Of a stretch of 64,000 nucleotides of DNA, positions 1 to 64,000 are shown in pieces. The translations under genes and the position numbers were made by a program. Source of the stretch: Candidatus Latescibacterota bacterium (GTDB lineage: Bacteria; Latescibacterota; UBA2968; UBA8231); contig OY730476.1 in the NCBI GenBank assembly GCA_963422735.1, positions 1,952,001 through 2,016,000 of the forward strand, read 5' to 3'. The notes under the pieces were generated by a model. That model worked only from the letters and a program-made list of their open reading frames with translations, ran no database searches and had not been told where the DNA came from. Within the stretch, counting starts at the first letter, position 1; each line of letters begins with the position of its first letter.

Positions 1-1233
1 GCCGTACCCGGCTCCAAAAGCTACACCAACCGAACGCTGCTAGTTGCGGCACTAGCCAACGGGGAATCGCACCTTACGGATGCACTCTTTAGCGAAGATA
101 CCGACTACATGGTCCAAGCGTTGCGCAAACTCGGCATCTCTATAGAGGCCGATCCAAAGGCGGCCAGCTTCGTGGTCGCAGGCAACGGTGGACGGATTCC
201 CGTCGATGGTGCCGAACTGTACATTGGCAATTCGGGCACTACTTCGCGGTCGATCACAAGCTATGTCGCGCTCGGCAATGGGACCTTCATTATCGATGGC
301 GACGCGCCCATGCGCCAGAGCCGACCGATTGCCGACCTACTTGACGCGCTCGGCCAGCTCGGGATTGATGCACGCTCGCGCTTTGCCAACGGATGCCTTC
401 CCGTAGAGGTGCGAGCCAAGGGGTTCAGAGGCGGAAAAACCCAGCTCGACGCCAGCAAAAGTAGCCAGTTTCTGACTTCGCTGCTGCTTGTCGCCCCCTA
501 TGCCGACAACGGCTTAGAGATCGAGATGGTCGGCGAGTTTAAGACCGAATATATCGACATCACTATGGCGGTAATGCAGTCATTTGGGATCGAGGTAGAA
601 CGCGACGATTACCGGCGTTTTCGCGTCGCCGGCGGTCAATGCTATGAGCCCCGCGCTTACGCCATTGAGCCGGACGCTTCCAATGCCTCGTACTTCTTTG
701 CTGCCGCTGCGTTCAACGGCGGCCGGGTACGCGTAGCCAACATTGCTGCCGACTCAGCCCAAGGCGATATCCACTTCGTCGATGTACTCGAGAAAATGGG
801 ATGCACGGTCAACCGCTACGCCCACGGAGTCGAGGTGATCGGGCCGGACCAACTCAGGGGAATAGACGTCGATATGAAGGCCATATCGGATACCTCGCTG
901 ACGCTAGCCGCGATCGCGCCCTTTGCCAAGGATCCAGTGCGCATCCGCAACATCGAGCACACGCGCTGGCAGGAGACCGACCGGATTGCCGCCATGGTCG
1001 CCCAACTGCGGCGGCTTGGTGTGGAAGTAGAAGAACACAGAGATGGCGTTACTATTGCGCCGTCTAAGCCCAAAAGCAGCAGCATCGATACCTATAAGGA
1101 TCACCGGGTGGCTATGAGTTTTGCCCTAGTCGGATTGCGAGTGCCCGGAATCCGCATCAACGACCCAGGATGCGTCGGCAAAACCTTTCCGACGTACTTC
1201 GATGTCTGGGATCAGATAAAAGGATTGACGTAA
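1..1233 (+). CDS. aroA: 3-phosphoshikimate 1-carboxyvinyltransferase (EPSP synthase), 5' end outside window
   Basis: Frame is open from base 1 (AVPGSKSYTNR...). Motifs PGSKS, GNSGTT, SSQF, ETDR and DHRVAM are characteristic of EPSP synthase. Confidence 0.97.
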   Translation, partial: AVPGSKSYTNRTLLVAALANGESHLTDALFSEDTDYMVQALRKLGISIEADPKAASFVVAGNGGRIPVDGAELYIGNSGTTSRSITSYVALGNGTFIIDGDAPMRQSRPIADLLDALGQLGIDARSRFANGCLPVEVRAKGFRGGKTQLDASKSSQFLTSLLLVAPYADNGLEIEMVGEFKTEYIDITMAVMQSFGIEVERDDYRRFRVAGGQCYEPRAYAIEPDASNASYFFAAAAFNGGRVRVANIAADSAQGDIHFVDVLEKMGCTVNRYAHGVEVIGPDQLRGIDVDMKAISDTSLTLAAIAPFAKDPVRIRNIEHTRWQETDRIAAMVAQLRRLGVEVEEHRDGVTIAPSKPKSSSIDTYKDHRVAMSFALVGLRVPGIRINDPGCVGKTFPTYFDVWDQIKGLT

Positions 1234-1263
1234 GAAGAAGGCCGGCGCTGGTGAAAGAAAGGT

Positions 1264-1306
1264 CAAAACACAAGTGCCCTACCGGTCCGGTTCGCCGGTA
1301 GGGCAC
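1264..1306 (-). terminator. Intrinsic terminator for the minus-strand operon (possibly bidirectional)
   Basis: 12-bp perfect stem GTGCCCTACCGG (1274-1285) / CCGGTAGGGCAC (1295-1306), followed on the minus strand by TTGTGTTTTG. It lies between convergent genes. Confidence 0.75.
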
Positions 1307-1333
1307 CTAAGCCTCTTGCCGCTTGAAGGGTAC

Positions 1334-2695
1334 TTATTGAGTAAATTGGGTCACATTGGCGATGCCACCCGGCTGGGTCAACGCATAGACAATTAGGTTC
1401 ACTCCGAACTGCAACCCGCGCTCTCGTGCATCGGCCAACGGATCTCCCCAGTACCAACTAACATTTAGGTCGCTAAAAACCACCGCAACCCGACCGCGCA
1501 GTTCCAACATCTCCAAGTCGAAAACATTGCCAGCGGGTGCGCCGCCCATAGGCGGACCATCGGGGAAATCCCAGAAGCTGTAGTAGAGCTCGTGGCTCTT
1601 GGGCACTTTCTGCCACTTAGAGCCGTCGCTACCTAGCACCAGCGGATCTTTCATCAGAGCCTTGAACTGGCGATCAAACGGAGTACCCGAAACCCCGGCC
1701 TCCTTGCCTTCAAGCCCGTTCTCAGCATCGCTTTGGCGAATTTCCTCAGCATAAAGGAAACCACCGTTCTTGAGATATTCGCCTAGGTTGGTTTTCTCTG
1801 TATCGCTGATCTGTAAGACGGCATCGTTGCCCGTCACATAAATCATGGGGGCGTTCATGATGCGCGGATCCGAAAATTCCAAGGTCGTGCCCTCAATTCG
1901 GGCATTGATTTGGGTATGGTCGCGCATATAGCGCATCAACTCCTCTACCGCTGTTGGGAACCGATCTCTGTTCTTGTCTGCGATATCGTAGTCAATGACC
2001 GTCATGTTAAAGAAGCCGCGGATATTGCGTTTATTTTCTGGATCCTGAATCAAGATCGCTTGGTAGCGGCCGATGTCCAGGTCGCCGACGTTGAGCAATT
2101 CATGCCTCAGGCTCAGTGCCTCTTGCACCGGGGCCGACGTTTCGCCCAGTTCGATCATCGCGACCTCGTCGAAGGCCAGCTCTTCGGCTTTGGCACCTGA
2201 AAAGGCACCCAAAACCTGCGTACCAGGCAAGACCGAACTCAGGAGGTCGCTACCTACCGCGCTAACATCGGCTATAGCCGATATATCCTGTGGCAAGTCC
2301 GGTGGTGCCATCGACTGGAGCTTCTCCATCTGAACTTCGGATATCTCGGGACGCTTGGCTAGATCGAAGTTCTTTTCGAGAATTGGCGGAGGAGCGCGGA
2401 AAATGATTAGCTCCTCCTTTCTCTCTGCTTCGCCAATGCCAAAGAGATAATCATAAACGAAGACGCCAGCGTGAATGGCTACCGAGAGCACAAAGGCCAC
2501 GCTCATGCTCATCCGACGACCGGTGGTAGCCGTATATAGGGCGTATAGCAGCACCCCGGCACCCGCCAAACTAGCGGCGATCACTACCCACTTGGACAGG
2601 ATAAAAAGTACGTGAATGAGCAAGGCCGCGCCGACCGCTATATAGGCCGTTTTTTGGCGCTGAGCCTTTACTGCTTTCTTATACTCGTCTACCAC
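1334..2695 (-). CDS. Membrane-anchored DUF4159-domain protein with TonB/TolA-like S-x3-H helix and Pro-containing linker
   Basis: Three N-terminal hydrophobic segments, the last containing LSVAIHAG, then FRAPPP. The C-terminal ~200 aa has a DUF4159-like pattern (PMIYVTG...LGEYLKNGGFLYAEE...HELYYSFWDF...GRVAVVFSD...FGVNLIVYALT). Confidence 0.7.
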   Translation of the reverse strand: MVDEYKKAVKAQRQKTAYIAVGAALLIHVLFILSKWVVIAASLAGAGVLLYALYTATTGRRMSMSVAFVLSVAIHAGVFVYDYLFGIGEAERKEELIIFRAPPPILEKNFDLAKRPEISEVQMEKLQSMAPPDLPQDISAIADVSAVGSDLLSSVLPGTQVLGAFSGAKAEELAFDEVAMIELGETSAPVQEALSLRHELLNVGDLDIGRYQAILIQDPENKRNIRGFFNMTVIDYDIADKNRDRFPTAVEELMRYMRDHTQINARIEGTTLEFSDPRIMNAPMIYVTGNDAVLQISDTEKTNLGEYLKNGGFLYAEEIRQSDAENGLEGKEAGVSGTPFDRQFKALMKDPLVLGSDGSKWQKVPKSHELYYSFWDFPDGPPMGGAPAGNVFDLEMLELRGRVAVVFSDLNVSWYWGDPLADARERGLQFGVNLIVYALTQPGGIANVTQFTQ

Positions 2696-2732
2696 AGTTC
2701 TTCCCCCTCTTGGAAGAGCCTAGAAACCTCAT

Positions 2733-3140
2733 TCAGTTGCGCTGTGGTTCCGTGGCGATGACCTGATCGACGACGCCCACTTGGCGAGCAATATCCATGA
2801 TCTGGACGATTTGCCCGTGCGTGGAGCGCTCGTCTCCCTGGATGATAATCATCGTGGTGTTGTCCAGCAGTTGTCTCTTCGCCTGCAATTCCTCTTTGAG
2901 GGTTGCAAAGGTCACCGACTTGTGGTTCAGCTTCATGTTGCCGTCCTGATCCACGACGATAAAAAGGTTCTCCTTCTCCGGAGCCTGAGCCTCTTCGGCC
3001 TCGGGCAATTTGATATCCAAACCCGGAGTAATGGCGAACACAGCGGTCACCATGAAGAAGATGAGTAGCTGAAAGACCACGTCAATCATCGGCGTTAGAT
3101 CGGGCATGGTCAGTTCTTTTTTTTCTACTCTCTCAGCCAT
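2733..3140 (-). CDS. exbD: ExbD/TolR family biopolymer transporter
   Basis: DLTPMIDVVFQLLIFFMV transmembrane motif with the conserved Asp, and C-terminal IQGDERSTHGQIVQIMD. Confidence 0.93.
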   Translation of the reverse strand: MAERVEKKELTMPDLTPMIDVVFQLLIFFMVTAVFAITPGLDIKLPEAEEAQAPEKENLFIVVDQDGNMKLNHKSVTFATLKEELQAKRQLLDNTTMIIIQGDERSTHGQIVQIMDIARQVGVVDQVIATEPQRN

Positions 3141-3170
3141 CTATCTCATGCCTCCCTAAGAAGGCCGCCC

Positions 3171-3824
3171 TTAGGCAGCCTGCGTGCCTTGCCAGCGGCG
3201 CAGTAGAGCGTCCACAAAGCCGTGGCCGTATGCTTCAAACTCCACTGCCTTGCCCGTGGCGCGGTTGCTAAAGTACGTGAAGATGGCAATTGAAGGCACA
3301 GCGATCACCAGACCGGTAACTGTGGTGATCAGCGCTTCGGAAATACCTGCGGCGACGATCGTCGGCTCACCGAGACCTTTTTCCGCAATGCCTTCAAAGG
3401 CGTTGATCATACCGTTGACCGTGCCCAGCAGACCGAGCAACACCACGGACTTGGACACGAAGTCGATAACGGCCAGATACCGTTCCAGATACCCTAAGGC
3501 GGCGCGTTCAATTGTGCCATTCATTTCCTCGCGCATCTCCTCCATCGTGCGTTGCTCTCGCGACAAGTGCTCAAAGCGTTCGATCCCCCCGCCGTACACC
3601 TCGCCTTCGAGCTTGCCGACCTCAGCGCAGTACTCCTTGAGCTGGTCGATGGAAGCCCCCGAGTCTATACGTGCGTTGACGTCGTTGGTGATTTCGGCCA
3701 ATTCATCCTCGGAGCGCAGCCGTGCATAAGTCCAGATGCGCTCGAGAAAGAACGCAATGGAAAGCATAGACCAGAGCCCTAAAGGATACATGAAAGGTCC
3801 GCCTTCTCGAAAAAGTTCAATCAT
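3171..3824 (-). CDS. exbB: MotA/TolQ/ExbB proton channel family protein
   Basis: GGPFMYPL...ER N-terminus, LLGLLGTVNGMINAF and GISEALITTVTGLVIAVP motifs; directly upstream of exbD. Confidence 0.93.
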   Translation of the reverse strand: MIELFREGGPFMYPLGLWSMLSIAFFLERIWTYARLRSEDELAEITNDVNARIDSGASIDQLKEYCAEVGKLEGEVYGGGIERFEHLSREQRTMEEMREEMNGTIERAALGYLERYLAVIDFVSKSVVLLGLLGTVNGMINAFEGIAEKGLGEPTIVAAGISEALITTVTGLVIAVPSIAIFTYFSNRATGKAVEFEAYGHGFVDALLRRWQGTQAA

Positions 3825-3866
3825 TTTCTTTATCCCTCCTTAAGTTAGGACGCAAAGAAATCAAAG

Positions 3867-6800
3867 TTAGAGGACGCGAGCTTCCTGCATTACTTCTAGC
3901 TGCTCTCTGGCATAGTCCACCTGCGTCACGTACTTGGGGTTGTCGCCATAGTTGTCGACGACTTCTTGAAAGACGGCACCGGCTTGGCGAAATTCCTCTT
4001 GGGCCATATAGGCGGCACCGATGTTGACCAGTGAATTGACGGCCTGGTCGCTCTTGGGGTACTTCTGCTGTACTTCCTTGAAGATCGCCATTGCCTCGTC
4101 GTAATTCTTCTCAGCTAAGAGATTTTCGCCCGTTGCATAAAGATTATAGGCGTCTATCTCAGCCAAATGCCCGAGCAGGGTCCTTGCCTTTTTTGGCAGC
4201 GCTCGATCTTGGGCAATCAGCTTGTCAGAGGGAAAACGCTCCAAGAAAGTCTGGTAGCTCTCGGTAGCCTTCTCGTAATCCTTGAGGCCGTAGTAGTAGT
4301 CTCCGAGCGTAAATTGGCTGCGTGCCCCATAAGTACCATCGGGATATTCAGCGACGATCCGCTCGAAAACCGGCACCGCTTCTTCCTTGCGGTCGAGGTT
4401 GATCAGGCACCAAGCCTTGTTGTAGAGCGCATCATCCACATGGCTCGACTTAGGATAGCCCTTAATGATTCGGTCATAGAAGACCATGGCATCTAGGAAG
4501 TTCTGGTTTTTGTCCTCTATGCCACTCCTGTTGGTCATGTTAAACAGGGCATCGCCAGCGCGAAAAAGCGCCTCAGACGCATAGCGGGACTGCGAATACT
4601 TGTCTGCTAGGCTAGCAAAAACATCGCTGGCAGCGCGCCATTTACCCATCCGATAATGCGCCCAAGCATCGTAGTAATAGGCATGTACAGCACGCTCGTC
4701 TTCGGGATATTGGGTGTAATAGGCATTGAACGCCTTTGACATCGCTGGTAGCACTTCGATATTGCCGTTAGCCGATAGCCTGTTATAGGCTACGCCGATT
4801 TGGAACTGGGCATTTTTGGCCCAAGCAATCTGTGGGTAGTTTTCGATAATGGTGTTATAAGTGGCAATCGCTTGGACAAACTGCTCCGACCTGTAGAAGC
4901 AATTGCCTTGTACAAAGAGCGCGTTGGCAATGCTCTCGGCATTGATGGCCAAGTCAATTAGCTCCTGAGCCGCCTCAATACTCTGCTGAAACTTATCGAG
5001 TTTGAAGTAGGCATTGGCCAAGCGAACGAGTAAGCGCTCCCGGTCTTCGCTAGAGGTAGTAGTAGCCAACATCTCCTCATAGATGCGCACCGCTTCCTCT
5101 GGATTGCCCTTCTTTTCTGCCATTGAGATTTTCTGCAGCCGCGCCGAACGCACCAAGCTCTCGTCTCCTGAAGCAATGACCTCGTCCAGCAGCTTCTCCG
5201 CTTCGTCGTCATTGCCTTCCGCAGAGTACGAAAGTGCCATCGAGAAAGTGACCTTTAGCTGCATCGCCTTGGGGATCTTGGTATCCAATAGCCACTTGTA
5301 ATCGATCAGCGCACGGTCGTAACGGCCCGAATAGTGGTAGGCCAATGCACGGCCGTAGCGGGTGTCGCGAATGACATCGCTTTCTGGGTACTCTCCAAGC
5401 ACCATGGTGTAGCGATCAACTGCGTCGACATAGTTTTTATTGTTGAGGTCGAGTTGGGCCATCTGGAAATGGGCCCTAGCCTCCAAGTCGCGGTCGCCAG
5501 TCACACCTTCTAGCAATTGATTGAGCAGCACACGCCCCTCAGCGATGCGATCTTGGGAAATGTAGATATTGGCCGCCTCAATCAGCGCGGCGATGTACGT
5601 CTCTCGGGCATCGCGGCCAACCTTGGAAAAAGCAGTGATGGCCTCGTCTTTCCGACCTTCATCTCGGTAGAGAATACCAAGGCCATAGTAAGCATCAGCC
5701 GTATGCTGCGTATCCTGATAGTTCTCCGTTATGGCCTTGTAGGCTTCAATGGCCTCCTCAACCTTCTGCTGCTCGTAGTTGAGCCGGGCGATGCGCAATA
5801 AACACAACGGCGCTTGGTCTGAGCGGGGGAAGTTATCCACTGCCTGTGTGTAGCTTGCGATAGCCTGCTCCGCCACGCCGAGTTTTTCGGCAGACCAGCC
5901 TGCACTATAGAGTGCTGCGGAGCGCAAACCCGTATCGCTATCTGGGTAATCCACCAGCAGTTTTAGATAGTCTTCACGGGCAGCGGCGTAGTCTGCGGCG
6001 AAGTACTTGGCTTCGCCTTTCTGATACTGAGCGTTGGCTGGATAAGGAGTATCCCCGTAGAGTTCAATTACTTGGTTGTAAGCAGTCCACGCCTCGTCGA
6101 ACTTATCCCACTCCATGTAGTTGTCGCCAATTCTCATTTGCACCTTGGCCTTGTAAAAGCGCTCTTCGGCAGTTTCTTGGGCGGCAATCAACTCTTGGTA
6201 GGCTTGCTCGAACTGGTCTGTTTTGCGGAAGATCTCAGCGACGCGCAACGAGGAGGTCTCAAAGAGCTGCCGATAGTTTTCAAAGTCGACATTCTTACCT
6301 TCGCGAAACGAGCCACGCAAGAGTTCAAACATCCGATCGTAGAGGTTGCGCACATCGCGGTAGGCTTCAATCGCCTCCACATCGCGCCCCATCTTGTCGT
6401 AGGCGTTGGCCTTTAGGTAGAGGGCTTGGGCAATGACTGGACTATTGGGATACTTGTCGAGGACTATCTGGGTCATATCAACGGCTTTAGCGTACTCGCC
6501 CTTTTCATAGAGCGCACTGGCGATGCGGAACTGGGAATCCGGCGCATAGCGATCTTGCGGATAAGCCGCCAACATGCCGTTGAGCGTTTCTATGGACTGG
6601 TCATATTCTTTTGTGTTAAACTCGCTCCAGCCCGCGTAAAAATACGCCTTGCCGGCCTCTTTCGTCTTGGGAAACAACTCGACATAGCGCTTGTATTCCT
6701 TTGCTGCCTCGCCGTACTCTTTGGCGAGGAAGCGGGTCTCGGCGACTTGGAACTGCACCAATGACCTGAAAGCCTCGGCTACGCTCCCTAAGTCAATAAC

Positions 6801-7112
6801 TTGGCGATAGGCTTCCACCGCTTTTTCATGTTGCCCGCTCTTTTTGTAGGCATTGCCTAGCTGATACCAAGCCGCCGCAACTACGGGCAATTCCAGTTCG
6901 TTGCCAAACACCACCCGTACACTGTCGGTGCGCACGGCCTTGCTATTGAACTTGACGATCTTTGAATACTCGATGATCGCCCCTTCAAACTCGCCAAGGG
7001 CGTAGAGAGATTGTCCGGCGTCAAAACTGGTCTTCAGATTTTGCGGCACCGGTAGAAAAAGGCTAGCTCCTAGCCCCAATCCCAGCGCGATGAGTCCAGC
7101 CCAGACCGTCAT
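3867..7112 (-). CDS. Large periplasmic TPR-repeat protein (BamD/CpoB-like repeats), 1081 aa
   Basis: N-terminal hydrophobic segment, then many repeats of type A..Y..G...Y...Y.EA...Y...L..YP.S; AAGGAG RBS upstream of the ATG. Confidence 0.88.
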   Translation of the reverse strand: MTVWAGLIALGLGLGASLFLPVPQNLKTSFDAGQSLYALGEFEGAIIEYSKIVKFNSKAVRTDSVRVVFGNELELPVVAAAWYQLGNAYKKSGQHEKAVEAYRQVIDLGSVAEAFRSLVQFQVAETRFLAKEYGEAAKEYKRYVELFPKTKEAGKAYFYAGWSEFNTKEYDQSIETLNGMLAAYPQDRYAPDSQFRIASALYEKGEYAKAVDMTQIVLDKYPNSPVIAQALYLKANAYDKMGRDVEAIEAYRDVRNLYDRMFELLRGSFREGKNVDFENYRQLFETSSLRVAEIFRKTDQFEQAYQELIAAQETAEERFYKAKVQMRIGDNYMEWDKFDEAWTAYNQVIELYGDTPYPANAQYQKGEAKYFAADYAAAREDYLKLLVDYPDSDTGLRSAALYSAGWSAEKLGVAEQAIASYTQAVDNFPRSDQAPLCLLRIARLNYEQQKVEEAIEAYKAITENYQDTQHTADAYYGLGILYRDEGRKDEAITAFSKVGRDARETYIAALIEAANIYISQDRIAEGRVLLNQLLEGVTGDRDLEARAHFQMAQLDLNNKNYVDAVDRYTMVLGEYPESDVIRDTRYGRALAYHYSGRYDRALIDYKWLLDTKIPKAMQLKVTFSMALSYSAEGNDDEAEKLLDEVIASGDESLVRSARLQKISMAEKKGNPEEAVRIYEEMLATTTSSEDRERLLVRLANAYFKLDKFQQSIEAAQELIDLAINAESIANALFVQGNCFYRSEQFVQAIATYNTIIENYPQIAWAKNAQFQIGVAYNRLSANGNIEVLPAMSKAFNAYYTQYPEDERAVHAYYYDAWAHYRMGKWRAASDVFASLADKYSQSRYASEALFRAGDALFNMTNRSGIEDKNQNFLDAMVFYDRIIKGYPKSSHVDDALYNKAWCLINLDRKEEAVPVFERIVAEYPDGTYGARSQFTLGDYYYGLKDYEKATESYQTFLERFPSDKLIAQDRALPKKARTLLGHLAEIDAYNLYATGENLLAEKNYDEAMAIFKEVQQKYPKSDQAVNSLVNIGAAYMAQEEFRQAGAVFQEVVDNYGDNPKYVTQVDYAREQLEVMQEARVL

Positions 7113-7170
7113 TTGTGCATCTCCTTGTCTAGGTTCCTAAGTTTGGAGTCCATCGGGGTCTTTTTGTTGT

Positions 7171-8106
7171 TTAGAATTCATAAGCAAAGGAAAACCGGTG
7201 TGCGCCATTGGTCTCGGTCAGATCCAAGCCGATGTCATAGGCATAGTCGAACACCAACTGATTCCACTGATAGCCCAACCCCGCATTCAAGCCCCCTCCG
7301 GCGTCCTCAGACAACAAACGACGACCCCCCGCCCGCAACAGCAACCCCTCCACCAACTGCGTCTCCCCACCAACAACCAACCCCTGATCCGAGCCCTCCC
7401 CCGTCAAGTCCCGACGCACGTATTGAACCGACACCAACGACTGACTGCTCAGACGATACCCCACCCCCACATGCACATCCATCGGCAACGTACCCGCATC
7501 CGCGTCCCCTGCAACCTCGCCATACGCCACATTCGGCTGGTTGATATTCTTCAACAACACCCCCACCTGTGCCCCTTGCACCGGACTCTGCCACAGCAAA
7601 CCCAAATCCAAGCCTACGTTGCCCGCACGCTGGTTCGACAGCGGATCAGGCCGACCCTCATCGTCGGGAATTGACCCCACACTCCAAAACAGATACTTGG
7701 CCGACAACCCCACCTGCAGCCGACGCTGCACCTGATACGACAGCGACACAAACGCCCCGTTCTCGCTCATCAGCGACGAGCCAATCCGCTCATAACCCAA
7801 ACCCAAGCCCATCCGGTCACCCAAAGGCTGTGCATAGGAGACCACGTGCTGACCCAGATCGTCGCCTTCAATACCCGCATACAAAAGCGATACATTGGTG
7901 TAGGCCACCTGACGCTGAGCCACCTGACCCAACCCGGCCGGATTGGCAAACACGGCATCCGCATTGTCGGCCACCGCCACAAAGCTGTTGCCCAACCCCT
8001 GGGCCCGTGCCCCCGAACCCACATTCTGAATGTTGACGACCCCGTCACTTGATTGGGCGACGAACAGCAAGCCGACTAAAACACTAAGCATTTTCAGAGA
8101 TTTCAT
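7171..8106 (-). CDS. PorV/PorP(SprF)/FadL-like outer-membrane beta-barrel protein
   Basis: Signal peptide, the motif GSGARAQGLGNSFVAVADNADAVFANPAGL, alternating beta-strands and C-terminal HRFSFAYEF; AGGAGG RBS. Confidence 0.78.
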   Translation of the reverse strand: MKSLKMLSVLVGLLFVAQSSDGVVNIQNVGSGARAQGLGNSFVAVADNADAVFANPAGLGQVAQRQVAYTNVSLLYAGIEGDDLGQHVVSYAQPLGDRMGLGLGYERIGSSLMSENGAFVSLSYQVQRRLQVGLSAKYLFWSVGSIPDDEGRPDPLSNQRAGNVGLDLGLLWQSPVQGAQVGVLLKNINQPNVAYGEVAGDADAGTLPMDVHVGVGYRLSSQSLVSVQYVRRDLTGEGSDQGLVVGGETQLVEGLLLRAGGRRLLSEDAGGGLNAGLGYQWNQLVFDYAYDIGLDLTETNGAHRFSFAYEF

Positions 8107-8141
8107 AATCCCAACTCCTCCTTGGTGGTCTCGCTTAAAGG

Positions 8142-8888
8142 CTAGTTTGCCTTAGCGACTCTAGGAACGACCGTACCGTCCTTGTAAATCTTGCCAATAT
8201 CTCGGACGAATTTATAGGAAATATTGGTGGTCTCCACCGGCTCGTTGCGAAAGTCAAATCGCAGGATTACATCGAGTACTTGGACTTCGATATCACTCAC
8301 GTCGGGGTGGAGCACGGGAAAAACGACGAATCCCTCTGCCTCTTGGCCGCTGAAGATCTCCTCGTCTTTGAGCATCGTCCGCCGCAGCAAGTCGCGGCGC
8401 TCTTGGTAGCGGGCATATTCGTTGCCTCTATAACCTATGGCATAGGCGCGATAATACGTGTCGAGCTGCTCAAAGTTGAGGCTCCAATACTCGCGCTTAT
8501 TGCTCGCTTTGACGACAATCTTGCTCGGATCAATTTTGACTTTGGGGTAGGCATAATTCTTAATGCTGAGACGGAAGACAGTGAATCTCTGTTTTTCTTC
8601 GTCTGTTCCCCAAAATATCGTGTTGCCAAAGGTATAGGGATTTGTAGACTTAGGACCCGCTTGGGAATTGTTAAAAAACTGGCGATTCAATTCCTCGTCA
8701 GTCATCGGTTTGAGTCGCACTTCAAAGCGGTCCTGGGCAAAAGTCAGGGTCCCGTCATCTGCCACGCTGATAGACGAGGTCTGATCTTGGCCGGGCTGCA
8801 ATGTACCTGTGTAATAACTATATCCACAGCCCAGCACACCCGAGCCGATAATCAAGGTCAAGAATAATATTCGTGTGAAATTCATCAT
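8142..8888 (-). CDS. Lipoprotein of unknown function, paralog A
   Basis: Lipobox-like VLG|C. Shares VADDGT, PMTDEELNRQF, NPYTFGN, RFTVFR, YPKV and RFDF motifs with 25197..25955. Confidence 0.85.
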   Translation of the reverse strand: MMNFTRILFLTLIIGSGVLGCGYSYYTGTLQPGQDQTSSISVADDGTLTFAQDRFEVRLKPMTDEELNRQFFNNSQAGPKSTNPYTFGNTIFWGTDEEKQRFTVFRLSIKNYAYPKVKIDPSKIVVKASNKREYWSLNFEQLDTYYRAYAIGYRGNEYARYQERRDLLRRTMLKDEEIFSGQEAEGFVVFPVLHPDVSDIEVQVLDVILRFDFRNEPVETTNISYKFVRDIGKIYKDGTVVPRVAKAN

Positions 8889-9838
8889 TCAGAAACTCCT
8901 CGGTGGTAAAGCTCTGAGTGCAAAGAGGCTTTCAAGCGCCCCCACGACCTCGGTTCCACAGCCGTAAAAGTACCCTCTAGCGGCATCAGGATCAAGTCTG
9001 TGAAGCGATCGGCAAAGCGATACGAATTGTGTTGGCCCGAAAGCGACCACTTAGCATCAAAAAGCTCTGAATGCACATCGAAGTCATTGAACTCTACGTT
9101 AAAACCAAGAATTTCACCTTCCCGCAAGAGGTGCTCTTCACTTTGAAAGACCGCATTGATATCGACGCGATCAAAGGGCACGAGCATGACTTCGTAGCTC
9201 GTCACTCCTTCGCCTCCCAAGACACCTACAAACTCGACCGCCGCCCTAGTGTAAGGACCGTTGGATAGCGCGTACCAAGCAGCGGCTGAAAAATTAACAA
9301 AAAAATCCTTGTCGGGCGACGGGCCAGCCAAAACGAAATGATTGGCCTTAGCCCCGTTGCGCCGCCTTTGCTCTTCGTGGCTCAACTCAGTGAAATTTGC
9401 GAATTGTCCACCTGAGTGATCCGCATCGATAAACAATTCTATCGCGTCGTCTTGGAAAAGCACCATGGCACTACCGGCGGAACGATCAATCTGGTGTATA
9501 TCATCGCGAACTTGAGCGGCGATGTAGAGCCTGTTCTCCGATTTATTCCACCCAACCATGAGACGGGCAGCAAAATCATCCGAATCGCTCGCCTCAACTT
9601 CTGGACTAATCAGGTCGTGAAATTGACTCGTTAATATGGCGTAGGAGTTACCTACAATTTCCCAATCTCTCAAATCCCCGTCAATGACGGGAACTAAGTG
9701 ATCGGGAAATTGAAAAGCTCTGTAGGCTACTCCTTCGGGGTAATGACCCAAAACCGGTTTAGCCGAGCCTACTGCTATCTGTAGCACCAAAGCTAAAAAA
9801 AACAACCACGACCAGCACCTCGGCCAACGTCTTCTCAT
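8885..9838 (-). CDS. Secreted CBM9/DOMON-like sugar-binding protein with C-terminal WGxLK tail
   Basis: Start moved to ATG 9838, because the TTG at 9898 is the -35 box of a promoter. Signal peptide; PVIDGDLRDW, LYIAAQVRDD, DAIELFID and GFNVEFND are CBM9-like; tail TAVEPRSWGRLKASL. Confidence 0.75.
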   Translation of the reverse strand: MRRRWPRCWSWLFFLALVLQIAVGSAKPVLGHYPEGVAYRAFQFPDHLVPVIDGDLRDWEIVGNSYAILTSQFHDLISPEVEASDSDDFAARLMVGWNKSENRLYIAAQVRDDIHQIDRSAGSAMVLFQDDAIELFIDADHSGGQFANFTELSHEEQRRRNGAKANHFVLAGPSPDKDFFVNFSAAAWYALSNGPYTRAAVEFVGVLGGEGVTSYEVMLVPFDRVDINAVFQSEEHLLREGEILGFNVEFNDFDVHSELFDAKWSLSGQHNSYRFADRFTDLILMPLEGTFTAVEPRSWGRLKASLHSELYHRGVSE

Positions 9839-9869
9839 CCGTTTTTTGATGTCTTTCAAATCGAGATGT

Positions 9870-9898
9870 ATGATAATCAATGGCCTAAGACGTGTCAA
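9870..9898 (-). promoter_or_regulatory. Sigma70-type promoter for the 9838->1334 operon
   Basis: Minus strand reads TTGACA-N17-TATCAT (-35 at 9893-9898, -10 at 9870-9875). Confidence 0.75.
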
Positions 9899-10120
9899 GA
9901 TATATTAGAGACAGCAGTGGAAACAATGGGTTTATAACGGATAAAACCAATAAATAACAATAGGTTGGGGTTATTCAACCCTCGTTCAACTCTTTGCAAA
10001 TCACCTCTTCCGTGTCTCGACTTCAGTGGTTATCTGAGTGATTGATGACAAAGGCCCCTCTTTTTTGCGCTCGTCGGCTCGAGCTGACTATCTTGAGATA
10101 TGCATCACTATACTATTATC

Positions 10121-10248
10121 ACTGACGTTACGTAGTAGGGACCGAATCGAGCGCAGACCAAAGGATTGTCATTCCCGCGGCAAGTGGGAATCCAGCGGGG
10201 GAGGCGGGGCGCAACCGCACGTTTTGCGGCAAACTGCGTAACATCAGT
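10121..10248. mobile_element. MITE-like element, copy 1 (128 bp)
   Basis: Terminal inverted repeats ACTGACGTTACGTAGT / ACTGCGTAACATCAGT (14/16 match) and an internal palindrome GTCATTCCCGCGGCAAGTGGGAATCCA (10168-10194). A second copy lies at ~58490. Confidence 0.65.
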
Positions 10249-10394
10249 ATATTATATGAATAGCGAAATGTCGACCAAGATGCGCGATTAGCCCGGTCGG
10301 TGTGGACTGGGTTGGGGCGTTCAACTGCCGTCGGCGTCCCTGTTCTGCCCGTCGCAGGCAGCCAAGGGCTTACATTCTTGCGTGGAGGTGTTCG

Positions 10395-13049
10395 ATGATC
10401 AGGTTGTTGTTAGCGGTGTTCGGCGTCGCGTTCGTACTCTGCAATGGCTATGCCGAAGTCAAGCGGTGGCGGATAGGCGACGATGTGCATCCCTGGACTC
10501 TGCGGCCGGTTACCGGTCGCCTTGACTTGGGCCGCAGTTGGGCCGTCGAGCTAATCGCCGACGACGATGGTGACGGACTCATCGACGAAGACCCCGTCGA
10601 GCTAGTTGATAACGACGACGACGGCCAGATCAACGAAGACCCCGTCGATCCGCAAGTCGACAACGACGACGACGGCCAGATCAACGAGGACCCGGCTAAT
10701 ACTCTCGACGACGACGGCGACGGGCTGATCGACGAAGACCCCGTTGAGCTGATCGACAATGATGGCGACGGACTCATTGACGAAGACGGTCCCGACCCGC
10801 AGATCGACAACGACAACGATGCTCTGCTCAACGAGGACGGGCTGTATACTCCCTACGATGACGACTGGGACGGCCAGATCAACGAGGACCCGGCTAATAC
10901 TCTCGACGACGACGGCGACGGGCTGATCGACGAGGATCCGCCGCTGCCCGAACACGGTGGGGGCGTTACCACTTGGCTTCGGCCAGTGCGTCTGGACAGC
11001 CTGCGCAACCTCGCCTACCTGCTCAACCAGCGCTTCAAGGCCGGCGAGTTCGGCGGCATCATCCCCGGGAAGGATTCCCAGCGCCCCTTTATGGTGGTGC
11101 CGAGCGAATACGGCTTCCGCCGCGAGGTCGCCGACCCCATCTCGGCCGACTACTGGGCGGTAGCGGGGGTGATTGACCGCAAAGAGGCCGAAAAGGCTGT
11201 CGATGGCAACCTGAAGACAGACTTCACTTCTACCAAGTATGGCCGCGGTGGGATTGCCGTCAATCTGATGGGCTACTACTATATTAACCGCATCGTCTTC
11301 CGCCCGCAGCCGACCTTGCCTGGCGGCACCATCGCCGACTACTACATCCGCTACGGCGACCAGACCTCCATCAACAGGGACTCTGAGACCATTCAAGCGA
11401 ATCGGACACTAGTTCAAACCGTCCGGGGCCAATTCAACCCAGTGATCAAGGATCTCAGATTCGACCCACCATTTATCTCTGGTCGTATCGACGTGATCTC
11501 AATTGATAAAGAGGGAAAACTCAGCCAGACCGCCGAAGCCGGCTATTTCGGCGACGGCTACAGCATCGATGGGCGGTACACCTCGGCCATCATCGACGTG
11601 GGTACGCCCACCCCGCGCATCCGTCGCTACGACCGCGAGATCGAGCAATTCGCCGGCTCGCAGCGCGATGCCTATGAAAGCCAATTTCTCCTCGATGTTG
11701 TCGGCGATCAAGTCAACTGGGGCAAGGTGCGATGGCGCGGGCATCGCGATGGCCTCGAAGGTGACGTGCGCATCCAGTTCCGCGTTGGCAACACCCTCGA
11801 CACCCACATCTACGCCCGCCGCTTGGGGCCGGGTCTTTCGGACACTCAGGATGAAGACGGCAATCCCCTCGATATGTTTTCTTGGATCAAGCTCCCTGAA
11901 GGCCGCGTCCCCGAGCGCGAATTGCAATACAACGAACTAGGTATTGACTTGGGCAGCGACGGTCCCTTGGGCTGGAGCTTCTGGTCTGCACCTTTCAAGC
12001 TCGAAGACGCCCTCATTGACGAGAGCTTGCCCGAATCCGAGTGGCGCGACGCCGGCGTCCAGCTACCTCTGCCCGGCGGAACTCGCTATATCCAGTTCCG
12101 TATCTTCTTTGACTCCACCCAGCATAGCGCGGCCCTGTTGGACTTCATCGAGTTCGACTACGACGCGCCACTGGTCTCGGGCGGAATCGTCGCCGAAATT
12201 TTCCCTCCGCGCGTCACCTTGGGCGAGGAGACGGCTTTCCGCTACTTTGTCCGCCCGTTTTTCAAAACGGGCGAGGCTACCTCCTTCAATCGGATCGAGA
12301 TCGCCGTGCCCAGCGCGGACACGCGCATCGACACCTTGCGCTTTGACGGTCAAGACTGGACCGAAATCGCCGCTGGCACGGCCGCCGATTCTCTGCGCGA
12401 TGTCCATCCCATCCGCCTCGCTCCAGCAGAAGGCCGCGCCGATAGCTTAGGACAATTTGCCCAGAGCGTAGTCACGGATCTGCTCACCGGCTCGTCCAAA
12501 CTGCACATCAAGCTACCTGCAATGGGTGCCGAGCACTTTCAATTCGACCAGAACATCGAGATCGTCTTCCGCTCCAAGCTCTTCCGTGGCTCAGAGGAGT
12601 TCACCAGTTCGGTGTGGAATGACCAAGGCGGCCCCGGTGCCAAATTCATCCCGCAACCGGCCGAGGATGGGGATGCCACACCCGACATAGCCACCAATGC
12701 CCTCCTCGTGGTCGCCGACGAGATCGACCAAGTCGTCAATATCCCCCACATCGCCCCAAACCCCTTTACCCCCAACGGCGATGGTATTAACGACGAAGTC
12801 ACTTTTTCCTTCGACCTTTTCCTCGTACTCGATCAGGTCGATGTCCAAGTCGAAATCTACGATCTGTCTGGCCTCCGCATCGCCCAGATCCAGACAGACG
12901 GCTCGACTGCAGGCAGCCTCCAAGTCGAGTGGGACGGTCGCGACAGCCAAGGCCAAGTCGCCCCCCCGGGCCTCTATCTCTACCGGCTCGCCATCGATTT
13001 GGACAACACCTCTACTGAGCGCTCGGGAACCCTATCGTTGGCCTATTGA
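10395..13049 (+). CDS. Large secreted protein with acidic Ca-binding-type repeats and C-terminal T9SS type-B/FlgD-Ig-like domain (paralog 1)
   Basis: Start ATG 10395 after GGAGG; signal peptide; 8 D-[DN]-D-x-D-[GA]-x2-[DN]-E-D repeats; C-terminus PNPFTPNGDGIND...YDLSG...WDGRD..G..APPGLY...LAY. Confidence 0.85.
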   Translation: MIRLLLAVFGVAFVLCNGYAEVKRWRIGDDVHPWTLRPVTGRLDLGRSWAVELIADDDGDGLIDEDPVELVDNDDDGQINEDPVDPQVDNDDDGQINEDPANTLDDDGDGLIDEDPVELIDNDGDGLIDEDGPDPQIDNDNDALLNEDGLYTPYDDDWDGQINEDPANTLDDDGDGLIDEDPPLPEHGGGVTTWLRPVRLDSLRNLAYLLNQRFKAGEFGGIIPGKDSQRPFMVVPSEYGFRREVADPISADYWAVAGVIDRKEAEKAVDGNLKTDFTSTKYGRGGIAVNLMGYYYINRIVFRPQPTLPGGTIADYYIRYGDQTSINRDSETIQANRTLVQTVRGQFNPVIKDLRFDPPFISGRIDVISIDKEGKLSQTAEAGYFGDGYSIDGRYTSAIIDVGTPTPRIRRYDREIEQFAGSQRDAYESQFLLDVVGDQVNWGKVRWRGHRDGLEGDVRIQFRVGNTLDTHIYARRLGPGLSDTQDEDGNPLDMFSWIKLPEGRVPERELQYNELGIDLGSDGPLGWSFWSAPFKLEDALIDESLPESEWRDAGVQLPLPGGTRYIQFRIFFDSTQHSAALLDFIEFDYDAPLVSGGIVAEIFPPRVTLGEETAFRYFVRPFFKTGEATSFNRIEIAVPSADTRIDTLRFDGQDWTEIAAGTAADSLRDVHPIRLAPAEGRADSLGQFAQSVVTDLLTGSSKLHIKLPAMGAEHFQFDQNIEIVFRSKLFRGSEEFTSSVWNDQGGPGAKFIPQPAEDGDATPDIATNALLVVADEIDQVVNIPHIAPNPFTPNGDGINDEVTFSFDLFLVLDQVDVQVEIYDLSGLRIAQIQTDGSTAGSLQVEWDGRDSQGQVAPPGLYLYRLAIDLDNTSTERSGTLSLAY
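10560..10940 (+). repeat. Intragenic tandem repeats encoding 8 acidic DxDxDG units
   Basis: Units of ~16-17 codons; includes a perfect 65-bp direct repeat at 10671-10735 and 10869-10933. Confidence 0.9.
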
Positions 13050-13056
13050 CCAAAAT

Positions 13057-13098
13057 GCGCGACTTTGTCCGGTCCTTCGGAACCGGACAAAGTCGCGC
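13057..13098. terminator. Strong intergenic hairpin (terminator or mRNA-stabilising stem)
   Basis: 17-bp perfect stem GCGCGACTTTGTCCGGT / ACCGGACAAAGTCGCGC with a C-TTCG-G containing loop; no U-tract on the + strand. Confidence 0.6.
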
Positions 13099-13145
13099 CG
13101 TGAAACGCTTGCAGGATTTCCCTTTCTCGCCACCATTCTAACGCC

Positions 13146-15242
13146 ATGGCACGCAGCATCCGCTTTTTTTTATGCGTGCTCTTACTAGCCGCCCTTGCAC
13201 TTCGGTTGGGCTATTTGTGGGAACACCGCGCCAGTCCCTTCTTCGATGCGCCCGTAGTTGACGCCCAGACCTTCTTCAAACAGGCACAGGCCCTTGCCAG
13301 CGGCCCGTTCTGGGGAGGGGACGAACCGTATTGGCAGCCCCCTCTCTATATCTACCTGCTAGCGTTCGTTTACTGGCTTCTGCCGGCCTCGTACTTCGTC
13401 GGCATCCGGCTCGTACACGTGGGCCTCGGCGTTCTTTCCTGCCTATTGGTATACGCGTTGGCCCGACACGCCTTTGGCGAGCAGGTCGGTCGCATTGCCG
13501 GCGTCATGGCGGCCTTGTGCGGCTCTTTGCTCTACTTTGAGGGCGAGCTACTGGCCGTACCGGTGGAAGTCTTCCTCAATCTCCTGCTCCTATACAGCCT
13601 GTTACTGGCGTGGAGACGCGATCGCGGGCGCAACTGGGTGTTGGCCGGCTTCATCGCGGGCCTTGCGGCCCTCACTCGCCCCAATATCTTGCTCTTTATC
13701 GCGGCCTTTTGCGCTTGGGCACTGTGGCACCGGCGCACATCTGCATACCGTTCCCTGTTCTTTTTTATCGTTCCCATAGCCTTGGTCATCCTGCCCGTCA
13801 CCTATCGCAACTGGACCATTGAGCCGGACCTCGTCTTCATCTCTTCCAATGCCGGCGTAAACTTCTACCTCGGCAACAACGCCGACTACGAGCGTACGGT
13901 CTCGCTGAGCCCAGGCATGCAGTGGGAGACAGTGATTGCCGAAGCGGCGAACTCAGGGCATGAAACCGCAGCCGCCCTATCTGCCTTTTTTTTTCGCAAA
14001 GCCCTCGATTACATAACCGCGCAGCCCCTCGACTATCTCGGCCTGCTCTGCAAGAAGGGATTCTACTTTTGGAGTGGCCCAGAGACCAAGCGCAACCAAG
14101 ACATATACTACGCCCGCCAACACTCGCGGATTTTGAGTCTCTTGCTCTGGGATTGGCACGTGTCGATTCCCTTCGGCCTGATCGGCCCGCTGAGTTTGCT
14201 CGGCTTAGGACTGAGCATGAGGGGTGAGTGGACGCCGCCGATTGCCTTGCTGCGACTCTACGCTCTCGTGTACACGGCCTCGGTCGTACTCTTCTTTCCG
14301 GCGGCCCGCTACCGTATGCCGGTCGTGCCGGTGCTGATAGCTTTTGCTGCTTTTGCCGCTTTTCAGCTCTATCTAGGCGTACGCCGCAGAGCCTATATCC
14401 GCACCACAGTGCTTGCCCTGCCTCTTGGGGGTCTATTGGTCTTGTGCAACCTCGCCGAGGCCGCGCCGACCGCAGAAGACGCCCAACTCTACTTCGACCT
14501 AGGCGAGGTGCATTTGCGTAAGCGAGACTACGCCCGGTCTGCACGTTACTCGCGCCAAGCACTGGAATTGAACCCGGAGTACAACTACGCCCGCCACAAT
14601 CTGGCCGTTGCGTACTTTCACCAAGAGCACTATGGGGAAAGCGAGCGAGAGGCCCTGCAGACCCTAGCGGAAAATCCCCGACGCGCCGACACTCGTGTAC
14701 TCCTAGGCCGGATTTATCTAGCGACTCATAAGCCGCAGCAGGCCGAAGCGCATCTGCGCCACGCTCTCGAACGATATCCAGAGTCCGGCATGGCCCACTA
14801 CTACTACGGCCGCCTGCTCTACCGCCAAGGACACTACGTTGCGGCCACAACCCACTTGCAGCATGCGCTTTCTTGGCAGCCACAGGACTTCTGGCTGCAC
14901 TACGAACTAGGAAGGGCCTTACAGCAGGCCGGGCAAGCCGAGGCTGCACTCGGCCTGTACCACCAAGCCCTCTCTCTGGAAAGGCGACCCGAGGCCCTAA
15001 ACGCCATCGGTGCCCTGCACCTGCTCGCTGGACGCACACAAGCGGCACGGACGCATTTTCTCCAAGCCCTAGCGCTAGCTCCAGACAACCCAGAAGTCCA
15101 CATCAACCTCGCGCTTATCGAACTCGAACATGGGGACCACGCCGCGGCCATTGATCGGTTGCGCCAAGTCCTTATGCGCGATCCTGATCCGCGTGCGCAG
15201 CGCTTGCTCGACGAGACCTATCGCCGCCTCGAATCGCCATAG
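13146..15242 (+). CDS. GT-C (ArnT/PMT-like) glycosyltransferase with C-terminal TPRs
   Basis: Multiple TM helices, VVDAQT...YWQPPLY, LAALTRPN and RYRMPVVP motifs, then ~250 aa of TPR repeats. Confidence 0.8.
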   Translation: MARSIRFFLCVLLLAALALRLGYLWEHRASPFFDAPVVDAQTFFKQAQALASGPFWGGDEPYWQPPLYIYLLAFVYWLLPASYFVGIRLVHVGLGVLSCLLVYALARHAFGEQVGRIAGVMAALCGSLLYFEGELLAVPVEVFLNLLLLYSLLLAWRRDRGRNWVLAGFIAGLAALTRPNILLFIAAFCAWALWHRRTSAYRSLFFFIVPIALVILPVTYRNWTIEPDLVFISSNAGVNFYLGNNADYERTVSLSPGMQWETVIAEAANSGHETAAALSAFFFRKALDYITAQPLDYLGLLCKKGFYFWSGPETKRNQDIYYARQHSRILSLLLWDWHVSIPFGLIGPLSLLGLGLSMRGEWTPPIALLRLYALVYTASVVLFFPAARYRMPVVPVLIAFAAFAAFQLYLGVRRRAYIRTTVLALPLGGLLVLCNLAEAAPTAEDAQLYFDLGEVHLRKRDYARSARYSRQALELNPEYNYARHNLAVAYFHQEHYGESEREALQTLAENPRRADTRVLLGRIYLATHKPQQAEAHLRHALERYPESGMAHYYYGRLLYRQGHYVAATTHLQHALSWQPQDFWLHYELGRALQQAGQAEAALGLYHQALSLERRPEALNAIGALHLLAGRTQAARTHFLQALALAPDNPEVHINLALIELEHGDHAAAIDRLRQVLMRDPDPRAQRLLDETYRRLESP

Positions 15243-15250
15243 GAGGTTCT

Positions 15251-16882
15251 TTGTCTGGCTACTTCCAAGCTCTCTTGTTCCTTGCTTGTGCGTTGCCCGT
15301 CTCTAGTGCTGGACCGATCTTTACCGATGTGACCCAAGCCGCTGGCATCTCCTTCATCAATGAATCTGGCGGGGCCGACAAGCAGTACATCATCGAAACC
15401 CAATCGGCTGGCTGCGGCTTTTGGGACTACGATAGCGACGGCCAGCTCGACATCTTTCTCACCAGCGGCGTCCGCTCCGACTCGACGACAGGCACCGCGC
15501 TCTATCGCGGGATAGGCCACGGTGCGTTTAGCGATGTGACCGCAGGCTCTGGCACGGAGCTAGGCGGCTGGAATATGGGCGTGGCCTTTGCCGACTACGA
15601 CAGCGACGGCGATACCGACCTCTACCTCACCCGTTGGGGCCGGGACGTGCTTTTGGCTAACGAAAGAGACGGGACCTTCAAAGACGCCACCTCGACCGCG
15701 GGCCTCGGCGCGGCAGGCTGGGGGATCGGCGCGGCCTTTGCCGACTACGACAACGACGGCGATACCGACCTCTATGTCGCCAACTACATAACTTATGAAC
15801 GCGGTGGCCCGCCCTTTTACAACCGTTGGTGTAAGCACAACGGCGTACCCGCCGCCTGTGGCCCAAGCGGAGCCCAAGCTCAACCGGATTTGCTCTATCG
15901 CAACGAAGGCAATGGCACCTTTACTGACGCTAGTCTACAAGCGGGAATTCGCGGCCCGAATTACTACGGCATGGGCGCAGCTTGGTCCGACTTGGATGGC
16001 GACGGAGACCTCGACCTCTACGTCGCCAACGACGGGCATCCCAACAGCCTCTATCGCAATGACGGGGGCCGCTTCGTCAACATCTCGCTGGCGACCGGTA
16101 CGGCGCATAGCGGCGACGGGCGTGCCCAAGCCGGCATGGGCGTCGCCTTGGCCGACTTTGACAACGACCTACAGGTGGATGTTTTCGTGACCAATTTCTC
16201 ACAGGACCACAATACCCTCTACAGCAACGAGGGCAATGGCTTCTTCGCCGACGTCAGCGGACGCGCTGGCCTAGCCGGCAGCAGCCGCCCCTTTATGGGC
16301 TGGGGCACCTTCTTCTTCGACTACGACCACGACGGCTGGCAGGACCTCTTCATCGCCAACGGCCACCTAATGCCAGCCATTGAACGCGCTGGCGGCGGTC
16401 TCCGCTACCGCCAACGCAACCAGCTCTACCGCAACTTAGGCAACGGGCGCTTTCGGGAAATCGCCAACGAGCCGGCTCTTGCCACCGAGCGAGTTAGTCG
16501 CGGCGCAGCCAGTGGCGATTACGACGACGACGGCGACCTCGACATCTTGGTCGCCAATCTCGACGACGTCCCCTCCCTCTTGCGCAACGACGTCGAGGAC
16601 AAGGGCCATTGGCTGCTGTTGACACTGCGCCGGGGACCTACCGAGGCCATCGGCACACACGTGCGGATCCGTGCTGGCGGCCTACATCAGATGCGCGAAG
16701 TGCAGACCGGCTCTAGCTTTCAAGCTCAGAGCGATACGCGCTTGCACTTCGGTTTGGGGCCAGCCACTGCGGCCGATATCGAAGTCACGTGGCCGGGCGG
16801 TGAGCGCCAAGTCTTCCGCGCCGTGCCTGCCAACCACCACTACGCCATTCACCAAGGCGTCAATCGCCTCATGCCGGAGTAG
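15251..16882 (+). CDS. CRTAC1/ASPIC-UnbV family FG-GAP repeat protein
   Basis: Repeated FADYDxDGDxDLY motifs and C-terminal AIG..V.......QMREV..GSSF.AQ....LHFGLG...WP.G; TTG start after AGGAGG. Confidence 0.9.
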   Translation: MSGYFQALLFLACALPVSSAGPIFTDVTQAAGISFINESGGADKQYIIETQSAGCGFWDYDSDGQLDIFLTSGVRSDSTTGTALYRGIGHGAFSDVTAGSGTELGGWNMGVAFADYDSDGDTDLYLTRWGRDVLLANERDGTFKDATSTAGLGAAGWGIGAAFADYDNDGDTDLYVANYITYERGGPPFYNRWCKHNGVPAACGPSGAQAQPDLLYRNEGNGTFTDASLQAGIRGPNYYGMGAAWSDLDGDGDLDLYVANDGHPNSLYRNDGGRFVNISLATGTAHSGDGRAQAGMGVALADFDNDLQVDVFVTNFSQDHNTLYSNEGNGFFADVSGRAGLAGSSRPFMGWGTFFFDYDHDGWQDLFIANGHLMPAIERAGGGLRYRQRNQLYRNLGNGRFREIANEPALATERVSRGAASGDYDDDGDLDILVANLDDVPSLLRNDVEDKGHWLLLTLRRGPTEAIGTHVRIRAGGLHQMREVQTGSSFQAQSDTRLHFGLGPATAADIEVTWPGGERQVFRAVPANHHYAIHQGVNRLMPE

Positions 16883-16891
16883 AATAGAACT

Positions 16892-18226
16892 ATGAGCCTT
16901 GCACTGCTTTTTTTGTTAATATGCACTGCCTGTGCCCGCGAAACACCCGATACAACGCAAGCTCCCACCCCGCCCGCCGACTCAGCGGATCAGACCTTTG
17001 CCGCCGGTCGCGCACTCCAAGTTCGTGGCCTCTTCACCCAAGCCGAGCAGGCCTATCGGCGAGCACTGCAACAATCCCCGGCCAACCCCCAATACCATTA
17101 CTATCTCGGCGTCACATTGCATGCCCAAAGTCGTTTTGCCGAGGCGCAGACCCAATTTGAAAAAGCACTCGAACTAAAACCCGACTACGCCGGCCCTCGC
17201 ATCGCCTTGGGCAAAATGCTCTATGATGTACACGGGAAGGTAGAGGAAGCTCGCCAGTTCCTCACTGAGGCGCTGGAACTGGCTCCCAGTGCTGTCGAAG
17301 CGCACTACATATTAGGCGTAATTCACCAGCGCGAAGGCCAGCTACAAGAGGCCCGCGAAATTTTTGCCGCCATCGCCGCTGCCGACTCCACCCACCTCCA
17401 AGCCCGGCTACAGCTAGGTCTAGTGGACCTAAAGCTAGGCAATTACCAAAAGGCCGAGAGCCAACTGCGCCAAGTCGCGCACCTTAGTCCCCACGAACCA
17501 GCCGCGTTTCTCGGAATCGGGCAGGCTTTGTTGCGTCTGGGCCGCACCGCAGAGGGGCAGCGCGCGCTCGAGCGAGCGCGCGTCTTGGACGAACAAAACG
17601 CCCAACTCAAGCCCCACCAAGACGCGCTGCGCCAGTACCCCGATCAACCTCAAGCCCACTCCAATCTCGCCGCCCTCTACAGCCGCTTTGGGCGTCTCAA
17701 ACTGGCCGTCGAACACTACCGGCAGTCCATTCTCATCGACTCGACCTATGGCTTGGGGTACCAAGGATTGGGCACTCTGCTTCAGCGCCGGGGCAAGGAC
17801 GATTTGGCGACTCGCTATTACCTCGAAGCACTGAGCCACGACTCGACCCTAGCCGAAAGCCACAACAATCTGGGCTTGATATTTCACAAGCAGGGCCAAC
17901 TAGAAAAGGCCCTCAGACGATACGAGCGGGCCATGCAGTTCGCCCCATCTACGGGTTTCTACTACTCCAACCTCGGCAATGCGCACCTCGAAATGGATCA
18001 ATTGGACCAAGCGCAGGCGGCTGTCGAGCGGGCCATCGAACTGGACGCGAAGCTCTATAGTGCCCACATACTGCTCGGCGATATTCACGCCCGCCGCGGC
18101 GAATTCGCACGGGCTATCGCGCTCTGGGAAGGCGTTCCGTCCAGTGGGGCGGCCGGTGAGACTTTACAAGCCAAAATCGCCAAGGCTCGACGGCATCTAT
18201 CCGCGCAAGAGCGCACACCGCGATGA
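16892..18226 (+). CDS. TPR-repeat lipoprotein
   Basis: Lipobox-like CTA|C and TPR repeats throughout. Confidence 0.85.
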   Translation: MSLALLFLLICTACARETPDTTQAPTPPADSADQTFAAGRALQVRGLFTQAEQAYRRALQQSPANPQYHYYLGVTLHAQSRFAEAQTQFEKALELKPDYAGPRIALGKMLYDVHGKVEEARQFLTEALELAPSAVEAHYILGVIHQREGQLQEAREIFAAIAAADSTHLQARLQLGLVDLKLGNYQKAESQLRQVAHLSPHEPAAFLGIGQALLRLGRTAEGQRALERARVLDEQNAQLKPHQDALRQYPDQPQAHSNLAALYSRFGRLKLAVEHYRQSILIDSTYGLGYQGLGTLLQRRGKDDLATRYYLEALSHDSTLAESHNNLGLIFHKQGQLEKALRRYERAMQFAPSTGFYYSNLGNAHLEMDQLDQAQAAVERAIELDAKLYSAHILLGDIHARRGEFARAIALWEGVPSSGAAGETLQAKIAKARRHLSAQERTPR

Positions 18227-19725
18227 GCTTGGCTGTCCCGCTCGCCGCGCTATGGGTATTCTGGGGTGGTTGCGGTGCAGGCTCTGGCCCGGAAGAAGCC
18301 GGCGATCGCTTGGTGCAGGCCGGGCGTTCCTTCGCTGAAGAACATTGCTACGCCGAGGCGCGCCGCGCCTTTGAAAACGCTCTAGCCCTAGACTCGCTCG
18401 ACGCCGCAGCGCACTGTGCATTGGGCGATCTCGACGCCCGGCTCGGGCACGTAGAGCAGGCTATCCAGTCCTACAAAGCCGCGATCGCGGCCGACTCCAC
18501 GTACCATCGTGCCCGACATAATCTAGCTGTTATAGAGGCCGACCGGGGCTACCTGCCCCTAGCCATCGAGCTGCTCGAACACACTCCCACTTATGTCCCT
18601 GCTCTCCGTACCCTGCCCCTTTTTCACGCCAAACAGGGACGCTACGATCTAGCCGAAAAGGGATTGCACACCGCCCTAGCGGCAGGCGGGGAAAACATTG
18701 ACGTGCGGCAACAACTCGGCCGGCTCTATCTGCGCCAAGGGCGCTACGACGAAGCCCGAGCCGCACTCGACCTAGCCCTTGCCCAAGACTCAACCCAAGC
18801 CGAAAGTCACCGTCTGCTGGGTTTGCTGCACCTATCCGAGCGGCGTTACTCGGAGGCGCTGGCGGCCTTCCGCCGCACGCTCGCGCTCGACCCACACCTG
18901 ATCGAGGCCCACTACAACCTTTCTTCGGCTCTTCTGGGCTTGGGACAGCCAACCCAAGCGCAGGCGGCGTTGGCGCGTTTTGAGACCCTCGCTGCTCACG
19001 CCGCCCAAGTCGCGCACTTGCGCCGCCAACTCGACGCCGACCCCAATGACCACGAGACTCGCTTGCAGCTAGCCCATCACTATCGGCAACTGGGCCGAGA
19101 CAATGACGCCCTCACCCACTATCGGGCTGCACTTCTGGCCGATCCGACCAACTTGGATGCCCTAATTCCGCTGAGCGGGTTCTTGTTGGCGCGAGGAAAA
19201 GACCAAGAAGCGCTCGAACTATGCCGCCGAGGCATATCCCGGCACCCAACGGATGTGCGCACCAGCAAGCTCCACTTCACTCGTGGCTATGTCTATGTGC
19301 GACGCCACCAGTATCAAGAAGCCCGCACGGCCTTCGAGCGCGTCCTAGCACTGGATTCGTCCTCGGCCACGGCCTATAACAACCTCGGCCATGTCCAGCT
19401 AAGTTTAGGCGAAGAAGCGGCGGCCCAACGGGCGCTGGAGTCGGCCATTGCCGCCGATTCAACCCTAGCCGATGCCCACTACAATCTCGGCAGCCTGTTC
19501 TTGCAAAAGGGACAGCTAGACCGGGCCCAACGGGCTTATCAAGCGGCGCTTGCGGCCGATTCGACCTTTGCGCGGACCTATTACGCTCTGGCAACCGTGT
19601 ACCAAGCCCAAGGCGCGATCTCGGAAGCACGCCGTTGCTACCAAACCTTTATCGACAAGTGGCAAGGCAACCCAGACTTCTTGCGTCAAGCCCGCGAGCG
19701 GCTCGCCCAACTGTCGAGTCCTTGA
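18223..19725 (+). CDS. TPR-repeat protein, probable lipoprotein
   Basis: WGG|C near the N-terminus, TPR repeats with recurring ADST; ATGA overlap with the upstream gene. Confidence 0.85.
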   Translation: MSLAVPLAALWVFWGGCGAGSGPEEAGDRLVQAGRSFAEEHCYAEARRAFENALALDSLDAAAHCALGDLDARLGHVEQAIQSYKAAIAADSTYHRARHNLAVIEADRGYLPLAIELLEHTPTYVPALRTLPLFHAKQGRYDLAEKGLHTALAAGGENIDVRQQLGRLYLRQGRYDEARAALDLALAQDSTQAESHRLLGLLHLSERRYSEALAAFRRTLALDPHLIEAHYNLSSALLGLGQPTQAQAALARFETLAAHAAQVAHLRRQLDADPNDHETRLQLAHHYRQLGRDNDALTHYRAALLADPTNLDALIPLSGFLLARGKDQEALELCRRGISRHPTDVRTSKLHFTRGYVYVRRHQYQEARTAFERVLALDSSSATAYNNLGHVQLSLGEEAAAQRALESAIAADSTLADAHYNLGSLFLQKGQLDRAQRAYQAALAADSTFARTYYALATVYQAQGAISEARRCYQTFIDKWQGNPDFLRQARERLAQLSSP

Positions 19726-19726
19726 T

Positions 19727-21448
19727 ATGTCCATCCTAGCGTTCCTTGTCTGTTGCCTCTGTTTGGCCTGTAGCTCTACGGAAGAGATCGCGCCACCCGC
19801 ACCGCTGCCGCACACCGCGCCCGCAGCCCCGTCTCTCCACTTTGTCGAAGTAGCTTCTACCGTCGGTCTGACATGGCAGCACGAAAACGGCCGCAGCCCC
19901 CAGCGGCACTTCCCCGAGACCATGGGTGGTGGAGGTGCCTTCTTCGACTACGACGGCGATGGCGATTTGGATATTTACGCCGTAAACGGCGCTTTTATCT
20001 CCGCCGATTCGCAGGATGCGGCCCCTGCCAATAGGCTCTTTCGCAACGATGGCCAGCACTTTGTCTCGGTCGAGGCCGGAGTCGCCCACCGAGGCGTTGG
20101 CATGGGGGTTGCCGCGTCCGACTACGACAGTGATGGCGACCTCGACCTCTATTTGACCAACTTTGGCCCCAACGCGCTCTTTCGCAACGACGACGGATAC
20201 TTTGCCGAAATCGGACGGCAGACCGGCGTTGCCGATGCGCGCTGGGGCACGAGCTGCACCTTTGCCGATTACGACCGCGACGGCGATCTCGACCTTTATG
20301 TCGCTAACTACGTGGCCTACGATCCAGCCGCGGCCCGCCTCGATCAAGTACCCTATATGGCTGGCTACGAAAGCTATGGCGGTCAGGCACCTGTCGGCTA
20401 TCCGCATCCAGACAACTTCGAGGGCCAGGCCGATCTGCTCTACCGCAACGATGGCGGGGGGCACTTTGTTGATGTCTCGGCAGGAGCGGGTATCGCTGAT
20501 GCGAGCGGCAAGGGGCTAGGGGTGGCTTTTGGCGACTACGACCGCGACGGCTGGCCCGACATCTACGTGGCCAATGACGCAGTGCGCAACTTCCTCTACC
20601 ACAACAGCCACGATGGGACCTTTACCGAAAGAGCGGGACTGATGGGGGTGGCTTATGGCCAAGATGGGCAGATGGAAGCGGGCATGGGAGTAGATTGGGG
20701 CGACTACAACGGCGACGGCGTACTTGATTTAACGGTGACCAACTTTCAGGCCGAGCCTAACGCACTCTATCGGGGCGAAGGCGGCTTCTTCTCGGTTGCA
20801 ACCTTTGCCGCCGGAATGGGTCTTCCGTCGCTGCCCTTGCTCGGGTTTGGCACCCAGTTTTTCGACCCCGACCTCGATGGCGATCTCGACCTGTTTGCCG
20901 CTAACGGCCACGTCCTCGACAACGTCCGCGACATCGACCAATCCACTAGCTATGGGCAGCGCAATTTGCTCTTCCGCAACGACGGCGGCCGCTTCGCCGA
21001 GGTTTCCGCGATAGCTGGCCCCGGCTTCTCCCTAGAGCGCGTCAGCCGCGGCAGTGCCACCGGCGACTACGACGACGACGGCGATCCCGATCTACTAGTT
21101 TTCAATTCAGGTCAACCACTCAGCTTGCTGCGCAACGACCAAGGCGACGCCAACCACTGGATGACCCTCCGACTCGTGGGAGCTAACGGTAACCCTAACG
21201 GCATCGGCACTTGGCTGACGGCGACCAGCGGCGGCCTAGTCCAGAATAGGGAACTGCGCGGCAGCCGCTCGTACCTATCGCAGAGTCAACTCCGCATCTG
21301 TTTGGGACTAGGGAAACGGCCGCAACTCGACGCGCTAACAGTGCGCTGGCCTTCGGGCCGCGTGGATCGATTCGGTCCCTTTGCAGCCAACCAAGCCATC
21401 GTGCTCGTCGAAGGCGAGGGCGTCAGCGCGGCTTCTGACCCGCCCTAA
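19727..21448 (+). CDS. CRTAC1/ASPIC-UnbV family FG-GAP repeat lipoprotein
   Basis: Start moved to ATG 19727 (MSILAFLVCCLCLA|C); ETMGGGGAFFDYDGDGDLD, FG-GAP repeats and an UnbV-like C-terminus. Confidence 0.9.
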   Translation: MSILAFLVCCLCLACSSTEEIAPPAPLPHTAPAAPSLHFVEVASTVGLTWQHENGRSPQRHFPETMGGGGAFFDYDGDGDLDIYAVNGAFISADSQDAAPANRLFRNDGQHFVSVEAGVAHRGVGMGVAASDYDSDGDLDLYLTNFGPNALFRNDDGYFAEIGRQTGVADARWGTSCTFADYDRDGDLDLYVANYVAYDPAAARLDQVPYMAGYESYGGQAPVGYPHPDNFEGQADLLYRNDGGGHFVDVSAGAGIADASGKGLGVAFGDYDRDGWPDIYVANDAVRNFLYHNSHDGTFTERAGLMGVAYGQDGQMEAGMGVDWGDYNGDGVLDLTVTNFQAEPNALYRGEGGFFSVATFAAGMGLPSLPLLGFGTQFFDPDLDGDLDLFAANGHVLDNVRDIDQSTSYGQRNLLFRNDGGRFAEVSAIAGPGFSLERVSRGSATGDYDDDGDPDLLVFNSGQPLSLLRNDQGDANHWMTLRLVGANGNPNGIGTWLTATSGGLVQNRELRGSRSYLSQSQLRICLGLGKRPQLDALTVRWPSGRVDRFGPFAANQAIVLVEGEGVSAASDPP

Positions 21449-23441
21449 TCTGCGCGACGAGTGCGCGGCCGAACGCCTCTTGCTGCTGCTCGGCAGCTAC
21501 CTGCACGACGTACGGCTCGGCGTCGGCCAAGCGACCCGCAGTCATCAGTTCGGTGACCAACAGCTCTAGCAAGTCCGTTGTGAACATCTTGCGGATATTC
21601 GCGTCTTGCGCTGCGCTTTCTAGATCTGTCAACGCCTTGACATGCTCTCCGAGCAAATGGTAGGCATAGCCGCGGATAAAGTCCTGTAACCCCGGGGAAA
21701 AGTCCGGGGCTTCGCTCAAGAAGCGCAAGCGGTCTAGCAGGGCGGAGAGCGTAGCACGCCCATCGGCCCCAATAAGATCTCCCGCGAGTTGTCCACAACG
21801 CATCTGGCGCAGCGTACTCCACAAATCGCCCCATATTGTATAAGGCTCCTCCAAACGAGCCGCGCGATAATAGGCCCGCGCACGCTCGTACTCCCGAGCG
21901 GCGTAGCACGCCTCAGCCACGTTCAGCGCCAATAGCTCCGGCCCCTCTCCCGTTCGCCAGTGCTCGACTCCGCTCCGCTCTCCGGCACTCAATTCGTCCC
22001 ACAGGGCCGCGGCTTGCTGGCGCAAGGTCTGCACTCGACGCTCGTTGCCCTCATCCAAAGGAGGCGCGGCCAAGAGTACGGCCATGGCCCGCAGCACGGC
22101 CAGCCGCTCGACGGGCAAGTCGCCTAGCCTACGGCGGTATTCGTCGGCTGCCGCCAACCGATCCTCAGCGTCGGGCGCGACCTTCCAAGGAGCCGGTGCT
22201 CCTTCCAGCGCAGCGACAATGGCCCGGGCCAAGAGCACTTGGCCAGCCGCCGCTGGATGCAAATGATCGGCCATCAACTCCCAACCTACCCCTGCCTCCG
22301 GGCTATGGGCGCGGAAGCGCACCTCGACATCGGCGAGGAGCACCCCTTCTTCGGCCGCGACTCGGCGGACGATCTCGTTTAGGGTTGCTGTCGCCCGCCA
22401 AGGCCGGGGATCCAACTCGCGAGCCTGCACATAAGCCGCCCGCGCCTTAGCCCCACGAGCCAACTGCTCTAAGTGATAACCGCGCAAGAAGTGCAAATAG
22501 GCGTCGTCCGCATAGAGTGCTTCGGCCTGCTCCAAGGATGCCAGCGCGGCCGACGGGGCTTGCTCCCTATGGCCCTGAGCTAAAAAATTCACATAGCGCA
22601 CGCGCTCCCCATCCGGCAAAGGCGGCTCAATGTGCGCTGGCGCGAAACCGCGCTCGTTGCTGGTCACCGTACAGAGCACCAAGGGTATGCGCTGCGCTCG
22701 GCAAAAGGCCGCCACGTCGCGGAGATTGGCTTCTAAGTTGGCCGCTGCCTGCGCCCGCCGCGGATCGGACGCCGGGATCGCGCCTGCCTTAGACATCACC
22801 TCGATTAAGGGACCTTCCGCCCTCTCTTTTCCCAATGGCCCGATCAGCTTGCCGACCAAGGGCCTCAGCCGCCACTGCACCAGCGCGTAGTGGACCCGCT
22901 TCATCCACACCGCTTGCCCTCCTTGGGCCAATGAGGCCGCCCCATAAACCCCGTATAGCTCGTTGTGTCCGGTATAGACTACGATCAAGTCCGCCCCGAG
23001 TGCGGCTTTGCCATCTTCCACGGCGCGGGCCACGGCAAAGCTCGAAGCCGCGGTGATTCCGGCGTTAAAGACTTCGATCTGACGCTCTGGAAAGAGGTCG
23101 CCGAGCATTTCTTGGAGATAAGACGGGGCCGCTAAACGCTTGGGGTGGGGGTAGCCCTGTACGGTCGAACCCCCGGCAAAAAGCACGCGCAATGCGCCAG
23201 CGGGCGCAGGTTCGATATAGGGCCTCGGGGTCATGCGGATGCCGCGCCGGATAGGCTCGGCCATGTCGGCGAAGAAGCGACGGGCGTAATCCGGGTTGAC
23301 CGCGTGGAGCACCCGGCCCTCGACGTGCGCTAGTTGGATGGCAAACGCCGGCGGATCCAACGCCGGGATCAGCCGCAACCCACCTTCGATGAGCGCGACC
23401 AAGACCAAGCCGAGCAGCAACGCCGCGAGCCGGCCGCGCAT
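21423..23441 (-). CDS. SGNH/GDSL hydrolase-like protein with TPRs
   Basis: N-terminal TM ending EGGLR; block motifs GGSTVQG, EVFNAG, YTGHNE and DHLHP; TPR-like helices. Confidence 0.8.
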   Translation of the reverse strand: MRGRLAALLLGLVLVALIEGGLRLIPALDPPAFAIQLAHVEGRVLHAVNPDYARRFFADMAEPIRRGIRMTPRPYIEPAPAGALRVLFAGGSTVQGYPHPKRLAAPSYLQEMLGDLFPERQIEVFNAGITAASSFAVARAVEDGKAALGADLIVVYTGHNELYGVYGAASLAQGGQAVWMKRVHYALVQWRLRPLVGKLIGPLGKERAEGPLIEVMSKAGAIPASDPRRAQAAANLEANLRDVAAFCRAQRIPLVLCTVTSNERGFAPAHIEPPLPDGERVRYVNFLAQGHREQAPSAALASLEQAEALYADDAYLHFLRGYHLEQLARGAKARAAYVQARELDPRPWRATATLNEIVRRVAAEEGVLLADVEVRFRAHSPEAGVGWELMADHLHPAAAGQVLLARAIVAALEGAPAPWKVAPDAEDRLAAADEYRRRLGDLPVERLAVLRAMAVLLAAPPLDEGNERRVQTLRQQAAALWDELSAGERSGVEHWRTGEGPELLALNVAEACYAAREYERARAYYRAARLEEPYTIWGDLWSTLRQMRCGQLAGDLIGADGRATLSALLDRLRFLSEAPDFSPGLQDFIRGYAYHLLGEHVKALTDLESAAQDANIRKMFTTDLLELLVTELMTAGRLADAEPYVVQVAAEQQQEAFGRALVAQIRAGQKPR

Positions 23442-23444
23442 TTT

Positions 23445-25109
23445 TTAAAAGGCGTCAGCGTAGCGAGCGAGGGCGTCTTGGCTGATATGCACCTCGCCTG
23501 CATACGCTTGGCGCAGCGAGTCGAGAAACGCATTGAAGAGTACACCTTCTCGGCGCTTGCGGATATCCACGCGAATGGGCCGCTGTACCTGCTTAAAGGG
23601 CAGCAACGCCATCTCGTAAGGCTGGTTGAGGCGAAAGACGCTGTACTTCTCTTGGACTTCCATTGGACCTTGCAGTACCCCAACGTCTTTGGAATTGCTG
23701 TCGCCAAAAAAGGTGCGGTACGGCGACTGATAGAGCGACTCGATGGTGACCCGACCGCTGTCGGCGAATGTGTGACCGCCCACTGGCTTCATACTGGACC
23801 GCACCGAATGGCGAACAGCCAAAGCCTCTAGTCGTTCCCCAGCACGCACCTGAGCGAGGATCGCCTCGGCCTCCGCGCGCGTATCGACCAGAACCTCGGT
23901 CATCTCGATGATACCGGGCAAGGACTTGTAGGTATCGAGGTATTTTTCGTAATAGGCTCTAACTTCGGCATCCGTCACCTCGACCCTACCCTCGACCTCG
24001 TCTAGGCGCAATTGGGACGCGAGAAGCTTCTGGTGCTTTTTCTCTTTCCACTCCACTATGTCGGCCCGCTGATGCAGCCCTTGAGCGCGGGCCTCGAGGG
24101 ACAGCAGCGAATCGGGAAGAATCCACAACTCAAGCACTTGGAAGACCGCTGTGCTGTCGGGCGGCAACGTACCTTTTTCCACATTGAGCAGCCCCTGCAC
24201 GAAGTCGCCCACTTTGATTGCGCCCCCTGTGTATTCGATCAGCGGTGCCTGCGCTTGCGCTTGGCTCAGTCCACCGCGGTGCAATCCATTGAGCACGGCG
24301 TGGATGCGATTTCGGTGATAGCGCAGGTCGTGCGCCTTCTTGAGCGAATCAATGACCGCTTCGCGCCGACTCACCCACTTGCGCCGGCTTAGCTGCTTGG
24401 CGATATCGTCGCGCAACTGCTCGAAGGGAATGCGCCGCTTTTTGAGCACCTTGACCACCTCATAGCCATCGATGGTGCGGATCGGCTCGCTGATCTGGCC
24501 TTCTTCCAAGTGGAAGGTGCCATCGCGCAGATTGGACACGGCACCACCTTGGTCGAAGAAGGCACCGAGATTGCCGCCTTTGTCCGCGTCGTCAGCTAGG
24601 GAACGCTCGCGGGCCAACTCGGAGAAACTAGCCCCTGCATCCAGCAGGCGGATGATTTCGCGGGCGTCTTCTTCGCGAGCGGAGAGGATGTGCGCCGGCC
24701 AAATTTCCCAACCCAGCGACTGCTCCTCATAGGCCGCACGAAGTTCCTCTTCGGTAATTGTGAACTGGGCATCAACTATTTCGCGAGACAACTCCTCAGC
24801 TAAGCGCTTATTGACCATCTTGGAAAGCTTGTGCTTCAGGTCGGGCAGCCGATCCAGTCTCCGCTTCCTAGCCTCGCGCAGCACGAGATCCTTGTCCACC
24901 AAGCTCTGCAAATGTACGCGATGGGCAGCCACGCCCTCTTTCTTTGAGCGCAGATAGTCGGGCAACTCCCGCTCGTAGCGGTCGAGGTCTAGGGCAGTAA
25001 TCGCCTCCCCGGCGACCGTGGCCAAGACAGCGGCTAAATCGGCGGTTTTGCTCTCTGGGCCGCAACCTGCAAGCACCAAGAGGGCAACTAAAAAATGTCT
25101 CCACGACAT
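23445..25109 (-). CDS. SurA/PrsA-like PpiC peptidyl-prolyl isomerase lipoprotein (two rotamase-like domains)
   Basis: Probable start MSWRHF...LAG|C; HIL...GASFSELARERS.....GGNLG...GQISEPIRTIDGY.VVKV, plus a second degenerate domain. Confidence 0.85.
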   Translation of the reverse strand: MSWRHFLVALLVLAGCGPESKTADLAAVLATVAGEAITALDLDRYERELPDYLRSKKEGVAAHRVHLQSLVDKDLVLREARKRRLDRLPDLKHKLSKMVNKRLAEELSREIVDAQFTITEEELRAAYEEQSLGWEIWPAHILSAREEDAREIIRLLDAGASFSELARERSLADDADKGGNLGAFFDQGGAVSNLRDGTFHLEEGQISEPIRTIDGYEVVKVLKKRRIPFEQLRDDIAKQLSRRKWVSRREAVIDSLKKAHDLRYHRNRIHAVLNGLHRGGLSQAQAQAPLIEYTGGAIKVGDFVQGLLNVEKGTLPPDSTAVFQVLELWILPDSLLSLEARAQGLHQRADIVEWKEKKHQKLLASQLRLDEVEGRVEVTDAEVRAYYEKYLDTYKSLPGIIEMTEVLVDTRAEAEAILAQVRAGERLEALAVRHSVRSSMKPVGGHTFADSGRVTIESLYQSPYRTFFGDSNSKDVGVLQGPMEVQEKYSVFRLNQPYEMALLPFKQVQRPIRVDIRKRREGVLFNAFLDSLRQAYAGEVHISQDALARYADAF

Positions 25110-25196
25110 ACGTTTCTCACCTGTGTACAAAATCTGCGCGGTACCGCTCTCATAGCGGCACCGCGCATCTGAGTGATATTCGCCAATGGCACCGCG

Positions 25197-25955
25197 CTAC
25201 TTGTTGGTCGCCACCTTGCTCCCGTCTGGATAGACGCGGCCGATCTCCCGCTCAAAGTGCATTTCGACGTCCACATCCTCAATCGGATCCCCCTTGAAGT
25301 CGAAGCGCACCACCACATCGGGAATATGGACGGTCAACCCGTCGACATCCGGTGCCAGTGGCTTGAAGACGAGATACCCCTCGTTCTGTTGGGCGCTGAA
25401 CACCTGCTCATCGGGAAACATCGTGGTCCGCAAGATGCCGGTACGCTCCTGCCAGATGTAGCGAGCGTTGCCGAGCATCCCAGGCTCGTTGCCGCCGGTG
25501 CCACCGCCGATATAACTGCGGTAATATCTCGAGAGCTGTTCGTGGCTCAGCGCGTAGTACTTGCGCCCGTTAGAGGTGGTCATATAGACCTTTTGGGGGT
25601 CGAGATAGACCTTGGGGTATTCGTAATTAGAAAGATACATGCGAAAGACTGTGAAGCGGTGCGGGGTATCCCCAGTGCGAAAGTACGTCGAGTTGCCAAA
25701 CGTGTAGGGGTTGCGCGAGTCGGCCCCCTCGTTGGAGTACGCGCTGAACTGGCGGTTCAACTCCTCGTCGGTCATCGGCCGCAGGCTGATTTCAAGACGC
25801 GCTTGTATATAGGACACGGTGCCATCGTCGGCCACCGTCTTATTAGCCCCTTGCTCAATCTCGTTCAGCGGCTTGAGATCCTCTGCATAGTAGCGATAGG
25901 AGCAGCCCGGAAAAATCAGCCCAACCAGAAGCAACGGTGTGAAACATTTCAGCAT
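25197..25955 (-). CDS. Lipoprotein of unknown function, paralog B
   Basis: Start ATG 25955 after AGGAGG; FPG|C lipobox-like; clear paralog of 8142..8888. Confidence 0.85.
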   Translation of the reverse strand: MLKCFTPLLLVGLIFPGCSYRYYAEDLKPLNEIEQGANKTVADDGTVSYIQARLEISLRPMTDEELNRQFSAYSNEGADSRNPYTFGNSTYFRTGDTPHRFTVFRMYLSNYEYPKVYLDPQKVYMTTSNGRKYYALSHEQLSRYYRSYIGGGTGGNEPGMLGNARYIWQERTGILRTTMFPDEQVFSAQQNEGYLVFKPLAPDVDGLTVHIPDVVVRFDFKGDPIEDVDVEMHFEREIGRVYPDGSKVATNK

Positions 25956-25965
25956 GGGGAACCTC

Positions 25966-28716
25966 CTACTCAAGACCGGCGAACACGGTGACGAATATGG
26001 CCGTTTCAGTGCGCGCCTTTTCGGCCGAGGCGCGATCGATCCGCGATACGCGGAACCCAGTCTGGGTCCACAGATTGTAGCCTAGGTATTCGGCGTTGTT
26101 GGTAAACTGCAAGGCATAGACCATCTCGTTGCGATCCGAGCGCAGCAAATGGGTTTCCAACTCCTCGCGGAACTGCTCGACGAGTAAGTACTCTAGGCCG
26201 GTCTGTAATTCTGTGCGCGACAGAATCGGTACGCGCAGTACCAAAGACCAGAGCTCGCGCAACTCCGTAGTCGCCATCCGCTCTTGGGTGTCCTCGCGGC
26301 GCGAGGGCCGCTGGTGCTGGAACTCGCTCTTCCAGCGCGGCTGGAACTTGAGGACCCCGAGGTCGAAAGTGTAATCAACCTTATTGAGGACGCCGAAGAA
26401 GGAAGCCGTCTCGCGGATATCTTGCTCCTCAATCGGCCGTGCGGCGTAATTGGACTGTTTGAAAACCTCCCACTTGAAGCGGTTCTTGATGTGGATGCGG
26501 TCGCTTTGGTATTGATAGCCCAAGTACAGGGTATTGGCCCAACCATCGCGTAGGGGCAGGGGGTCGGTATAGGGTACTTCGTCGCCGCGCGATCCCTCGC
26601 GCAAGACCCACTCGATCACGTCGTCGCGGACATCGTCTTGGACCTTCCGGTAGTTGTTGTACACCTGCACACGCCCCTTGCTGGCGTAGTCTTTGTCAAA
26701 GGTCAGCAAGGCGTAATTGGTGACGTTCTCGCGGGCGTCGGCTAGCTGGCGCTCGTCGAGGCGACCGACGGTCAGCCGCGCCTCTGGGCCCAAGTGGGAA
26801 CCAGCGTAAATATTGTACCCGCGCCGATCCCGCTTGTAGAGGTAGTCGGGCAGAATGTCGTTTTCAAAACGGTCAACGATGCCGTTATTGTTCATATCGA
26901 CTCCGAAGAGGAATTCGGGCCGATCCGAAGCATAGCGGAGAAAAGGCTCCTCGTAATCAGGCACTTTATTCTCGCGCCACTCGTTGTCATTTTGGTTGAA
27001 GTCGTTGATGAAGTCGTTGTTCTCGTCAAAACCAGGGAAAACCCGGAGGTCCTGTGAGAAGTTGGCACGCAACCAGTCGGGGTTGCGGTCCTGATCGTCG
27101 TTGTCATCGACGAATTCGTAAACGAAACGTCTGTCGTCGTCGTAGTTGATATCGGCCGCGTCGTTCAGGGTGCCGGCTAAAAAGGTGCTGGTGCTGTAGC
27201 TAGGATCAACGTTATATACCTCGCCGAAGCCAAAGTAGGGATAAGCGCGTTTATACACGTTGACAAACCAAGCATCGGCCGAGGTGCTGTGCGCCTTGTG
27301 CTGGGTCACGTCAATTTCCGACCGCCGCGGATAGCGAAAGTGCTGGCGGTTGCGGTCGTATTCCCCCGAGAAGTAAAACCCGCTGACATCCATAACATCG
27401 AGCGTAAAACCGAAGATCTCATTGGCTACCGGCAACCCGTATTTGACGCGCACAAAGCCCTGATTCGAGCCATCCTGCACGTTGCCGTCGGCGCGCACTG
27501 TGCGATCGGGAATGCCCTCAGAGAGCAAGACCGGCTGACCGTTGGCGTTGAGTTGGCGGCTGGAGGTAACGTCGATCCGGTAGTCGTTGGCCAAAAGCAA
27601 CAGGAACTCAATGCTCTTGATCTGCTCGGGCTGAGGGCCGAAGGAGTTGCGGTACTGCGGACCTTCAAGGTCGTAAACTAGCACGATGACCTCGTTGCCA
27701 TCGGCCGAAAGGAATCCTTCGCGGCGGAAGCCCCCCTGTACTGCCGGGCTGAAGTCGAGGATGTTGTTATTGCCGATGCGGCGGCGATTGCTGATGCGCT
27801 CGCCGTCAATGGTAGTAATGATCATCTCCTCCTGAAAGAAGGCCGTGCCCGCCTCACCGTCCTCGGGCGAATCGTCGCTCAACCGCACCTCAATGCGCGT
27901 GACGTCGGCGTTGTTCTGGCCCTCGGTGAGCGTACCCTTGAAGGGGTTGCCCTGAAATGCTTGCCCTTTGGTCGAGGAGTTGAAAGCATTGACGTAAGTC
28001 GCGCCAAACTTGACAAAGTCGCCGACCTGCATGATGCCGCGGCCGCCGATCAGGTTGGTGTCGTTCGAGCGGAAACGACCGGTGCTAGCCGTCTCTAAAG
28101 TTTCGACTTGCCCAGGTGAACTGGGACGCGAAACGAGAAGTGTCGCCTCGTATTTGTCCGTGGCCAAGTCGAACTGAATACCGGCGAATGTCGGTTTGGA
28201 AAAGGTCATCGGCGTCAGCGTCGTGCGGATGCGATCGCTGATGGTCAGGGCATAGGCGTATTGGCCTTTCTGATCCGAGGCGATGACCAAGCTCGCAAAC
28301 CAGCTACTGAATCGGCCGGTTTTTAGTAGGCTGCTGCCCGATGTCTGCGGTGCTGCAATGCTCCAGTCGTAAATGAGTTCACCGCGGGTGATGTAATTCC
28401 CGTAGAGGTCGTAGAAATACTGGCCTTCCTGGTTGGTGTTCACAAAGCGCTGATAATGTCGGCGGGCATAATTGGTATAGTCCTGTTGCCGCCATTGGTA
28501 TTCATTAAAAAGTTCTTGGGGCACGTACCACTTCTTCACCGCTGGATCCAGTGCGTCAAAAAGCACCCCCGACCCAGTGGGATCGTAGAAAACCTCCCCA
28601 CCGCGGCGCATACCCAGACGCGAACCGAAGTCCTCCTGTGCTGGGAGATACTCGACCACCACTCCCAGCATCAGGACCGCCACCGCACCGGTGCGGAAAC
28701 TCCTAACTGTGTTCAC
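25966..28716 (-). CDS. 916-aa exported protein, probable large outer-membrane beta-barrel of unknown family
   Basis: GTG start with GGAGG; signal peptide; aromatic-rich alternating strands in the C-terminal third, ending TAIFVTVFAGLE; internal D/N-rich loops (DDNDDQD, DENNDFIND, DMNNNG). Confidence 0.65.
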   Translation of the reverse strand: MNTVRSFRTGAVAVLMLGVVVEYLPAQEDFGSRLGMRRGGEVFYDPTGSGVLFDALDPAVKKWYVPQELFNEYQWRQQDYTNYARRHYQRFVNTNQEGQYFYDLYGNYITRGELIYDWSIAAPQTSGSSLLKTGRFSSWFASLVIASDQKGQYAYALTISDRIRTTLTPMTFSKPTFAGIQFDLATDKYEATLLVSRPSSPGQVETLETASTGRFRSNDTNLIGGRGIMQVGDFVKFGATYVNAFNSSTKGQAFQGNPFKGTLTEGQNNADVTRIEVRLSDDSPEDGEAGTAFFQEEMIITTIDGERISNRRRIGNNNILDFSPAVQGGFRREGFLSADGNEVIVLVYDLEGPQYRNSFGPQPEQIKSIEFLLLLANDYRIDVTSSRQLNANGQPVLLSEGIPDRTVRADGNVQDGSNQGFVRVKYGLPVANEIFGFTLDVMDVSGFYFSGEYDRNRQHFRYPRRSEIDVTQHKAHSTSADAWFVNVYKRAYPYFGFGEVYNVDPSYSTSTFLAGTLNDAADINYDDDRRFVYEFVDDNDDQDRNPDWLRANFSQDLRVFPGFDENNDFINDFNQNDNEWRENKVPDYEEPFLRYASDRPEFLFGVDMNNNGIVDRFENDILPDYLYKRDRRGYNIYAGSHLGPEARLTVGRLDERQLADARENVTNYALLTFDKDYASKGRVQVYNNYRKVQDDVRDDVIEWVLREGSRGDEVPYTDPLPLRDGWANTLYLGYQYQSDRIHIKNRFKWEVFKQSNYAARPIEEQDIRETASFFGVLNKVDYTFDLGVLKFQPRWKSEFQHQRPSRREDTQERMATTELRELWSLVLRVPILSRTELQTGLEYLLVEQFREELETHLLRSDRNEMVYALQFTNNAEYLGYNLWTQTGFRVSRIDRASAEKARTETAIFVTVFAGLE

Positions 28717-28762
28717 AAATACCCTCCCTTGTTGTCGAATTCCGGTCCGAAATGCTGCTTTA

Positions 28763-31700
28763 TCAATAGACCACGTGTACGAGGCGCGTCAATTCGCTAT
28801 CTCGATCGTCGGCCTCCACTTTGATCTGACAGAGATATATCCCCGGCGGTACGACCTGCCCCCCTATATCCCGTCCATCCCACACAAACGCCTGCGTCCC
28901 TACCTTACCACCGGTCCCCGAGCTTTGGCCTTGGCCTACTAAGCGTCCACCCAAATCGTAAAATGCGACTTCCAACGGCCGTTCCTCCTGTACCTTTAAT
29001 AAAACAAAATGCACCAAAAGCTGGTCGTTGACCCCGTCGCCATTGGGCGTGAAAACCGACGCCATCCCCACGTCTTGGATCAAAGATCCCGACAAGGCCA
29101 TTAGGCTGACTTGCGCCGTCGAAGAATCCACCAACTCGGTCGCATCCTTATCGGTGGTATCAACCCGTTGGAATACCCTCTCATCCGAGTCCGAAGACCG
29201 CACGAACGACGTAAACTCAATGCCCTCGCGGAAGCTCTGCGACTCAAACTGTACCTCGATGAGCGCGTGCTGGCCAGTCGGCAAATCGGCGTTGAGCGAA
29301 AACGGGAAGCGCACCCAGATCGAATCCTCACCCGTCGCCATGCGCTCCAACACCTCGCCATCCGCGTCGCGGAAGACCCCGTCGTCGCCCGGGGCAAAGG
29401 CGCGATCAAACTCCGTAGTCGTCGCCGAGGTCAGCACTTCCTCCGGGTTGAGGAGCGAGGGTGTCTGAGCGATGGCGACCTGCCCCAAGCGCACACCTGT
29501 CAAGTGTGCAGCACGCGGCGCGGCGACCAGCACTTCGTTAAAGCCGGCGCGCACCGTCGCGTCAGTCGGGTCGGGCGTAGCGGCGCGGATGAAATAAGCG
29601 AATTGCTGCGGCGCGAGCGGATCGACATTGCGCGGCGGGGCGTAGTCCGAGGTCTGGACACCCAAGTTGCTCGGAACGCGCGTCGCTCCCTCGTCGCTAA
29701 GGAGCGCCAACTCGCCGACCAGTTCCAGCGCCAGCGGCGGTGCTAGCTCAATGCTCAGCCTGCGGATGCGCGCTGTCTTAAATGGGTCCTCTGAGGAGAT
29801 ATTGAGCCGCACCTGGACGAACTTGCGCGGATTGGGCGAGGTGATCGTCGCCTCGTTGACGCCGTTGGTGGGTAGATAGCTTTTGCTCCACTCGCTCCAG
29901 CCGACGAAGGCCAACTCGCCGTCCTTGTCAAAGCTCAAACGCGGTGCCCGGCGCAATTTCTTGCCATCTTCGTCGACGAGGCCATCGCCGTCATTGTCAA
30001 TGAGGTCAATCGGATCCTCGTCGTTGGCCCCATCGCCATCGTCGTCCTTGCGCGAGGCGTGCCTCTTGCTGTCGGGCAGAGTCTGCCAAATCTCCCAAGC
30101 CATCCACTCCAAGGCTATCTCGTCGTAGATAACTTTCGTCACTTCCTCGCGCTCTTCGCTGCCAGCGATGGTGGTGACTTGGTAGTAGGTAAAATTGGTG
30201 TCGGTCTGGTCAGAGGTGCGGGTCTGTATCTGCAAGCGGACATCCGGGTGGCGATCCAGCGGCTCAATCCGCTCAATGAATTGACCGGTGAGCGGATCGG
30301 TGTCGCGGATTAGAATGTCGCCATCCCAAGCGATGCGCGGCAGGGTCTTGCGGATGAAATTGCCGCGCGAATCGGTCAGCGAGATCGGCGGCGAGTAGGC
30401 CCACACGCTCACCGGATACCCCTCGCCGTAGAGTTGGATCTCGGCCATGGTCGCCAACGCCCCATATCGGCCCGACTGATTCCCGGTGACGTCGATATCG
30501 CGGACCTGCAGAAAGCGGATCTTGCGGGGGGCAAAGGCTTCTTGGAAAATGCGCACTACCGGCGTGTGATTGTCAATGTGCTCCTCGCTAATGATATTGT
30601 CCCACTTGAGCCCCTCTTCGAGTTGGATAAAATCTTCGCGGGCTTTCATGCTCAAGGGTTTGAGCAGGGTGCCATCGGAGACCAGAATGCCCGGCCCCAA
30701 GAAGGCCCCCTTGTGGCTCTGGTTGATGCGCTTGTTGACCACCGAAAGATTGTCAACCCAGAACACGGCCCCTAAATCGTACCAAGCCGTGCCCTTGACG
30801 TAAACTGGCGACCATGTATTGGCAGTCCACTGAGAGTCGTAAAGCCCGTCGGTAGCCAGTTGGGGGGCACCTAAGCCGCCGTTTTCAAACGAAGCACCGC
30901 CGCGCTTTTCGGGCTGCAGCGAGTAGTTGTCGCCCTTGGCCCAGACCTGAACCTCGGCGATGCGGGGGACCTCCTTGACGTAGTAGAGGATCAGCCCGCG
31001 CTGTTCCTCGGGTAGGGTTTGATATTTTTCACGGGCGGTCTGGTTGGCATCGTCTTGGATCTCGACGAGCAAACCGCCGGCCGTCTGGCGCTGATAGACG
31101 AGCGCACCGCGCTGTTCCTCGGGCAGTGCTTCATAAGCGAGGCGCGCCTCTTCGCCAGCACCCAAAAAGGAATCGCGCCAGAGATCCGAACTCGTCGCCT
31201 TGACGCGCACATACTGGATGAAAGCTCCACTGATATCGGGCAAACCGTCCAAGTCCCAGTCGGCCTTGTCTAGGGGCGAGAGGGGGAAGGTCATCTGCAC
31301 GTAACGACCTTCAGTACCGGGTACGGCGACGAGTTGCACACCATCCGCCCCTACAACACCCGTCGAAGCTTGGGCTATGAGTGAAAACTGGAGATTGTTG
31401 CCCAAGGGAAAGGGAAAGCGCTCACCCATCGAGGCGAAGAGCGCGAATGCCTTGACCGGTTGGCCGAGAAACTCGGCCTCGAACTGACTGACAGGGAAAA
31501 CGATCGTCAGGCTATCGGCGAAAACCAGCCGCCCTAGGTCAATTTCAAGCTCCCACTTGTTGAGCCCGTCAAGATGGAAGTCTCCGGGATCGCTCAGGCG
31601 GCTTGCAAAACTGATCGGCGTGTCCGGCTCCCAGAACGTGCTCAAGTCGTCGTCGAGGACATTGTTGGCCAAGACGTCGTTGGATTTGGCGGTCGCACCG

Positions 31701-32017
31701 CCGATAGTTAGCTCGCCGGCGGCGCGGATTAGGTCGGGATAGGTGAAGTCGTTAGCCGTGGGAGCGACATTGATATTGCGGCGGAAAAACACCGGCCGCA
31801 ACCCGTTGGCTCCGACCTCGAAGATATCCGCTTCGCCGACCAACACGTTCAAACTGGAGACCAGATCGTTCTGATATATCCAGTTTTCCCAGTGAGAAGC
31901 CCGATCCACGAGGAGCGAATTGCCTTGAAGGCGATAGGCATCACCGTCCTGGGCTAGACAGAAATTCGGCATAGATACTACGACGAGGGGCACCCCCCAC
32001 TTTAGCAGCCGCTTCAT
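28763..32017 (-). CDS. Large secreted protein with T9SS type-B/FlgD-Ig-like C-terminal domain (paralog 2)
   Basis: Signal peptide; discoidin-like segments (DDDLSTFW, DGLYDSQW); two DDDGDG..DED repeats; C-terminus VFTPNGDGVND...YDLGG...WDGRD..G.VVPPGIY...VVY. Confidence 0.85.
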   Translation of the reverse strand: MKRLLKWGVPLVVVSMPNFCLAQDGDAYRLQGNSLLVDRASHWENWIYQNDLVSSLNVLVGEADIFEVGANGLRPVFFRRNINVAPTANDFTYPDLIRAAGELTIGGATAKSNDVLANNVLDDDLSTFWEPDTPISFASRLSDPGDFHLDGLNKWELEIDLGRLVFADSLTIVFPVSQFEAEFLGQPVKAFALFASMGERFPFPLGNNLQFSLIAQASTGVVGADGVQLVAVPGTEGRYVQMTFPLSPLDKADWDLDGLPDISGAFIQYVRVKATSSDLWRDSFLGAGEEARLAYEALPEEQRGALVYQRQTAGGLLVEIQDDANQTAREKYQTLPEEQRGLILYYVKEVPRIAEVQVWAKGDNYSLQPEKRGGASFENGGLGAPQLATDGLYDSQWTANTWSPVYVKGTAWYDLGAVFWVDNLSVVNKRINQSHKGAFLGPGILVSDGTLLKPLSMKAREDFIQLEEGLKWDNIISEEHIDNHTPVVRIFQEAFAPRKIRFLQVRDIDVTGNQSGRYGALATMAEIQLYGEGYPVSVWAYSPPISLTDSRGNFIRKTLPRIAWDGDILIRDTDPLTGQFIERIEPLDRHPDVRLQIQTRTSDQTDTNFTYYQVTTIAGSEEREEVTKVIYDEIALEWMAWEIWQTLPDSKRHASRKDDDGDGANDEDPIDLIDNDGDGLVDEDGKKLRRAPRLSFDKDGELAFVGWSEWSKSYLPTNGVNEATITSPNPRKFVQVRLNISSEDPFKTARIRRLSIELAPPLALELVGELALLSDEGATRVPSNLGVQTSDYAPPRNVDPLAPQQFAYFIRAATPDPTDATVRAGFNEVLVAAPRAAHLTGVRLGQVAIAQTPSLLNPEEVLTSATTTEFDRAFAPGDDGVFRDADGEVLERMATGEDSIWVRFPFSLNADLPTGQHALIEVQFESQSFREGIEFTSFVRSSDSDERVFQRVDTTDKDATELVDSSTAQVSLMALSGSLIQDVGMASVFTPNGDGVNDQLLVHFVLLKVQEERPLEVAFYDLGGRLVGQGQSSGTGGKVGTQAFVWDGRDIGGQVVPPGIYLCQIKVEADDRDSELTRLVHVVY

Positions 32018-32052
32018 AGCAAATCCTCTCTTTCCGTGCTTTTCAACTAGGG

Positions 32053-34536
32053 CTAATACGCTACAGAAACGATACGCGTTCGAGCATTGCCCTCATTATC
32101 GGCTTCGACCGAAATGCGCAGTACATAGAGGCCCGGCGGCACGATCTGTCCGCTATCAGCGCGGCCATCCCACTGCTGCGAATACCCCCCCGACGACAGA
32201 TGGCGCTCAATAAGACGCACGCACCGACCGTTCAAATCGAATATCTCCAGATGCACCGATTTCGGCGTCAGCAGGCGCTGCACATCGAAGAGCACGGTCA
32301 TCTCGTCGTTGACGCCGTCGCCATTGGGCGTAAAAGGATTGGGATCAGCCTTAAAATTGCTCACCAGGTTCTCGCTCTGCGCCGAAATGTCGGCGATGAC
32401 AGCCAGAGAGTTGCGGTCCGAGAGCTGGTCCGTCGCTCCAAAGTCCACCACATCGTTGCCCTCCGCCCTCTGTGGCAGAAAGAAGGCCAGCGTATCGAGC
32501 GCACCCTCGCCGCCTGCGACCGCTAGGATACCACTACGGGTAAAACGCCGCTCCACACCGGCATCCAAGGTATCGAGGAAGGCATTGGCGGAGAAGTCGG
32601 TGCGGAAATCGATGACCCGGCCTCGGAAGCGGACTTTCACCAACGCATCGCGCACTTGTCCGTCCTCGGCTGGGCTAATGGTCGGGAAACCGACGACGAA
32701 CTGGTTATCGGCGATGTACAATTCTTGAAATTGCCCTTCGCCAGCCTCGCCTTCGCCGAGCCCGACGTGGGAGAGAACTTGGACTTGGCCATCGCCCATA
32801 TCCACTTCCATCCCCTCAATCTCTTCGGTGCGTGCCGGCGTAAAAACCTGTAGGCGATTGAAGCCGTTGTTCTCAGCCCCTAGGGAAGCTTTCAAGGCCA
32901 GAACGAAAGAGGTATCACGGCCGGCGATTACATCCACTGCCGGGGCGATCTCACCGAGTACCTGATCGGTGATCTGTGGGGCGGAGTACTCAAGGCGCAT
33001 GTTACGGATAACCGTAGCCGACTCCGGTGACTGGCTCAGAAACTCTACCTCAATCTCGATAAAGGGCCGCCCACTCGGCGCATTAACCAATTCGCCATTG
33101 TTGGCTACTTGGGCACTGCTCCAGAACTCGAGGTCGGGTTCGATCCGGTGCCTCACGCTGACCGGCAATCCTATGTAGTCCTCGCGGGTCAGGCGGATCG
33201 CCAGGCGATCCTCGGGCAGGGCGGCATTGAAAATTTCGCGGGCCTCTGTGTTGAATTCCGATGAGTCCAGATACACTTCTTGGCCCTGGGTCGAGGAACC
33301 GAGCCGTCGGTCGACGATAATTGCCCCCTCACTCCACTCCACTTCGCGGTCGTAGTAGTTGACGCGGAAAAACACATCAGGCTCGGCAGTGAATCCCGTC
33401 CGCACACGCACGATGGCACTCGACTTAGTGGGATCGCCGATCTTTTTCTCATCCCAGAAGATCCGCCCCAGAGTCGCTGGGGGCACTGGTAGTGCATTGG
33501 AGGTATATACCGCTTCGGGCATGAAACCGTCGGCGAAAAACTCCATTTCAGCCAAGTCGTAATCCAGCGGAGTCTGAAAATCGAAGCGCGCGTAGCGCAT
33601 TTTGGCGGGCGGGTCGAACACTACTGCAATAGTATCTTCCACGTTGACTGGCACACTCGCTTCGGGGACGAAGATCGGAAATGTCTCTTCTATCCTGATG
33701 AACTTGGGAAAGCCTAATGGCCCTGTGATCGGATCTTCGAGACTGAGGCCGGCAATCACCGTCTCGGTCCCAGGCAAGCCGCGAAAGAGGGTGTAGGCGG
33801 AAACGCGCACCGGCTCTTCGAGGCTGGGGTAGAGGCGAAAAAGCCGGATTGGAAAGTAGTGTCCCAAGTCAGTATAGAGGATCCATTGCTGGGTAACGTC
33901 CTGTCCCACCCGATCAATGCGTTCAAAATGAGTCAATGGATCGCCGTCGAAGACGCGCCCCAAGCCCTCCTGCAAACGTATGCCGGTCAAGGCGTTTTCA
34001 AATCTGCCGAGGGTTGTGAGGTTCAGACTCTTGTTGTACTTATAGCCGCCGGGCGGACGGGGAAAAGACTCAGCCACGTTGATCATGGCCTCGATCTCGG
34101 TGATACCGGCCCGGCGCAATAGGTGGACCCCCTCTAGGCTGCGCGGGAAGGGGCTCCAGCGAGGAACCAGCACCGTGCCCTCCTTGACGATCGTACCATC
34201 CTCGCGCTCCGCATCAGTCAGTGCCACCACATCGGCCCTAGCCACATTGAGCGAAAAGGCAAAGAGGATGGAGTTAATCGCCGCATCTATTTCGTCGGAA
34301 GTTAAAGCAAGGGGAATTTCGGGGACAGGTACTGTGCGCACGGGCGCGAGGGGTCCAATGCCGTTTTCATAACTTTCGAGATCTATTAGTTCAATAAAGG
34401 TATTCTCTGAGACCAAACTCTGTTTGACGTCGCCCCAGGTGGAATTGCCAGGAATGGAGAATAGACGCAACTCCGCGGCGGCGTTTACCACCAAACCCGA
34501 CAAAACCAGTGCGGCGACACAAAGCCCGATTCTCAT
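32053..34536 (-). CDS. Large secreted protein with T9SS type-B/FlgD-Ig-like C-terminal domain (paralog 3)
   Basis: Signal peptide NAAA|E; C-terminus PNPFTPNGDGVND...FDLNG...WDGRADSGQIVPPGLY...VAY; core motifs shared with paralogs 1 and 2. Confidence 0.85.
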   Translation of the reverse strand: MRIGLCVAALVLSGLVVNAAAELRLFSIPGNSTWGDVKQSLVSENTFIELIDLESYENGIGPLAPVRTVPVPEIPLALTSDEIDAAINSILFAFSLNVARADVVALTDAEREDGTIVKEGTVLVPRWSPFPRSLEGVHLLRRAGITEIEAMINVAESFPRPPGGYKYNKSLNLTTLGRFENALTGIRLQEGLGRVFDGDPLTHFERIDRVGQDVTQQWILYTDLGHYFPIRLFRLYPSLEEPVRVSAYTLFRGLPGTETVIAGLSLEDPITGPLGFPKFIRIEETFPIFVPEASVPVNVEDTIAVVFDPPAKMRYARFDFQTPLDYDLAEMEFFADGFMPEAVYTSNALPVPPATLGRIFWDEKKIGDPTKSSAIVRVRTGFTAEPDVFFRVNYYDREVEWSEGAIIVDRRLGSSTQGQEVYLDSSEFNTEAREIFNAALPEDRLAIRLTREDYIGLPVSVRHRIEPDLEFWSSAQVANNGELVNAPSGRPFIEIEVEFLSQSPESATVIRNMRLEYSAPQITDQVLGEIAPAVDVIAGRDTSFVLALKASLGAENNGFNRLQVFTPARTEEIEGMEVDMGDGQVQVLSHVGLGEGEAGEGQFQELYIADNQFVVGFPTISPAEDGQVRDALVKVRFRGRVIDFRTDFSANAFLDTLDAGVERRFTRSGILAVAGGEGALDTLAFFLPQRAEGNDVVDFGATDQLSDRNSLAVIADISAQSENLVSNFKADPNPFTPNGDGVNDEMTVLFDVQRLLTPKSVHLEIFDLNGRCVRLIERHLSSGGYSQQWDGRADSGQIVPPGLYVLRISVEADNEGNARTRIVSVAY

Positions 34537-34620
34537 TTCGTTAATCCCCAGTAAAGTTTGTGATCTCGCCTAGGTTGATGGACATTGGGAACGAGGGTTA
34601 TACGATACAGGAGCAATACA

Positions 34621-34650
34621 ATAGTAAAAATAGATAAGCGAAAATTTCAA
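34621..34650 (-). promoter_or_regulatory. Candidate sigma70 promoter for the operon starting at 34536
   Basis: Minus strand reads TTGAAA-N18-TACTAT in an AT-rich spacer, just downstream of a terminator. Confidence 0.45.
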
Positions 34651-34654
34651 ATGC

Positions 34655-34688
34655 AAAGAGAGGGAGGATGATTCCCCCCTCTCTTTTT
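34655..34688. terminator. Intrinsic terminator downstream of the 34724 gene
   Basis: Stem AAAGAGAGGG (34655-34664) / CCCTCTCTTT (34677-34686) with T-runs on both strands. Confidence 0.65.
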
Positions 34689-34723
34689 CTTTGCACAGGT
34701 CAAACAACAGAATGTTCGGTCAC

Positions 34724-35629
34724 TTACTCGCTCAGCGAAGCCTTGATGCGGCCCCAAGAATCTTCTTCGACCGCTGTTTCATCAATGTCACCACCTAGGC
34801 CGACCAAGCGAGCATCGACAAAGCGTTCGGCAAAACGCCACGTTGCAGCCTGACCAGATATGGTGTGGAAGGCACGATCCTGGCCCGGAGCCTGATCCGT
34901 ATCCGGCGTCGAAATCTGGTACCCAATGATATTACCTTCGACGAGAGGCGTCGCGATGCTGTCGTCGGGACTGTTCCAGATCAGATCGTCGAAAGGCGTA
35001 CAGAAAAACTCAATGATGCTAACCGTTGGCCCGTCGCCAATAGAGACGCCACCACCATCGGCATAGGGTAGATCGTTGACCCACTCAGAACCTGCACCCA
35101 AATAGAAAACGTGACGCCCTGAAGGATCATCCGCGACGGCGATGTACTGCTGCGCCGTGCGATTGTTGTTCAGTTTCTTCTCTTCTTCAGTCCACTCCTC
35201 GTTGGCCGAACCAGTGTAGTCGCCTCCAGTGTGGTCACCGTCGAGCATAACTTCGATGGCCTCATAATTCCAAGGACTACTCCCGTCGTACTCCCTGCCG
35301 AAGTACACGTTGTCTATACGCTCCATGGCGAACCAGATCGTGCCTCCATTGCCGTTCCAGCCTGTCCAGATACGGTAGTCAAGGTCCGCCGGATCGTACT
35401 GGGCACCGTCGCCCACTGTGGGATCCTGATAGAGATCAGTAGGGAGAAACTGGGGGTCACCCATTACATCTTCCCAGTCCTCGACGGTGCCATCATTAAA
35501 ATCAAGGTCAGCCAGATCCGCATCGGCAATCTCAAAGAGCAGGTAAACCTTTTCACCAATATGTGCATTAGCACCGCTTGTCAGGCCCAATATCAGACCC
35601 ATAGCGACAAGGCCATATAGACGTTGCAT
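34724..35629 (-). CDS. Secreted acidic CBM9/DOMON-like protein with C-terminal WGxIK tail
   Basis: Signal peptide ANA|H; DGTVEDW, TGWN, EAIEVMLDGDHTGG and FAERF motifs shared with 8885..9838; tail TAVEEDSWGRIKASLSE. Confidence 0.78.
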   Translation of the reverse strand: MQRLYGLVAMGLILGLTSGANAHIGEKVYLLFEIADADLADLDFNDGTVEDWEDVMGDPQFLPTDLYQDPTVGDGAQYDPADLDYRIWTGWNGNGGTIWFAMERIDNVYFGREYDGSSPWNYEAIEVMLDGDHTGGDYTGSANEEWTEEEKKLNNNRTAQQYIAVADDPSGRHVFYLGAGSEWVNDLPYADGGGVSIGDGPTVSIIEFFCTPFDDLIWNSPDDSIATPLVEGNIIGYQISTPDTDQAPGQDRAFHTISGQAATWRFAERFVDARLVGLGGDIDETAVEEDSWGRIKASLSE

Positions 35630-35637
35630 AAGCTGTG

Positions 35638-35987
35638 ACTCCTTCCAATATCCCTTATAGGGAGTGTGGTGGTGTTTTGGGACAACGACCTTTTCGGCTC
35701 AATCTGCGTAGCACGGGCTATCGCTTATTACCTCACATAGGTCGGTCTTCCCCGAATAGTTAAGCCAACCTTTCCTCGTGTGTATCAGGAGCAACTCGCC
35801 TGACTGAGGCTACACGCTAGCTTACTAGCTTAGACGTAAACCGATTGGCTCCGCCTTAGGTTAGAAGGCTTATATCTTAATAGATAATTAATTCAATATA
35901 GTAAATCCTCCGCTGTGTTGCAAGTATTTTATATTCTGCAGTGACTGGCCCGTTGGCATACTCCCTATAAGGGATATTATCGGGAGT
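35638..35987. repeat. Long-range inverted repeat pair flanking a promoter
   Basis: AATATCCCTTATAGGGAGT (35647-35665) is the perfect reverse complement of ACTCCCTATAAGGGATATT (35960-35978); the match extends to 26/31 bp. Confidence 0.9.
35895..35923 (-). promoter_or_regulatory. Sigma70-type promoter for the 35629 gene
   Basis: Minus strand reads TTGCAA-N17-TATATT (-35 at 35918-35923, -10 at 35895-35900) in an AT-rich context. Confidence 0.65.
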
Positions 35988-36001
35988 TAAACAAGACGCA
36001 C

Positions 36002-36919
36002 TTATTGAGAATCTTCGGCGCTGTCGTCAGCACTATCTCCGGTGTTATCTCCGGCAGTGTCGTCAGTGCCATCTTCAGCACTTTCTTCGTCCTTATCTTC
36101 TCGAAAGCGAATCTGCTTTATGTCGTGCATACCAATCGCAAACGGACTCGAACCTACGACGCCCGTAAAGGCTTGGTTGACGCGCTCGAAATAGCTCTTG
36201 TCGGTCTCTCCCGAAAGGCGGACTAGGCTCGCCTCGACCATACCCATAACGGTTTTTCCCGACCGATAGGTCGCCGTTATCGGCCTAAACTCGTCGCCCG
36301 TCCCGCCGTCCTCAAAGTCGATTCGCGCCACTTTGTCTAGCGGAATAAAACGCTTGCCGCGGCCCTTGAAAAAATCGAGCCGCTGCTTGCCGTGAAAGCG
36401 CAAATCTTCCACCTCAAAGCGCCTGCCGTTTATCGTGATGATCGTGGCCTTGAGGATTTTTTCCGCAGGCGGCTCCTCGCCGATGGGATGGCGCAAGACA
36501 ATCTCTTGCACATCGCTGGCGAGAATGAAGAACGGCCCTAGCTCAGTCACCCCAGCGAAGCGACGCCCGCTACTTCCACCGCCGACGGCGTCTTGGTGGG
36601 GCGAAGAAGATCCGCCCGTCACCATCGAGCCCGCTTCTTGGCCGCCGTTCCGGAACACGAGCACGACGCGCTGTTCCTCGTCACTGCGCTCTCCTTCGAA
36701 ACGCAATCTAGCAACCCTGACCAGTTCCACCAGCCGACGCTGCCCTTGGACGTAGATTTCCAAATCCTGACGCCCCTGAAAGGTGAACTTATCCACTTGG
36801 TGCTGGTTCCCGTAGCGATCGATAATGGTCGCCTTGAGGGGGGAAGTAGCAGCTCCACTGGCTGATACCCATAGCGCGGCCAAAAGTGCAACTTCACCCC
36901 ATAATCTTTTGCGCTTCAT
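36002..36919 (-). CDS. Secreted hypothetical protein with an internal tandem duplication and acidic tail
   Basis: Signal peptide; two related halves starting LKATIIDRYG..V..F.FQG and LKATIITING..V..L.FHG; D/E/S-rich C-terminus. Confidence 0.75.
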   Translation of the reverse strand: MKRKRLWGEVALLAALWVSASGAATSPLKATIIDRYGNQHQVDKFTFQGRQDLEIYVQGQRRLVELVRVARLRFEGERSDEEQRVVLVFRNGGQEAGSMVTGGSSSPHQDAVGGGSSGRRFAGVTELGPFFILASDVQEIVLRHPIGEEPPAEKILKATIITINGRRFEVEDLRFHGKQRLDFFKGRGKRFIPLDKVARIDFEDGGTGDEFRPITATYRSGKTVMGMVEASLVRLSGETDKSYFERVNQAFTGVVGSSPFAIGMHDIKQIRFREDKDEESAEDGTDDTAGDNTGDSADDSAEDSQ

Positions 36920-36939
36920 GGCATTGCTCCGCGATAAGC

Positions 36940-37635
36940 CTAAGGCTGTGCGGCCCCTTCGCTCCCGCTTTCGCCCGGTTGTGCCGGTGAGGGGGGCGGT
37001 CCGATGAGAATGTTCTGGGTCTGTCCCATGCTTACCTGTACGAGCCTGATTTCGTCCAAACCAGTGGGAGAATTTTCAATCCGCACCTTGTAATCGCCCA
37101 CCGGCACAATAAAGTAGCGCACCTCTGTCGAGGTCATGCCCCGACCCAGCATAGTCCGCAAATTGTAGTCAAAAATTAGGAAAGGCATCTGACTGCGGCC
37201 CTGAGCATCGGAAAAAATGACCTGAAAACGGCCGATGGGTATGGTCGCGTACATTTCCTGTCCCATTAGAACTTCGACTTCCTTCTCGACGCTGTCGTCG
37301 ATATCCGTATTGACCACAACCCGATAACTGCCAGGGTCCAGATCGACAAATTGCGGCAGAGAGCGGTAGCCCGTCTCGTATCCTATGGGTGAACTCGCAG
37401 CCCTGCGCGGCGATTCCGAGTGAACCTCCTCGCCGGTTTCTTCGTCGAGGACATAGTAGTTTACTTCGTTGATCCCTCCCGTCTCCAACATGAGCCGCCC
37501 CTTGCCCTCGGGAATGGGCGGCAGACCATAACCGCCTCCGCTACCTCCGGTTGTAGCACAGCCAGCCACAACAGCCGCTAACGCACCGACCAGAAGCCAC
37601 TTACGCACCTGCGTATATTCGACTTTCGACGCCAT
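36940..37635 (-). CDS. Hypothetical lipoprotein
   Basis: Lipobox VAG|C, GGAGG RBS, beta-sandwich-like segments (LDPGSYRV, VPVGDYKV). Confidence 0.75.
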   Translation of the reverse strand: MASKVEYTQVRKWLLVGALAAVVAGCATTGGSGGGYGLPPIPEGKGRLMLETGGINEVNYYVLDEETGEEVHSESPRRAASSPIGYETGYRSLPQFVDLDPGSYRVVVNTDIDDSVEKEVEVLMGQEMYATIPIGRFQVIFSDAQGRSQMPFLIFDYNLRTMLGRGMTSTEVRYFIVPVGDYKVRIENSPTGLDEIRLVQVSMGQTQNILIGPPPSPAQPGESGSEGAAQP

Positions 37636-37696
37636 CTTTCCCTCCTTGCGACGAGCTGTAGAAAAAGGACTTAACTACCTAAGAGCCAAGATGGTG

Positions 37697-37726
37697 AACA
37701 TAATATAGACCCTCGGCCGCTGTCAA
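37697..37726 (-). promoter_or_regulatory. Candidate sigma70 promoter for the 37635 gene
   Basis: Minus strand reads TTGACA-N18-TATGTT. Confidence 0.45.
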
Positions 37727-39337
37727 CTACTCGTCGCGCCCCGCGAGAGATACGAGGATGAAGTGCCGATCCTTTCTTGGCTGCCGGCTGACGAAGCGCA
37801 TAAATTCTGCTTTGTCGTGCCATTGGCGCGGGTGCGCCGAAGGAATCGTCACACCCCGACGCAAAAGGTCTTGCCAAAAAGACTCGTTCCCCACGACGAA
37901 GCCGGCCGCCACTAGGAAATAGTCTGCGCCCTCAGCCGCGAGGCTGTCGAGCCGCTCGGGCGCAAACTCAGGCGGAGTTATTTGCCATCCCTTGCGATGG
38001 CAGTAGTAGAGCAAGGTCGGGCTTTGCGCTCGGTGCGGTACCCCGGTGTTTTCGTCCTCGTCGCCGATGACCAGAAGCGCATCCTGCGGCAACCTGGCGT
38101 CGAGTATCCGCCCCACCAAGTGGCAGCTCTGGTAGTAGTTATGCAAATTATTGGGCTGCACGTAATACGGCCCAACCGCCCAAGCACTGTAGGCGGCGAC
38201 CCCGACGATCAAGGTACATACCAAAACGACGCGCCAGCGGTATTTCCAGTTCCGTGCGAACCGACACCATCCCGCCGATGCAGTACCTGCCTCGATAATG
38301 GCTTTGAGCACCCGTCCAGCTAGAAGGGCCCCAACCGGGGCAAAGGGTAGCTGGTAGTAATGCAGTCTGCGATTGCCCTCGGGGATGACCAAGACATAGA
38401 GCACCAGCCCTCCCATCCACACCCAGAGCATCCACTCTCGCCGTTGGGTAGGTGCTAGGGCAAGTCCGGCCAAAACCAGCACCACTCCCACAGGCGTATA
38501 GACGCTGTTCCAGAAGCGCTTCAAGATCGTCAGATAAAAATCAGCCGTAAAGAGCAGGCTGCGGTCCCACTTGTCATAGCCGTAGCGGTTCCAAATGCCA
38601 AACGTCAGGCCGGTTTCTTCAAAGAGCAGGTTGGCGTGCCAGTACCAGAACACGGCAGGAGCCAAGGCCAGCACGAGGTAGAGCCAAAGCGCGGGCTTGA
38701 GGACAAAGTTCCATCCCCAGCGCACCCAAGCTAAGGCGACCAGCGGAAAACCGAGATAGAGGGTAGGTATTTTGACGAGAAAACACAGGGCAGCCAAAAG
38801 GGCAGCCAGCGCGAAGTCCCATCGGCGACCGCTGTCAATCCACCGCGCGAAAGCCCAAAGCGACCCCACGCTCAAAAGGATCATCAGCGCCTCGGGCATA
38901 AAGGTACGCCCATAGTAGATGCCCATGGGAAAAAGCAAATAGAGCAGGGCAGCTAACAGAGCACCCGGCTTCCCCATGCCCAATCGTAGGGCCAGCCAGT
39001 AGAGCAGGGCTGCCGCTGCCGTCGAGCACAACGCCGCTAAGAGCCTGCCCAGCCACTCATAGGGACCGTCGGCTGCGGCGTAGAGCAGGGCAACAACGAA
39101 GGGGTACAGAGGAAAATTCGTCTCCACATACCCAAGGGTGGTACCGCGCCAATCGACGCGCGGATAGAAGAGTGAATACCCCTCTTCGTAAAAGTTGCGG
39201 GCTATGGCGGCCGTATCCGTCTGGCGCCAAGCCTGCTTGTCGGTCAGGGGATCTTGCAGGTTTACAAACCGCAGAGCCAGCCCTAGGGCGAGGGCGACAT
39301 AGAGATAAGAAGCGCCCGTAGCCCCCTTCGTTTGCAT
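37727..39337 (-). CDS. ArnT/PMT-like (GT-C) glycosyltransferase
   Basis: WRQTDTAAIARNFY, ETNFPLY, RTFMPE and HYYQLP motifs; multiple TM helices. Confidence 0.85.
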   Translation of the reverse strand: MQTKGATGASYLYVALALGLALRFVNLQDPLTDKQAWRQTDTAAIARNFYEEGYSLFYPRVDWRGTTLGYVETNFPLYPFVVALLYAAADGPYEWLGRLLAALCSTAAAALLYWLALRLGMGKPGALLAALLYLLFPMGIYYGRTFMPEALMILLSVGSLWAFARWIDSGRRWDFALAALLAALCFLVKIPTLYLGFPLVALAWVRWGWNFVLKPALWLYLVLALAPAVFWYWHANLLFEETGLTFGIWNRYGYDKWDRSLLFTADFYLTILKRFWNSVYTPVGVVLVLAGLALAPTQRREWMLWVWMGGLVLYVLVIPEGNRRLHYYQLPFAPVGALLAGRVLKAIIEAGTASAGWCRFARNWKYRWRVVLVCTLIVGVAAYSAWAVGPYYVQPNNLHNYYQSCHLVGRILDARLPQDALLVIGDEDENTGVPHRAQSPTLLYYCHRKGWQITPPEFAPERLDSLAAEGADYFLVAAGFVVGNESFWQDLLRRGVTIPSAHPRQWHDKAEFMRFVSRQPRKDRHFILVSLAGRDE

Positions 39338-39343
39338 GTCAGA

Positions 39344-40519
39344 TCAGTAGGGGCGCCAGCTTGGCGACATATCGTCGCGGTCTTCGTTGTCGGTCAGGTT
39401 GATTGGCATCATCGGCGGAGCGTCCATCTCATCCAAGTCAAATCCGGCCGTTCCGATCAAGTAAATGTCGTATTCGTCGTCTCCCATCTTGCCCGCATAA
39501 GCTATCCCCTTGCCGTCGGGCGAAAAGACGGGCTCTTGCTCGTAGGTCTCCTCGGCAATTGAGATGCGGGTCTGCCCTTGGCCATCGGCCCGCATGATCA
39601 TCAGCTCTTGGCCGCCAAATGCCTCCGAGTTGTAAACCAAGCGGTCGCCCTTGGGAGAAAACGACGCAAACCAGTCAAACTTGCGCCGATTCTCGGTGAG
39701 GCGAGTCCGATTCGACCCATCGAGATCAATGAGGTAGATCTCGTCGTTGTCGTCAAAGGCCGAAGAAGTGAAGGCGATGCGGCGGCCATCGGGCGAAAAC
39801 GAAGGCTCGCGGCCCTGGACCAGCTTGCGCGGGTTGGACCCGTCGGCGGCCATGAGCCAGACGGCCACATCGCCATCGCGCAGGCTGACGAAGGCAATTG
39901 TCTCGCTGTCGGGCGAAAAAACGCCGCGCTGATCGCGCTCGGGATGTTCGGTTAGGCGCACGAGATTAGCGCTATCGGCATCCATGACGTAGAGATCGAT
40001 GTTGGTCACCACGTCGCCGCGAGTGAAGAGGATCTTCTTACCGTCGGGCGACCAAGAGGGATGCTGCTCGGGTTCGGGAGTGTCGGTTAGCTGCTGGCGG
40101 TCGCTGCCATCTGCTTTGATGGTAAACAAGTCCCAGTTGCGGACATTTTTCTTGGTCGAGGCGTAGAGGATTGTGCCCTCGCGTTTGAAAGCGGCATTGC
40201 TCCCCGTGGGAATGTCGAAGGTTGCCTCGTAGGTCCGCACACCCCATAGCGGCGGAGATTCCACTTGCAAGACCTTGTTTTCCATATAATCCCCCGCGAC
40301 GACATTGACTGCGTACGCACCGCGGCCCAATTCGATATTGCTGTCCGGCTCGGGCAAGGCGTAGGTTCCGGCTTTGACCAAGTGGTTGTATTTGTATTGG
40401 ACGTCATTGGCGTCCAAGCGCACGAACTGGCCGTCTCCGCCTCTGATCTCGATTTTGACTTGGTTCGAGCCACATCCTGCGATCGCGACAGCTAAAACCA
40501 ATGCAGATAGCTTGAACAT
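39344..40519 (-). CDS. TolB-like PD40 beta-propeller lipoprotein
   Basis: Lipobox IAG|C and six-fold P.[WF]SPDG..I.F / MDADG.....LT repeats. Confidence 0.88.
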   Translation of the reverse strand: MFKLSALVLAVAIAGCGSNQVKIEIRGGDGQFVRLDANDVQYKYNHLVKAGTYALPEPDSNIELGRGAYAVNVVAGDYMENKVLQVESPPLWGVRTYEATFDIPTGSNAAFKREGTILYASTKKNVRNWDLFTIKADGSDRQQLTDTPEPEQHPSWSPDGKKILFTRGDVVTNIDLYVMDADSANLVRLTEHPERDQRGVFSPDSETIAFVSLRDGDVAVWLMAADGSNPRKLVQGREPSFSPDGRRIAFTSSAFDDNDEIYLIDLDGSNRTRLTENRRKFDWFASFSPKGDRLVYNSEAFGGQELMIMRADGQGQTRISIAEETYEQEPVFSPDGKGIAYAGKMGDDEYDIYLIGTAGFDLDEMDAPPMMPINLTDNEDRDDMSPSWRPY

Positions 40520-40555
40520 GTATTCTCCTTACTGAGTTATTGCACACTCGGCCGA

Positions 40556-41239
40556 TCAGGCTAGACCGCTGAGTACCCGCAAGCGCTGGTCGAGATGATC
40601 CATCAGCTCGTTGACATTGGCGAAAGAAGTCGCGTAGAGGGGTTCGTCAATCCGAAAGTACACCCGAGCCCCGGGCCGAGCGTAGCTATCGTATTCCAGT
40701 CCTATGGGAATCAGCGGTACGCGCATCCCCAACCGATCTTCGGCCTGTACCATATGCTCGACTACTTCCTTTTGCAGGGGCCCCAACTTGTCTTGATAGC
40801 GCATGCCTTCCGGGTGCGAGACAACCAATTCCCCGCGCTGGTACAGCCCGTCTAAATAGTCTTGCATCTGCTGGTTGGCCGCGCGGGCCCGCCGAATCTC
40901 GGCGCGGCGTTGCTCCCGATCTGGGATCCGCCTAATGTCTTTGGGCCGCACCACTTTGACCCCCCCCATCCACTCCAGTATCCCCCACAGGCCAACCTTC
41001 ATAATGTAATTGGCATAGCGCCGGGTGACCCTGTACAGCAAGACCCCTTCGAGCAGAATGTCGCGGTACGCGCAATGTTTGGGCAAAATCAGGGCCGGCC
41101 CCTCGCGCGGCAGATTGCGACCGCCCTCGATCGCTAAGCGGTGATACCGCATAGCACCTGCCGCGAGCAAGCGAGCACAACAGGCGAGGGCATCTACGCG
41201 CTTGATGGAAAAGTCTCTATGCTCAGGCTCTACGGACAT
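40556..41239 (-). CDS. PlsC-like lysophospholipid acyltransferase
   Basis: HxxxxD (HCAYRD), PEG and VPLIPIGL motifs. Confidence 0.8.
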   Translation of the reverse strand: MSVEPEHRDFSIKRVDALACCARLLAAGAMRYHRLAIEGGRNLPREGPALILPKHCAYRDILLEGVLLYRVTRRYANYIMKVGLWGILEWMGGVKVVRPKDIRRIPDREQRRAEIRRARAANQQMQDYLDGLYQRGELVVSHPEGMRYQDKLGPLQKEVVEHMVQAEDRLGMRVPLIPIGLEYDSYARPGARVYFRIDEPLYATSFANVNELMDHLDQRLRVLSGLA

Positions 41240-41243
41240 GGTT

Positions 41244-41720
41244 TTACCTGAACAAGTCCTTTACCTTGCCCCAAGTACTTTCGTCCACTTCTGTAGCCAA
41301 GGGTTGCAGCAGGTCTTGCCCTAGGCCGGCCAAGTACAAAGCACCCTCGGGGTTTATGGCTGCAAAATAATCCCCGTCGGCGTCCAGCCGCACTTTGATG
41401 TACGCGGGCACCTCCGGGGACTGTGCGGCCATCGCGACCGACCACAGGGTCAGCCCCTCAACCGCCGGTACTTGCCCGTCGCGGGCAATGGCGACAAACC
41501 GCTGCGCTGCATCCTGTGTGCGTTTTACCTCGCCCTTTAGGCGAGACCACTGCTCCCATAGCCATAAGACCCGCTGGCGCTGCGGGGCCTCATCGTACGA
41601 GAATACGTAGAATACGCGGCTGTCTTCCGGCAGGGCCTGGATCTCGCCGCTGCCAACTTCACTCGCTGCGACCAGCAGCAGGACCAAGCCCGTCGCCCAT
41701 GTCGTTCGTAGTGCGTTCAT
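41244..41720 (-). CDS. Small secreted protein with C-terminal WGxVK tail
   Basis: Signal peptide; ends TEVDESTWGKVKDLFR. Confidence 0.7.
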   Translation of the reverse strand: MNALRTTWATGLVLLLVAASEVGSGEIQALPEDSRVFYVFSYDEAPQRQRVLWLWEQWSRLKGEVKRTQDAAQRFVAIARDGQVPAVEGLTLWSVAMAAQSPEVPAYIKVRLDADGDYFAAINPEGALYLAGLGQDLLQPLATEVDESTWGKVKDLFR

Positions 41721-41727
41721 ATCTACC

Positions 41728-42795
41728 TTATTCGGCGCGAATTCCGCAGTCCTTTTGCACGGCGTCTTTCCCTTGGAGAACCCTCACCAGCGACAGGTGT
41801 TGGCTAAGCACCTGTTCGACTTGCACGACGCCGACCCGACGCGGCAGGGACATTCCCAACACCTTGCCGGTATCTGGGTCTTTCAGTTCCCGCCCTTTGT
41901 CCCACACGCCGTACTTGTTGCCTTTCTGCACGGAGTCGGCTAATCCCACGTTAATATAGGCACTCAACCGCACTCGCACAGATTGGCCGTTCTGCACTGT
42001 ATCAGCCACCACCTCTATGATTTTCGGCTCGGAGACCCTGAGTGCGGCCGGCGGTTGGATGAGGCTATCCAGCCCGGCGGCCAAGTGGTCCAGACATCGG
42101 CTCACCGACTTGCCCAGCAAGGTTTGGTGGAATTCCTCGCTGCCCCACTCCATCTGCCCCAAGAGGAAGTACTCCTTTTCCAGCGGCACGTAGGCCGCCG
42201 GGTTGGTGATCCCATAGCGCTTGCTATCCTCAGCTATTTCCCGTATCACCTCGCCGGCTGCTTCCCCGTCTATGACCTTATAGGGATATAGCTGCACTGT
42301 GGTCAGGCCCTGATAGCTCCGGTAGCCGCCGATGGGCACGGTGGCGCGGAAGCGCTTCATGCTCATCTCGTCGATCTGCCCCAAGACGACGTAGTCGGCG
42401 TCCACTTCGCGGCCAATAGCCAAGGCGCGCTCGACATCGAGCTTGCCTTGCAATTCTTTCTTTTTTAATCGCACGAGTGCCGAATCAATGGACATGGTGC
42501 TGAAAAAGGCACTGCCACTCAGCGAATCGGCCAAGCCACGGGGCATGGCCGAGTATACGTCCCACTCGCCCTTGTATTTCGACTTGTCGCGAAAGGGCAT
42601 GAAGAGCAGCCGCTGCTTCAGATCCTCCGAGATGGTGCTGTCGCTGACCACCAGCTCCTTTGAGGCCTCCTCCTCTTCTTTTTGCTCCCCCAACCCCATA
42701 ATCGGTACCACAGTCGCCCCCCCGTCTGCCCCCCAGTACAGCGCGGCCAACAAAGCGAATCCCCCCCGCAAAAACCACCTGTGTCTATCGGACAT
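41728..42795 (-). CDS. CsgG/FlgT-like exported protein
   Basis: Start moved to ATG 42795 (overlaps the larA stop); LLFMPF...ALAIGREVDADYVVLGQI, and C-terminal YINVG...GRELKDPDTGKVLG...VGVVQV. Confidence 0.65.
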   Translation of the reverse strand: MSDRHRWFLRGGFALLAALYWGADGGATVVPIMGLGEQKEEEEASKELVVSDSTISEDLKQRLLFMPFRDKSKYKGEWDVYSAMPRGLADSLSGSAFFSTMSIDSALVRLKKKELQGKLDVERALAIGREVDADYVVLGQIDEMSMKRFRATVPIGGYRSYQGLTTVQLYPYKVIDGEAAGEVIREIAEDSKRYGITNPAAYVPLEKEYFLLGQMEWGSEEFHQTLLGKSVSRCLDHLAAGLDSLIQPPAALRVSEPKIIEVVADTVQNGQSVRVRLSAYINVGLADSVQKGNKYGVWDKGRELKDPDTGKVLGMSLPRRVGVVQVEQVLSQHLSLVRVLQGKDAVQKDCGIRAE

Positions 42796-44069
42796 CAGTG
42801 CTCTCCTTTGGTTTGCGTGAGTACGTAAGGCCCTTGCGGCACGACCGCTATGCGCGCCCCGGCCCCGTGCCGCGCCAGCGCGGCGGCTATCCCTTGCTCC
42901 ACAGAGGAAATGACCTCGACCCACACCTTGTCGCGGTACTGAGGATCAACGCCCTCCGAGTAGAACATGACCTCGGCCTTGTCGAGAACCTTGCACAACT
43001 CTTGCAACTGCCATTGGTCGATGGCAAAGAAATCGGGATCCGCAAGGCGAACCGCGAATTCGGCGGCATCGGATGCGCCGAGCAGCATCTCCACAAATTC
43101 CGGGCTGCCCAAGCCCTCGGCACAGCGAGCGGCAATGAGGATCGTCCCGCCCTCTTTGACGATGGGCAACACCGCCGTCAGGCCCTTGACGGCTTGGTAA
43201 AACGTCAGGTCGAGCGGCCAGCCGGCACTGCTGGTGAGCGCGATGTCAACCGGCTCGTCAACCAAGACGCCGTTCTGCTGCTCAACGAAGCGGGCCCCTT
43301 CGGCATGGGCCTTCTCTAGGTCGCCGCAGAACAGGCCGGTGATTTGCCGCCAGTCGTTCATAGCCACATTAAATGTAAAATCAACGCCAGCGTGCTGCGC
43401 CACTTCGAGGGCTTGGCGGTGAAAAGGGTTGCCTTCAATGGAACCTTCGCACACCCGGGGGTGGGCCAACAGCTCGGGGCCGTGCAGGACGCGCATCGTC
43501 TCAATACCCATCAATCCTGGGCAGATGGCCTTGCGACCGCCCGAATACCCAGCCATTAAGTGCGGCTCGATCAGCGAGGTGGCGATTTTTAAGTCGGCCT
43601 CCACGTAGAGCGCGGCGATCCATATTGGGGCACCGCCCGAAGTTTCCCCTAGATACGTCAGGGTCTCGCGGCGACGGGCGGTGTGGTTGACGATGCGATA
43701 GTTGCGGGCGATGTCGGCCCCGACGAGCTGTACCAATTCCTCGCCTTCGTTGGGCCGATGTAGGCCGGTGCCAATCAATATGGTAATATCCTCGCGGGCG
43801 ATGCCTTCCTCTTCGAGAATCCGCAGCATCGGTGGCAAAAGGATGGCGTTGGGGACCGGGCGAGTAATATCGGCAATGACTACGCAGGCGTTTTTGCGCC
43901 CTCGCGCCAGCCGCCGCAAGGACTGAGCCCCTATCGGGTGGGCCAGCGCGCGATTGATCCGCTCCTCGATCCGGTCGAGCCCCTCACTTGGGACCATCTG
44001 CAATACCTCGGCCGAGTCGGGCACTTCGGTTTCGAGGCCGTCGCGGCCATAGTCGAGCTTTATCTTCAT
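42795..44069 (-). CDS. larA: LarA family nickel-pincer-dependent racemase/epimerase
   Basis: ADITRPVP, IGTGLHRP, IVNH, PHLMAGYSGGRKAICPG and DLTFYQAVKG motifs. Confidence 0.9.
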   Translation of the reverse strand: MKIKLDYGRDGLETEVPDSAEVLQMVPSEGLDRIEERINRALAHPIGAQSLRRLARGRKNACVVIADITRPVPNAILLPPMLRILEEEGIAREDITILIGTGLHRPNEGEELVQLVGADIARNYRIVNHTARRRETLTYLGETSGGAPIWIAALYVEADLKIATSLIEPHLMAGYSGGRKAICPGLMGIETMRVLHGPELLAHPRVCEGSIEGNPFHRQALEVAQHAGVDFTFNVAMNDWRQITGLFCGDLEKAHAEGARFVEQQNGVLVDEPVDIALTSSAGWPLDLTFYQAVKGLTAVLPIVKEGGTILIAARCAEGLGSPEFVEMLLGASDAAEFAVRLADPDFFAIDQWQLQELCKVLDKAEVMFYSEGVDPQYRDKVWVEVISSVEQGIAAALARHGAGARIAVVPQGPYVLTQTKGEH

Positions 44070-44078
44070 TGTGTGTGC

Positions 44079-44948
44079 CTAGGCCAATTTGCCATTGAGG
44101 TACGCGCGAAACGCCGCGCCGAACTCCCGGTCGGCTAAGGCGAAATCCGCGAAGGCCCGATAGTATGTGAGCGGCGTTCCTATGTCGTAGCGCACCTCAT
44201 CGCTCGCAAGGCGTATGCAGCGGATCTCAGCCCCGCGCTGGATTAGGACGCGGATGGCATCGGTCAACCACAACTCGCCGCCAACCCCAGGCTCAATCTC
44301 GTCAATGGCGGCGAAAATCTCCGGCGAAAAAATATAGCGGGCCGCAACCGCAAGACAACTCGGCGCGGCTTCCACCGACGGTTTTTCAACAATATCGGCG
44401 ATGGCAAAGTCGTCGCCGGCCTCGCCTTGCGGTGTGACGACTCCGTACTTGTAGGTCTCCTCGCGCGGCACTTGCCATACGGCAATGGTGGCGGCCACAC
44501 CCCGTTGGACATGCGACTCTATCATCCGGCCGACCACGCCTGGCACTCGCGGCGAGGCGATGATCGTGTCGCCGAACCCCACCACGAACGACTCGTCACC
44601 CACGAATTCCCGCGCCTGCCGCACGGCATCGGCATTGCCAGCCGGCCGTCGCTGCCGCACATAGTAGAATTCAACGCCCTCGGCCGCGTAGTCAACCTCT
44701 CCAATCGCGCTATCGCCCAAGCGCGCCGCGAGCTCGGGATCGTCGTCGAAGTGATCCTCAATCGAGCGCTTCTTGCGGCCCGTTACAAAGAGAAACTTGT
44801 CCAACCCCTGCTCTATCATCTCCTCAACCACGTACTGCACGACTGGCTTGCAACCAACGGGCAGCATCTCCTTGGGTTGGGACTTGGTCGCCGGCAGCAG
44901 GCGAGTGCCCAAACCCGCTACGGGGAATACGGCTTTGCGAATTGGCAC
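44079..44948 (-). CDS. galU: UTP--glucose-1-phosphate uridylyltransferase
   Basis: KAVFPVAGLGTRLLPATKSQPKEMLP, VEKP, GELWLTDAI and RYDIG motifs. Confidence 0.92.
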   Translation of the reverse strand: MPIRKAVFPVAGLGTRLLPATKSQPKEMLPVGCKPVVQYVVEEMIEQGLDKFLFVTGRKKRSIEDHFDDDPELAARLGDSAIGEVDYAAEGVEFYYVRQRRPAGNADAVRQAREFVGDESFVVGFGDTIIASPRVPGVVGRMIESHVQRGVAATIAVWQVPREETYKYGVVTPQGEAGDDFAIADIVEKPSVEAAPSCLAVAARYIFSPEIFAAIDEIEPGVGGELWLTDAIRVLIQRGAEIRCIRLASDEVRYDIGTPLTYYRAFADFALADREFGAAFRAYLNGKLA

Positions 44949-45070
44949 GGTTTCTTTTTATTTTAAGTTTAAGAGAATCAAGGACATAACCATAAAATAG
45001 CACCTAGTGAAAATAGGGCGTAAAAGGTGCTAAATCAAGCCCGGCCTGCCCTCTCTGCGCCACCAACCTC

Positions 45071-46120
45071 ATGTTCGACTTGGCCCCAACTCGCCTGCGC
45101 ACCTTCGTCGAAGCGTTTCCCTCACTACGCATTGGCGTAGTCGGCGACTTTTTCCTCGACTCCTACCTCAAATGCGACCCGGCCCTCGACGAAAAGTCGC
45201 TGGAGACCCGCAAGACCTGCTATCAGGTGATCGGCTACCGCCGCCAACCTGGGGCCGCCGGCAATGTCGCCGCCAACTTGCGCGCCCTCGGCGTGGGTGC
45301 GGTCGAGGCCGTGGGCTATTGCGGCGACGACGGCGAAGGCTACGAACTGCGGCGAGCCATGCGCCGACTGGGCTTAGACTTGACGGGCTTGCTCACTGCT
45401 CCGGGTCGCTTGACCCCGACCTATAACAAGCCCTATTACGCCGCTAGCAGCCATCGCGACCGACCCGTCATCGAGGAACTGGAGCGGCTCGATGTCAAAA
45501 ACCGATGCCCGACCCCTACCAGCCTCCAGCGCGATCTCATTGACCACATCCGCCAGCGCCTGAGCCACTGGGACGGGATCGCGCTCATCGACCAAGTCGC
45601 CGAAACCAATTGCGGCGTCCTCACCACGCACGTGCGCCGCGCCATCGCCGCTGCGCTCGGCCCTCAGCCCAAGCTCGTGGCCCTCGCCGATTCGCGTACG
45701 CGCATCGGACTCTTTAAGCACGCCATCCTCAAGCCCAACCAGCGCGAAGCTTGGGCCGCGCTCGGCGGCCAAGGGAGCTTGTCGCTCAGGGCAGCGCACC
45801 ACCACGCCCACGTGCTCAGCAACCGGACGGGTCGCCCGGTGTTTCTAACGCTTGGCAATAGGGGGATACTCGTAGCCGACTACAACGCGGTCGAGCACGT
45901 GCCGGCCGTGTGCCTCACCGCACCCGTTGACTCGGTCGGTGCCGGGGACACGTGTGCGGCCACCCTCTGCGCGGCCTTGGCGGCCGGTGCCGGACTGACG
46001 GAAGCGGCGGCTGTAGCCTGCTTGGCCGCGTCAATTACCATTCAGCAGCTCGGCACGACCGGCACGGCCTCGCCAACCGAGCTGCGCCTCCGCTTGCATC
46101 AGTTGCGTCAGGATGCGTAG
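45071..46120 (+). CDS. PfkB family kinase, RfaE/HldA-like
   Basis: VVGDFFLD, PGAAGNVAANL, LKPNQRE and VDSVGAGD motifs. Confidence 0.85.
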   Translation: MFDLAPTRLRTFVEAFPSLRIGVVGDFFLDSYLKCDPALDEKSLETRKTCYQVIGYRRQPGAAGNVAANLRALGVGAVEAVGYCGDDGEGYELRRAMRRLGLDLTGLLTAPGRLTPTYNKPYYAASSHRDRPVIEELERLDVKNRCPTPTSLQRDLIDHIRQRLSHWDGIALIDQVAETNCGVLTTHVRRAIAAALGPQPKLVALADSRTRIGLFKHAILKPNQREAWAALGGQGSLSLRAAHHHAHVLSNRTGRPVFLTLGNRGILVADYNAVEHVPAVCLTAPVDSVGAGDTCAATLCAALAAGAGLTEAAAVACLAASITIQQLGTTGTASPTELRLRLHQLRQDA

Positions 46121-47946
46121 GTCTGTTCGACAATCGTGCGATTCCGCTCGACGATCGCCTTGGGCACGATCTTCTTCAGGCCCTTGGTCAAGGTCCCAGC
46201 GGCCTCGCTCAGCGGCTCGGGCAAGAGCGCGACGCGCTGCGGCCGCTGGTAGCTCGGCAAGCCGGCAGCCGTAGCCTCGGCGAGAAACCCCTCACGGATC
46301 TGCTCGCCCAAGCTCAGATGCGTACGCAGGGCGTCTTCGTCTTCCAGCGGCAACCCGTCAATGCCGCTCTTTTTTGCCTCCTCCACATCCACCGTCACCA
46401 ATGGCAGCGGGTAGTCGCGCTGCTGGTCACCGTACACGAGCACGTGCTCGACTAGAGGCACCCGGGCGAAAATCCGCTCTAGGGCTTCGGGATTGACAAA
46501 CTCGCCGTTGCGCAGCTTGAACTGCCGGCCAACCCGCCCGTGGAACATGAGAAACCCCTCTTCGTCCATGCTGAACAAGTCGCCGGTCCGATACCAGACC
46601 TGGCCGCCCTCCTCCACTAGCACCTGCTCGGTCTGCTCGGGGTCGTGCAAATACCCGCGCATGACATTGGGGCCGCTGGTCCACAGCTCCCCTACTTGGT
46701 CGCCACTAGGCCGACACTCGGCCTGCGCTGGATCGTTGTACCCGAGTTCCGACCCGTCTTCGGCCACGATCTTTACTGCCTGCAACGGCCTTCCCACCGT
46801 GCCGCTTTTGCGCCCGCCGAGATGATTGGCGGCAATCAGCGGCGCGCACTCGGTCGTGCCGTAGCCCTCGTACGTGGTGATGTCGAGCACGTGGTGAAAG
46901 AAGTCCAACGCCTTGGGATCGGCCTTGGCCGAGCCGACGATTAAAAGCTCTAGATGAGGCCCAACCCGCGTGGCGAGCTGAGCGCGAATTTTGCCGATGA
47001 TAGAACGACCTATCGCAGCCAAAAATAGCTTGTCGCCTAGGCCAGCCCGACCGCATGCCAACCGCTCCTTGGCTGCAACCGAGTGCTGGATCAAGACCCC
47101 CTTGACGCCGCCAGCGTCGATTTCCTTTCGCACATTGCCATACACTTTGTCGAGTACCAGCGGCACAGTGAGGAAGCCTTCCGGCTCTGAGAGGCGAATG
47201 TCGCTGAGGACGCGGTCGGGCGAGCGCGCCAAGTCCAAAGTCCACCCCTTGGCCAAGGGATAGTAGATGTTGAGAATCCCCATGGAGTGATAGTCGGGCG
47301 CGGACTTGAACATACGGAGTGGTTGGCACTTGCTAATCACGTCCCAAACCTCTTCGATGTTGGCGACGATGTTGGCGTGGGTTTGGATCACGCCCTTGGG
47401 CAGGCCGGACGAACCCGAGGTATAGAGAATTTTCGATTCGTCTTCCGGCAGTACCTCAACCTCCGGCACGGCCGCGCTGCTCTCCGCCAGCTTTTCCCAA
47501 GGGATCGCGTCCTCGGCCTGACCTTCGGTCAACGCGACTTGCGGCGGCTTGTCCAGCCGCTCCCGGACGGCACCAAACCGCTCGTAGCCCTTGCGATCCA
47601 CGACCAGCAATTCAACCGCAGAGTGCGCGATGCTGTGGGCGAGCACCTCGTCAGGCGACTGAATGCACAGCGGCACCGCGCTGACCCCGATGCAGTCGGT
47701 CGCCAAAAAAATTAAGAGCGGCTCGCTGCCGCCATCGGTGAGGATGCCTACGCGCTGGCCCTTGGCCAAGCCCTGCGCCGCGAGGCCAGCCGCGAGCTGA
47801 TCGCGGCGGCTTTTGAGCTCGGCATAAGTCACAGGCTGGTAGCTCAATGCGCGGCTACCCTCTACGGGCTTGAGTTCGCGAATGGCCGTCTGTTCGGCAT
47901 AGGTTGCGAAGCTATGGTTGAGTAGATCCTTCAGCGTTTTTCCCAT
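46108..47946 (-). CDS. AMP-binding long-chain fatty acid--CoA ligase-like protein
   Basis: Probable start MGKTLK; YTSGSSGLPKG, EGYGTTE, GPNVMRGY and WYRTGD motifs. Confidence 0.88.
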   Translation of the reverse strand: MGKTLKDLLNHSFATYAEQTAIRELKPVEGSRALSYQPVTYAELKSRRDQLAAGLAAQGLAKGQRVGILTDGGSEPLLIFLATDCIGVSAVPLCIQSPDEVLAHSIAHSAVELLVVDRKGYERFGAVRERLDKPPQVALTEGQAEDAIPWEKLAESSAAVPEVEVLPEDESKILYTSGSSGLPKGVIQTHANIVANIEEVWDVISKCQPLRMFKSAPDYHSMGILNIYYPLAKGWTLDLARSPDRVLSDIRLSEPEGFLTVPLVLDKVYGNVRKEIDAGGVKGVLIQHSVAAKERLACGRAGLGDKLFLAAIGRSIIGKIRAQLATRVGPHLELLIVGSAKADPKALDFFHHVLDITTYEGYGTTECAPLIAANHLGGRKSGTVGRPLQAVKIVAEDGSELGYNDPAQAECRPSGDQVGELWTSGPNVMRGYLHDPEQTEQVLVEEGGQVWYRTGDLFSMDEEGFLMFHGRVGRQFKLRNGEFVNPEALERIFARVPLVEHVLVYGDQQRDYPLPLVTVDVEEAKKSGIDGLPLEDEDALRTHLSLGEQIREGFLAEATAAGLPSYQRPQRVALLPEPLSEAAGTLTKGLKKIVPKAIVERNRTIVEQTYAS

Positions 47947-48050
47947 CGCAAGCCTCTTTCCGGTGATTTGTATCGTTTTCCTTTGCGGCGCGCAAAAGGG
48001 CCGCTCTAGCCATTGCACACGCGGCCCGGCGACCGCATCTTCCCTTACTT

Positions 48051-49679
48051 ATGAACTCTCGCTGCAACCGCGCCTTGGTTTTGCTGCTCTTGGCCTACCC
48101 AGTCGCTTCCTCCGCTCAGCCCTCGGTGGCCATGTTCGGCTACTCGCTCAGCATGGGCAGCGTCTCCGTTGACCAAGAGCAGCTATATCGCCTTAGCCTC
48201 CGGCCCGACTTCCCCTTGGGCCGCTTGGGCATTGGCCTCGACTTAGAGATCTTTATCGAGCGCAATGGCGACTTCGGCTCCCGCGGCTGGGAGGCTGGCT
48301 CGCCAACCCAAACCTTCGACTCGATCTTGCGCAAGATCTACTACGTGCGCTATGGGCGCCCCAACGACGCGGTTTATGTCAAAATCGGCGCACTCGACGA
48401 CGTGACGCTGGGATACGGCCTCATTATGGACAGCTACCGCAATACCCTGCACTATCCAGGGATCAAGAAAACCGGCCTCCAGTTTCGCATCGCCAATCTC
48501 GCCGGCACTAATATCGGACTCGAAGGAGCGATCAACAACCTGCAAGACTTCCAAGAGGGTGGCGCACTCATTGGGCTGCGAGCCTTTGGATACGCCGCCG
48601 GCCTCGAGCTGGGCTTGACCTTTGTGGCCGATCTCGACCAGTACAGCGGCCTGCGCGACAGCGATTCCGATGGCGTACCCGACCCCATTGATGCCTTCCC
48701 GGACGATGGCGACTTCGCCCTCGACAACGACGACGACGGCGTACCCGACCACAGCGACAGCGACGACGACAACGACGGCATCATAGACGCCGACTCCGGT
48801 AGCGGTCTCTCCGCCGATATTGCCTCCGCCCTGTTGGGGATCAACGCCAATTACGGCGACGCCTTCCCAGTGGACCAAAACGTGGACCGCCACAAGCCCT
48901 TCAATAGAAACCGCGTTGGCCGCGACTTCTTTTCGATCTTGGGCGTGGACGCAAGCTACCCGCTCATCCGCGACCTAGGCATAGAGCTCAAGCTCTACGG
49001 CCAATTCGCCCTACTGCTCGACGACGACGACGCCCTCTCCAGCTTCGAGGCGCAACAGCAGGGGGTTTTCCCTATCAATCGCCAAGCGAACGGGTTCGGG
49101 ATCGCCGCCCCGGGCCTGTGGCTGGCTTTAGGCCCGCTCAACGGCCAACTAGATTTCCGCCACTTTCGCCGCGATTTCGACTCGCGCTACTTCGACGAGT
49201 TGTACGAACTCGACCGCGCCCACCTCGACCTCACCACCGGACAGGCCCAATCCAAGGACGCACGGCTCGGCCACAGCGATAATCTATCTGGGATCTTCGG
49301 TCATTTGGGCACTGAACTCGGCTCGTACGCGTATGCCTCAGCCTCCTATCAGTACCTGAAGGGCACCAGCGACCCCAAACAGCAGCTCATCGCCAGCGCA
49401 TCCCTGTCGCGCAAACTGCTCAAATACTTCCCCCGCCTCAAGCGCGCGTACGCTTATTTTCACAAAAACAATATCGGCCGGAGCCTCAACGCAGACAGCA
49501 CCGGTAGGGACGGCTTCTTCGAGCCGAGCGAGGACACCTTCTATGGCTTTGACATTGGACTGAACATGAAAGAAGGCACATCCGTGCGTTGGGATACTCG
49601 CTTCATCTTTGAGCGCACCGCTAATCGGCGCTTACAGCGCCACAAAATTATGACCCTCGAAACGGTGTTCGACTTTTAA
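48051..49679 (+). CDS. Probable outer-membrane beta-barrel with inserted thrombospondin type-3-like repeats
   Basis: Signal peptide SSA|Q; KIYYVRYG and LGYGLIM motifs; insert DSDSDGVPD..DAFP..DNDDDGVPD..DSDDDNDGIID; ends LETVFDF. Confidence 0.7.
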   Translation: MNSRCNRALVLLLLAYPVASSAQPSVAMFGYSLSMGSVSVDQEQLYRLSLRPDFPLGRLGIGLDLEIFIERNGDFGSRGWEAGSPTQTFDSILRKIYYVRYGRPNDAVYVKIGALDDVTLGYGLIMDSYRNTLHYPGIKKTGLQFRIANLAGTNIGLEGAINNLQDFQEGGALIGLRAFGYAAGLELGLTFVADLDQYSGLRDSDSDGVPDPIDAFPDDGDFALDNDDDGVPDHSDSDDDNDGIIDADSGSGLSADIASALLGINANYGDAFPVDQNVDRHKPFNRNRVGRDFFSILGVDASYPLIRDLGIELKLYGQFALLLDDDDALSSFEAQQQGVFPINRQANGFGIAAPGLWLALGPLNGQLDFRHFRRDFDSRYFDELYELDRAHLDLTTGQAQSKDARLGHSDNLSGIFGHLGTELGSYAYASASYQYLKGTSDPKQQLIASASLSRKLLKYFPRLKRAYAYFHKNNIGRSLNADSTGRDGFFEPSEDTFYGFDIGLNMKEGTSVRWDTRFIFERTANRRLQRHKIMTLETVFDF

Positions 49680-49680
49680 T

Positions 49681-50793
49681 ATGAAAATCACTCGCGTATC
49701 CGCCCATTACCTGCGCCTACCCGACATCACCGCTCGCTGCGACGGCACACAGGACACCTGTCTGATCCAAATAGAAACCAACGCTGGTATCACCGGCTGG
49801 GGCGAAGTTGATTCGGCCCCCACTGTGGTCAAGGCCGTCGTCGAGGCCCCGCTCTCCCACCAGATTAGCAACGGCCTCGCCAACGCGTTAGAGGGCCTGG
49901 ACCCGCTGGCCATCGACGTATGCGGGGATCGCATGCTCGACGCGGCCAATTACTACGGCCGCGTCGGCGTGGGCATGCACGCCATGGCCGGCGTCAACCT
50001 CGCGCTGTGGGACATTGCGGGTAAAGCACACAATTGCCCGGCCTACAAGCTGCTCGGCGGTCCCTATCAAACCAGATTCCGCACGTATTGCTCCATCCTC
50101 TTCGGCGACACGCCGCAAGAGACCGGCGAACTGGCCCGCCGTTTTGCCGGCGAGGGATTCACGGCTATCAAGTTCGGCTGGGGACCCATGGGCCAAAACG
50201 AGGCAAACGACATCGCCTTGGTGCGCGAAGCACGGAAGGGGGCTGGGCCGGATGTGGACATCTTGGTGGACGCGGGGCAGGTATGGGACTGGAAGACCGG
50301 CTTCAAGCGCGCCGAGCAGTTCGCCGAGTACGGCATATTCTGGCTCGAAGAACCTTTGCACCCCGAGGATGTCGAGGGCTATGCTCATCTCTGCGAGCGC
50401 AGTCCGGTGCCCATCGCCGCGGGCGAGGCCGAGTCGCGCTATCAGGACTTTGAGCGGCTGCTCGTCAATGGCTGCATCGACTGGGTTCAGCCGGACCCAG
50501 GCCGCTGCGGGCTTTCGGCGATGGTCGAGGTCGGCCGCCTCGCTCACCGCCTGCATCGCAAGGTCGTCAACCACTCGTTCAAAAGCGGCATCACCATTGC
50601 AGCTTCCCTGCACGGACTTGCGGCAGTTCCCCACGGCGAGCTCTTTGAATACTGCATGGCCGACTCTCCTTTGCGCCACGACCTGACGCACGAAAAATTC
50701 GCGGTCGTCGATGGCTACGTTCACGTGCCGGAGGGGCCGGGCTTGGGTGTAACCATCAATGAAGAGATCGTAGAAAAGTACCTAGTGAATTAA
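49681..50793 (+). CDS. Mandelate racemase/muconate lactonizing enzyme family protein
   Basis: GITGWGE, ALWDIAGKA, KFGW, VDAG, WLEEP, AAGE, QPD and PGLGV motifs. Confidence 0.92.
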   Translation: MKITRVSAHYLRLPDITARCDGTQDTCLIQIETNAGITGWGEVDSAPTVVKAVVEAPLSHQISNGLANALEGLDPLAIDVCGDRMLDAANYYGRVGVGMHAMAGVNLALWDIAGKAHNCPAYKLLGGPYQTRFRTYCSILFGDTPQETGELARRFAGEGFTAIKFGWGPMGQNEANDIALVREARKGAGPDVDILVDAGQVWDWKTGFKRAEQFAEYGIFWLEEPLHPEDVEGYAHLCERSPVPIAAGEAESRYQDFERLLVNGCIDWVQPDPGRCGLSAMVEVGRLAHRLHRKVVNHSFKSGITIAASLHGLAAVPHGELFEYCMADSPLRHDLTHEKFAVVDGYVHVPEGPGLGVTINEEIVEKYLVN

Positions 50794-50811
50794 CCCAAGG
50801 GGTTTTCCACC

Positions 50812-51945
50812 ATGCCCGATCGCCCTACGCTCATCATAGACGGCCACCTCGACTTGGCCTTCAACGCCCTGCACCACCGCCGTGATCTCACCCAAGACGT
50901 CCATGTCCTGCGCGAGCGCGAAGACCCCAAACCCCCAGGCCCTTCGCACCCCGACTCGCTGCGCGACAGAAAGCGCTCCGAAAGCACCTCGCGCGGCATC
51001 GCCACCGTATCCCTGCCGCAAATGCGCCAAGGCTGCGTCGGTATCGCACTCTCGACCATTATGTGCCGAGTGCAGATGCCTACCGGCCTCCTCGACGACG
51101 GCATGAGAACTCAAGAAGCGGCCCACGCCATCGGCCAATCGCATCTTCACTACTACAAAGCACTAGAGCGCGAAGGCCAACTGCGCTTCATCCGCGACCC
51201 AACTGAACTCGACGTGGCCATCGCCGCTTGGCAAAACCCCGACCCAACGACTCCGATCGGCCTGATTCTGAGCATGGAAAGTGCCGACCCCATCTTAGGC
51301 CCCGAGCAAGTAAGCTGGTGGTGGGAGCAGGGCCTGCGATCGGTAGGTCTGACGCATTTTGGTGCCAATACTTGGGGGCATGGCACCGGCACCCGCGGCG
51401 GGTTGTACGCCGATGCCTATCCCCTGCTCGATGCCCTCGCCGCAACGAACATCGCCCTCGATCTGACCCACGCCTCGGATTTGGTCTTCTGGCAGCTTTT
51501 GGACTACTGGTCGGGGCCGGTCCACGCCAGCCACTGCAACTGCCGTGCCCTTGTCCCCGGCCAGCGACACCTCAGCGACGAAATGATCCAAGCCCTTGTC
51601 GAGCGCGGCGGCGTCATCGGCGCGGTCTTTGCCGAATTCATGCTCAATTCCGCTATTGACTTCGACGATCCAGCAACCTATCCGCAAACTGCCCGCCGCC
51701 CCATGTCGGCCGCCGTCGATCACATCGATCACATCTGCCAACTCGCTGGCAACTGCGACCACGTCGCCATTGGCTCCGACCTAGACGGAGGCTTCGGGCG
51801 CGAAATGGCACCTATTGACTACGACACCATTGCCGACCTACAGCGCTTCCTCGACATCCTCGACCGGCGGGGCTACTCGACCAACGATATTGCAGCTATA
51901 GCCCACGGCAACCTCTTGCGCTTCTTCCGCCAAGCCTGGAGCTAG
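50812..51945 (+). CDS. Membrane dipeptidase (peptidase M19) family, copy 1
   Basis: DGHLD, MESADP, DLTH, ASHCN, HIDHICQ and GSDLDGG motifs. Confidence 0.9.
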   Translation: MPDRPTLIIDGHLDLAFNALHHRRDLTQDVHVLREREDPKPPGPSHPDSLRDRKRSESTSRGIATVSLPQMRQGCVGIALSTIMCRVQMPTGLLDDGMRTQEAAHAIGQSHLHYYKALEREGQLRFIRDPTELDVAIAAWQNPDPTTPIGLILSMESADPILGPEQVSWWWEQGLRSVGLTHFGANTWGHGTGTRGGLYADAYPLLDALAATNIALDLTHASDLVFWQLLDYWSGPVHASHCNCRALVPGQRHLSDEMIQALVERGGVIGAVFAEFMLNSAIDFDDPATYPQTARRPMSAAVDHIDHICQLAGNCDHVAIGSDLDGGFGREMAPIDYDTIADLQRFLDILDRRGYSTNDIAAIAHGNLLRFFRQAWS

Positions 51946-51949
51946 TATA

Positions 51950-53038
51950 ATGACCGACGCCCGCCCGCTGATCCTCGACAGCCACCTCGATCTAGCTTTC
52001 TCCGCCCTGCAAATCAACCGCGACCTGACGCAAAAGGCGTCCACCGTGCGCGTTCACGACTCGGTGCAGACCATGGAGGGCTTTGGCTCCTGCACGGTGA
52101 CCTTCCCCGAGCTACGCCGCGGTAAGGTCGGCCTCTTCTGCGGCACGGTGATGTCGCGTCTGGACCCGAACGATCGGTGGACCCGCACTGGCATGTACTG
52201 CCAAGCCCAGTGCCACGGCGTCGGCCGCGGGCATCTGGCTTATTACCAAGCACTCGAGCGCACAGGTTTGCTCCGCTTTGTCAAAAGCCGTGCCGATCTA
52301 GACGAAACCATCGCCGCTTGGCAAGACCCCAATCCAACGACTCCCTTCGGCTTAATCCTCGCCATGGAGAGCGCCGACCCCATTTTAGGCCCGGACCAAG
52401 TGCCCGAGTGGCGCGAACTCGGCTTGCGCCTAGTGTCGATCTCGCATTACGGCATCAGCACCTACTCGCACGGCACCGGCACCGAAGGCGGGCTGTTGCC
52501 GCCGGCCAAACCCCTGCTCGACGCACTCAAAGCGGCCGGCATTATCATCGACTTGACCCATTTGACCGACCAAGCCCACTGGGAGCTCTTGGAAGCGTAC
52601 GACGGCCCGGTCTGCGCTTCGCACCACAATTGTCGCACCTTAGTCCCCGGCCAGCGCCAACTCACCGACGAAATGATCCGCTCCATCGCCGAGCGCAATG
52701 GGGTCATCGGCACGGCTTTTGACGCCTGGATGCTCGACCCGGGCTGGCAACGCAAAGTTCCTGCCTTTGAGCAACTGACTAACGCCACTTTGGAAACCGT
52801 TGCCGACCACATCGACCACATCTGCCAGCTTTTGGGCACGTCGCGCCACTGCGGCATTGGCACCGATCTCGACGGCGGCTTCGGCACCGAGCAAGCCCCG
52901 CGCAACCTCAACACCATCGCCGATCTGCAAAAACTCCAGCCCATCCTCGCGCACCGTGGCTATTCGCCAGCAGACATCGCAGGCATTTTCTCCGGCAACT
53001 GGATCCAGTTCTTTAAGGACGTGTGGAGCCGCTCTTAA
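51950..53038 (+). CDS. Membrane dipeptidase (peptidase M19) family, copy 2
   Basis: DSHLD, MESADP, DLTH, ASHHN, HIDHICQ and GTDLDGG motifs; tandem paralog of copy 1. Confidence 0.9.
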   Translation: MTDARPLILDSHLDLAFSALQINRDLTQKASTVRVHDSVQTMEGFGSCTVTFPELRRGKVGLFCGTVMSRLDPNDRWTRTGMYCQAQCHGVGRGHLAYYQALERTGLLRFVKSRADLDETIAAWQDPNPTTPFGLILAMESADPILGPDQVPEWRELGLRLVSISHYGISTYSHGTGTEGGLLPPAKPLLDALKAAGIIIDLTHLTDQAHWELLEAYDGPVCASHHNCRTLVPGQRQLTDEMIRSIAERNGVIGTAFDAWMLDPGWQRKVPAFEQLTNATLETVADHIDHICQLLGTSRHCGIGTDLDGGFGTEQAPRNLNTIADLQKLQPILAHRGYSPADIAGIFSGNWIQFFKDVWSRS

Positions 53039-53198
53039 TCTGCAACAACATCTGAGCCTGTTCCTGCTTTCTCTTTCTTTTCGTTACAAATCGTTCAAAT
53101 TTTTCTCTCCTTCTTGTCATTATCGCCATTTTTGCCTATACTTTGCTCAAGTTAATTACATAATAATTTTTAAACTATTTATTTAGGGAGAAATTGAC

Positions 53199-54917
53199 AT
53201 GGCGAGAGGAGCCGACAAAGTCATCGAAGCGCTCGACCGCTTCGGCGTCGAGTACGTCTTCGGCCATCCGGGCGGCGCGGCCATGCCCATCTTCGACGCG
53301 CTGCTCAACTCCAAGCAGATCCGCTTTGTCCTCACCCGGCACGAGCAAGGCGCGACCCACATGGCCGACGGCTACGCTCGCGCCACTGGCAAGCCCGGCG
53401 TCGCCCTCGTAACCTCCGGTCCGGGCGCAACCAACACCATCACTGGCCTGCTAACCGCGCTGATGGATTCCTCGCCCGTCGTCGCACTTACCGGCCAGAC
53501 CGTCACTCCCATGCTCGGCAAAGATGCCTTTCAGGAGGCCGATGTCTTCGGCATCTCCATGCCCGTCGTTAAGCACTCCTATTTGGTCAGGGACCCCAAT
53601 GACATCCCCCGCGTGATGACCGAGGCATTCCACATCGCCACCACCGGCCGACAGGGGCCGGTGCTCGTCGATCTGCCCAAGGACGTTACGCAGGGCGGCC
53701 CCTTCCCCGAATGCACCGCCGATTTTCCAGAGAAGGTGTACTTGCCTGGTTACACTTGGCAGACCAAGCCCGCGCCCGAACTGCTCGAAGCCGCCGCTGC
53801 CCTCCTGCGCCGCAGTAAGCGCCCCCTGCTCTACTTGGGTGGTGGCTGCATTGCCTCAAGCGCCCACGAAGTCGCCAAGGCCTTTGCCGAAAAGACGCGG
53901 ATGCCCGTGACCAACACTCTGCTCGGCAAGGGAGCGTTCCCCGAGCAGCACGCGCTCTCGGTGGGTATGCTCGGCATGCACGGCACGGCCTACGCCAACA
54001 AGGCTGTCGTCGGCTGCGACCTGATTATGTCGGTGGGGGGGCGCTGGGACGACCGGATCACCGGCAAACTCTCGGAATTCTGCCCGGATGCGAAAAAGAT
54101 CCACATCGACATCGACCCGGCCGAATACGGCAAAGTGGTCATGCCCGATGTTTTTATCGAGGGCGATGCACGCCAAGTGCTCGAAGAACTAATCAACTAC
54201 GTCGAGCCGATTGACACGGCAGCTTGGCTCGCCCAAATCGACGAGTGGAAGGCGAAATACCCGCTCAAATATGGCAAGCGCGGCGGTCTCAAGATGCAGG
54301 CTGTCATCGACCGTCTGTACGAGCTAACCGCTGGCCGCGCCGTGGTGACCACCGACGTCGGCCAGCATCAGATGTGGGCGGCTCAGTTCTACAAGACAGC
54401 CCACCACCGCCAGTGGCTTTCCTCCGGTGGTGCTGGCACCATGGGCTTTGGCTTTCCCGCGGCCATCGGCGCCCAATTTGGCCGCCCCGAAGAGATCGTG
54501 GTCGCCATCTGCGGCGACGGCGGCTTCCAGATGACCCTGTGCGAACTGGCCACTGCTGTCATCCACCGGCTGCCAATTAAGATCCTAGTCCTCGACAACA
54601 AGTACTTGGGCATGGTTCGCCAATGGCAGAATCTCTTCTTCGACAACCGCCTTTCCGGCGTCGATCTAGAGGGCAATCCCGATTTTTTCAAGCTCGCCGA
54701 GGCCTACGGGGCCAAGGGCTTCCGCATCAAGCGCACCGCCGACATCGACAAAGCCCTCAAGCAGGCTCTTGCCTACGACGAAGGCCCCTGCGTCATCCAC
54801 GCCGAGTGCGAAAAAGAAGACAACGTCTTCCCAATGATCCCGGCTGGGGCCGCGCTCACCGATATGCTGGTCGAGGCCCCCAAGCAGAAATTGGCCCAAC
54901 CCAAAGGAAGTACCTGA
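53199..54917 (+). CDS. ilvB: Acetolactate synthase, large subunit
   Basis: [35 protein letters not shown] and the GDG...N ThDP motif. Confidence 0.97.
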
Positions 54918-55495
54918 TGCCTACGACTGCCATCGACTTTGCCGCCGCAGACCTCAACGCCCGCCAAGAGGCTGTGGACGCGCCACAACTCAAGCCGACC
55001 GAGCCCCAGCAAAAAACGACCATCGGCCTGTTGGTCAACGACCGTCCCGGCGTCCTAGTGAGGATCGCCCAGTGCTTCGCTCGCCGCGGCTACAATATCG
55101 AGAATCTAGTTGTCTCGCCGGCCCACATCCCCCAGTGCTCGCGCATGACCATCACCAGCATTGGCCCCGCCGCCGAGTTGCATCAGATCATTCTCCAACT
55201 CAACAAATTAGTCGATGTCATTCACGCCAAGGACCACCCGGCCGACAACGCGATTACCCGCGAATTGGCTCTCTTCAAGGTCGGCTGCTCGGTCGCCGAG
55301 CGCACCGAGGTCTTGCAGATCGCCGAAGTATTCCGCGGCAAGACGGTCGATATTTCAGAGGCGACCATCACCATCGAGGCCACTGGCACCACCGAGAAGA
55401 TGGATGCGCTCGAATCGCTTTTGAGCAAATTCGACCTCAAGGAGATGGTTCGCACTGGCAAGGTGGTCATGGCCCGCGGCATCGAGCCAACATAA
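54917..55495 (+). CDS. ilvN: Acetolactate synthase, small (regulatory) subunit
   Basis: ATG overlaps the ilvB stop (TGATG); DRPGVLVRI..FARRGYNI, QLNKLVDV, RELAL.KV and EMVRTG motifs. Confidence 0.95.
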   Translation: MPTTAIDFAAADLNARQEAVDAPQLKPTEPQQKTTIGLLVNDRPGVLVRIAQCFARRGYNIENLVVSPAHIPQCSRMTITSIGPAAELHQIILQLNKLVDVIHAKDHPADNAITRELALFKVGCSVAERTEVLQIAEVFRGKTVDISEATITIEATGTTEKMDALESLLSKFDLKEMVRTGKVVMARGIEPT

Positions 55496-55529
55496 AAAAA
55501 GGGGGACGGGCATCGCCCGTCCCCCTTTT
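55495..55529. terminator. Bidirectional intrinsic terminator
   Basis: AAAA-GGGGGACGGGC-ATC-GCCCGTCCCCC-TTTT between the convergent ilvN and TonB-dependent receptor genes. Confidence 0.9.
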
Positions 55530-55546
55530 GCCTGCTGTACCTTCCC

Positions 55547-58420
55547 TTAAAACGCCACGCCCAATTGCCCAAAGACCAAGCGGCCGATCTCCGGTGCTCC
55601 AATAAAGGTCCGGTGCTTGTTGTCGAGCGCGTTGGAAACATCTACTCCGAGCCGCAAGCTGCGGCCGAACGGCAGCAGGTAACTCGCGTTCAAATCGAGT
55701 AGTGAATATGCGTCCACATCCCCGACGAATACTCCCGCCTGCTGGCGGAACGCCCCCACGTAGCGCCACTGCGCCCCTAGGGTCAGTTGCGGTTGGTCGA
55801 AGGTGTAGGACGTGCCTAGCTTGAATTTGTTCGCCGGCGCGTTGAGGGCCACGTCGGCAATGCCATCGACATTTTTAAATAAGGTCTCATCGACATAAGA
55901 ATAGCTGCCCGTTAGCGACCATTGCTCGCTAGGGAAATAGGCCAAGCTCACATCCAAGCCGTTAAGGGTGATCTCGCCGAAGTTGCGATAGGTCAACATT
56001 ACTGCCGTCGGGTCGTAGGCCTGCTCCGGCGTAACCGTGCCAAACGGTATGCTCGCGGCCCCACCAGCAAACAAAGTGACAATTTCATCGACCGGAGAAA
56101 CATTGCCGTTGCCAGACAAGGTGCCCGGCACCTGCATATTGTCGAGTGGGGCAACCGCCGCGGCCAACTCTGCATTCTCGGCCAGCGCCTCGCTGAGGCT
56201 GGCACCTAGGGCCACTCCCAGACTTTCCGAATCGAGAAAGACATTGGGCGTCTGGACCTGAAGCGGGGAGACGAAATCTTGGATCCGGGTGTGATATAGG
56301 TCGGCGGCTACCACTAACTTGTTGCCAATTAGCCCCTTGTAGCCCAATTCATAAGTCTCGGTGGTTGTCGAGCGGGTCAGCGGTACATCAAAAACATCGG
56401 CTACCGGATCAAAGGGTGCCGAATCGCCGGCAGCCACCTTCTCGAGGTTGAGCATACTTAGGGCGTTGTCCAACCCCGTCAGTTGTTCGGGTACCAGCGA
56501 AACTAACCCGTCCAATAGCTGCTGGGCGGCAGCTTCCGCCGCTGCTTGGTCTAGCCCTTGCAGCACCCCTATTTGGGTCGCCGCTAGTCCTAGAAAAAGC
56601 GGTGTATTGAGTCTGCTCAACACGCCCCTGCGTCCCAGCCCCCACATCACATTGGTAAAGCTCGAATCCCCCAAGTCGATGAAGTCGGCCGGCTTCATCT
56701 CCGCCAACGGCGCGAAGGGCGAGCGGAACTGCGGCCGGCCATTGCCCGACCGGGCGAAGGTCCAGCCGCTGGCAAAGCCCTCGCGATAGGTTCCCTGCAC
56801 GCGGATATCGATGGCCGGCGCAAACCCCAGAGACGGCTCAAAATTCTTGCCCAAATCGAAGGCATCCTGCCTAGAGCGGATATCCAAATAGAGGTTGTTG
56901 CTCGACGGAGTGGCAAAGGCGCGGTTGTACGTCAGCCTCAGGGTCTGGGTCTCTTTGGGCTTGAAGACCAGCCCGGCGCGCGGCGAAATTTCGGCGTCGG
57001 CAATGCGGTTGTGGTCGTCGTAGCGCAGGGCCACCACCAAGTCGAGCATCTCGCTCAGGGCCGTCTCGCTCTGCACGTAGGCCCCAAACTCGTCGATCTG
57101 GTCGTAGTCTTCGTTGCCGCCGTTGATGGTTCCCTTGGTATCGGGCCTCGTCAGCAGCACATCTGCACCGTAAGTAAAGTGCTGCCGCACTCCCAGCGAC
57201 GAAGAGTGCTGGAGCTGGAACGCGGTCAGCTTGGAATTATCGACGATCGGCTGGCCATCGCGCAGGGTAAAGGTCTTGCCGGCGTTGCTCCCGTTCTGGA
57301 AGACTTGGGCGAACCAATTCTTGTACAGCAGGCGAAGCTGGACGTAGTTGTACGCCCAGTCTTGGGTCTGGCCGGCTCCTAAGCCGGTCAACTCGATCTG
57401 GTCGCCCTTGCTGTATCCGGCCGCCAAAATGGCCGTCAAGTCGTCTGCGGGCCGGTAGTCCAAGCGCACTTCAGCGCTCTGGCGCTCAATGTCAAAATCG
57501 CGCGGTGGGATGTCTGGATTGGCGGCTCTAGCCTGCACCTCCTCTGGGTCTTCGTATTCCCAGTCCATTCCCGTATAGTACTGGGCCGAAACCTTGTAGC
57601 CGAGGCGGTCGCCAACAGCCCCGGCGTGGCGCATACCGACTTGGTACACACTTCGCTCGCCCAAGCCAAAGTTGACATTAGTTCCCGCCGAAGTAAACGG
57701 CGAACGAGTGATGATGTGCATCACGCCACTAGCACTATTAGGCCCGTAGAGTGCCGACCCCGGCCCCAATACCACCTCGATGCGCTCGATATCGCCGTTG
57801 GTCACCGGAATGAAATTGTAGGCATTCAGTCGCAAAGAGGGGACGCGGGCAATGCGATTGTCGGTCAGCGTCAGCAAGGCACCCGAAAAGATATTGTTGA
57901 ATCCCCGTACGACCACATTGCTTTGCACCAAACCGGTCTGGGAAAAATCTACCGCCGGCAGGTCGCGGATGTGTTCGGCGACGCTGAGTGCCGGCCGATT
58001 GCGGATCTCTTTGGCCTCGACCACCGCCACTGAGGCCGGGGCGTTGAGAATTTTTTCCTGACGCCGCGAGGCCGAGACTACATTCTGGTCGAGGAAGATG
58101 ATCCCGGTCTCCAGCGTCAGCATCAGCTCCTGCTCGCCAGCGACGATGCCAACCCCTTCTCGCGTTAGGGACCGATAGCCGATGTGCGTGACGCTGAGCT
58201 GATACTCGCCGGTCGGCAGCCCCTCCAAGCGGAAGCGACCCTCTTCGTCGGTGGCCGTGCCGGTCTTGCCGCTCGGCAGCAGGTCGCCGACGAGGACGAT
58301 GTTGGCACCCGGGATGGCTTCGCCCTCCGGCCCCACCACGACACCGGCAAGCGTTCCTTCCTCGCCGAAGGCGACGCCCGCCCACAGCACGAAGGCATAT
58401 AATAGCAGCTTGTACTTCAT
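55547..58420 (-). CDS. TonB-dependent receptor with N-terminal carboxypeptidase-regulatory-like domain
   Basis: Signal peptide; PIPGAN-like N-domain; VVSASR, RGFN and IERIEVVLGPGSALYG plug motifs; ends N.LD...GRLVFGQLGVAF. Confidence 0.93.
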   Translation of the reverse strand: MKYKLLLYAFVLWAGVAFGEEGTLAGVVVGPEGEAIPGANIVLVGDLLPSGKTGTATDEEGRFRLEGLPTGEYQLSVTHIGYRSLTREGVGIVAGEQELMLTLETGIIFLDQNVVSASRRQEKILNAPASVAVVEAKEIRNRPALSVAEHIRDLPAVDFSQTGLVQSNVVVRGFNNIFSGALLTLTDNRIARVPSLRLNAYNFIPVTNGDIERIEVVLGPGSALYGPNSASGVMHIITRSPFTSAGTNVNFGLGERSVYQVGMRHAGAVGDRLGYKVSAQYYTGMDWEYEDPEEVQARAANPDIPPRDFDIERQSAEVRLDYRPADDLTAILAAGYSKGDQIELTGLGAGQTQDWAYNYVQLRLLYKNWFAQVFQNGSNAGKTFTLRDGQPIVDNSKLTAFQLQHSSSLGVRQHFTYGADVLLTRPDTKGTINGGNEDYDQIDEFGAYVQSETALSEMLDLVVALRYDDHNRIADAEISPRAGLVFKPKETQTLRLTYNRAFATPSSNNLYLDIRSRQDAFDLGKNFEPSLGFAPAIDIRVQGTYREGFASGWTFARSGNGRPQFRSPFAPLAEMKPADFIDLGDSSFTNVMWGLGRRGVLSRLNTPLFLGLAATQIGVLQGLDQAAAEAAAQQLLDGLVSLVPEQLTGLDNALSMLNLEKVAAGDSAPFDPVADVFDVPLTRSTTTETYELGYKGLIGNKLVVAADLYHTRIQDFVSPLQVQTPNVFLDSESLGVALGASLSEALAENAELAAAVAPLDNMQVPGTLSGNGNVSPVDEIVTLFAGGAASIPFGTVTPEQAYDPTAVMLTYRNFGEITLNGLDVSLAYFPSEQWSLTGSYSYVDETLFKNVDGIADVALNAPANKFKLGTSYTFDQPQLTLGAQWRYVGAFRQQAGVFVGDVDAYSLLDLNASYLLPFGRSLRLGVDVSNALDNKHRTFIGAPEIGRLVFGQLGVAF

Positions 58421-58489
58421 AATTAGCTCCTTGTTTTTGGCCCAAATCTACCCCCAAGCACATGATCCCGCTACCCCTATACCTGAATA

Positions 58490-58611
58490 AGCAGCGTTGT
58501 GCAGCGTCTGCCGCTTGCTGCCACCGACCCGGGGTCATTCCCGCGCAAGGGGGAATCCAAGGGGGCGGATCGAGCTACCGCTACCGGCTGTCAGAACTGC
58601 GTAACGTCAGT
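58490..58611. mobile_element. MITE-like element, copy 2 (~122 bp, left end degenerate)
   Basis: GTCATTCCCGCGCAAGGGGGAATCCA (58534-58559) and right end ACTGCGTAACGTCAGT (58596-58611), with nearly the same spacing as copy 1. Confidence 0.55.
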
Positions 58612-58804
58612 AAGCAATCTCGCAGCGCATTACCGAGCAAAGGCAAAATCGCTTCTTCAGGCATCTCGTCGCGTAGCGATAGCTCGGTCTATCTCCACTT
58701 CCCATCCTTTCTCCTCTACAGGTCCCGCCGCTCTATTGATTCCCCGCGCCTCCATTGCGTATTTTCCCAGCCTTAATTCACCCACGCTATCGGAGACTTA
58801 TTCC

Positions 58805-59824
58805 ATGCCAGACAAACTCAAACTCGCCTTTATTGGCTGCGGTGCCATCGCTCGCTTTCACCTCGACGGCATCAAGGGCCACGCTCCCCGCATCGCCGTC
58901 ACCGCGTTAGTCGATCTCGACGAATTCAAAGCGCAAGCCTACGCCGCTGAAACCAACGGACAGGCCTTCACCTCGCTCGACGAAGCCCTCTCAAGAGGCG
59001 ACTTCGACGCCGTCGATATCATGCTGCCCCACGACCTACACGAATCCATCGCCCTCCAATGCCTCGCCGCCGGCAAGCACGTGCTGTTAGAAAAGCCCAT
59101 GGCCCCCACCCTCGACGCCTGCGACCGCATTCTCGCGGCCGCCCGCGAGGCCCCGGGCGTCTTCATGATCGCTGAAAACAGCCAGTACTGGCCCGAAATT
59201 GTCGAGGCCCAAAAGTTTCTTGCAGCCGGAGCTATCGGCGAGATCATCACCGCCCGCGCGGCCTTTGTCTATCCTTTTGACGACTACTGGTTCAAAGAAG
59301 AGCGGCCTTGGCGCTACGAACAGGGGCGCACCGGCGGCGGCATCGCCATCGACGGAGGCTCGCACTGGATCCGGCCCTTGCGCATGTGGATGGGCGAAAT
59401 CAAAGAGGTAGTCGGCGTGTTGGGGCATCCGCTCGCGCAAATGGAGGGCGAGTCCCTCGCCCGTGCGCTCTTTCGCTTTGACTCGGGCAAGACCGCCGTT
59501 TTCGACGCCATGATGATCGACACGGTCTTTGCCCCGGACCCTTGGTGGCGTATCACCGGCACCAAGGGAGAGCTGACCATCAACGCGGGACTCGACGGTG
59601 CCGAACTCTGGCTGTGGGACGCAGACCATCCCGAGGGCAAGCGGCTTTTTGCGAGCTTAGGGTACACCGAGTCCTTTGGGCCGGAACTGGCCGATTTTGC
59701 CGCCGCCATCCTCGACGGCAAGGCCCCAGACGCGCCGCCGGAGCACGCTCTCGGCGAGCTGCGCACGGCCTTGGCCCTCTATCGCTCGGCCACGAGCCAG
59801 CGTTGGGAAAAGGTGTGGGCGTGA
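58805..59824 (+). CDS. Gfo/Idh/MocA family oxidoreductase
   Basis: Start moved to ATG 58805 after GGAG; IGCGAIA, GKHVLLEKPMA and GGGIAIDGGSHW motifs. Confidence 0.9.
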   Translation: MPDKLKLAFIGCGAIARFHLDGIKGHAPRIAVTALVDLDEFKAQAYAAETNGQAFTSLDEALSRGDFDAVDIMLPHDLHESIALQCLAAGKHVLLEKPMAPTLDACDRILAAAREAPGVFMIAENSQYWPEIVEAQKFLAAGAIGEIITARAAFVYPFDDYWFKEERPWRYEQGRTGGGIAIDGGSHWIRPLRMWMGEIKEVVGVLGHPLAQMEGESLARALFRFDSGKTAVFDAMMIDTVFAPDPWWRITGTKGELTINAGLDGAELWLWDADHPEGKRLFASLGYTESFGPELADFAAAILDGKAPDAPPEHALGELRTALALYRSATSQRWEKVWA

Positions 59825-60013
59825 TGTTGCACGAACCTCTCCTTTGGGATATATTCAGCCCTTGCGAGGTAGTTCCTCGAAGCACCGAGCATGTTCGACC
59901 CTTGGACTCTTCCCAACACCCTATCGCCCTCCTTTTTAATCTCAGCGGCAAAGGCTGTCAAGGCCGAGATGCCCTCTCGATTCAAAACGCATTAGTTATA
60001 GAATAGGAAAGAA

Positions 60014-62644
<2,631 letters not shown>

Positions 62645-62653
62645 ACTTCTGCC

Positions 62654-63421
62654 GTGAGTCGGGTCATCGCCATATCCAATCAAAAAGGAGGAGTCGGCAA
62701 GACTACTACAGCCGTCAACTTGGCGGCCTGCCTCGCCGTGGCCGAGCAAAAGACCCTGCTCATCGACATGGACCCACAGGCCAACGCCACTTCTGGCTGC
62801 GGCTTTCAGAACAGCAAGGAAGTCGAAACATCCAATATCTACCACGCGCTGATCGGACAAAAGGCGACTGCCGAGGTCACCTACGAGACCAAGATATCCT
62901 TCCTGTCCTTGATCCCCTCGCACATTAACCTGACGGGTGCCGAGGTCGAGATGGTCAACATGATCGCCCGCGAGCAGAAGTTGGAGGGGCTGCTCGACCA
63001 AGTCCGCGACCAATACGCCTATATCATTCTCGACTGTCCGCCCTCTTTGGGGCTGCTAACCCTCAACTCTCTGACCGCGGCCGACTCGGTGATGATACCC
63101 ATTCAGTGTGAGTACTACGCGCTAGAAGGCCTCGGCCGACTGCTCAACACCGTGCGTCAGATCCAACGCCATCTCAACCCCAAGCTCCAGATAGCTGGCG
63201 TCCTGCTCACCATGTTTGACGGACGCTTGAACCTATCGCGCCAAGTATCTTCAGAGGTCAAGTCCTACTTCGGCAACAAGGTGTACAAGACCTCCATCAG
63301 CCGCAATGTACGCCTAGCCGAGGCCCCTAGCCACGGCCAACCCATCGTGCTCTACGACATCTTGTCGCAGGGATCTCAGGATTACATGAGCCTCGCAGGA
63401 GAAGTGATCGACCATGGGTAA
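62654..63421 (+). CDS. parA: Chromosome partitioning ATPase ParA/Soj
   Basis: [33 protein letters not shown] and RLAEAPSHG motifs. Confidence 0.96.
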
Positions 63422-64000
63422 AAAGCCGGTCCTCGGCAAGGGCATCAGCGCCCTCATCCCGGAATATGCCGAACCTAGCGGCCAAGGCGACGCCTCGCGC
63501 CAGATCGTCTATCTCAACGTCGACGAGATCGAACCCAACCCCTATCAAGCCCGCACCGAGTTCGACGAGGAGCGCATCGACGAGCTAATGCACTCGATCC
63601 AAGAGAAAGGCGTCATCCAGCCCATCACTGTCAACCGCATCGGCCAGAGCTACCAGCTCATCGCTGGCGAGCGCCGTTGGCAAGCCACCAAGAAGGCGGG
63701 GATCCAAGAAATACCAGCGATCATCCACGAAATCGAGTCTCAGCAAGACTTGATGGAGCTATCACTGATCGAGAACATCCAGCGCGAAAACCTGACCCCC
63801 ATCGAAGAAGCCGAAGGCTACCGCTCGCTGACCGATAAGTGCTTTCTCACGCAGGAGGAAGTCGCCCGCAAGGTGGGGAAAAATCGCTCGACCGTGACCA
63901 ATCTCCTCAGGCTGTTGCAATTGCCGCACGAAGTCCAAGAATTCTTGCGCCGCAGCCAATTGCAGATGGGACACGCCCGCGCCCTGCTCGGCCTCGAAGA
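63414..64000 (+). CDS. parB: Chromosome partitioning protein ParB/Spo0J, 3' end outside window
   Basis: Not in the ORF track. Translates [16 protein letters not shown]...PNPYQAR..F...GVIQPI...IAGERRW...[15 protein letters not shown]...GHARALL. Confidence 0.95.

Follow-up and report, generated by a model that had tools for sequence, protein, structure and literature searches.

The 34 kb studied here, part of a window of 64,000 nucleotides (the whole stretch of DNA analysed) from the genome of an uncultured Candidatus Latescibacterota bacterium, hold three neighbouring units and not a single machine. Our preferred explanation, to which we give a probability of about 0.4, is that proteins with TPNGDGxND...WDG C-terminal domains (CTD proteins) exit via SprA and that ExbBD-DUF4159 units energise outer-membrane barrels in a TonB-like manner. 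On this view the region would comprise three side-by-side units of an outer-membrane system that is specific to the lineage and heavily repeated. The original prediction of one machine spanning the region is contradicted by paralogy and gene clusters. Its gene inventory was confirmed, as the ORF list, Pfam, NCBIfam and translations placed every listed gene where it had been described; to this we add a GDSL/TPR gene (21423-23441) and a second paralog pair, the CBM9-like proteins at 8885-9898 and 34724-35629 (28.6% identity). The gene set is far beyond chance because it is massively paralogous in the genome. The features are as follows.

1334-9898, minus strand: motor operon, seven genes (CBM9-like, lipoprotein, PorV-like barrel, 1081-aa TPR, ExbB, ExbD, TonB-type anchor-DUF4159 fusion)
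1334-2695, minus: TonB-type membrane anchor and Pro-rich linker fused to periplasmic DUF4159, 453 aa (Pfam DUF4159 92.1 bits, residues 235-439)
2733-3140, minus: ExbD/TolR-type subunit, 135 aa (Pfam ExbD 98.6 bits; NCBIfam TolR 67.9 and ExbD 51.6 bits, neither reaching cut-off)
3171-3824, minus: ExbB/TolQ-type proton channel subunit, 217 aa (Pfam MotA_ExbB 81.1 bits), one of four ExbB genes in the genome
3867-7112, minus: 1081-aa TPR protein, N-terminal signal or anchor (Pfam TPR families)
7171-8106, minus: PorV/PorQ/PorP-superfamily outer-membrane barrel, 311 aa, signal peptide, C-terminus ...FSFAYEF (NF033709 PorV/PorQ family 77.1 bits, cut-off 90; PorP/SprF family 45.6 bits, cut-off 90.55; PorQ 44.8 bits)
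8142-8888, minus: beta-sandwich lipoprotein, 248 aa, lipobox LGC, of a family common to motor operons and cassettes
8885-9898, minus: 337-aa secreted protein, CBM9-like (Pfam CBM9_1 at 26.2 bits against a cut-off of 23.4), whose 3' end shares 4 nt with the start of the lipoprotein gene
10302-21448, plus strand: accessory operon (CTD protein, glycosyltransferase, FG-GAP/ASPIC and TPR proteins)
10302-13049, plus: CTD protein, 915-aa ORF, likely starting at an internal Met preceding the signal peptide (CHU_C 34.8, FlgD_ig 37.2 bits, cut-off 27 each; weak F5/8 type C); tail TPNGDGINDE...WDGRD...LAY
13146-15242, plus: 698-aa membrane glycosyltransferase of PMT_2 type with TPR at its C-terminus (Pfam PMT_2 at 54.2 bits, and TPR)
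15251-16882, plus: FG-GAP/ASPIC protein, 543 aa (FG-GAP_3 167.5, UnbV_ASPIC 71.3 bits)
16892-19725, plus: two TPR proteins, 444 and 500 aa (Pfam TPR families), presumably members of the system, judging by position alone
19550-21448, plus: second FG-GAP/ASPIC protein (FG-GAP_3 136.2, UnbV_ASPIC 59.6 bits; internal MSILAFLVCCLCLACSS), probably a lipoprotein starting at an internal Met
21423-35629, minus strand: cassette, one of 23 genome clusters built around the 916-aa predicted barrel
21423-23441, minus: GDSL-like/TPR protein, 672 aa, last cassette-operon gene, starting 3 nt past the PPIase gene end (Lipase_GDSL_2 48 bits)
23445-25130, minus: SurA/PrsA-like parvulin PPIase lipoprotein, 561 aa, lipobox LAGC (Rotamase_2 62.2, Rotamase 55.2, weak SurA_N_3 18.6 bits)
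25197-25973, minus: lipoprotein paralog, 258-aa ORF, with lipobox, 45-47% identical to 8142-8888 and overlapping the barrel gene end by 8 nt
25966-28716, minus: 916-aa predicted outer-membrane beta-barrel, family-less (AlphaFold2, about 30 strands)
28763-32017, minus: CTD protein, 1084 aa, signal peptide, many paralogs in the genome (CHU_C 25.4, FlgD_ig 22.1 bits, both under cut-off 27); tail TPNGDGVNDQ...WDGRD...VVY
32053-34536, minus: CTD protein, 827 aa (CHU_C 32.8, FlgD_ig 27.8 bits); F5/8 type C and CTD domains occur in the nearest named Atlas clusters
34724-35629, minus: CBM9-like secreted protein, 301 aa, first cassette gene, signal peptide, no Pfam match itself, sharing 52.6% identity with a paralog located at 3716492 in the genome

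The three paralogous CTD proteins are present as predicted, by translation and by CHU_C/FlgD_ig matches (under cut-off for the 1084-aa one); all carry signal peptides, and their tails read TPNGDGxND...WDGRD and end in AY or VY.

Gene order at orthologous loci confirmed the proposal that ExbB, ExbD, the DUF4159 fusion, the TPR protein, the PorV-like barrel and the lipoprotein belong together, in a real conserved operon. At loci with enough flank across Latescibacterota, the adjoining upstream gene on the fusion's own strand was ExbD in 63/64, followed by ExbB (59/60), the TPR protein (40/43), the PorV-like barrel (35/38), the lipoprotein (28/35) and the CBM9-like protein (28/34), and the order of the motor operon was kept. 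Among 20 regions taken from as many genomes, which span several families, 14 repeat this order; the PorV-like slot is occupied in families f9 and f10 by a 916-aa-family barrel. The lipoprotein was modelled with AlphaFold2 at pLDDT 88.4 and matched only generic beta-sandwich folds (top 4r4g, Z 8.3); its family has 17 members in the genome, 16 of them within barrel clusters, and the CBM9-like family has 31. Contigs from four RNA libraries (90-99% alike) span 29-30 of the 30 motor-operon bins, which is a weak sign of expression, as such contigs are no proof of transcription.

The cassette is repeated on a large scale. The 916-aa barrel represents a novel, giant, Latescibacterota-centred family, with 24 paralogs in the genome at 38-50% identity and 34 ORFs of at least 800 aa in 23 clusters. 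All of these clusters combine a barrel of this about-30-strand family with CTD-bearing proteins; most also hold a CBM9-like protein, a lipoprotein and a SurA-like PPIase lipoprotein (18/23 for the latter, whose family has 33 genome members, 20 within barrel clusters), and some hold FG-GAP/ASPIC proteins and a PMT-type glycosyltransferase. Altogether 75 of the 143 CTD ORFs lie inside the clusters, which make up 9.0% of the genome. Paralogs of the accessory glycosyltransferase and FG-GAP/ASPIC genes are mostly near other cassettes: three of the five PMT_2 paralogs (35-37% identity) stand 5-102 nt from a barrel-family ORF, one such ORF being a 161-aa fragment, and the about 40 paralogs listed for the FG-GAP/ASPIC protein at 15251-16882 are mostly within a few kb of cassette genes. 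The two paralogs of the GDSL/TPR protein lie 2.1 and 3.7 kb from PPIase genes.

The 916-aa protein had been predicted to be a barrel acting, paired with a lipoprotein, as translocon or surface anchor. The AlphaFold2 model (pLDDT 72.9, pTM 0.70) upheld the barrel, although its conserved N-terminal 100 residues were modelled with low confidence. No sequence match was found in Pfam, NCBIfam or PDB, including Plug and TonB_dep_Rec among the Pfam and NCBIfam models, and no TonB box was recognised. Its fold matches were generic barrels only (TM-scores 0.17-0.25), with LptD and the S-layer SlpA among the top ones (SlpA complex 7zgx, Z 13.7). The structure comparison gave no specific likeness to SprA beyond the large-barrel fold.

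Elsewhere the genome encodes SprA (611.5 bits), PorU (632.3 bits) and an adjacent PorV/PorQ-family barrel (237.3 bits); a private translocon or sortase is therefore unnecessary for the CTD proteins, and the separate translocon proposed from the 916-aa barrel and the lipoprotein is not supported. Since the ordinary T9SS pore and sortase are present elsewhere, the region is probably not a replacement secretion machine. Within the window, no GldK/L/M/N or SprA match was found among the ORFs scanned with Pfam and NCBIfam, as originally noted. Genome-wide, GldL, GldM and GldN gave no match in searches that had no positive control because the control genomes carry none, and GldK gave only an FGE-sulfatase-level match (65.3 bits vs a cut-off of 350).

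The survey of 121 sampled genomes of the phylum separated the motor from the T9SS. The DUF4159 fusion and the 916-aa barrel family follow one common phyletic pattern: both were found in 40/40 genomes of family f1, in 0/29 of f2 and in 0/13 of f3, and the barrel family in 0/5 of f8, where DUF4159 occurs only as a stand-alone protein (233-246 aa) and ExbBD is missing within 1.5 kb of it. SprA was detected in 120/121 genomes, including those where fusion and barrel family are both missing. The motor thus tracks the barrels, not the T9SS, a co-variation resting on related genomes with few independent losses.

These data bear directly on the first alternative, the variant T9SS of the original prediction, in which ExbBD-DUF4159, the TPR protein and the PorV-like barrel would be its energy module in a phylum that lacks GldLM, and CTD proteins would be exported or attached via SprA or the 916-aa barrels. 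GldL and GldM over cut-off were found in 0/121 genomes, and section 8 of the review PMC9389320 describes GldLM as confined to Bacteroidetes; the same source places GldLM and ExbBD in one shared 5:2 motor class. The operon also has a PorV/PorQ/PorP-superfamily barrel and a TPR protein similar to PorW/SprE (117.6 bits), and CTD genes adjoin such motor operons. However, that similarity is of TPR level and under the cut-off of 250, the 916-aa barrel is SprA-like merely as a large barrel, and SprA, PorU and the PorV-family genes stand elsewhere in housekeeping contexts. Moreover, the 42 genomes of f2 and f3 retain SprA without the module, and f8 has SprA (5/5) and PorU over cut-off (4/5), yet neither fusion nor barrel family. 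The idea that ExbBD-DUF4159 powers the T9SS keeps the absence of GldL/GldM in its favour, whereas these losses count against it, and we consider it unlikely.

In our preferred explanation, the motor operon would be a Ton/Tol-like transducer of proton-motive force, with ExbB and ExbD as inner-membrane motor, completed by the 1081-aa periplasmic TPR protein, the PorV-superfamily barrel, the beta-sandwich lipoprotein and the CBM9-like protein, and the stretch 10302-35629 would be one copy of the cassette occurring in 23 clusters. CTD proteins would cross the outer membrane through the ordinary SprA, with PorV and PorU, which like SprA are encoded elsewhere, acting on them; at the surface they would then join the cassette's barrel, its lipoprotein and its CBM9-like protein in a complex that binds substrate. 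The few ExbBD-DUF4159 units may couple proton-motive force to many barrels: the genome has three non-TonB ExbBD sets vs 34 barrels of at least 800 aa. One set, ExbB-ExbD-ExbD at 2.31 Mb, is separated by 645 nt from a barrel that shares 45% identity with that of the window, and an operon at 1.25 Mb reads CTD, PorV-like, 977-aa barrel, TPR, ExbB, ExbD, ExbD, lipoprotein, PPIase. The fourth set is ordinary, with an adjoining TonB_C gene, and the genome has 16 Plug-domain receptors. The predicted link between the ExbBD-DUF4159 module, the 916-aa barrels and the CTD proteins holds in part: motor operons of this genome and of other families form same-strand arrays with such barrels and CTD proteins, but the region in the window is not one machine. 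Two points weigh against the preferred explanation: the 916-aa barrel shows neither a Plug or TonB_dep_Rec match nor a recognised TonB box, and the motor operon of the window holds a PorV-like barrel and lies 23 kb from the closest 916-aa-type barrel.

The most likely purpose of the system would be uptake. CBM9-like proteins, the F5/8 type C relatives of the CTD proteins and transporter genes near cassettes give it an uptake or binding flavour. Of the 17 cassette clusters scanned, 9 have an inner-membrane transporter gene, either inside the cluster or in its 2.5-kb flanks; the types are ABC permeases and binding proteins, DUF6785/6784 polytopic proteins, MFS and SSF. No glycoside hydrolase or lyase family matched among 76 cassette-flank ORFs scanned. 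These data single out no substrate, and transporter genes are frequent in every genome.

Alternatively, ExbBD-DUF4159 could pull or move barrel-lipoprotein-CTD adhesin complexes, the cassettes being alternative adhesin sets, in a machine likened to AglRQS-GltG/J of Myxococcus or GldLM-SprB of Flavobacterium. The parts resemble those of Agl-Glt, namely a TolQR-type motor, TonB-like linkers, large TPR proteins, barrels and lipoproteins. Some operons carry two ExbD genes, and the CTD tails are closer to the type B (CHU_C) form of gliding adhesins; part of the Agl-Glt composition is given in PMC9389320. Nevertheless, the NCBIfam models for Glt, Agl and Gld gave nothing above TPR level, Pfam showed no gene for a cytoplasmic or cytoskeletal partner within the operon, and 23 clusters bearing CBM9-like proteins, together with the nearby transporter genes, fit substrate handling better, which makes this proposal more doubtful still than a variant T9SS. 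Least probable is that each cassette is a self-contained assembly kit, its barrel and plug-like lipoprotein likened to LptDE, and that the motor operon helps to insert giant barrels or a surface coat: the SurA-like chaperones, the BamD/YbgF-type units of the TPR protein (NCBIfam, YbgF-type 299 bits in 10 stretches, BamD-type 227 bits), the PMT_2 glycosyltransferases adjoining barrels and the LptD and SlpA fold matches speak for it, but those matches are generic, the lipoprotein has an ordinary beta-sandwich fold and nothing LptE-like among the matches listed, and there is no obvious reason for twenty-three kits per genome.

The energising of barrels by a TonB-like arm, our preferred reading, leads back to the fusion itself. 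DUF4159 has no known function: a literature search yielded nothing beyond the Pfam paper, and its sole solved relative, PDB 4i66, matched by a profile of 19 fusions (E 1.2e-19), is an uncharacterised protein. The translated N-terminus has a His-containing membrane helix, LSVAIHAGVF, followed by a Pro-rich linker; the helix and a conserved linker, RFxAPPPILKKSFxLAKRPExSEVQME, also occur in fusion orthologs. The N-terminus resembles the anchor motif of TonB. TonB_C had no match in the fusion. TonB carries its C-terminal domain on a helix and Pro-rich linker, whereas the fusion has DUF4159 in that place; it is a new kind of TonB-like arm on a conserved proton-driven motor, which may serve many barrels as TonB serves TonB-dependent transporters.

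The genes named in the original prediction were all confirmed by ORF listing, Pfam, NCBIfam and translations. The genome consists of one contig (C1; 4,953,052 bp, 95% complete), of which the window covers C1:1952001-2016000, and the features of the window, in window coordinates, are as follows.

9898-1334, minus strand: motor operon, comprising in this order a CBM9-like protein (337 aa), a lipoprotein (248 aa; 8142-8888), a barrel of the PorV/PorQ/PorP superfamily (311 aa; 7171-8106), a TPR protein (1081 aa), ExbB, ExbD and a 453-aa fusion (1334-2695)
10302-21448, plus strand: accessory operon, comprising a secreted protein with a T9SS-type C-terminal domain (CTD protein), a PMT_2/TPR glycosyltransferase, two FG-GAP/ASPIC proteins and two TPR proteins
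35629-21423, minus strand: cassette, comprising a second CBM9-like protein, two CTD proteins, the 916-aa protein (25966-28716), a second lipoprotein (25197-25973), a parvulin PPIase with a lipobox (23445-25130) and a GDSL/TPR protein
36002-40519, minus strand: four genes following the cassette, whose products are a secreted protein of 305 aa ending in an acidic tail, a probable lipoprotein of 231 aa, another PMT_2 glycosyltransferase (536 aa) and a beta-propeller protein of the PD40 type (391 aa)
55547-58420: ordinary TonB-dependent receptor with CarboxypepD_reg, Plug and barrel domains
62654-63998: parA/parB, at the end of the window

Apart from this receptor and parA/parB, the rest of the window encodes ordinary metabolism. 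The first three genes of 36002-40519 have no paralog in the genome and the PD40 protein has four weak ones.

The genes of the motor operon are separated by gaps of 30-58 nt, with one overlap of 4 nt. ExbB and ExbD were recognized by Pfam (MotA_ExbB, 81.1 bits, cut-off 22.9; ExbD, 98.6 bits, cut-off 25.4), while the NCBIfam equivalogs for ExbB/ExbD and TolQ/TolR all scored below cut-off, the TolQ and TolR models ranking first. The sole Pfam match of the fusion was DUF4159 (92.1 bits), which forms its C-terminal half; no TonB_C domain was matched by Pfam in this protein, the four TonB_C matches of the genome all lying elsewhere. Its N-terminus carries a membrane helix with a conserved His followed by a Pro-rich linker, which we take to be an anchor of the same kind as that of TonB, and the helix and linker motif RFxAPPPILKKSFxLAKRPExSEVQME is kept in orthologs from other families of the phylum. 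A search of the PDB sequences with a DUF4159 profile returned one solved protein, 4i66 (E 1.2e-19), which is uncharacterised, and our literature search found the domain solely in a Pfam database paper. Cys is absent from the invariant columns of the DUF4159 alignment, which argues against an amidotransferase-type nucleophile.

Judged by its sequence, the PorV-like barrel of the motor operon can be assigned only to the wider superfamily, since it falls below the cut-off of the PorV/PorQ family (NF033709, 77.1 bits against 90) and also below those of PorP/SprF (TIGR03519, 45.6 against 90.55) and PorQ (44.8 against 220). A second copy, 95-98% identical, was located outside the window at C1:708518-709525 (L039:4518-5525 in the locus numbering of this genome), where it stands alone, with adenylyl-sulfate kinase, pyrH and other housekeeping genes around it; in two congeners, G120 and G090, the PorV-like barrel is likewise present twice. 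The 1081-aa TPR protein reached 117.6 bits against the PorW/SprE model (cut-off 250). The lipoprotein of the motor operon, which shares 45-47% identity with that of the cassette, was predicted to fold as a beta-sandwich with a helical insert (pLDDT 88.4), and fold searches with it returned only generic beta-sandwiches and uncharacterised lipoproteins (best Foldseek E 1.1e-3; best VIA Z 8.3). The PPIase of the cassette passed the cut-offs of Rotamase_2, Rotamase and Rotamase_3 (62.2, 55.2 and 51.7 bits), and its SurA_N_3 score was below cut-off (18.6 against 27.2). Logan contigs from four RNA libraries of four studies, 90-99% alike, covered 29-30 of the motor operon's 30 bins, some of these contigs running across gene junctions; these contigs give no RNA starts, ends, strand or level, and the uncovered bins (X2, X6 at 7340-7625) carry no meaning. 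They lend weak support to expression of the motor operon in relatives.

The 916-aa protein is predicted to be a giant barrel of a new family. It had no relative in Pfam, NCBIfam or the PDB sequences, where a profile of the family gave no match below E 0.43. A word-indexed search (8000 candidates scored) found 1024 relatives at E ≤0.001; the best 120 of these lack any Pfam domain, and all the names given read 'hypothetical protein'. Homologs and related loci are assigned to Candidatus Latescibacterota MAGs, some being labelled Gemmatimonadetes or Gemmatimonadota. In the ESM Atlas two queries, including the barrel, had no entry; the closest clusters were unnamed proteins labelled Latescibacterota or Gemmatimonadota, and the nearest named cluster, DUF6029 at 0.89, is a lead only. 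The AlphaFold2 model (46-row alignment; pLDDT 72.9, pTM 0.70) is a barrel of ~30 long strands in which confidence is low over the first 100 residues and over an insert rich in Asp and Asn (~539-630), both stretches holding many invariant or nearly invariant columns. The insert (residues ~536-630, with invariant N539, D540, D547, D564, D572, N609-N611, D615, N619 and D620) has no Pfam match and looks like calcium-binding loops.

According to the original prediction, this barrel and its lipoprotein would act as a translocon or surface anchor. No marker of a SprA-like translocon was found, and fold searches pointed to generic large barrels only. Foldseek and VIA-align matched the model to the SlpA complex (7zgx, Z 13.7, rmsd 8.8, 402 aligned), MtrB, LptD and ushers, with TM-scores of 0.17-0.25; SprA itself was absent among the matches listed, entry 6h3i appearing solely through its chain F (Z 8.8). 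The SprA model TIGR04189 matched only the true SprA of this genome, and not the 916-aa barrel. Likewise, neither this barrel nor the PorV-like one matched Plug or TonB_dep_Rec in Pfam or NCBIfam.

BLAST and iterated HMM searches over all ORFs of the genome revealed how often these families recur.

Family members in the genome
CTD ORFs: 143
Barrel-family ORFs of at least 800 aa: 34 (24 of them 38-50% identical to that of the window)
PPIases of the cassette type: 33
CBM9-like ORFs: 31
Lipoproteins of the cassette/motor family: 17
DUF4159 ORFs: 15
PorV-like ORFs: 12
ExbD: 7
ExbB: 4

The 34 barrels fall into 23 clusters that occupy 9.0% of the genome. CTD ORFs are present in all 23, CBM9-like ORFs in 21, PPIases in 18 and lipoproteins in 14, and 75 of the 143 CTD ORFs sit inside barrel clusters. 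FG-GAP/ASPIC paralogs (at least ~40 among the matches listed) are recurrent at cassettes, and three of the five PMT_2/TPR glycosyltransferase paralogs (35-37% identity) lie 5-102 nt from a barrel-family ORF; the accessory operon is therefore part of the cassette repertoire. Whereas the ~34 kb had been proposed to constitute one machine, the window holds copies of a system repeated in the 23 barrel clusters.

Among 76 unassigned ORFs of 17 clusters scanned, no glycoside hydrolase or lyase family was matched; inner-membrane transporter genes were found in nine of these clusters. Five encode DUF6785/6784 proteins with 9-11 hydrophobic segments, which may be an inner-membrane partner of the barrels, and the others ABC binding proteins or permeases, MFS or SSF transporters. 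Examples of the DUF6785+DUF6784 proteins (~650 aa) are L179:7011-8999, L197:1248-3188, L199:7737-9689, L200:488-2440 and L202:15949-17913, and fragments of this kind also adjoin an ExbBD set at 2.32 Mb. The FGE-sulfatase domain has the fold of GldK and GldJ. Of nine ORFs bearing it, four are no more than 5 kb from cassette or motor genes (C1:4500927-4501637, 2607296-2607727, 4766147-4766662 and 1248408-1249088) against 16.6% of the genome, a number too small to weigh; Pfam confirmed two of them (235.4 and 187.1 bits).

Of the four ExbBD sets, one is of the ordinary kind and adjoins a TonB_C gene; the genome totals are four TonB_C matches and 16 Plug-domain receptors. The remaining three sets stand with the barrel/cassette system.

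ExbBD sets associated with barrels or cassettes
Set 1: motor operon of the window
Set 2, 1.25 Mb: CTD protein, PorV-like barrel, 977-aa barrel, TPR protein, ExbB, ExbD, ExbD, lipoprotein and PPIase
Set 3, 2.31 Mb: ExbB-ExbD-ExbD, 645 nt from a barrel 45% identical to that of the window

When species-representative genomes were searched with 19 aligned fusions as the query, 402 relatives were obtained, of which 80 loci were kept, all of them Latescibacterota-type records. At the 70 orthologous loci, considering those with enough flank, the same-strand upstream neighbours of the fusion were ExbD (63/64), ExbB (59/60) and the TPR protein (40/43), followed further upstream by the PorV-like barrel (35/38), the lipoprotein (28/35) and the CBM9-like protein (28/34); these counts overstate independence, as many of the genomes are close kin. 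The same core was present in 14 of 20 regions fetched from 20 genomes of several families; the motor operon is conserved. In two families (f9 and f10) the place of the PorV-like barrel is taken by a member of the 916-aa barrel family. A second, paralogous arrangement without ExbBD also recurs, made up of three barrels, a TPR protein, a DUF4159 fusion and a lipoprotein. At 0.36 Mb of the present genome, two DUF4159 fusions enclose a 1048-aa protein (L034:5292-8438; C1:357292-360438) in which Reg_prop propeller repeats, periplasmic in location, are joined to a sigma-54 activator. Reg_prop-type sensors are known from hybrid two-component regulators of polysaccharide utilisation loci.

Occurrence in 121 sampled genomes of the phylum (total; then families f1, f2, f3 and f8)
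Fusion, E ≤1e-10: 74; 40/40, 0/29, 0/13, 1/5 (weak)
Barrel family: 71; 40/40, 0/29, 0/13, 0/5
Ortholog of the window's PorV-like barrel: 44; 30/40, 0/29, 0/13, 0/5
SprA: 120; 40/40, 29/29, 13/13, 5/5

In the five f8 genomes, a search by profile revealed DUF4159 only as stand-alone signal-peptide proteins of 233-246 aa, and no ExbBD was found within 1.5 kb of their genes. The fusion thus follows the same pattern as the barrels, while SprA and PorU exist without it, implying that the motor travels with the barrels. This is our main argument for regarding the motor as the energiser of the barrel system, and against its being the T9SS engine of the phylum.

Several T9SS components are encoded outside the window. 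SprA was matched (TIGR04189) in three stretches of one 2140-aa frame at C1:2394944-2400385, jointly scoring 611.5 bits (cut-off 200). Its gene adjoins lptF/lptG, and the 27 neighbouring ORFs scanned include LptF/LptG, SelA, FeoB and others, with no T9SS partner among them. PorU (NF033707, 632.3 bits, cut-off 420) lies at C1:2053531-2056707, and the adjoining ORF belongs to the PorV/PorQ family (NF033709, 237.3 bits, cut-off 90), scoring 159 bits against the PorV equivalog NF033710 (cut-off 250); this pair is 36 kb to the right of the window. On the other hand, GldL and GldM (TIGR03513, TIGR03517 and PF12081, GldM_1st) gave no match at E ≤0.001 in the genome, nor was GldN matched, and these negatives lack a positive control, as none of the 14 control genomes, likewise negative, carries these genes. 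For GldK, also without a positive control, the best match (65.3 bits, cut-off 350) was at the level of the FGE-sulfatase domain only. A complete canonical T9SS elsewhere in the genome is thus half in evidence: pore, shuttle and sortase (SprA, a PorV-family protein and PorU) are present, but motor and ring were undetected. The best PorW/SprE candidate (136.5 bits, below the cut-off of 250) is a 919-aa TPR ORF at C1:109052-111811 (L178:9052-11811), between carB and pyrD. PorW/SprE is its best NCBIfam match (model positions 26-391 and 546-715), and it ends in a TonB_C domain (36.4 bits); this ORF may offer a lead on how T9SS parts are coupled in a phylum without recognisable GldLM.

The same picture emerged across the phylum. 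SprA was matched in 120 of the 121 sampled genomes (115 over cut-off) and PorU in 116 at E ≤1e-40 (71 over cut-off, including four of the five of f8), while neither GldL nor GldM exceeded its cut-off in any, with three and one marginal matches, respectively. These negatives agree with the statement, in an excerpt of a review, that GldLM occurs only in Bacteroidetes (PMC9389320). The 42 genomes of f2 and f3 have SprA and none has PorU over cut-off; their PorU-related frame of ~1,900 aa covers model positions 5-737 or ~260-737, with at most 279 bits among the matches listed (e.g. G039, G050 and G053), and first-look candidates for the PorU/CTD model number 10-29 in f2/f3 versus 30-195 in f1. No paper linking Latescibacteria to T9SS or 'type IX secretion' was found in a literature search.

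As for the cargo, two of the CTD proteins of the window pass the CHU_C/FlgD_ig cut-off of 27 (34.8/37.2 and 32.8/27.8) and the third does not (25.4/22.1). All are below the NCBIfam type B model TIGR04131 (25.6, 22.6 and 16.3 bits against 35), and scores with the type A model TIGR04183 were also below cut-off (16.7 and 16.5 against 23). Their closest named relatives bear F5/8 type C domains. Of the CTD ORFs located no more than 8 kb from a barrel, 38 of 67 contain the strict motif NGDGxND, compared with 15 of the 61 other CTD ORFs; a split into CTD subtypes by proximity to barrels is not clean, as near-variants of the motif are common among the remainder.

Together, these data lead us to favour, with a probability of about 0.4, a Ton-like unit that energises a new barrel system repeated many times over, the CTD proteins being exported by ordinary SprA, PorV and PorU. 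Motors of the ExbBD/TolQR type drive nutrient import, envelope maintenance or gliding through arms of the TonB, TolA or GltG/J type; the conserved operon described here would give an ExbBD motor an arm ending in a new TonB-like output domain, DUF4159, and links this arm with a giant TPR protein and with barrels that are either PorV-like or of the novel ~30-strand type. The barrel system also represents a large unexplored share of the cell surface (34 barrels in 23 clusters, 9% of the genome and half of the T9SS-type cargo genes), and its clusters are plausibly the counterpart, in this phylum, of polysaccharide utilisation loci. Moreover, with SprA in 120 of 121 genomes and recognisable GldL/GldM in none, the power source of type IX secretion outside Bacteroidota can be addressed in this phylum.

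The original prediction, of a variant T9SS powered by ExbBD and the DUF4159 fusion, was borne out in that a conserved ExbBD-based envelope module is tied to T9SS-type cargo in a phylum without recognisable GldLM, but we consider a variant T9SS motor unlikely and prefer the Ton-like energiser. Resemblance to the T9SS of Bacteroidota lies in the Ig-like C-terminal domains of the CHU_C/FlgD_ig kind in the window cargo, in the presence of SprA, PorU and a PorV-family barrel over curated cut-offs in this genome, and in a PorV-superfamily barrel and a PPIase among the cargo genes. In contrast, the window contains no T9SS core genes, GldL, GldM and GldN are unmatched in this genome, GldK is matched at the domain level only and PorW/SprE below cut-off, and the motor is of the ExbBD type and tracks the barrel family rather than SprA. 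A doubtful extension would be a GldLM-less T9SS-type surface proteome in which, in the lineages with barrels, the ExbBD-DUF4159 arm took over the release of CTD proteins or their mounting onto the giant barrels; if true, this would mean that one class of 5:2 machine has replaced another as the motor, and that a new outer-membrane apparatus for display or transport exists.

An adhesin or motility machine ranks next and appears less probable still. As in the Agl-Glt system of Myxococcus and in Tol-Pal, the motor is TolQ/TolR-like, these models ranking first yet below cut-off, and a periplasm-spanning linker, large TPR proteins, outer-membrane barrels and lipoproteins share one locus. However, none of the models for Glt, Agl, TolA, TolB and Pal matched the motor operon beyond the TPR level, the output domain is DUF4159, the operon is linked to T9SS-type cargo genes, and a PD40 protein (39344-40519) lies 30 kb away. 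An envelope-assembly system, ranked last, is improbable: a very large barrel gene overlaps a small lipoprotein gene, as for LptD-LptE, and LptD is among the best Foldseek matches, but with TM-scores of just 0.17-0.20, no sequence relation, a generic beta-sandwich as lipoprotein and 34 barrel copies in this genome.

The Ton-like energiser that we favour has its closest parallels in Ton systems and SusC/SusD-type loci. Differences are evident, as the fusion has DUF4159 where TonB has its C-terminal domain, the ~30-strand barrels match neither Plug nor TonB_dep_Rec, the motor operon also encodes the PorV-like barrel and the 1081-aa TPR protein, the scanned cassette ORFs included no glycoside hydrolase match, and the genome has an ordinary Ton system and its 16 Plug-domain receptors in addition. 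Nevertheless, ExbB and ExbD are accompanied by a protein whose membrane helix is of the TonB type and whose linker is Pro-rich, a small number of motors would serve the numerous paralogous barrels of the outer membrane, and each barrel has lipoproteins and carbohydrate-binding-type proteins as neighbours and, in many cases, inner-membrane transporters close by.

Follow-up and report, generated by a model that had tools for sequence, protein, structure and literature searches.

Gene Block and Product of the Locus

The 64,000-nucleotide stretch of Candidatus Latescibacterota contig OY730476.1 that was analyzed in this study, hereafter the window, carries on its reverse strand a co-directional block that runs from a CBM9-like gene through genes for a lipoprotein-like protein, a PorV-like barrel, a TPR protein, ExbB and ExbD to a last gene, the product of which ends in a DUF4159 domain. 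The first gene (8885..9898, minus strand) encodes a 337-aa secreted CBM9-like protein (PF06452, E 8.7e-6) and the second (8142..8888, minus) a 248-aa protein with a lipoprotein-like N-terminus and no Pfam or NCBIfam match, the positions of both being conserved in related loci. They are followed by the gene for a 311-aa PorV/PorQ-like outer-membrane barrel (7171..8106, minus; NF033709, E 1.8e-21, below the curated cut-off), which is also conserved in related loci, and by that for a 1081-aa TPR protein with a hydrophobic N-terminus (3867..7112, minus), which matches many TPR families, shows YbgF/CpoB-type repeats in 10 stretches, and is found upstream of ExbB in related loci wherever the DNA reaches.

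The motor genes encode an ExbB/TolQ-type subunit of 217 aa (3171..3824, minus; PF01618, E 7.6e-23; PDB ExbB and TolQ chains, E ~1e-11) and an ExbD/TolR-type subunit of 135 aa (2733..3140, minus; PF02472, E 3.7e-28). The transmembrane Asp of ExbD (D20) is kept in all 32 ExbDs of the alignment. In the ExbB alignment (A7), in which the placement of TM1 is uncertain at such distance, the Ser34 and Pro190 columns of E. coli ExbB are kept, and the Trp38 column is Ile in the window protein. A tblastn search of ExbB against plasmids gave nothing useful, and a promoter and terminator scan of 1000-10800 returned counts close to the shuffled expectation.

The last gene, which spans 1334..2695 (minus) with its stop codon, encodes 453 aa from a GTG start according to the ORF list, and a Shine-Dalgarno-like AGAGGGGGAAG lies immediately 5' of this GTG at 2695. 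It follows ExbD after a gap of 37 nt on the same strand, as the initial annotation had stated in placing it directly after exbB-exbD. Orthologues with 47-97% identity were obtained in 78 related loci by a search from the closer alignment A2; 69 of them, 58 with three helices and 11 with one, were readable for helix counts. A start at M62, which would give a single-helix, TonB-like product, was discounted on account of the Shine-Dalgarno-like site of the GTG and the protein-level conservation of residues 1-61 in 58 of the 78 loci; the internal ATG has no comparable ribosome-binding site. Since residues 1-61 are kept to this extent, the three-helix form predicted from the sequence is the likely product.

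The order PorV-like barrel, TPR protein, ExbB, ExbD and DUF4159-headed gene was found in 72 of the 78 related Latescibacterota loci, and in 72 of the 78 the gene is preceded on its own strand by ExbD at a distance of 358 nt or less. The exceptions are a split ORF with ExbD 798 nt upstream (L086), four contig ends (L085, L100, L103, and L108), and a signal-peptide paralogue without ExbBD (L105). The position after exbD is kept in loci L078-L082, although their ExbB and ExbD are only 26-31% identical to those of the window; in L078, L079, and L082, exbD occurs twice. This synteny, kept across a motor-gene swap, argues against the alternative that the protein is a membrane-tethered periplasmic DUF4159 part, structural or enzymatic, of the envelope block, co-transcribed with the motor and mechanically uncoupled from it, the transmembrane His having another role or being baggage. 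That alternative, which we consider unlikely, is favored by the many contexts of DUF4159, as only one of the 10 DUF4159 matches in the genome directly follows exbD.

Membrane Helices and Histidine Motifs

Three hydrophobic helices precede the periplasmic part of the protein. TM1 (approximately aa 18-36; 2588..2644, minus), which lies inside a modelled helix of aa 2-58, contains A24-x3-H28. TM2 (approximately aa 37-56; 2528..2587, minus), the return helix of an N-terminal hairpin, is a hydrophobic stretch kept in the three-helix orthologues and followed by a TATTGRR loop, which would be cytoplasmic, consistent with the positive-inside rule. TM3 (approximately aa 63-85; 2441..2509, minus) contains S71-x3-H75 and aligns with the single anchor of the one-helix relatives. 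TM1 and TM3 share the same orientation, and both have the A/S-x3-H form. The earlier descriptions of S71 and H75 within LSVAIHAG (codons 2485-2483 and 2473-2471) and of two more N-terminal hydrophobic helices, the first with the His of ALLIH (H28), agree with these data.

The conservation of the two motifs differs. Among the 69 readable orthologues, TM3 has His at position 75 in 55, Glu in 12, and Leu in 2; at position 71, Ser occurs in 43 and Ala in 26. All 11 one-helix forms have S-x3-H. All 58 three-helix orthologues have the His of TM1, with A at the -4 position in 57 of them and S in the remaining one. Every readable protein (69/69) therefore contains one or more A/S-x3-H helices. The expectation of the initial annotation that S-x3-H is kept in homologues thus holds for the presence of a His helix and fails for S71-x3-H75 itself, which is not strict (H in 55/69, S in 43/69), and TM1, which had been taken as extra, is indeed present but carries the steadier His of the two. 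No compensating change in ExbB TM1 was found that tracks the replacement of His by Glu in TM3. For the tethered-part alternative, the variable TM3 His counts in favor and the His helix of all 69 orthologues counts against.

In TonB, Ser16 and His20 touch ExbB TM1, and TolA uses the same Ser-His pair (PMC12215075). The full SHLS spacing (Ser-x3-His-x6-Leu-x3-Ser) is absent from both helices in the translation: counted from H75, +7 is Asp82 and +11 is Gly86, and counted from H28, +7 is Lys35. The Leu-Ser half of SHLS is described as less conserved in TonB (PMC12215075). According to the same source, one TolQR binds two TolA, an arrangement that a single chain with two His helices could imitate. 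A bolder scheme, to which we give little credence, is that TM1 (A-x3-H) and TM3 (S/A-x3-H/E) form a built-in double anchor on two outer sites of one ExbB pentamer, so that one chain would reproduce the arrangement of two TolA per motor seen by cryo-EM, and the DUF4159 head would do the work in a so far undescribed family of envelope machines driven by protons.

The three-helix N-terminus, which is unlike TonB and TolA, also counts in favor of another reading, in which the protein is an accessory or regulatory motor subunit, the hairpin of which positions or gates ExbB-ExbD in the manner of the extra membrane proteins of some TonB2-type systems, the true transducer being a TonB_C protein encoded elsewhere. 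We regard this as quite improbable; 11 of the 69 readable orthologues have one helix, lack the hairpin, and are still encoded after exbD.

Post-Anchor Strand and Linker

Just past the anchor, the initial annotation had noted FRAPPP, which occupies residues 99-104. It lies in a conserved segment (aa 95-126; 2318..2413, minus) that consists of a strand-like L-I/V-R-F-Q-A, PPP, and ILxKNFDLAKRPEISEVQMEML and might serve as a D-box or motor box. Each of the 29 exbD-adjacent proteins has F99 and P104, and this invariant strand is a further point against the tethered-part alternative. The D-box has been described as a strand of alternating hydrophobic and hydrophilic residues flanked by Pro (PMC10907165); judged from sequence, L-I/V-R-F-Q-A-PPP resembles the D-box of TonB without being equal to the published pattern.

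The AF2 model has two helical stretches (2-58 and 62-85), a coil region over 86-195, and a head modelled with confidence. The coil corresponds to the periplasmic linker (2111..2440, minus), with pLDDT <50 at 121-194, and of its 110 residues, 9 are Pro and 14 Glu, which makes it acidic rather than proline-rich. A linker between FRAPPP and DUF4159, as claimed before, is therefore predicted as a disordered region of approximately 110 aa. A Protein Atlas search with residues 55-200 gave nothing usable. A long linker followed by a folded head, as seen here, characterizes a transducer and not a membrane-embedded accessory protein, which weighs against the accessory-subunit reading.

DUF4159 Head

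The C-terminal head (aa 196-448; 1352..2110, minus), modelled mostly with pLDDT >90, matched PF13709 over residues 235-439 (E 4.3e-26, 92.1 bits vs. the Pfam cut-off of 25.9), and no other Pfam family, including TonB_C (PF03544) and VWA, matched the 453-aa protein at E<=0.01. [quoted passage not shown] The Foldseek comparison proposed for the C-terminal domain in the initial annotation returned the DUF4159 structure 4i66 as the best match (E 5.3e-10, TM 0.77 on the target), and by VIA the head and 4i66 share 188 aligned residues with Z 21.9, an rmsd of 2.0, and 24% identity. With the A6 profile, 4i66 was the sole match among PDB sequences (E 2.2e-16), with TonB and TolA chains absent at E<=10. 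vWA entries were absent among the best 50 VIA structural matches, and similarity to them is possible beyond that list.

Structures of the class-I glutamine amidotransferase fold matched the head by VIA with Z 8-9 only. Pfam places DUF4159 in the clan of class-I glutamine amidotransferase-like domains (PMC4702930), and within the accessible full-text literature, the term DUF4159 yielded nothing beyond this clan placement. The modelled head has a class-I glutamine-amidotransferase-like fold. The conserved turn at the presumed nucleophile-elbow position is G311-G312-F313, as read from sequence alignments; since this turn reads G-G-F, the DUF4159 head would have no Cys there. A fold from an enzyme superfamily would suit the tethered-part alternative, against which stands this apparent lack of an elbow Cys.

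DUF4159 and TonB Genes Elsewhere

In the wider DUF4159 family, the TM3 column is filled in 78 of 129 aligned members, with His in 68 of these rows. Members encoded directly after exbD are spread over three or more separate parts of a quick tree, and the transmembrane His is present in each of their 21 rows. Latescibacterota was the sole taxon name obtained for the wider-family cluster members. The relationship between the His and the gene position provides one independent contrast only, too few for statistics. A short DUF4159 protein of 314 aa without the His or linker (L154) is encoded 22 nt after exbB-exbD-exbD, and His-bearing relatives without ExbBD within approximately 6 kb exist (e.g., L128, L129, L151, L176, and L178); both observations favor the membrane-tethered part. 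A His-less clade with nine full-length loci lies 0.9-1.9 kb upstream of exbB-exbD-exbD.

A conventional tonB serving the same ExbBD pair would speak against a transducer role of the DUF4159-headed protein. The conventional TonB of this genome, which has S-x3-H followed by a similar strand, is encoded after a different exbB-exbD-exbD, so that a candidate transducer of its own can be assigned to each motor locus. TonB_C has four matches in the genome, all away from the DUF4159-headed gene. Three TonB_C proteins encoded apart from any motor (at 3270076, 4523631, and 109049) could supply the transducer that the accessory-subunit reading places elsewhere, and a TonB-dependent receptor in the window (55547-58420) also favors that reading. 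Against it, one of these three proteins has no transmembrane His, one has a signal peptide only, and one is a 920-aa TPR fusion. TolB_N has no match in the genome, which is 95% complete, and the best match to the Pal model, located elsewhere in the genome, reaches 43 bits vs. a cut-off of 125. Therefore, the block is not a Tol-Pal operon.

Comparison with Known Systems

Of the outputs of ExbBD/TolQR-type motors, only the import of nutrients through TonB and the maintenance of the outer membrane through TolA are well understood. In 2025, a third kind, in which the transducers end in vWA heads, was put forward (Williams-Jones et al., Mol Biol Evol 2025, PMC12204202); its cassette was described as TPR-tolQ-tolR-tolR and, after these genes, one for an SHLS-anchored protein headed by vWA. 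The present locus shares with that account the order of a TPR gene, a tolQ/exbB-like gene, a tolR/exbD-like gene, and a His-helix protein, as well as a globular head other than that of TonB and a disordered linker (PMC12204202), which includes a motor box there and a candidate for one here. It differs in that the head is DUF4159, with the class-I glutamine-amidotransferase-like fold, and VWA families are unmatched. The twin His-bearing anchor is no part of the vWA-transducer account in the accessible text of PMC12204202, and Latescibacterota has zero mentions in the main text of that paper. The earlier proposal that DUF4159 is a new effector of such a transducer is narrowed insofar as non-TonB heads had already been published with vWA (PMC12204202).

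With TonB, the DUF4159-headed protein has in common the gene slot that directly follows exbB-exbD, a Ser/Ala-x3-His anchor helix oriented N-in/C-out, a Pro-flanked strand-like motif just past the anchor, and a long disordered periplasmic linker with a globular C-terminal head. Unlike TonB, it lacks TonB_C, Pfam giving DUF4159 alone, and has three helices with two His motifs rather than one, and its linker is acidic instead of proline-rich. The partner of TonB is the TonB-box of TonB-dependent transporters, whereas the DUF4159 head has no such assignment. Likeness to TolA is seen in the motor subunits, which score better against the TolQ/TolR than the ExbB/ExbD models, all below the cut-offs, and in the YbgF/CpoB-type repeats of the TPR protein, although TolA domain III and a Tol-Pal operon context are missing. 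The solved DUF4159 structure 4i66, Hoch_4089 of Haliangium ochraceum, is alike in the head domain; it is a 200-209-residue chain of unknown function, and its entry mentions no TonB-like anchor or linker.

The Agl-Glt gliding machinery of Myxococcus combines the AglRQS motor with the TonB-like GltG and GltJ, TPR proteins, and outer-membrane barrels. It is similar in that a TolQR/ExbBD-type motor is encoded with such parts for a task other than nutrient uptake, and different in that its transducers carry TonB_C-type domains.

Interpretation and Significance

We consider it reasonably likely that the DUF4159-headed protein is a TonB/TolA-like periplasmic force transducer with DUF4159 as the output domain in place of the TonB or TolA C-terminal domain, and we infer by analogy that it would couple to ExbBD. 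This was the core of the initial annotation, which saw a TonB/TolA-type anchor in the tonB slot with a DUF4159 output; the synteny, the His helix in all readable orthologues, the D-box-like strand, and a separate TonB of the genome with S-x3-H speak for it, and the strictness of S71-x3-H75 had to be given up. The points against the transducer reading are the Glu/Leu and Ala variants of TM3, the SHLS spacing, the linker low in Pro, and the change of ExbB Trp38 to Ile. Further points are the lack of ExbB TM1 covariation, L154, the His-less clade, and the His-bearing relatives without ExbBD. To these are added the single His/position contrast, the TonB_C proteins away from motors, and the A6 search, which returned neither TonB nor TolA from the PDB.

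If the protein is such a transducer, its His-bearing helix or helices would dock outside the ExbB pentamer in the manner of TonB Ser16/His20, and the periplasmic ExbD dimer would capture the post-anchor strand as it does the TonB D-box. Proton flow via ExbB-ExbD might then pull or re-orient the linker. The DUF4159 head, as a non-catalytic binding module of the class-I glutamine-amidotransferase/ThuA/GIFT fold type, would hand this work on to an outer-envelope partner, for which the PorV-like barrel and the giant TPR protein are the likeliest candidates, in possible tasks such as envelope maintenance or the handling of surface proteins or polymers.

As a TonB-style arm ending in DUF4159 follows ExbB-ExbD, the ExbB-ExbD-linked DUF4159 arm is probably a new form of the device that carries inner-membrane energy to the outer envelope. 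If this is true, it would provide the first functional context for the widespread DUF4159 domain and one more output for the ExbBD/TolQR motor family, and the twin His-bearing anchor would offer a natural test of the number of transducer helices per 5:2 motor. For a phylum without a cultured model, it would further draw attention to an unstudied, conserved envelope machine composed of a PorV-like barrel, a giant TPR protein, a motor, and an arm.

Gene, Operon and Conservation of Gene Order

The DUF4159 protein is encoded by a 453-aa ORF with a GTG start at window positions 1334-2695 on the reverse strand, and the stretch AGAGGGGGAAG lies a few bases 5' of the start codon. It is the final gene of a co-directional, tightly packed block (intergenic gaps of -4 to 58 nt), in which it is preceded by genes for a CBM9-like protein (8885-9898), a 248-aa protein with a lipoprotein-like N-terminus and no family (8142-8888), a PorV/PorQ-like barrel (7171-8106), a 1081-aa TPR protein (3867-7112), ExbB (3171-3824) and, directly before it, ExbD (2733-3140); a convergent aroA-like gene comes next. 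Pfam found DUF4159 alone in the 453-aa protein (residues 235-439, E 4.3e-26), and NCBIfam gave no match to it. The codons of S71 and H75 are located where the initial annotation had placed them.

Several other features of the window were observed. Large proteins with type IX secretion C-terminal sorting signals (CHU_C, FlgD_ig) are encoded at 10302-13049(+) and 32053-34536(-), near the operon's PorV-like gene. At 13146-21448(+), TPR proteins alternate with FG-GAP/ASPIC proteins, one TPR protein carrying a PMT_2 glycosyltransferase-type membrane domain. A second block at 23445-35629(-) resembles paralogous envelope cassettes of the genome and has no motor genes; it encodes a PpiC-type rotamase (561 aa), proteins of 258 and 301 aa, 916-aa and 1084-aa proteins without a Pfam family, and an 827-aa protein with a type IX secretion C-terminal signal.

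The scan of species-representative genomes yielded 78 loci with relatives of the window protein at 47-97% identity. The claim that an S-x3-H-anchored DUF4159 protein occupies the position normally held by tonB proved real and conserved, since a same-strand ExbD gene was found no more than 358 nt upstream in 72 of the 78 loci. These loci bear out the pattern for Latescibacterota, and metagenomic contigs do so as well. At L086 the ORF is split and ExbD lies 798 nt upstream of the remaining piece; L085, L100, L103 and L108 are ended by contig edges, and L105 is a signal-peptide paralogue without ExbBD. Where 1300 nt or more of upstream DNA was available (69 loci), ExbD and ExbB were both present in 67, and TPR and PorV-like genes precede the motor at every related locus where the DNA allows. 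At E<=1e-20, the window protein was matched in 92 of 151 sampled genomes of the phylum, including all 63 other sampled genomes of the taxonomic family to which the window belongs; two other such families gave 0/30 and 0/19.

Four related loci (L078, L079, L080 and L082) encode heads that share 63-75% identity with that of the window protein, but ExbB and ExbD proteins that share only 26-31% with those of the window. Two exbD genes were detected in L078, L079 and L082, in the order exbB-exbD-exbD in L079, and all four orthologues have a single S-x3-H helix. Judging from these sequences, an exchange of the motor genes seems to have taken place, so that the motor link would have outlived the change of motor genes.

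Anchor and Post-Anchor Strand

All 78 related loci were taken into the anchor alignment, nine of them without a captured N-terminus. A three-helix N-terminus was present in 58 of the 78. The histidine of the first transmembrane helix (TM1; A24-x3-H28 in the window protein) occurs in all 58, preceded at -4 by Ala in 57 and Ser in one, while the third helix (TM3; S71-x3-H75) carries His in 44, Glu in 12 and Leu in two. Therefore, conservation of the S-x3-H motif, as originally proposed for TM3, held only in part for that helix, but at least one A/S-x3-H helix in TonB orientation is found in every readable orthologue, including all 11 single-helix forms, which have S-x3-H. The helix whose histidine is invariant is the one that had been regarded as additional. 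The twin His-bearing anchor is a feature special to the lineage of the window. An unselected set stands for the wider family: besides the window protein and 11 close homologues, it takes in every representative of 250-480 aa (117) found among the top 150 matches of a 50%-cluster search. In this set, 78 rows are filled in the TM3 column, 68 of them by His, and the residue at -4 is Ala (41), Ser (24) or Gly (7).

[quoted passage not shown] Compared with E. coli ExbB, the window ExbB keeps the Ser34 and Pro190 columns and has Ile in the Trp38 column, in an alignment that is weak in TM1.

After the anchor, F99 and P104 are invariant in 29 proteins encoded directly after exbD, three distant metagenomic ones included, with the consensus L-I/V-R-F-Q-A-P-P-P-I-L-x-K-N-F-D-L-A-K-R-P-E-I-S-E-V-Q-M-E-M-L. 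The TonB D-box is described in PMC10907165 as a Pro-flanked strand just after the anchor, of alternating hydrophobic and hydrophilic residues, that is captured by the ExbD dimer. The post-anchor motif resembles this D-box, with no exact fit to the published pattern.

The conventional TonB of the genome, with TonB_C, directly follows a different exbB-exbD-exbD set and has S-x3-H and a similar strand. The C-terminal stretch of a signal-peptide-only protein at 4523631-4524833 of contig G000:C1 of this genome reads almost like that of the conventional TonB (2743557-2744252), as though TonB_C had been duplicated and joined to another N-terminal part. Two more exbB-exbD-exbD loci of this contig have no adjoining TonB_C gene. 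The first (L021, 1245000-1264999) has, upstream, a PorV-like gene and genes for a 977-aa protein and a 1090-aa TPR protein and, downstream, a 250-aa lipoprotein-like gene and a gene for a 581-aa protein. At the second (L024, 2308000-2327999), a truncated, 233-aa DUF4159 gene lies two called ORFs upstream, with one of these ORFs on the opposite strand, and a 908-aa protein without a known family is encoded downstream. In the window, a TonB-dependent receptor with plug, barrel and CarboxypepD_reg N-terminal domain (55547-58420(-)) lies 53 kb from the motor.

Protein Build and Head Fold

The AlphaFold2 model of the window protein, built on 129 aligned sequences (mean pLDDT 79.2), has helices at residues 2-58 and 62-85, coil at 86-195 (pLDDT below 50 at 121-194), and a confident domain at about 196-448 (pLDDT mostly above 90). 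Under the positive-inside rule, the N-terminus, rich in Lys and Arg, and the TATTGRR loop would be cytoplasmic; therefore, TM1 and TM3 would both run in-to-out and the head would be periplasmic.

The Foldseek search suggested for the C-terminal domain returned the solved DUF4159 protein 4i66 (E 5.3e-10) and no other match at E<=0.001. The VIA comparison with 4i66 gave Z 21.9 and an rmsd of 2.0 over 188 aligned residues, followed at Z of about 8-9 by class-I glutamine amidotransferases, ThuA-like proteins and the IFT52 GIFT domain. In the alignments, the conserved turn that is the catalytic-Cys site in amidotransferases is G-G-F in the DUF4159 head, and on this ground the head is read as a putative binding module.

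The Wider DUF4159 Family

The genome contains ten DUF4159 matches. In three other full-length paralogues, a His-bearing helix is combined with a Pro/Arg-rich linker and no motor adjoins; three of the matches lack the His, and one short canonical form adjoins a PorZ-like gene. Two near-identical paralogues of 446 and 447 aa lie 7 kb apart on G000:C1 (355243-356583 and 363590-364933); each combines an S-x3-H helix with a Pro/Arg-rich linker and DUF4159, no motor is nearby, and the neighbours are glycosyltransferase, transglutaminase-like and sigma-54 activator genes.

With an alignment of 29 wider-family members as the query, 78 loci were retrieved from metagenomes, many too short to judge. They were screened with ExbB/ExbD profiles from the genome of the window and L079. 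A protein with TM His directly follows exbD, by 4-115 nt, in L136, L140, L143 and L177, and lies 1568 nt after exbD in L135; L128, L129, L151, L176 and L178 have the TM His and no motor within about 6 kb. The DUF4159 gene L154:5869-6813, 22 nt after exbB-exbD-exbD, encodes a 314-aa short form whose N-terminus is signal-like and which lacks both His and linker; therefore, the tonB slot can hold a plain secreted or anchored DUF4159 protein too. Nine full-length loci (L144, L153, L155, L158, L165, L166, L171, L174 and L175) encode proteins of about 410 aa with a TM helix and no TM His, located on the strand of exbB-exbD-exbD, 0.9-1.9 kb upstream of it, and three fragments occupy the same position.

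The quick maximum-likelihood tree of 74 rows left out rows below 330 aa or without a clear hydrophobic helix, and hence L154. The after-exbD rows fell in at least three separate parts of the tree, and the rows upstream of exbB formed one His-less clade, which is a different and also recurrent DUF4159-motor link. The expected TM His in DUF4159 proteins beside exbBD was present in 21/21 after-exbD rows of the tree, but not in L154 or the upstream clade. As the His state changes just twice on the tree and provides one independent contrast, its association with gene position is a pattern and not a test.

Comparison with Known Systems

The motor of the window scores closer to TolQ/TolR models, and the 1081-aa TPR protein is composed of CpoB-type repeats, as compared with the Tol system. 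Since TolB_N was not found in the 95%-complete genome and the Pal match was weak, the block is not a Tol-Pal operon.

In a full-text search, DUF4159 brought up the Pfam 2015 article alone, which does no more than assign the domain, on the basis of structure, to the amidotransferase clan. Literature searches on SxxxH with TonB, on force transducers, and on ExbB/TonB of Latescibacteria turned up no account of a protein of this kind. A cassette reported in 2025 (PMC12204202) comprises a TPR gene, tolQ, two tolR genes and then an SHLS-helix protein with a disordered linker holding a motor box and a vWA head, and is hosted by Proteobacteria, PVC bacteria, Bacteroidetes and Rhodothermaeota; the main text of that paper has no match for DUF, Latescibacter or amidotransferase. 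The cassette logic is common to both systems, whereas the window protein differs in its DUF4159 head and twin anchor.

We infer the coupling of the window protein to the motor and, likewise, the identity of its outer partner. Its most likely reading, which we hold to be probable, is that of a TonB/TolA-like force transducer with a DUF4159 head.

Follow-up and report, generated by a model that had tools for sequence, protein, structure and literature searches.

What does a large outer-membrane (OM) barrel of no known family do for the genes that surround it? The gene in question, here called B, lies at 25966..28716 on the minus strand of the 64,000-nucleotide stretch of DNA analysed in this work (the window); it uses a GTG start, and its 916-aa product has a signal peptide, a predicted OM barrel of ~24-26 strands and two large inserts. 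The original prediction, made from the letters of the window, had proposed B as a candidate translocon or surface dock for the tailed proteins encoded next to it, or as an alternative importer.

Predicted fold of the barrel and its inserts

The translation of B opens with a signal peptide (aa 1-26, 28639..28716, minus strand, ending ...LPAQ; a helix at residues 4-23 in the model, with a presumed cleavage site) and closes with TAIFVTVFAGLE, a terminal strand whose final residue is not Phe. The protein contains no cysteine, and 25 of the 34 paralogues in the genome likewise have none beyond the signal peptide. Three D/N-rich motifs, DDNDDQD (aa 537-543), DENNDFIND (aa 564-572) and DMNNNG (aa 607-612), were located in the translation. 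Scanning Pfam and NCBIfam at E ≤ 0.1 returned no family for B, Plug and POTRA included, and a profile search of solved structures with the B alignment returned nothing above noise (E 0.098 and 0.45). The signal peptide, the terminal strand, the D/N-rich loops and the lack of a TonB plug, POTRA or other known signature had all been part of the original prediction and are borne out.

Relatives of B are numerous: 1169 proteins were found at E ≤ 0.001 among 7999 scored candidates, and the family comprises 743 representatives at 50% identity, in Latescibacterota-type genomes. Judged by these many relatives, the gene is real. The 4.95-Mb genome itself holds 34 full-length copies, spread over 23-25 cassettes or loci. 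The size and range of the family are thereby established, and the family is undescribed, having no name, Pfam model or solved relative; a search of the literature on Latescibacter together with type IX secretion (T9SS) or outer-membrane beta-barrels found no description of the cassette.

Modelling of B with AlphaFold2 on a 51-sequence family alignment (mean pLDDT 77.8, pTM 0.77) gave ~24-26 long strands joined on one side by turns of 2-4 residues. The strand count that had been suggested as a check is hence about 24-26, and the predicted fold, together with the empty family scans, establishes the fold class and supports the earlier view of B as an OM barrel outside known families. A beta-rich domain (aa 249-419, 27460..27972, minus strand) is inserted between two barrel strands, close to where it had been expected (~aa 260-430); it has DSSP strands at residues 274-385, pLDDT mostly of 84-94 and a motif, SDDSPEDG (aa 280-287), that is conserved in the family alignment.

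The second insert, an acidic Asp/Asn-rich loop (aa 504-630, 26827..27207, minus strand), is the best-conserved part of the family (mean conservation 0.56, with a peak of 0.74 at aa 601-620), and D538, D540, D564, D572, D607 and D615 are invariant across the 51 sequences. EF-hand-like loops had been suspected here, and residues 607-618, DMNNNGIVDRFE (26863..26898, minus strand), fit the strict EF-loop pattern D-x-[DN]-x-[DNS]-G-x-[ILV]-[DE]-x-x-[ED]. The same pattern occurs in 31 of the 51 aligned family members and 12 of the 34 genome paralogues, and in just 4 of 193 other ORFs of at least 800 aa. An EF-hand consists of a 12-residue loop, with ligands at positions 1, 3, 5, 9 and 12 and Gly at position 6, between two helices; in B the loop pattern is present, there is no EF-hand family match, and only short helical turns lie alongside the loop in the model. 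Judging from this pattern, the acidic loop probably binds calcium. By strand parity in the model, both inserts would face the cell surface, on the long-loop side.

The closest structural match of the model in VIA-align was SlpA (7zgx_A; Z 14.8, rmsd 8.0, 427 aligned), with MtrB (6r2q_B; Z 12.6, rmsd 7.3, 400 aligned), LptD (5iva_A; Z 9.3, rmsd 8.3, 339 aligned) and SprA (6h3i_A; Z 9.0, rmsd 8.2, 397 aligned) also in the list, in which small porins reach Z 11-13 and so equal or exceed the scores of SprA and LptD. Foldseek returned LptD (E 6e-7, TM 0.15-0.17), the usher FimD (3rfz_B; E 1.9e-6, TM 0.22) and TonB-dependent receptors, all at TM ≤ 0.26. With sequence identities of 5-10% to these large barrels, the matches of the model are generic large-barrel likeness only.

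Genes of the cassette

Across the genome, B-type genes sit in cassettes that contain a CBM9-like protein (U), two to three tailed proteins (C), one to three barrels, a foldase (S) and, often, a lipoprotein (L). The structure of this cassette is established. Of 26 loci from other genomes (L001-L026), 21 run U, ~830-aa ORF, ~1100-aa ORF, B, L, S; of the remaining five, three are cut at contig or locus ends and two are of different content. The window carries the same set of genes, all on the minus strand, with B between two CTD-type genes and the lipoprotein gene as had been described.

The putative cargo protein C1 (827 aa, 32053..34536) has a type-B-like tail matching CHU_C (32.8 bits) and FlgD_ig (27.8 bits), both above the cut-off of 27, and scores 22.6 for TIGR04131, under the NCBIfam cut-off of 35. 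C2 (1084 aa, 28763..32017) has a type-B-like tail of the form FTPNGDGVND..., for which CHU_C scores 25.4 bits, just below the cut-off of 27, and TIGR04131 16.3, again under 35; FlgD_ig matches as well, and a profile search of solved structures related the tail to the FlgD Ig-like domain 3osv_A (E 4.9e-5). An acidic DxDxDG repeat occupies aa 658-685 of C2. A lectin-like character of the C protein bodies was considered and found unsupported, the C2 alignment having matched solved FlgD Ig-like domains at the tail only.

U (301 aa, 34724..35629), a secreted protein ending in ...TAVEEDSWGRIKASLSE, is called CBM9-like on the strength of a paralogue in the window (8885-9898) that scores 26.2 bits for CBM9_1 against a cut-off of 23.4; Atlas neighbours of U also give CBM9_1, as a lead only. 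The family has 32 members in the genome, and for 24 of them a barrel gene lies within 10 kb. A T9SS tail is lacking in U, which has a conserved C-terminal tag, TAVExxSWGxIK, in common with 13 other small secreted proteins. An LPMO-like role with an N-terminal histidine was dropped, as the A-x-A-H pattern occurs in just 11 of the 32 members.

L (25197..25955) carries a lipobox and is predicted as a beta-sandwich with two inserted helices (pLDDT 83.9). Read from the ATG at 25955 it has 252 aa and follows the B stop after the 10-base gap of the original prediction; an alternative TTG start at 25973 (258 aa) would produce an 8-base overlap with B. Its fold matches are YcdA (4r4g_A; Z 8.2, rmsd 4.2, 125 aligned), YjhA (3cfu_B; Z 7.5, rmsd 4.7, 128 aligned) and MPT63 (1lmi). 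L and its relatives match no Pfam family and nothing of SusD type, and the ESM Atlas places L in unnamed clusters, with DUF4352 at 0.79, below lead level. The genome holds 17 copies, compared with 34 barrels, and 15 of the 17 are within 10 kb of a barrel; L is probably a stoichiometric partner of B.

S (23445..25130) is a PrsA/SurA-like parvulin peptidyl-prolyl isomerase (Rotamase_2, Rotamase and Rotamase_3; lipobox LAGC) whose matches to PrsA-type NCBIfam models fall below their cut-offs. Its family counts 33 copies in the genome, 20 of them within 10 kb of a barrel. Three bases after S follows a gene for a 672-aa GDSL-like hydrolase with TPR (21423..23441; Lipase_GDSL_2). Of the 21 full-order loci, 18 have an ORF of 566-761 aa downstream of S and on its strand, L015 and L019 have an ORF of the opposite strand after S, and L012 is outside that count; the GDSL-like/TPR protein itself has just three copies in the genome.

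In the metatranscriptomic library X20, contigs ~90-95% alike to S, L and the 3' end of B were found, among them one of 543 bases that spans the B/L junction; such contigs prove neither transcription nor a single transcript. The same expression search gave two short pieces in X23 and no match in X22, and the RNA status of X6 is a guess.

Association with type-B-like tails across the genome and the phylum

Among ORFs of at least 400 aa, 81 have a type-B-like tail, and 65 of these are no more than 10 kb from a barrel gene; of the 38 with a type-A-like tail, 4 are that close, the share of the genome within this distance being 11.6%. The Fisher odds ratio is 34.5, for paralogues that are not independent, and the remaining 16 of the 81 are remote from every barrel. 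Unit duplication of the cassette would give much of these neighbourhood statistics without any binding.

Within cassettes, the best tail match was a cassette mate in only 4 of 63 proteins (2.1 expected by chance), so that cassette-wise homogenisation of the tails, which had been considered, is essentially absent. After correction for the protein bodies a small excess of tail similarity remained (residual +6.7 score units, permutation p 0.005). The tails group by protein subfamily and not by cassette; the tail by itself is therefore unlikely to act as a cassette-specific address.

The genome encodes SprA (84 bits, 2140-aa frame), a full PorU, a PorV-like gene and, altogether, ~12 PorV-like small barrels, which could be the actual shuttles in place of B. 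For GldM (TIGR03517) the genome gave no match; the control genomes were silent too, which makes this result uninformative. A search of the whole genome for PorP_SprF (PF11751) gave a best score of 18.3 bits, with none passing the cut-off of 22.3.

The tie also holds at the level of families within the phylum. Among 121 genomes at least 80% complete, the barrel is present in 69: the genome studied here and every one of the 68 sampled from ten families. It is absent from all 52 sampled genomes of four other families. CHU_C matches occur in 68 of the 68 barrel-family genomes, mostly 4 to at least 40 per genome with best E values of 1e-6 to 1e-15, the exception being G003 with a single match; in the barrel-less families, 38 of 52 genomes have only 1-5 weak matches (E 1e-4 to 1.6e-6). 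Barrel and strong CHU_C matches hence co-occur in the same families, and the association with type-B-like tails is established both statistically and phyletically. SprA_N is found in 118 of the 121 genomes, G015 and G038 being the only barrel holders without a match. PorP_SprF is present in 2 of the 69 barrel-holding versus 25 of the 52 barrel-less genomes, a complementarity that rests on few lineages and is broken by the two genomes that hold both.

Proposed role of the barrel

Our preferred reading, which we hold tentatively and at a little under even confidence, is that B is the OM partner that carries or anchors the T9SS-exported proteins of its cassette, similar in role to PorP/SprF and standing outside that family. 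The grounds for this surface dock are entirely genomic. B would form the core, embedded in the membrane, of a surface-display cassette that occurs repeatedly in the genome. The large proteins C1 and C2 would be exported by Sec and would fold in the periplasm, aided by the PrsA/SurA-like lipoprotein foldase S of the cassette; the T9SS (SprA, PorU, PorV-like) would read their type-B-like C-terminal domain and move them across the OM; finally, the cassette's own B would take them over and keep them at the surface, much as PorP/SprF proteins of Bacteroidota carry and anchor their type-B-tail partners. The beta-rich insert and the conserved acidic loop are the candidate docking faces. Both the physical contacts and the order of events are presumed, as are the sidedness of the inserts and the binding of calcium on which this picture draws.

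Of the two roles first proposed for the neighbouring proteins, the surface dock is thus favoured, by the proximity counts (65/81 versus 4/38) and by the families shared across the phylum, and the translocon is the less likely one, because the genome has its own SprA, PorU and PorV-like gene. Complex prediction for residues 50-916 of B and the last 110 aa of C2 gave 0.00 twice; run without controls, it weighs neither way.

Alternative readings

The reading that survives best beside the surface dock makes B a nutrient uptake channel, in line with the alternative importer of the original prediction; we consider it unlikely. B would be the conduit of a SusC/SusD-like capture-and-import module, with L as lid or plug, U and the tailed proteins as surface binders and the acidic loop as constriction or gate. 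Expansion to tens of copies beside diversified binding proteins is typical of uptake systems (SusC/D, TonB-dependent receptors) and is seen for B; moreover, L begins 10 bases after B, as susD follows susC, and U is CBM9-like. In the flanks, DUF6785/DUF6784 genes, whose products we take to be membrane proteins, are moderately enriched (10 of 32 genome copies within 10 kb of barrels, versus 11.6% expected), ExbB-like genes lie 1.5 and 3.2 kb away from two barrel loci, DUF4159 genes trail two triple-barrel loci, and several ABC solute-binding and permease genes are found.

Uptake is disfavoured by the flanks as well, since a scan of 121 representatives, standing for 206 non-core genes inside 23 cassettes or up to 6 kb from them, found no family of glycoside hydrolases, polysaccharide lyases or carbohydrate esterases at E ≤ 1e-6; the rest of the flank genes resembles an ordinary genomic neighbourhood. 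B and L match no Plug, TonB-dependent barrel or SusD-type family, and the genome already has 16 loci of ordinary Plug-bearing TonB-dependent receptors, one stretch of the window (55547-58420) yielding both Plug and TonB-dependent barrel in the same scan. There are only 17 L genes for 34 barrels, and a plugless barrel of 24-26 strands would require some closure. As for ExbB/ExbD genes within the triple-barrel cassettes, this assignment was discarded: the small genes of these cassettes belong to DUF5683 and DUF4159, together with a weak fn3-like ORF.

A wider speculation, which we regard as rather doubtful, would have the whole cassette act as a capture device, in which T9SS-delivered binders sit on a calcium-stabilised barrel that doubles as the passage for their catch. 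Such an undescribed modular OM machine would be the main surface system of Latescibacterota, a counterpart of SusC/D made from unrelated parts.

It is quite improbable that B is a self-contained export or assembly machine that translocates or assembles the cassette proteins with the help of the foldase, chaperone-usher-like and independently of the T9SS. One chaperone per operon is otherwise typical of chaperone-usher systems, and the cassettes tend to own a periplasmic foldase; B also comes near the ushers in size and strand number, with FimD among its Foldseek matches, and U has its own tag in place of a T9SS tail. Nevertheless, the C proteins bear T9SS-type tails in a genome encoding SprA, PorU and a PorV-like gene, SprA is nearly universal in the sampled genomes (118/121), B matches no usher family, and strand parity puts its insert on the outer side, whereas the plug of ushers is located in a periplasmic turn.

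That B is an abundant structural scaffold or tether of the envelope like Deinococcus SlpA, with neighbours that are merely co-regulated, is very improbable: SlpA is the top structural match, and the acidic, calcium-type loops might link the barrel to LPS or a surface layer, but the match is generic (small porins reach Z 11-13 in that list), no SLH or coiled-coil part was found in B by Pfam scan or in the model, and 34 diverged paralogues in conserved cassettes are unexpected for a bulk structural protein.

Comparison with known systems

The cassette resembles SusC/SusD in having a large barrel gene followed by a lipoprotein gene, in its strong expansion and in its carbohydrate-binding-like partners. 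Unlike SusC and TonB-dependent receptors, B has no recognisable TonB box, Plug (PF07715) or barrel family (PF00593); L, as a small beta-sandwich, differs from the helical TPR-like fold of SusD-type proteins, and the cassettes and their flanks are devoid of carbohydrate-active enzymes.

With LptD-LptE, MtrB-MtrA/C and Deinococcus SlpA, which include its best fold matches, B shares a similar strand number and, with LptD and MtrB, a gene that adjoins a lipoprotein gene. It differs in that TM stays at or below 0.26, identities at 5-10% and no family matches; LptE-like folds are not among the listed fold matches of L, and the cassette contains neither cytochromes nor LPS-transport genes. Chaperone-usher systems (FimD/PapC with FimC/PapD) likewise combine a large barrel bearing an inserted beta domain with one periplasmic folding helper per operon, whereas in the B cassette the helper is a parvulin-type isomerase and not PapD-like, the barrel matches no usher family and the substrates bear T9SS tails.

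A comparison that bears directly on the surface dock is that with PorP/SprF, small barrels of roughly 300-400 aa (the PF11751 model spans 273 positions). Type-B-tail proteins of Bacteroidota depend on, and bind to, cognate PorP/SprF-like barrels encoded in adjacent genes, as in the pairs SprF-SprB and PorP-PG1035 (PMC9143113, PMC12618676). B, too, is an OM barrel encoded beside genes with CHU_C/type-B-like tails, in many cognate-looking pairs per genome and alongside T9SS core genes. Of the features of the PorP/SprF family itself, it has the gene position alone: it matches neither PF11751 nor an NCBIfam model, its 916 aa form ~24-26 strands with two large inserts that include an EF-type acidic loop, and it is accompanied in its cassette by a lipoprotein, a dedicated foldase and a CBM9-like protein. 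SprF uses twin C-tail cysteines (PMC12635249), whereas B is free of cysteine.

Latescibacterota are uncultured bacteria, and the 34 barrel, ~81 tailed surface-protein and 33 foldase genes of this genome suggest that the cassette probably dominates much of the cell surface of its bearer. If B is an anchor, the cargo and cognate-barrel logic of the T9SS would reach beyond Bacteroidota, with PorP/SprF replaced by a far larger barrel unrelated to them; if it is a channel, it would represent a new class of large OM transporter. Whichever reading applies, members of the B family make well-defined targets, both for solving structures and for learning about the ecology of Latescibacterota.

The barrel gene and its gene row

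The barrel candidate B is encoded by a 916-amino-acid open frame with a GTG start (25966-28716, minus strand), and its neighbours form a single row with it on the same strand. This row comprises U, a secreted protein of 301 amino acids (34724-35629), the tailed cargo proteins C1 (32053-34536, 827 amino acids) and C2 (28763-32017, 1084 amino acids), B itself, the lipoprotein L (25197-25955), which begins 10 bases past the end of B, the foldase S, a parvulin-type isomerase with a lipobox (23445-25130), and a GDSL/TPR protein (21423-23441). The signal-like N-terminus, the last strand TAIFVTVFAGLE and the Asp/Asn-rich stretches (positions 537-543, 564-572 and 607-612) named in the original prediction are all readable in the translation of B. 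The signal peptides of B (28639-28716, minus strand) and C2 (31940-32017, minus strand) both close with Ala-Gln, and the barrel alignment has a consensus of 'AQ' at this point. These ends are reminiscent of Bacteroidota, where an N-terminal glutamine after signal-peptide cleavage is habitual.

Predicted fold and acidic loop

From an alignment of 51 sequences with 25-89% identity to the query, AlphaFold2 modelled B as a barrel (pLDDT 77.8, pTM 0.77), as had been expected from its strand pattern. DSSP assigned about 26 long strands, or 24 if two 5-residue strands at 700-716 are counted as loop. Followed backwards from the C-terminus, every second connection has 2-4 residues (877-880, 832-835, 786-789, 737-741, 677-681, 643-646, 491-494, 444-447, 231-235) and the rest are long. 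Because of this strand parity, and with the C-terminus taken as periplasmic as in known barrels, the beta-rich insert (positions 249-419) and the acidic loop (504-630) would both lie on the cell-surface side.

The original prediction had recognized no known signature in B, and the structural matches agree, with only generic large barrels among them. VIA-align matched SlpA (7zgx_A, Z 14.8, rmsd 8.0, 427 aligned) and MtrB (6r2q_B, Z 12.6, rmsd 7.3, 400 aligned), with small porins also reaching Z 11-13, and Foldseek returned LptD, FimD and TonB-dependent receptors at TM ≤ 0.26. A sequence-profile search gave no solved relative.

Conservation is highest in the acidic loop (0.56, with a peak of 0.74 at positions 601-620), which contains six invariant aspartates. 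Within it, DMNNNGIVDRFE (607-618) matches the strict EF-hand loop pattern, which occurs in 31 of 51 aligned family members and in 12 of the 34 paralogues of the present genome, versus 4 of 193 other large ORFs. From this sequence, we reasonably infer that the loop may bind calcium.

Size and range of the barrel family

At E ≤ 0.1, no Pfam or NCBIfam model matched B or L. Of 7999 candidates scored, 1169 were relatives of B at E ≤ 0.001; all 120 matches listed are 'hypothetical' or unnamed, and none of these 120 has a precomputed Pfam domain. An exhaustive search of 50%-identity cluster representatives returned 743 relatives (201 at E ≤ 1e-30), and a genome-collection scan confirmed at least 626 barrel loci, the best 80 of which belong to MAGs that carry the labels Latescibacterota, Gemmatimonadota and a few more, often with several loci in one genome. 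No account of the family was found in the literature searched. Membership of B in the PorP/SprF family was rejected, the barrel being unrelated and much larger.

Cassette expansion and partner genes

The 4.95 Mb single-contig genome carries 34 full-length B paralogues plus fragments at 23-25 loci, depending on neighbour merging, with one, two or three barrels per locus. Regions no more than 10 kb from a barrel gene make up 11.6% of the genome and contain 24 of the 32 copies of the U family, 15 of 17 of L and 20 of 33 of S. Every barrel locus also has 2-3 tailed proteins of 600-1100 amino acids. At 21 of 26 loci in other genomes the genes stand in the complete order U, C, C, B, L, S; of the remaining five, three are truncated by the end of the contig or locus, and the other two have a different gene content.

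Judged by sequence, U is CBM9-like; its paralogue at 8885-9898 scores 26.2 bits for CBM9_1 (cut-off 23.4), and the Atlas offers CBM9_1 clusters as a lead. The tag TAVExxSWGxIK, followed by 2-8 residues, forms the C-terminus of 38 genes, namely 25 of the 32 U-family proteins and 13 others, mostly of 120-345 amino acids, and may represent a sorting or docking signal that has gone unrecognised. L was modelled as a beta-sandwich into which helices are inserted (pLDDT 83.9), with middling matches to YcdA (4r4g_A, Z 8.2, rmsd 4.2, 125 aligned), YjhA (3cfu_B, Z 7.5, rmsd 4.7, 128 aligned) and MPT63 (Foldseek E 8.6e-4).

Two loci, L109 and L110 (G000:C1:2322312-2339439 and 2435073-2450614), have three diverged tandem barrels, after which come a DUF5683 protein, a small fn3-like ORF and a DUF4159 protein, and look like a distinct cassette subtype. 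In the former, a TPR protein of ~1100 amino acids separates the barrels from DUF5683, and the row is followed by an L paralogue.

A second cassette in the window has no barrel (1334-9898, minus strand, and 10302-13049, plus strand). It consists of a DUF4159 protein (1334-2695), ExbB (3171-3824), a TPR/YfiO-like protein of 1081 amino acids (3867-7112), a PorV-like small barrel of 311 amino acids from the same family as the gene beside PorU (7171-8106), an L paralogue (8142-8888), the U paralogue with CBM9_1 over cut-off and a divergently oriented tailed protein of 915 amino acids (10302-13049). Beside the cassette of B (13146-21448, plus strand), FG-GAP/UnbV_ASPIC proteins alternate with TPR proteins, one of which carries a fused PMT_2 glycosyltransferase-like domain; 41 genes of these two kinds are located inside the 23 cassettes or up to 6 kb away from them.

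DUF6785/6784 genes number 12 among the cassette neighbours. A protein of ~650 amino acids with both domains has 32 genomic copies (e.g. G000:C1:3868922-3870862, locus L093), close to the numbers of barrels, U and S; in ten cases a barrel is no more than 10 kb away, and one copy is 4 bases from it. At 55547-58420 (minus strand) lies one of the genome's 16 ordinary TonB-dependent receptors, which combines CarboxypepD_reg, Plug and barrel domains.

Type IX secretion and tail classes

PorU is complete in the genome (632 bits, over cut-off) and is adjoined by a PorV-like gene, whose 152 bits fall short of the cut-off of 250; SprA scores 84 bits in a 2140-amino-acid frame, and no PorP_SprF match in the genome exceeds the cut-off (best 18.3 bits). 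Across 121 sampled genomes of the phylum, SprA_N occurs in 118 and the barrel in 69 (all 68 of ten families and the present genome), with none in the 52 genomes of four other families. On the basis of a handful of lineages, weak PorP_SprF matches (20-28 bits) occur in 2 of 69 barrel-holding versus 25 of 52 barrel-less genomes, and CHU_C matches, a mark of type-B-like tails, are many and strong in barrel-holding families and few and weak in the others.

The tail-profile search found 122 ORFs of at least 400 amino acids. Of the 81 type-B-like tails (xTPNGDGxND), 65 have a barrel gene no more than 10 kb away, versus 4 of 38 type-A-like tails (YPNPFNP), which therefore ties the cassette to one tail class, although the Fisher p-value overstates the case because paralogues are non-independent; three tails were unclassified, one of them near a barrel. 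Tails track protein subfamily and not cassette, a cassette mate being the best tail match in 4 of 63 proteins (2.1 by chance), with a small excess of residual similarity within cassettes.

Possible functions of the barrel

An unlikely role for B is that of a SusC/SusD-like nutrient-uptake channel. Uptake is favoured by the pairing of the B and L genes, by the presence of a CBM9-like partner, by how far the family has expanded and by loose ties to DUF6785/DUF6784, DUF4159 and ExbB genes, but the Pfam scan found no plug in B, ordinary TonB-dependent receptors are already present, and a survey of 121 representatives, which stand for 206 non-core genes located inside 23 cassettes or up to 6 kb away from them, turned up no carbohydrate-active enzyme families. 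A self-contained usher-like exporter is improbable, and a structural tether is the least probable role of all.

We tentatively favour a predicted carrier or anchor of proteins with type-B-like tails, working like PorP/SprF. Counted against this PorP/SprF-like role are the tails tracking subfamily and the ~12 PorV-like small barrels elsewhere in the genome. Two published accounts describe Bacteroidota proteins with type-B tails as T9SS-secreted and then carried or anchored by adjacently encoded cognate PorP/SprF-like barrels (PMC9143113; PMC12618676). Our preference arises because the same genetic logic recurs in the cassette, but with a barrel that is unrelated to PorP/SprF and much larger.
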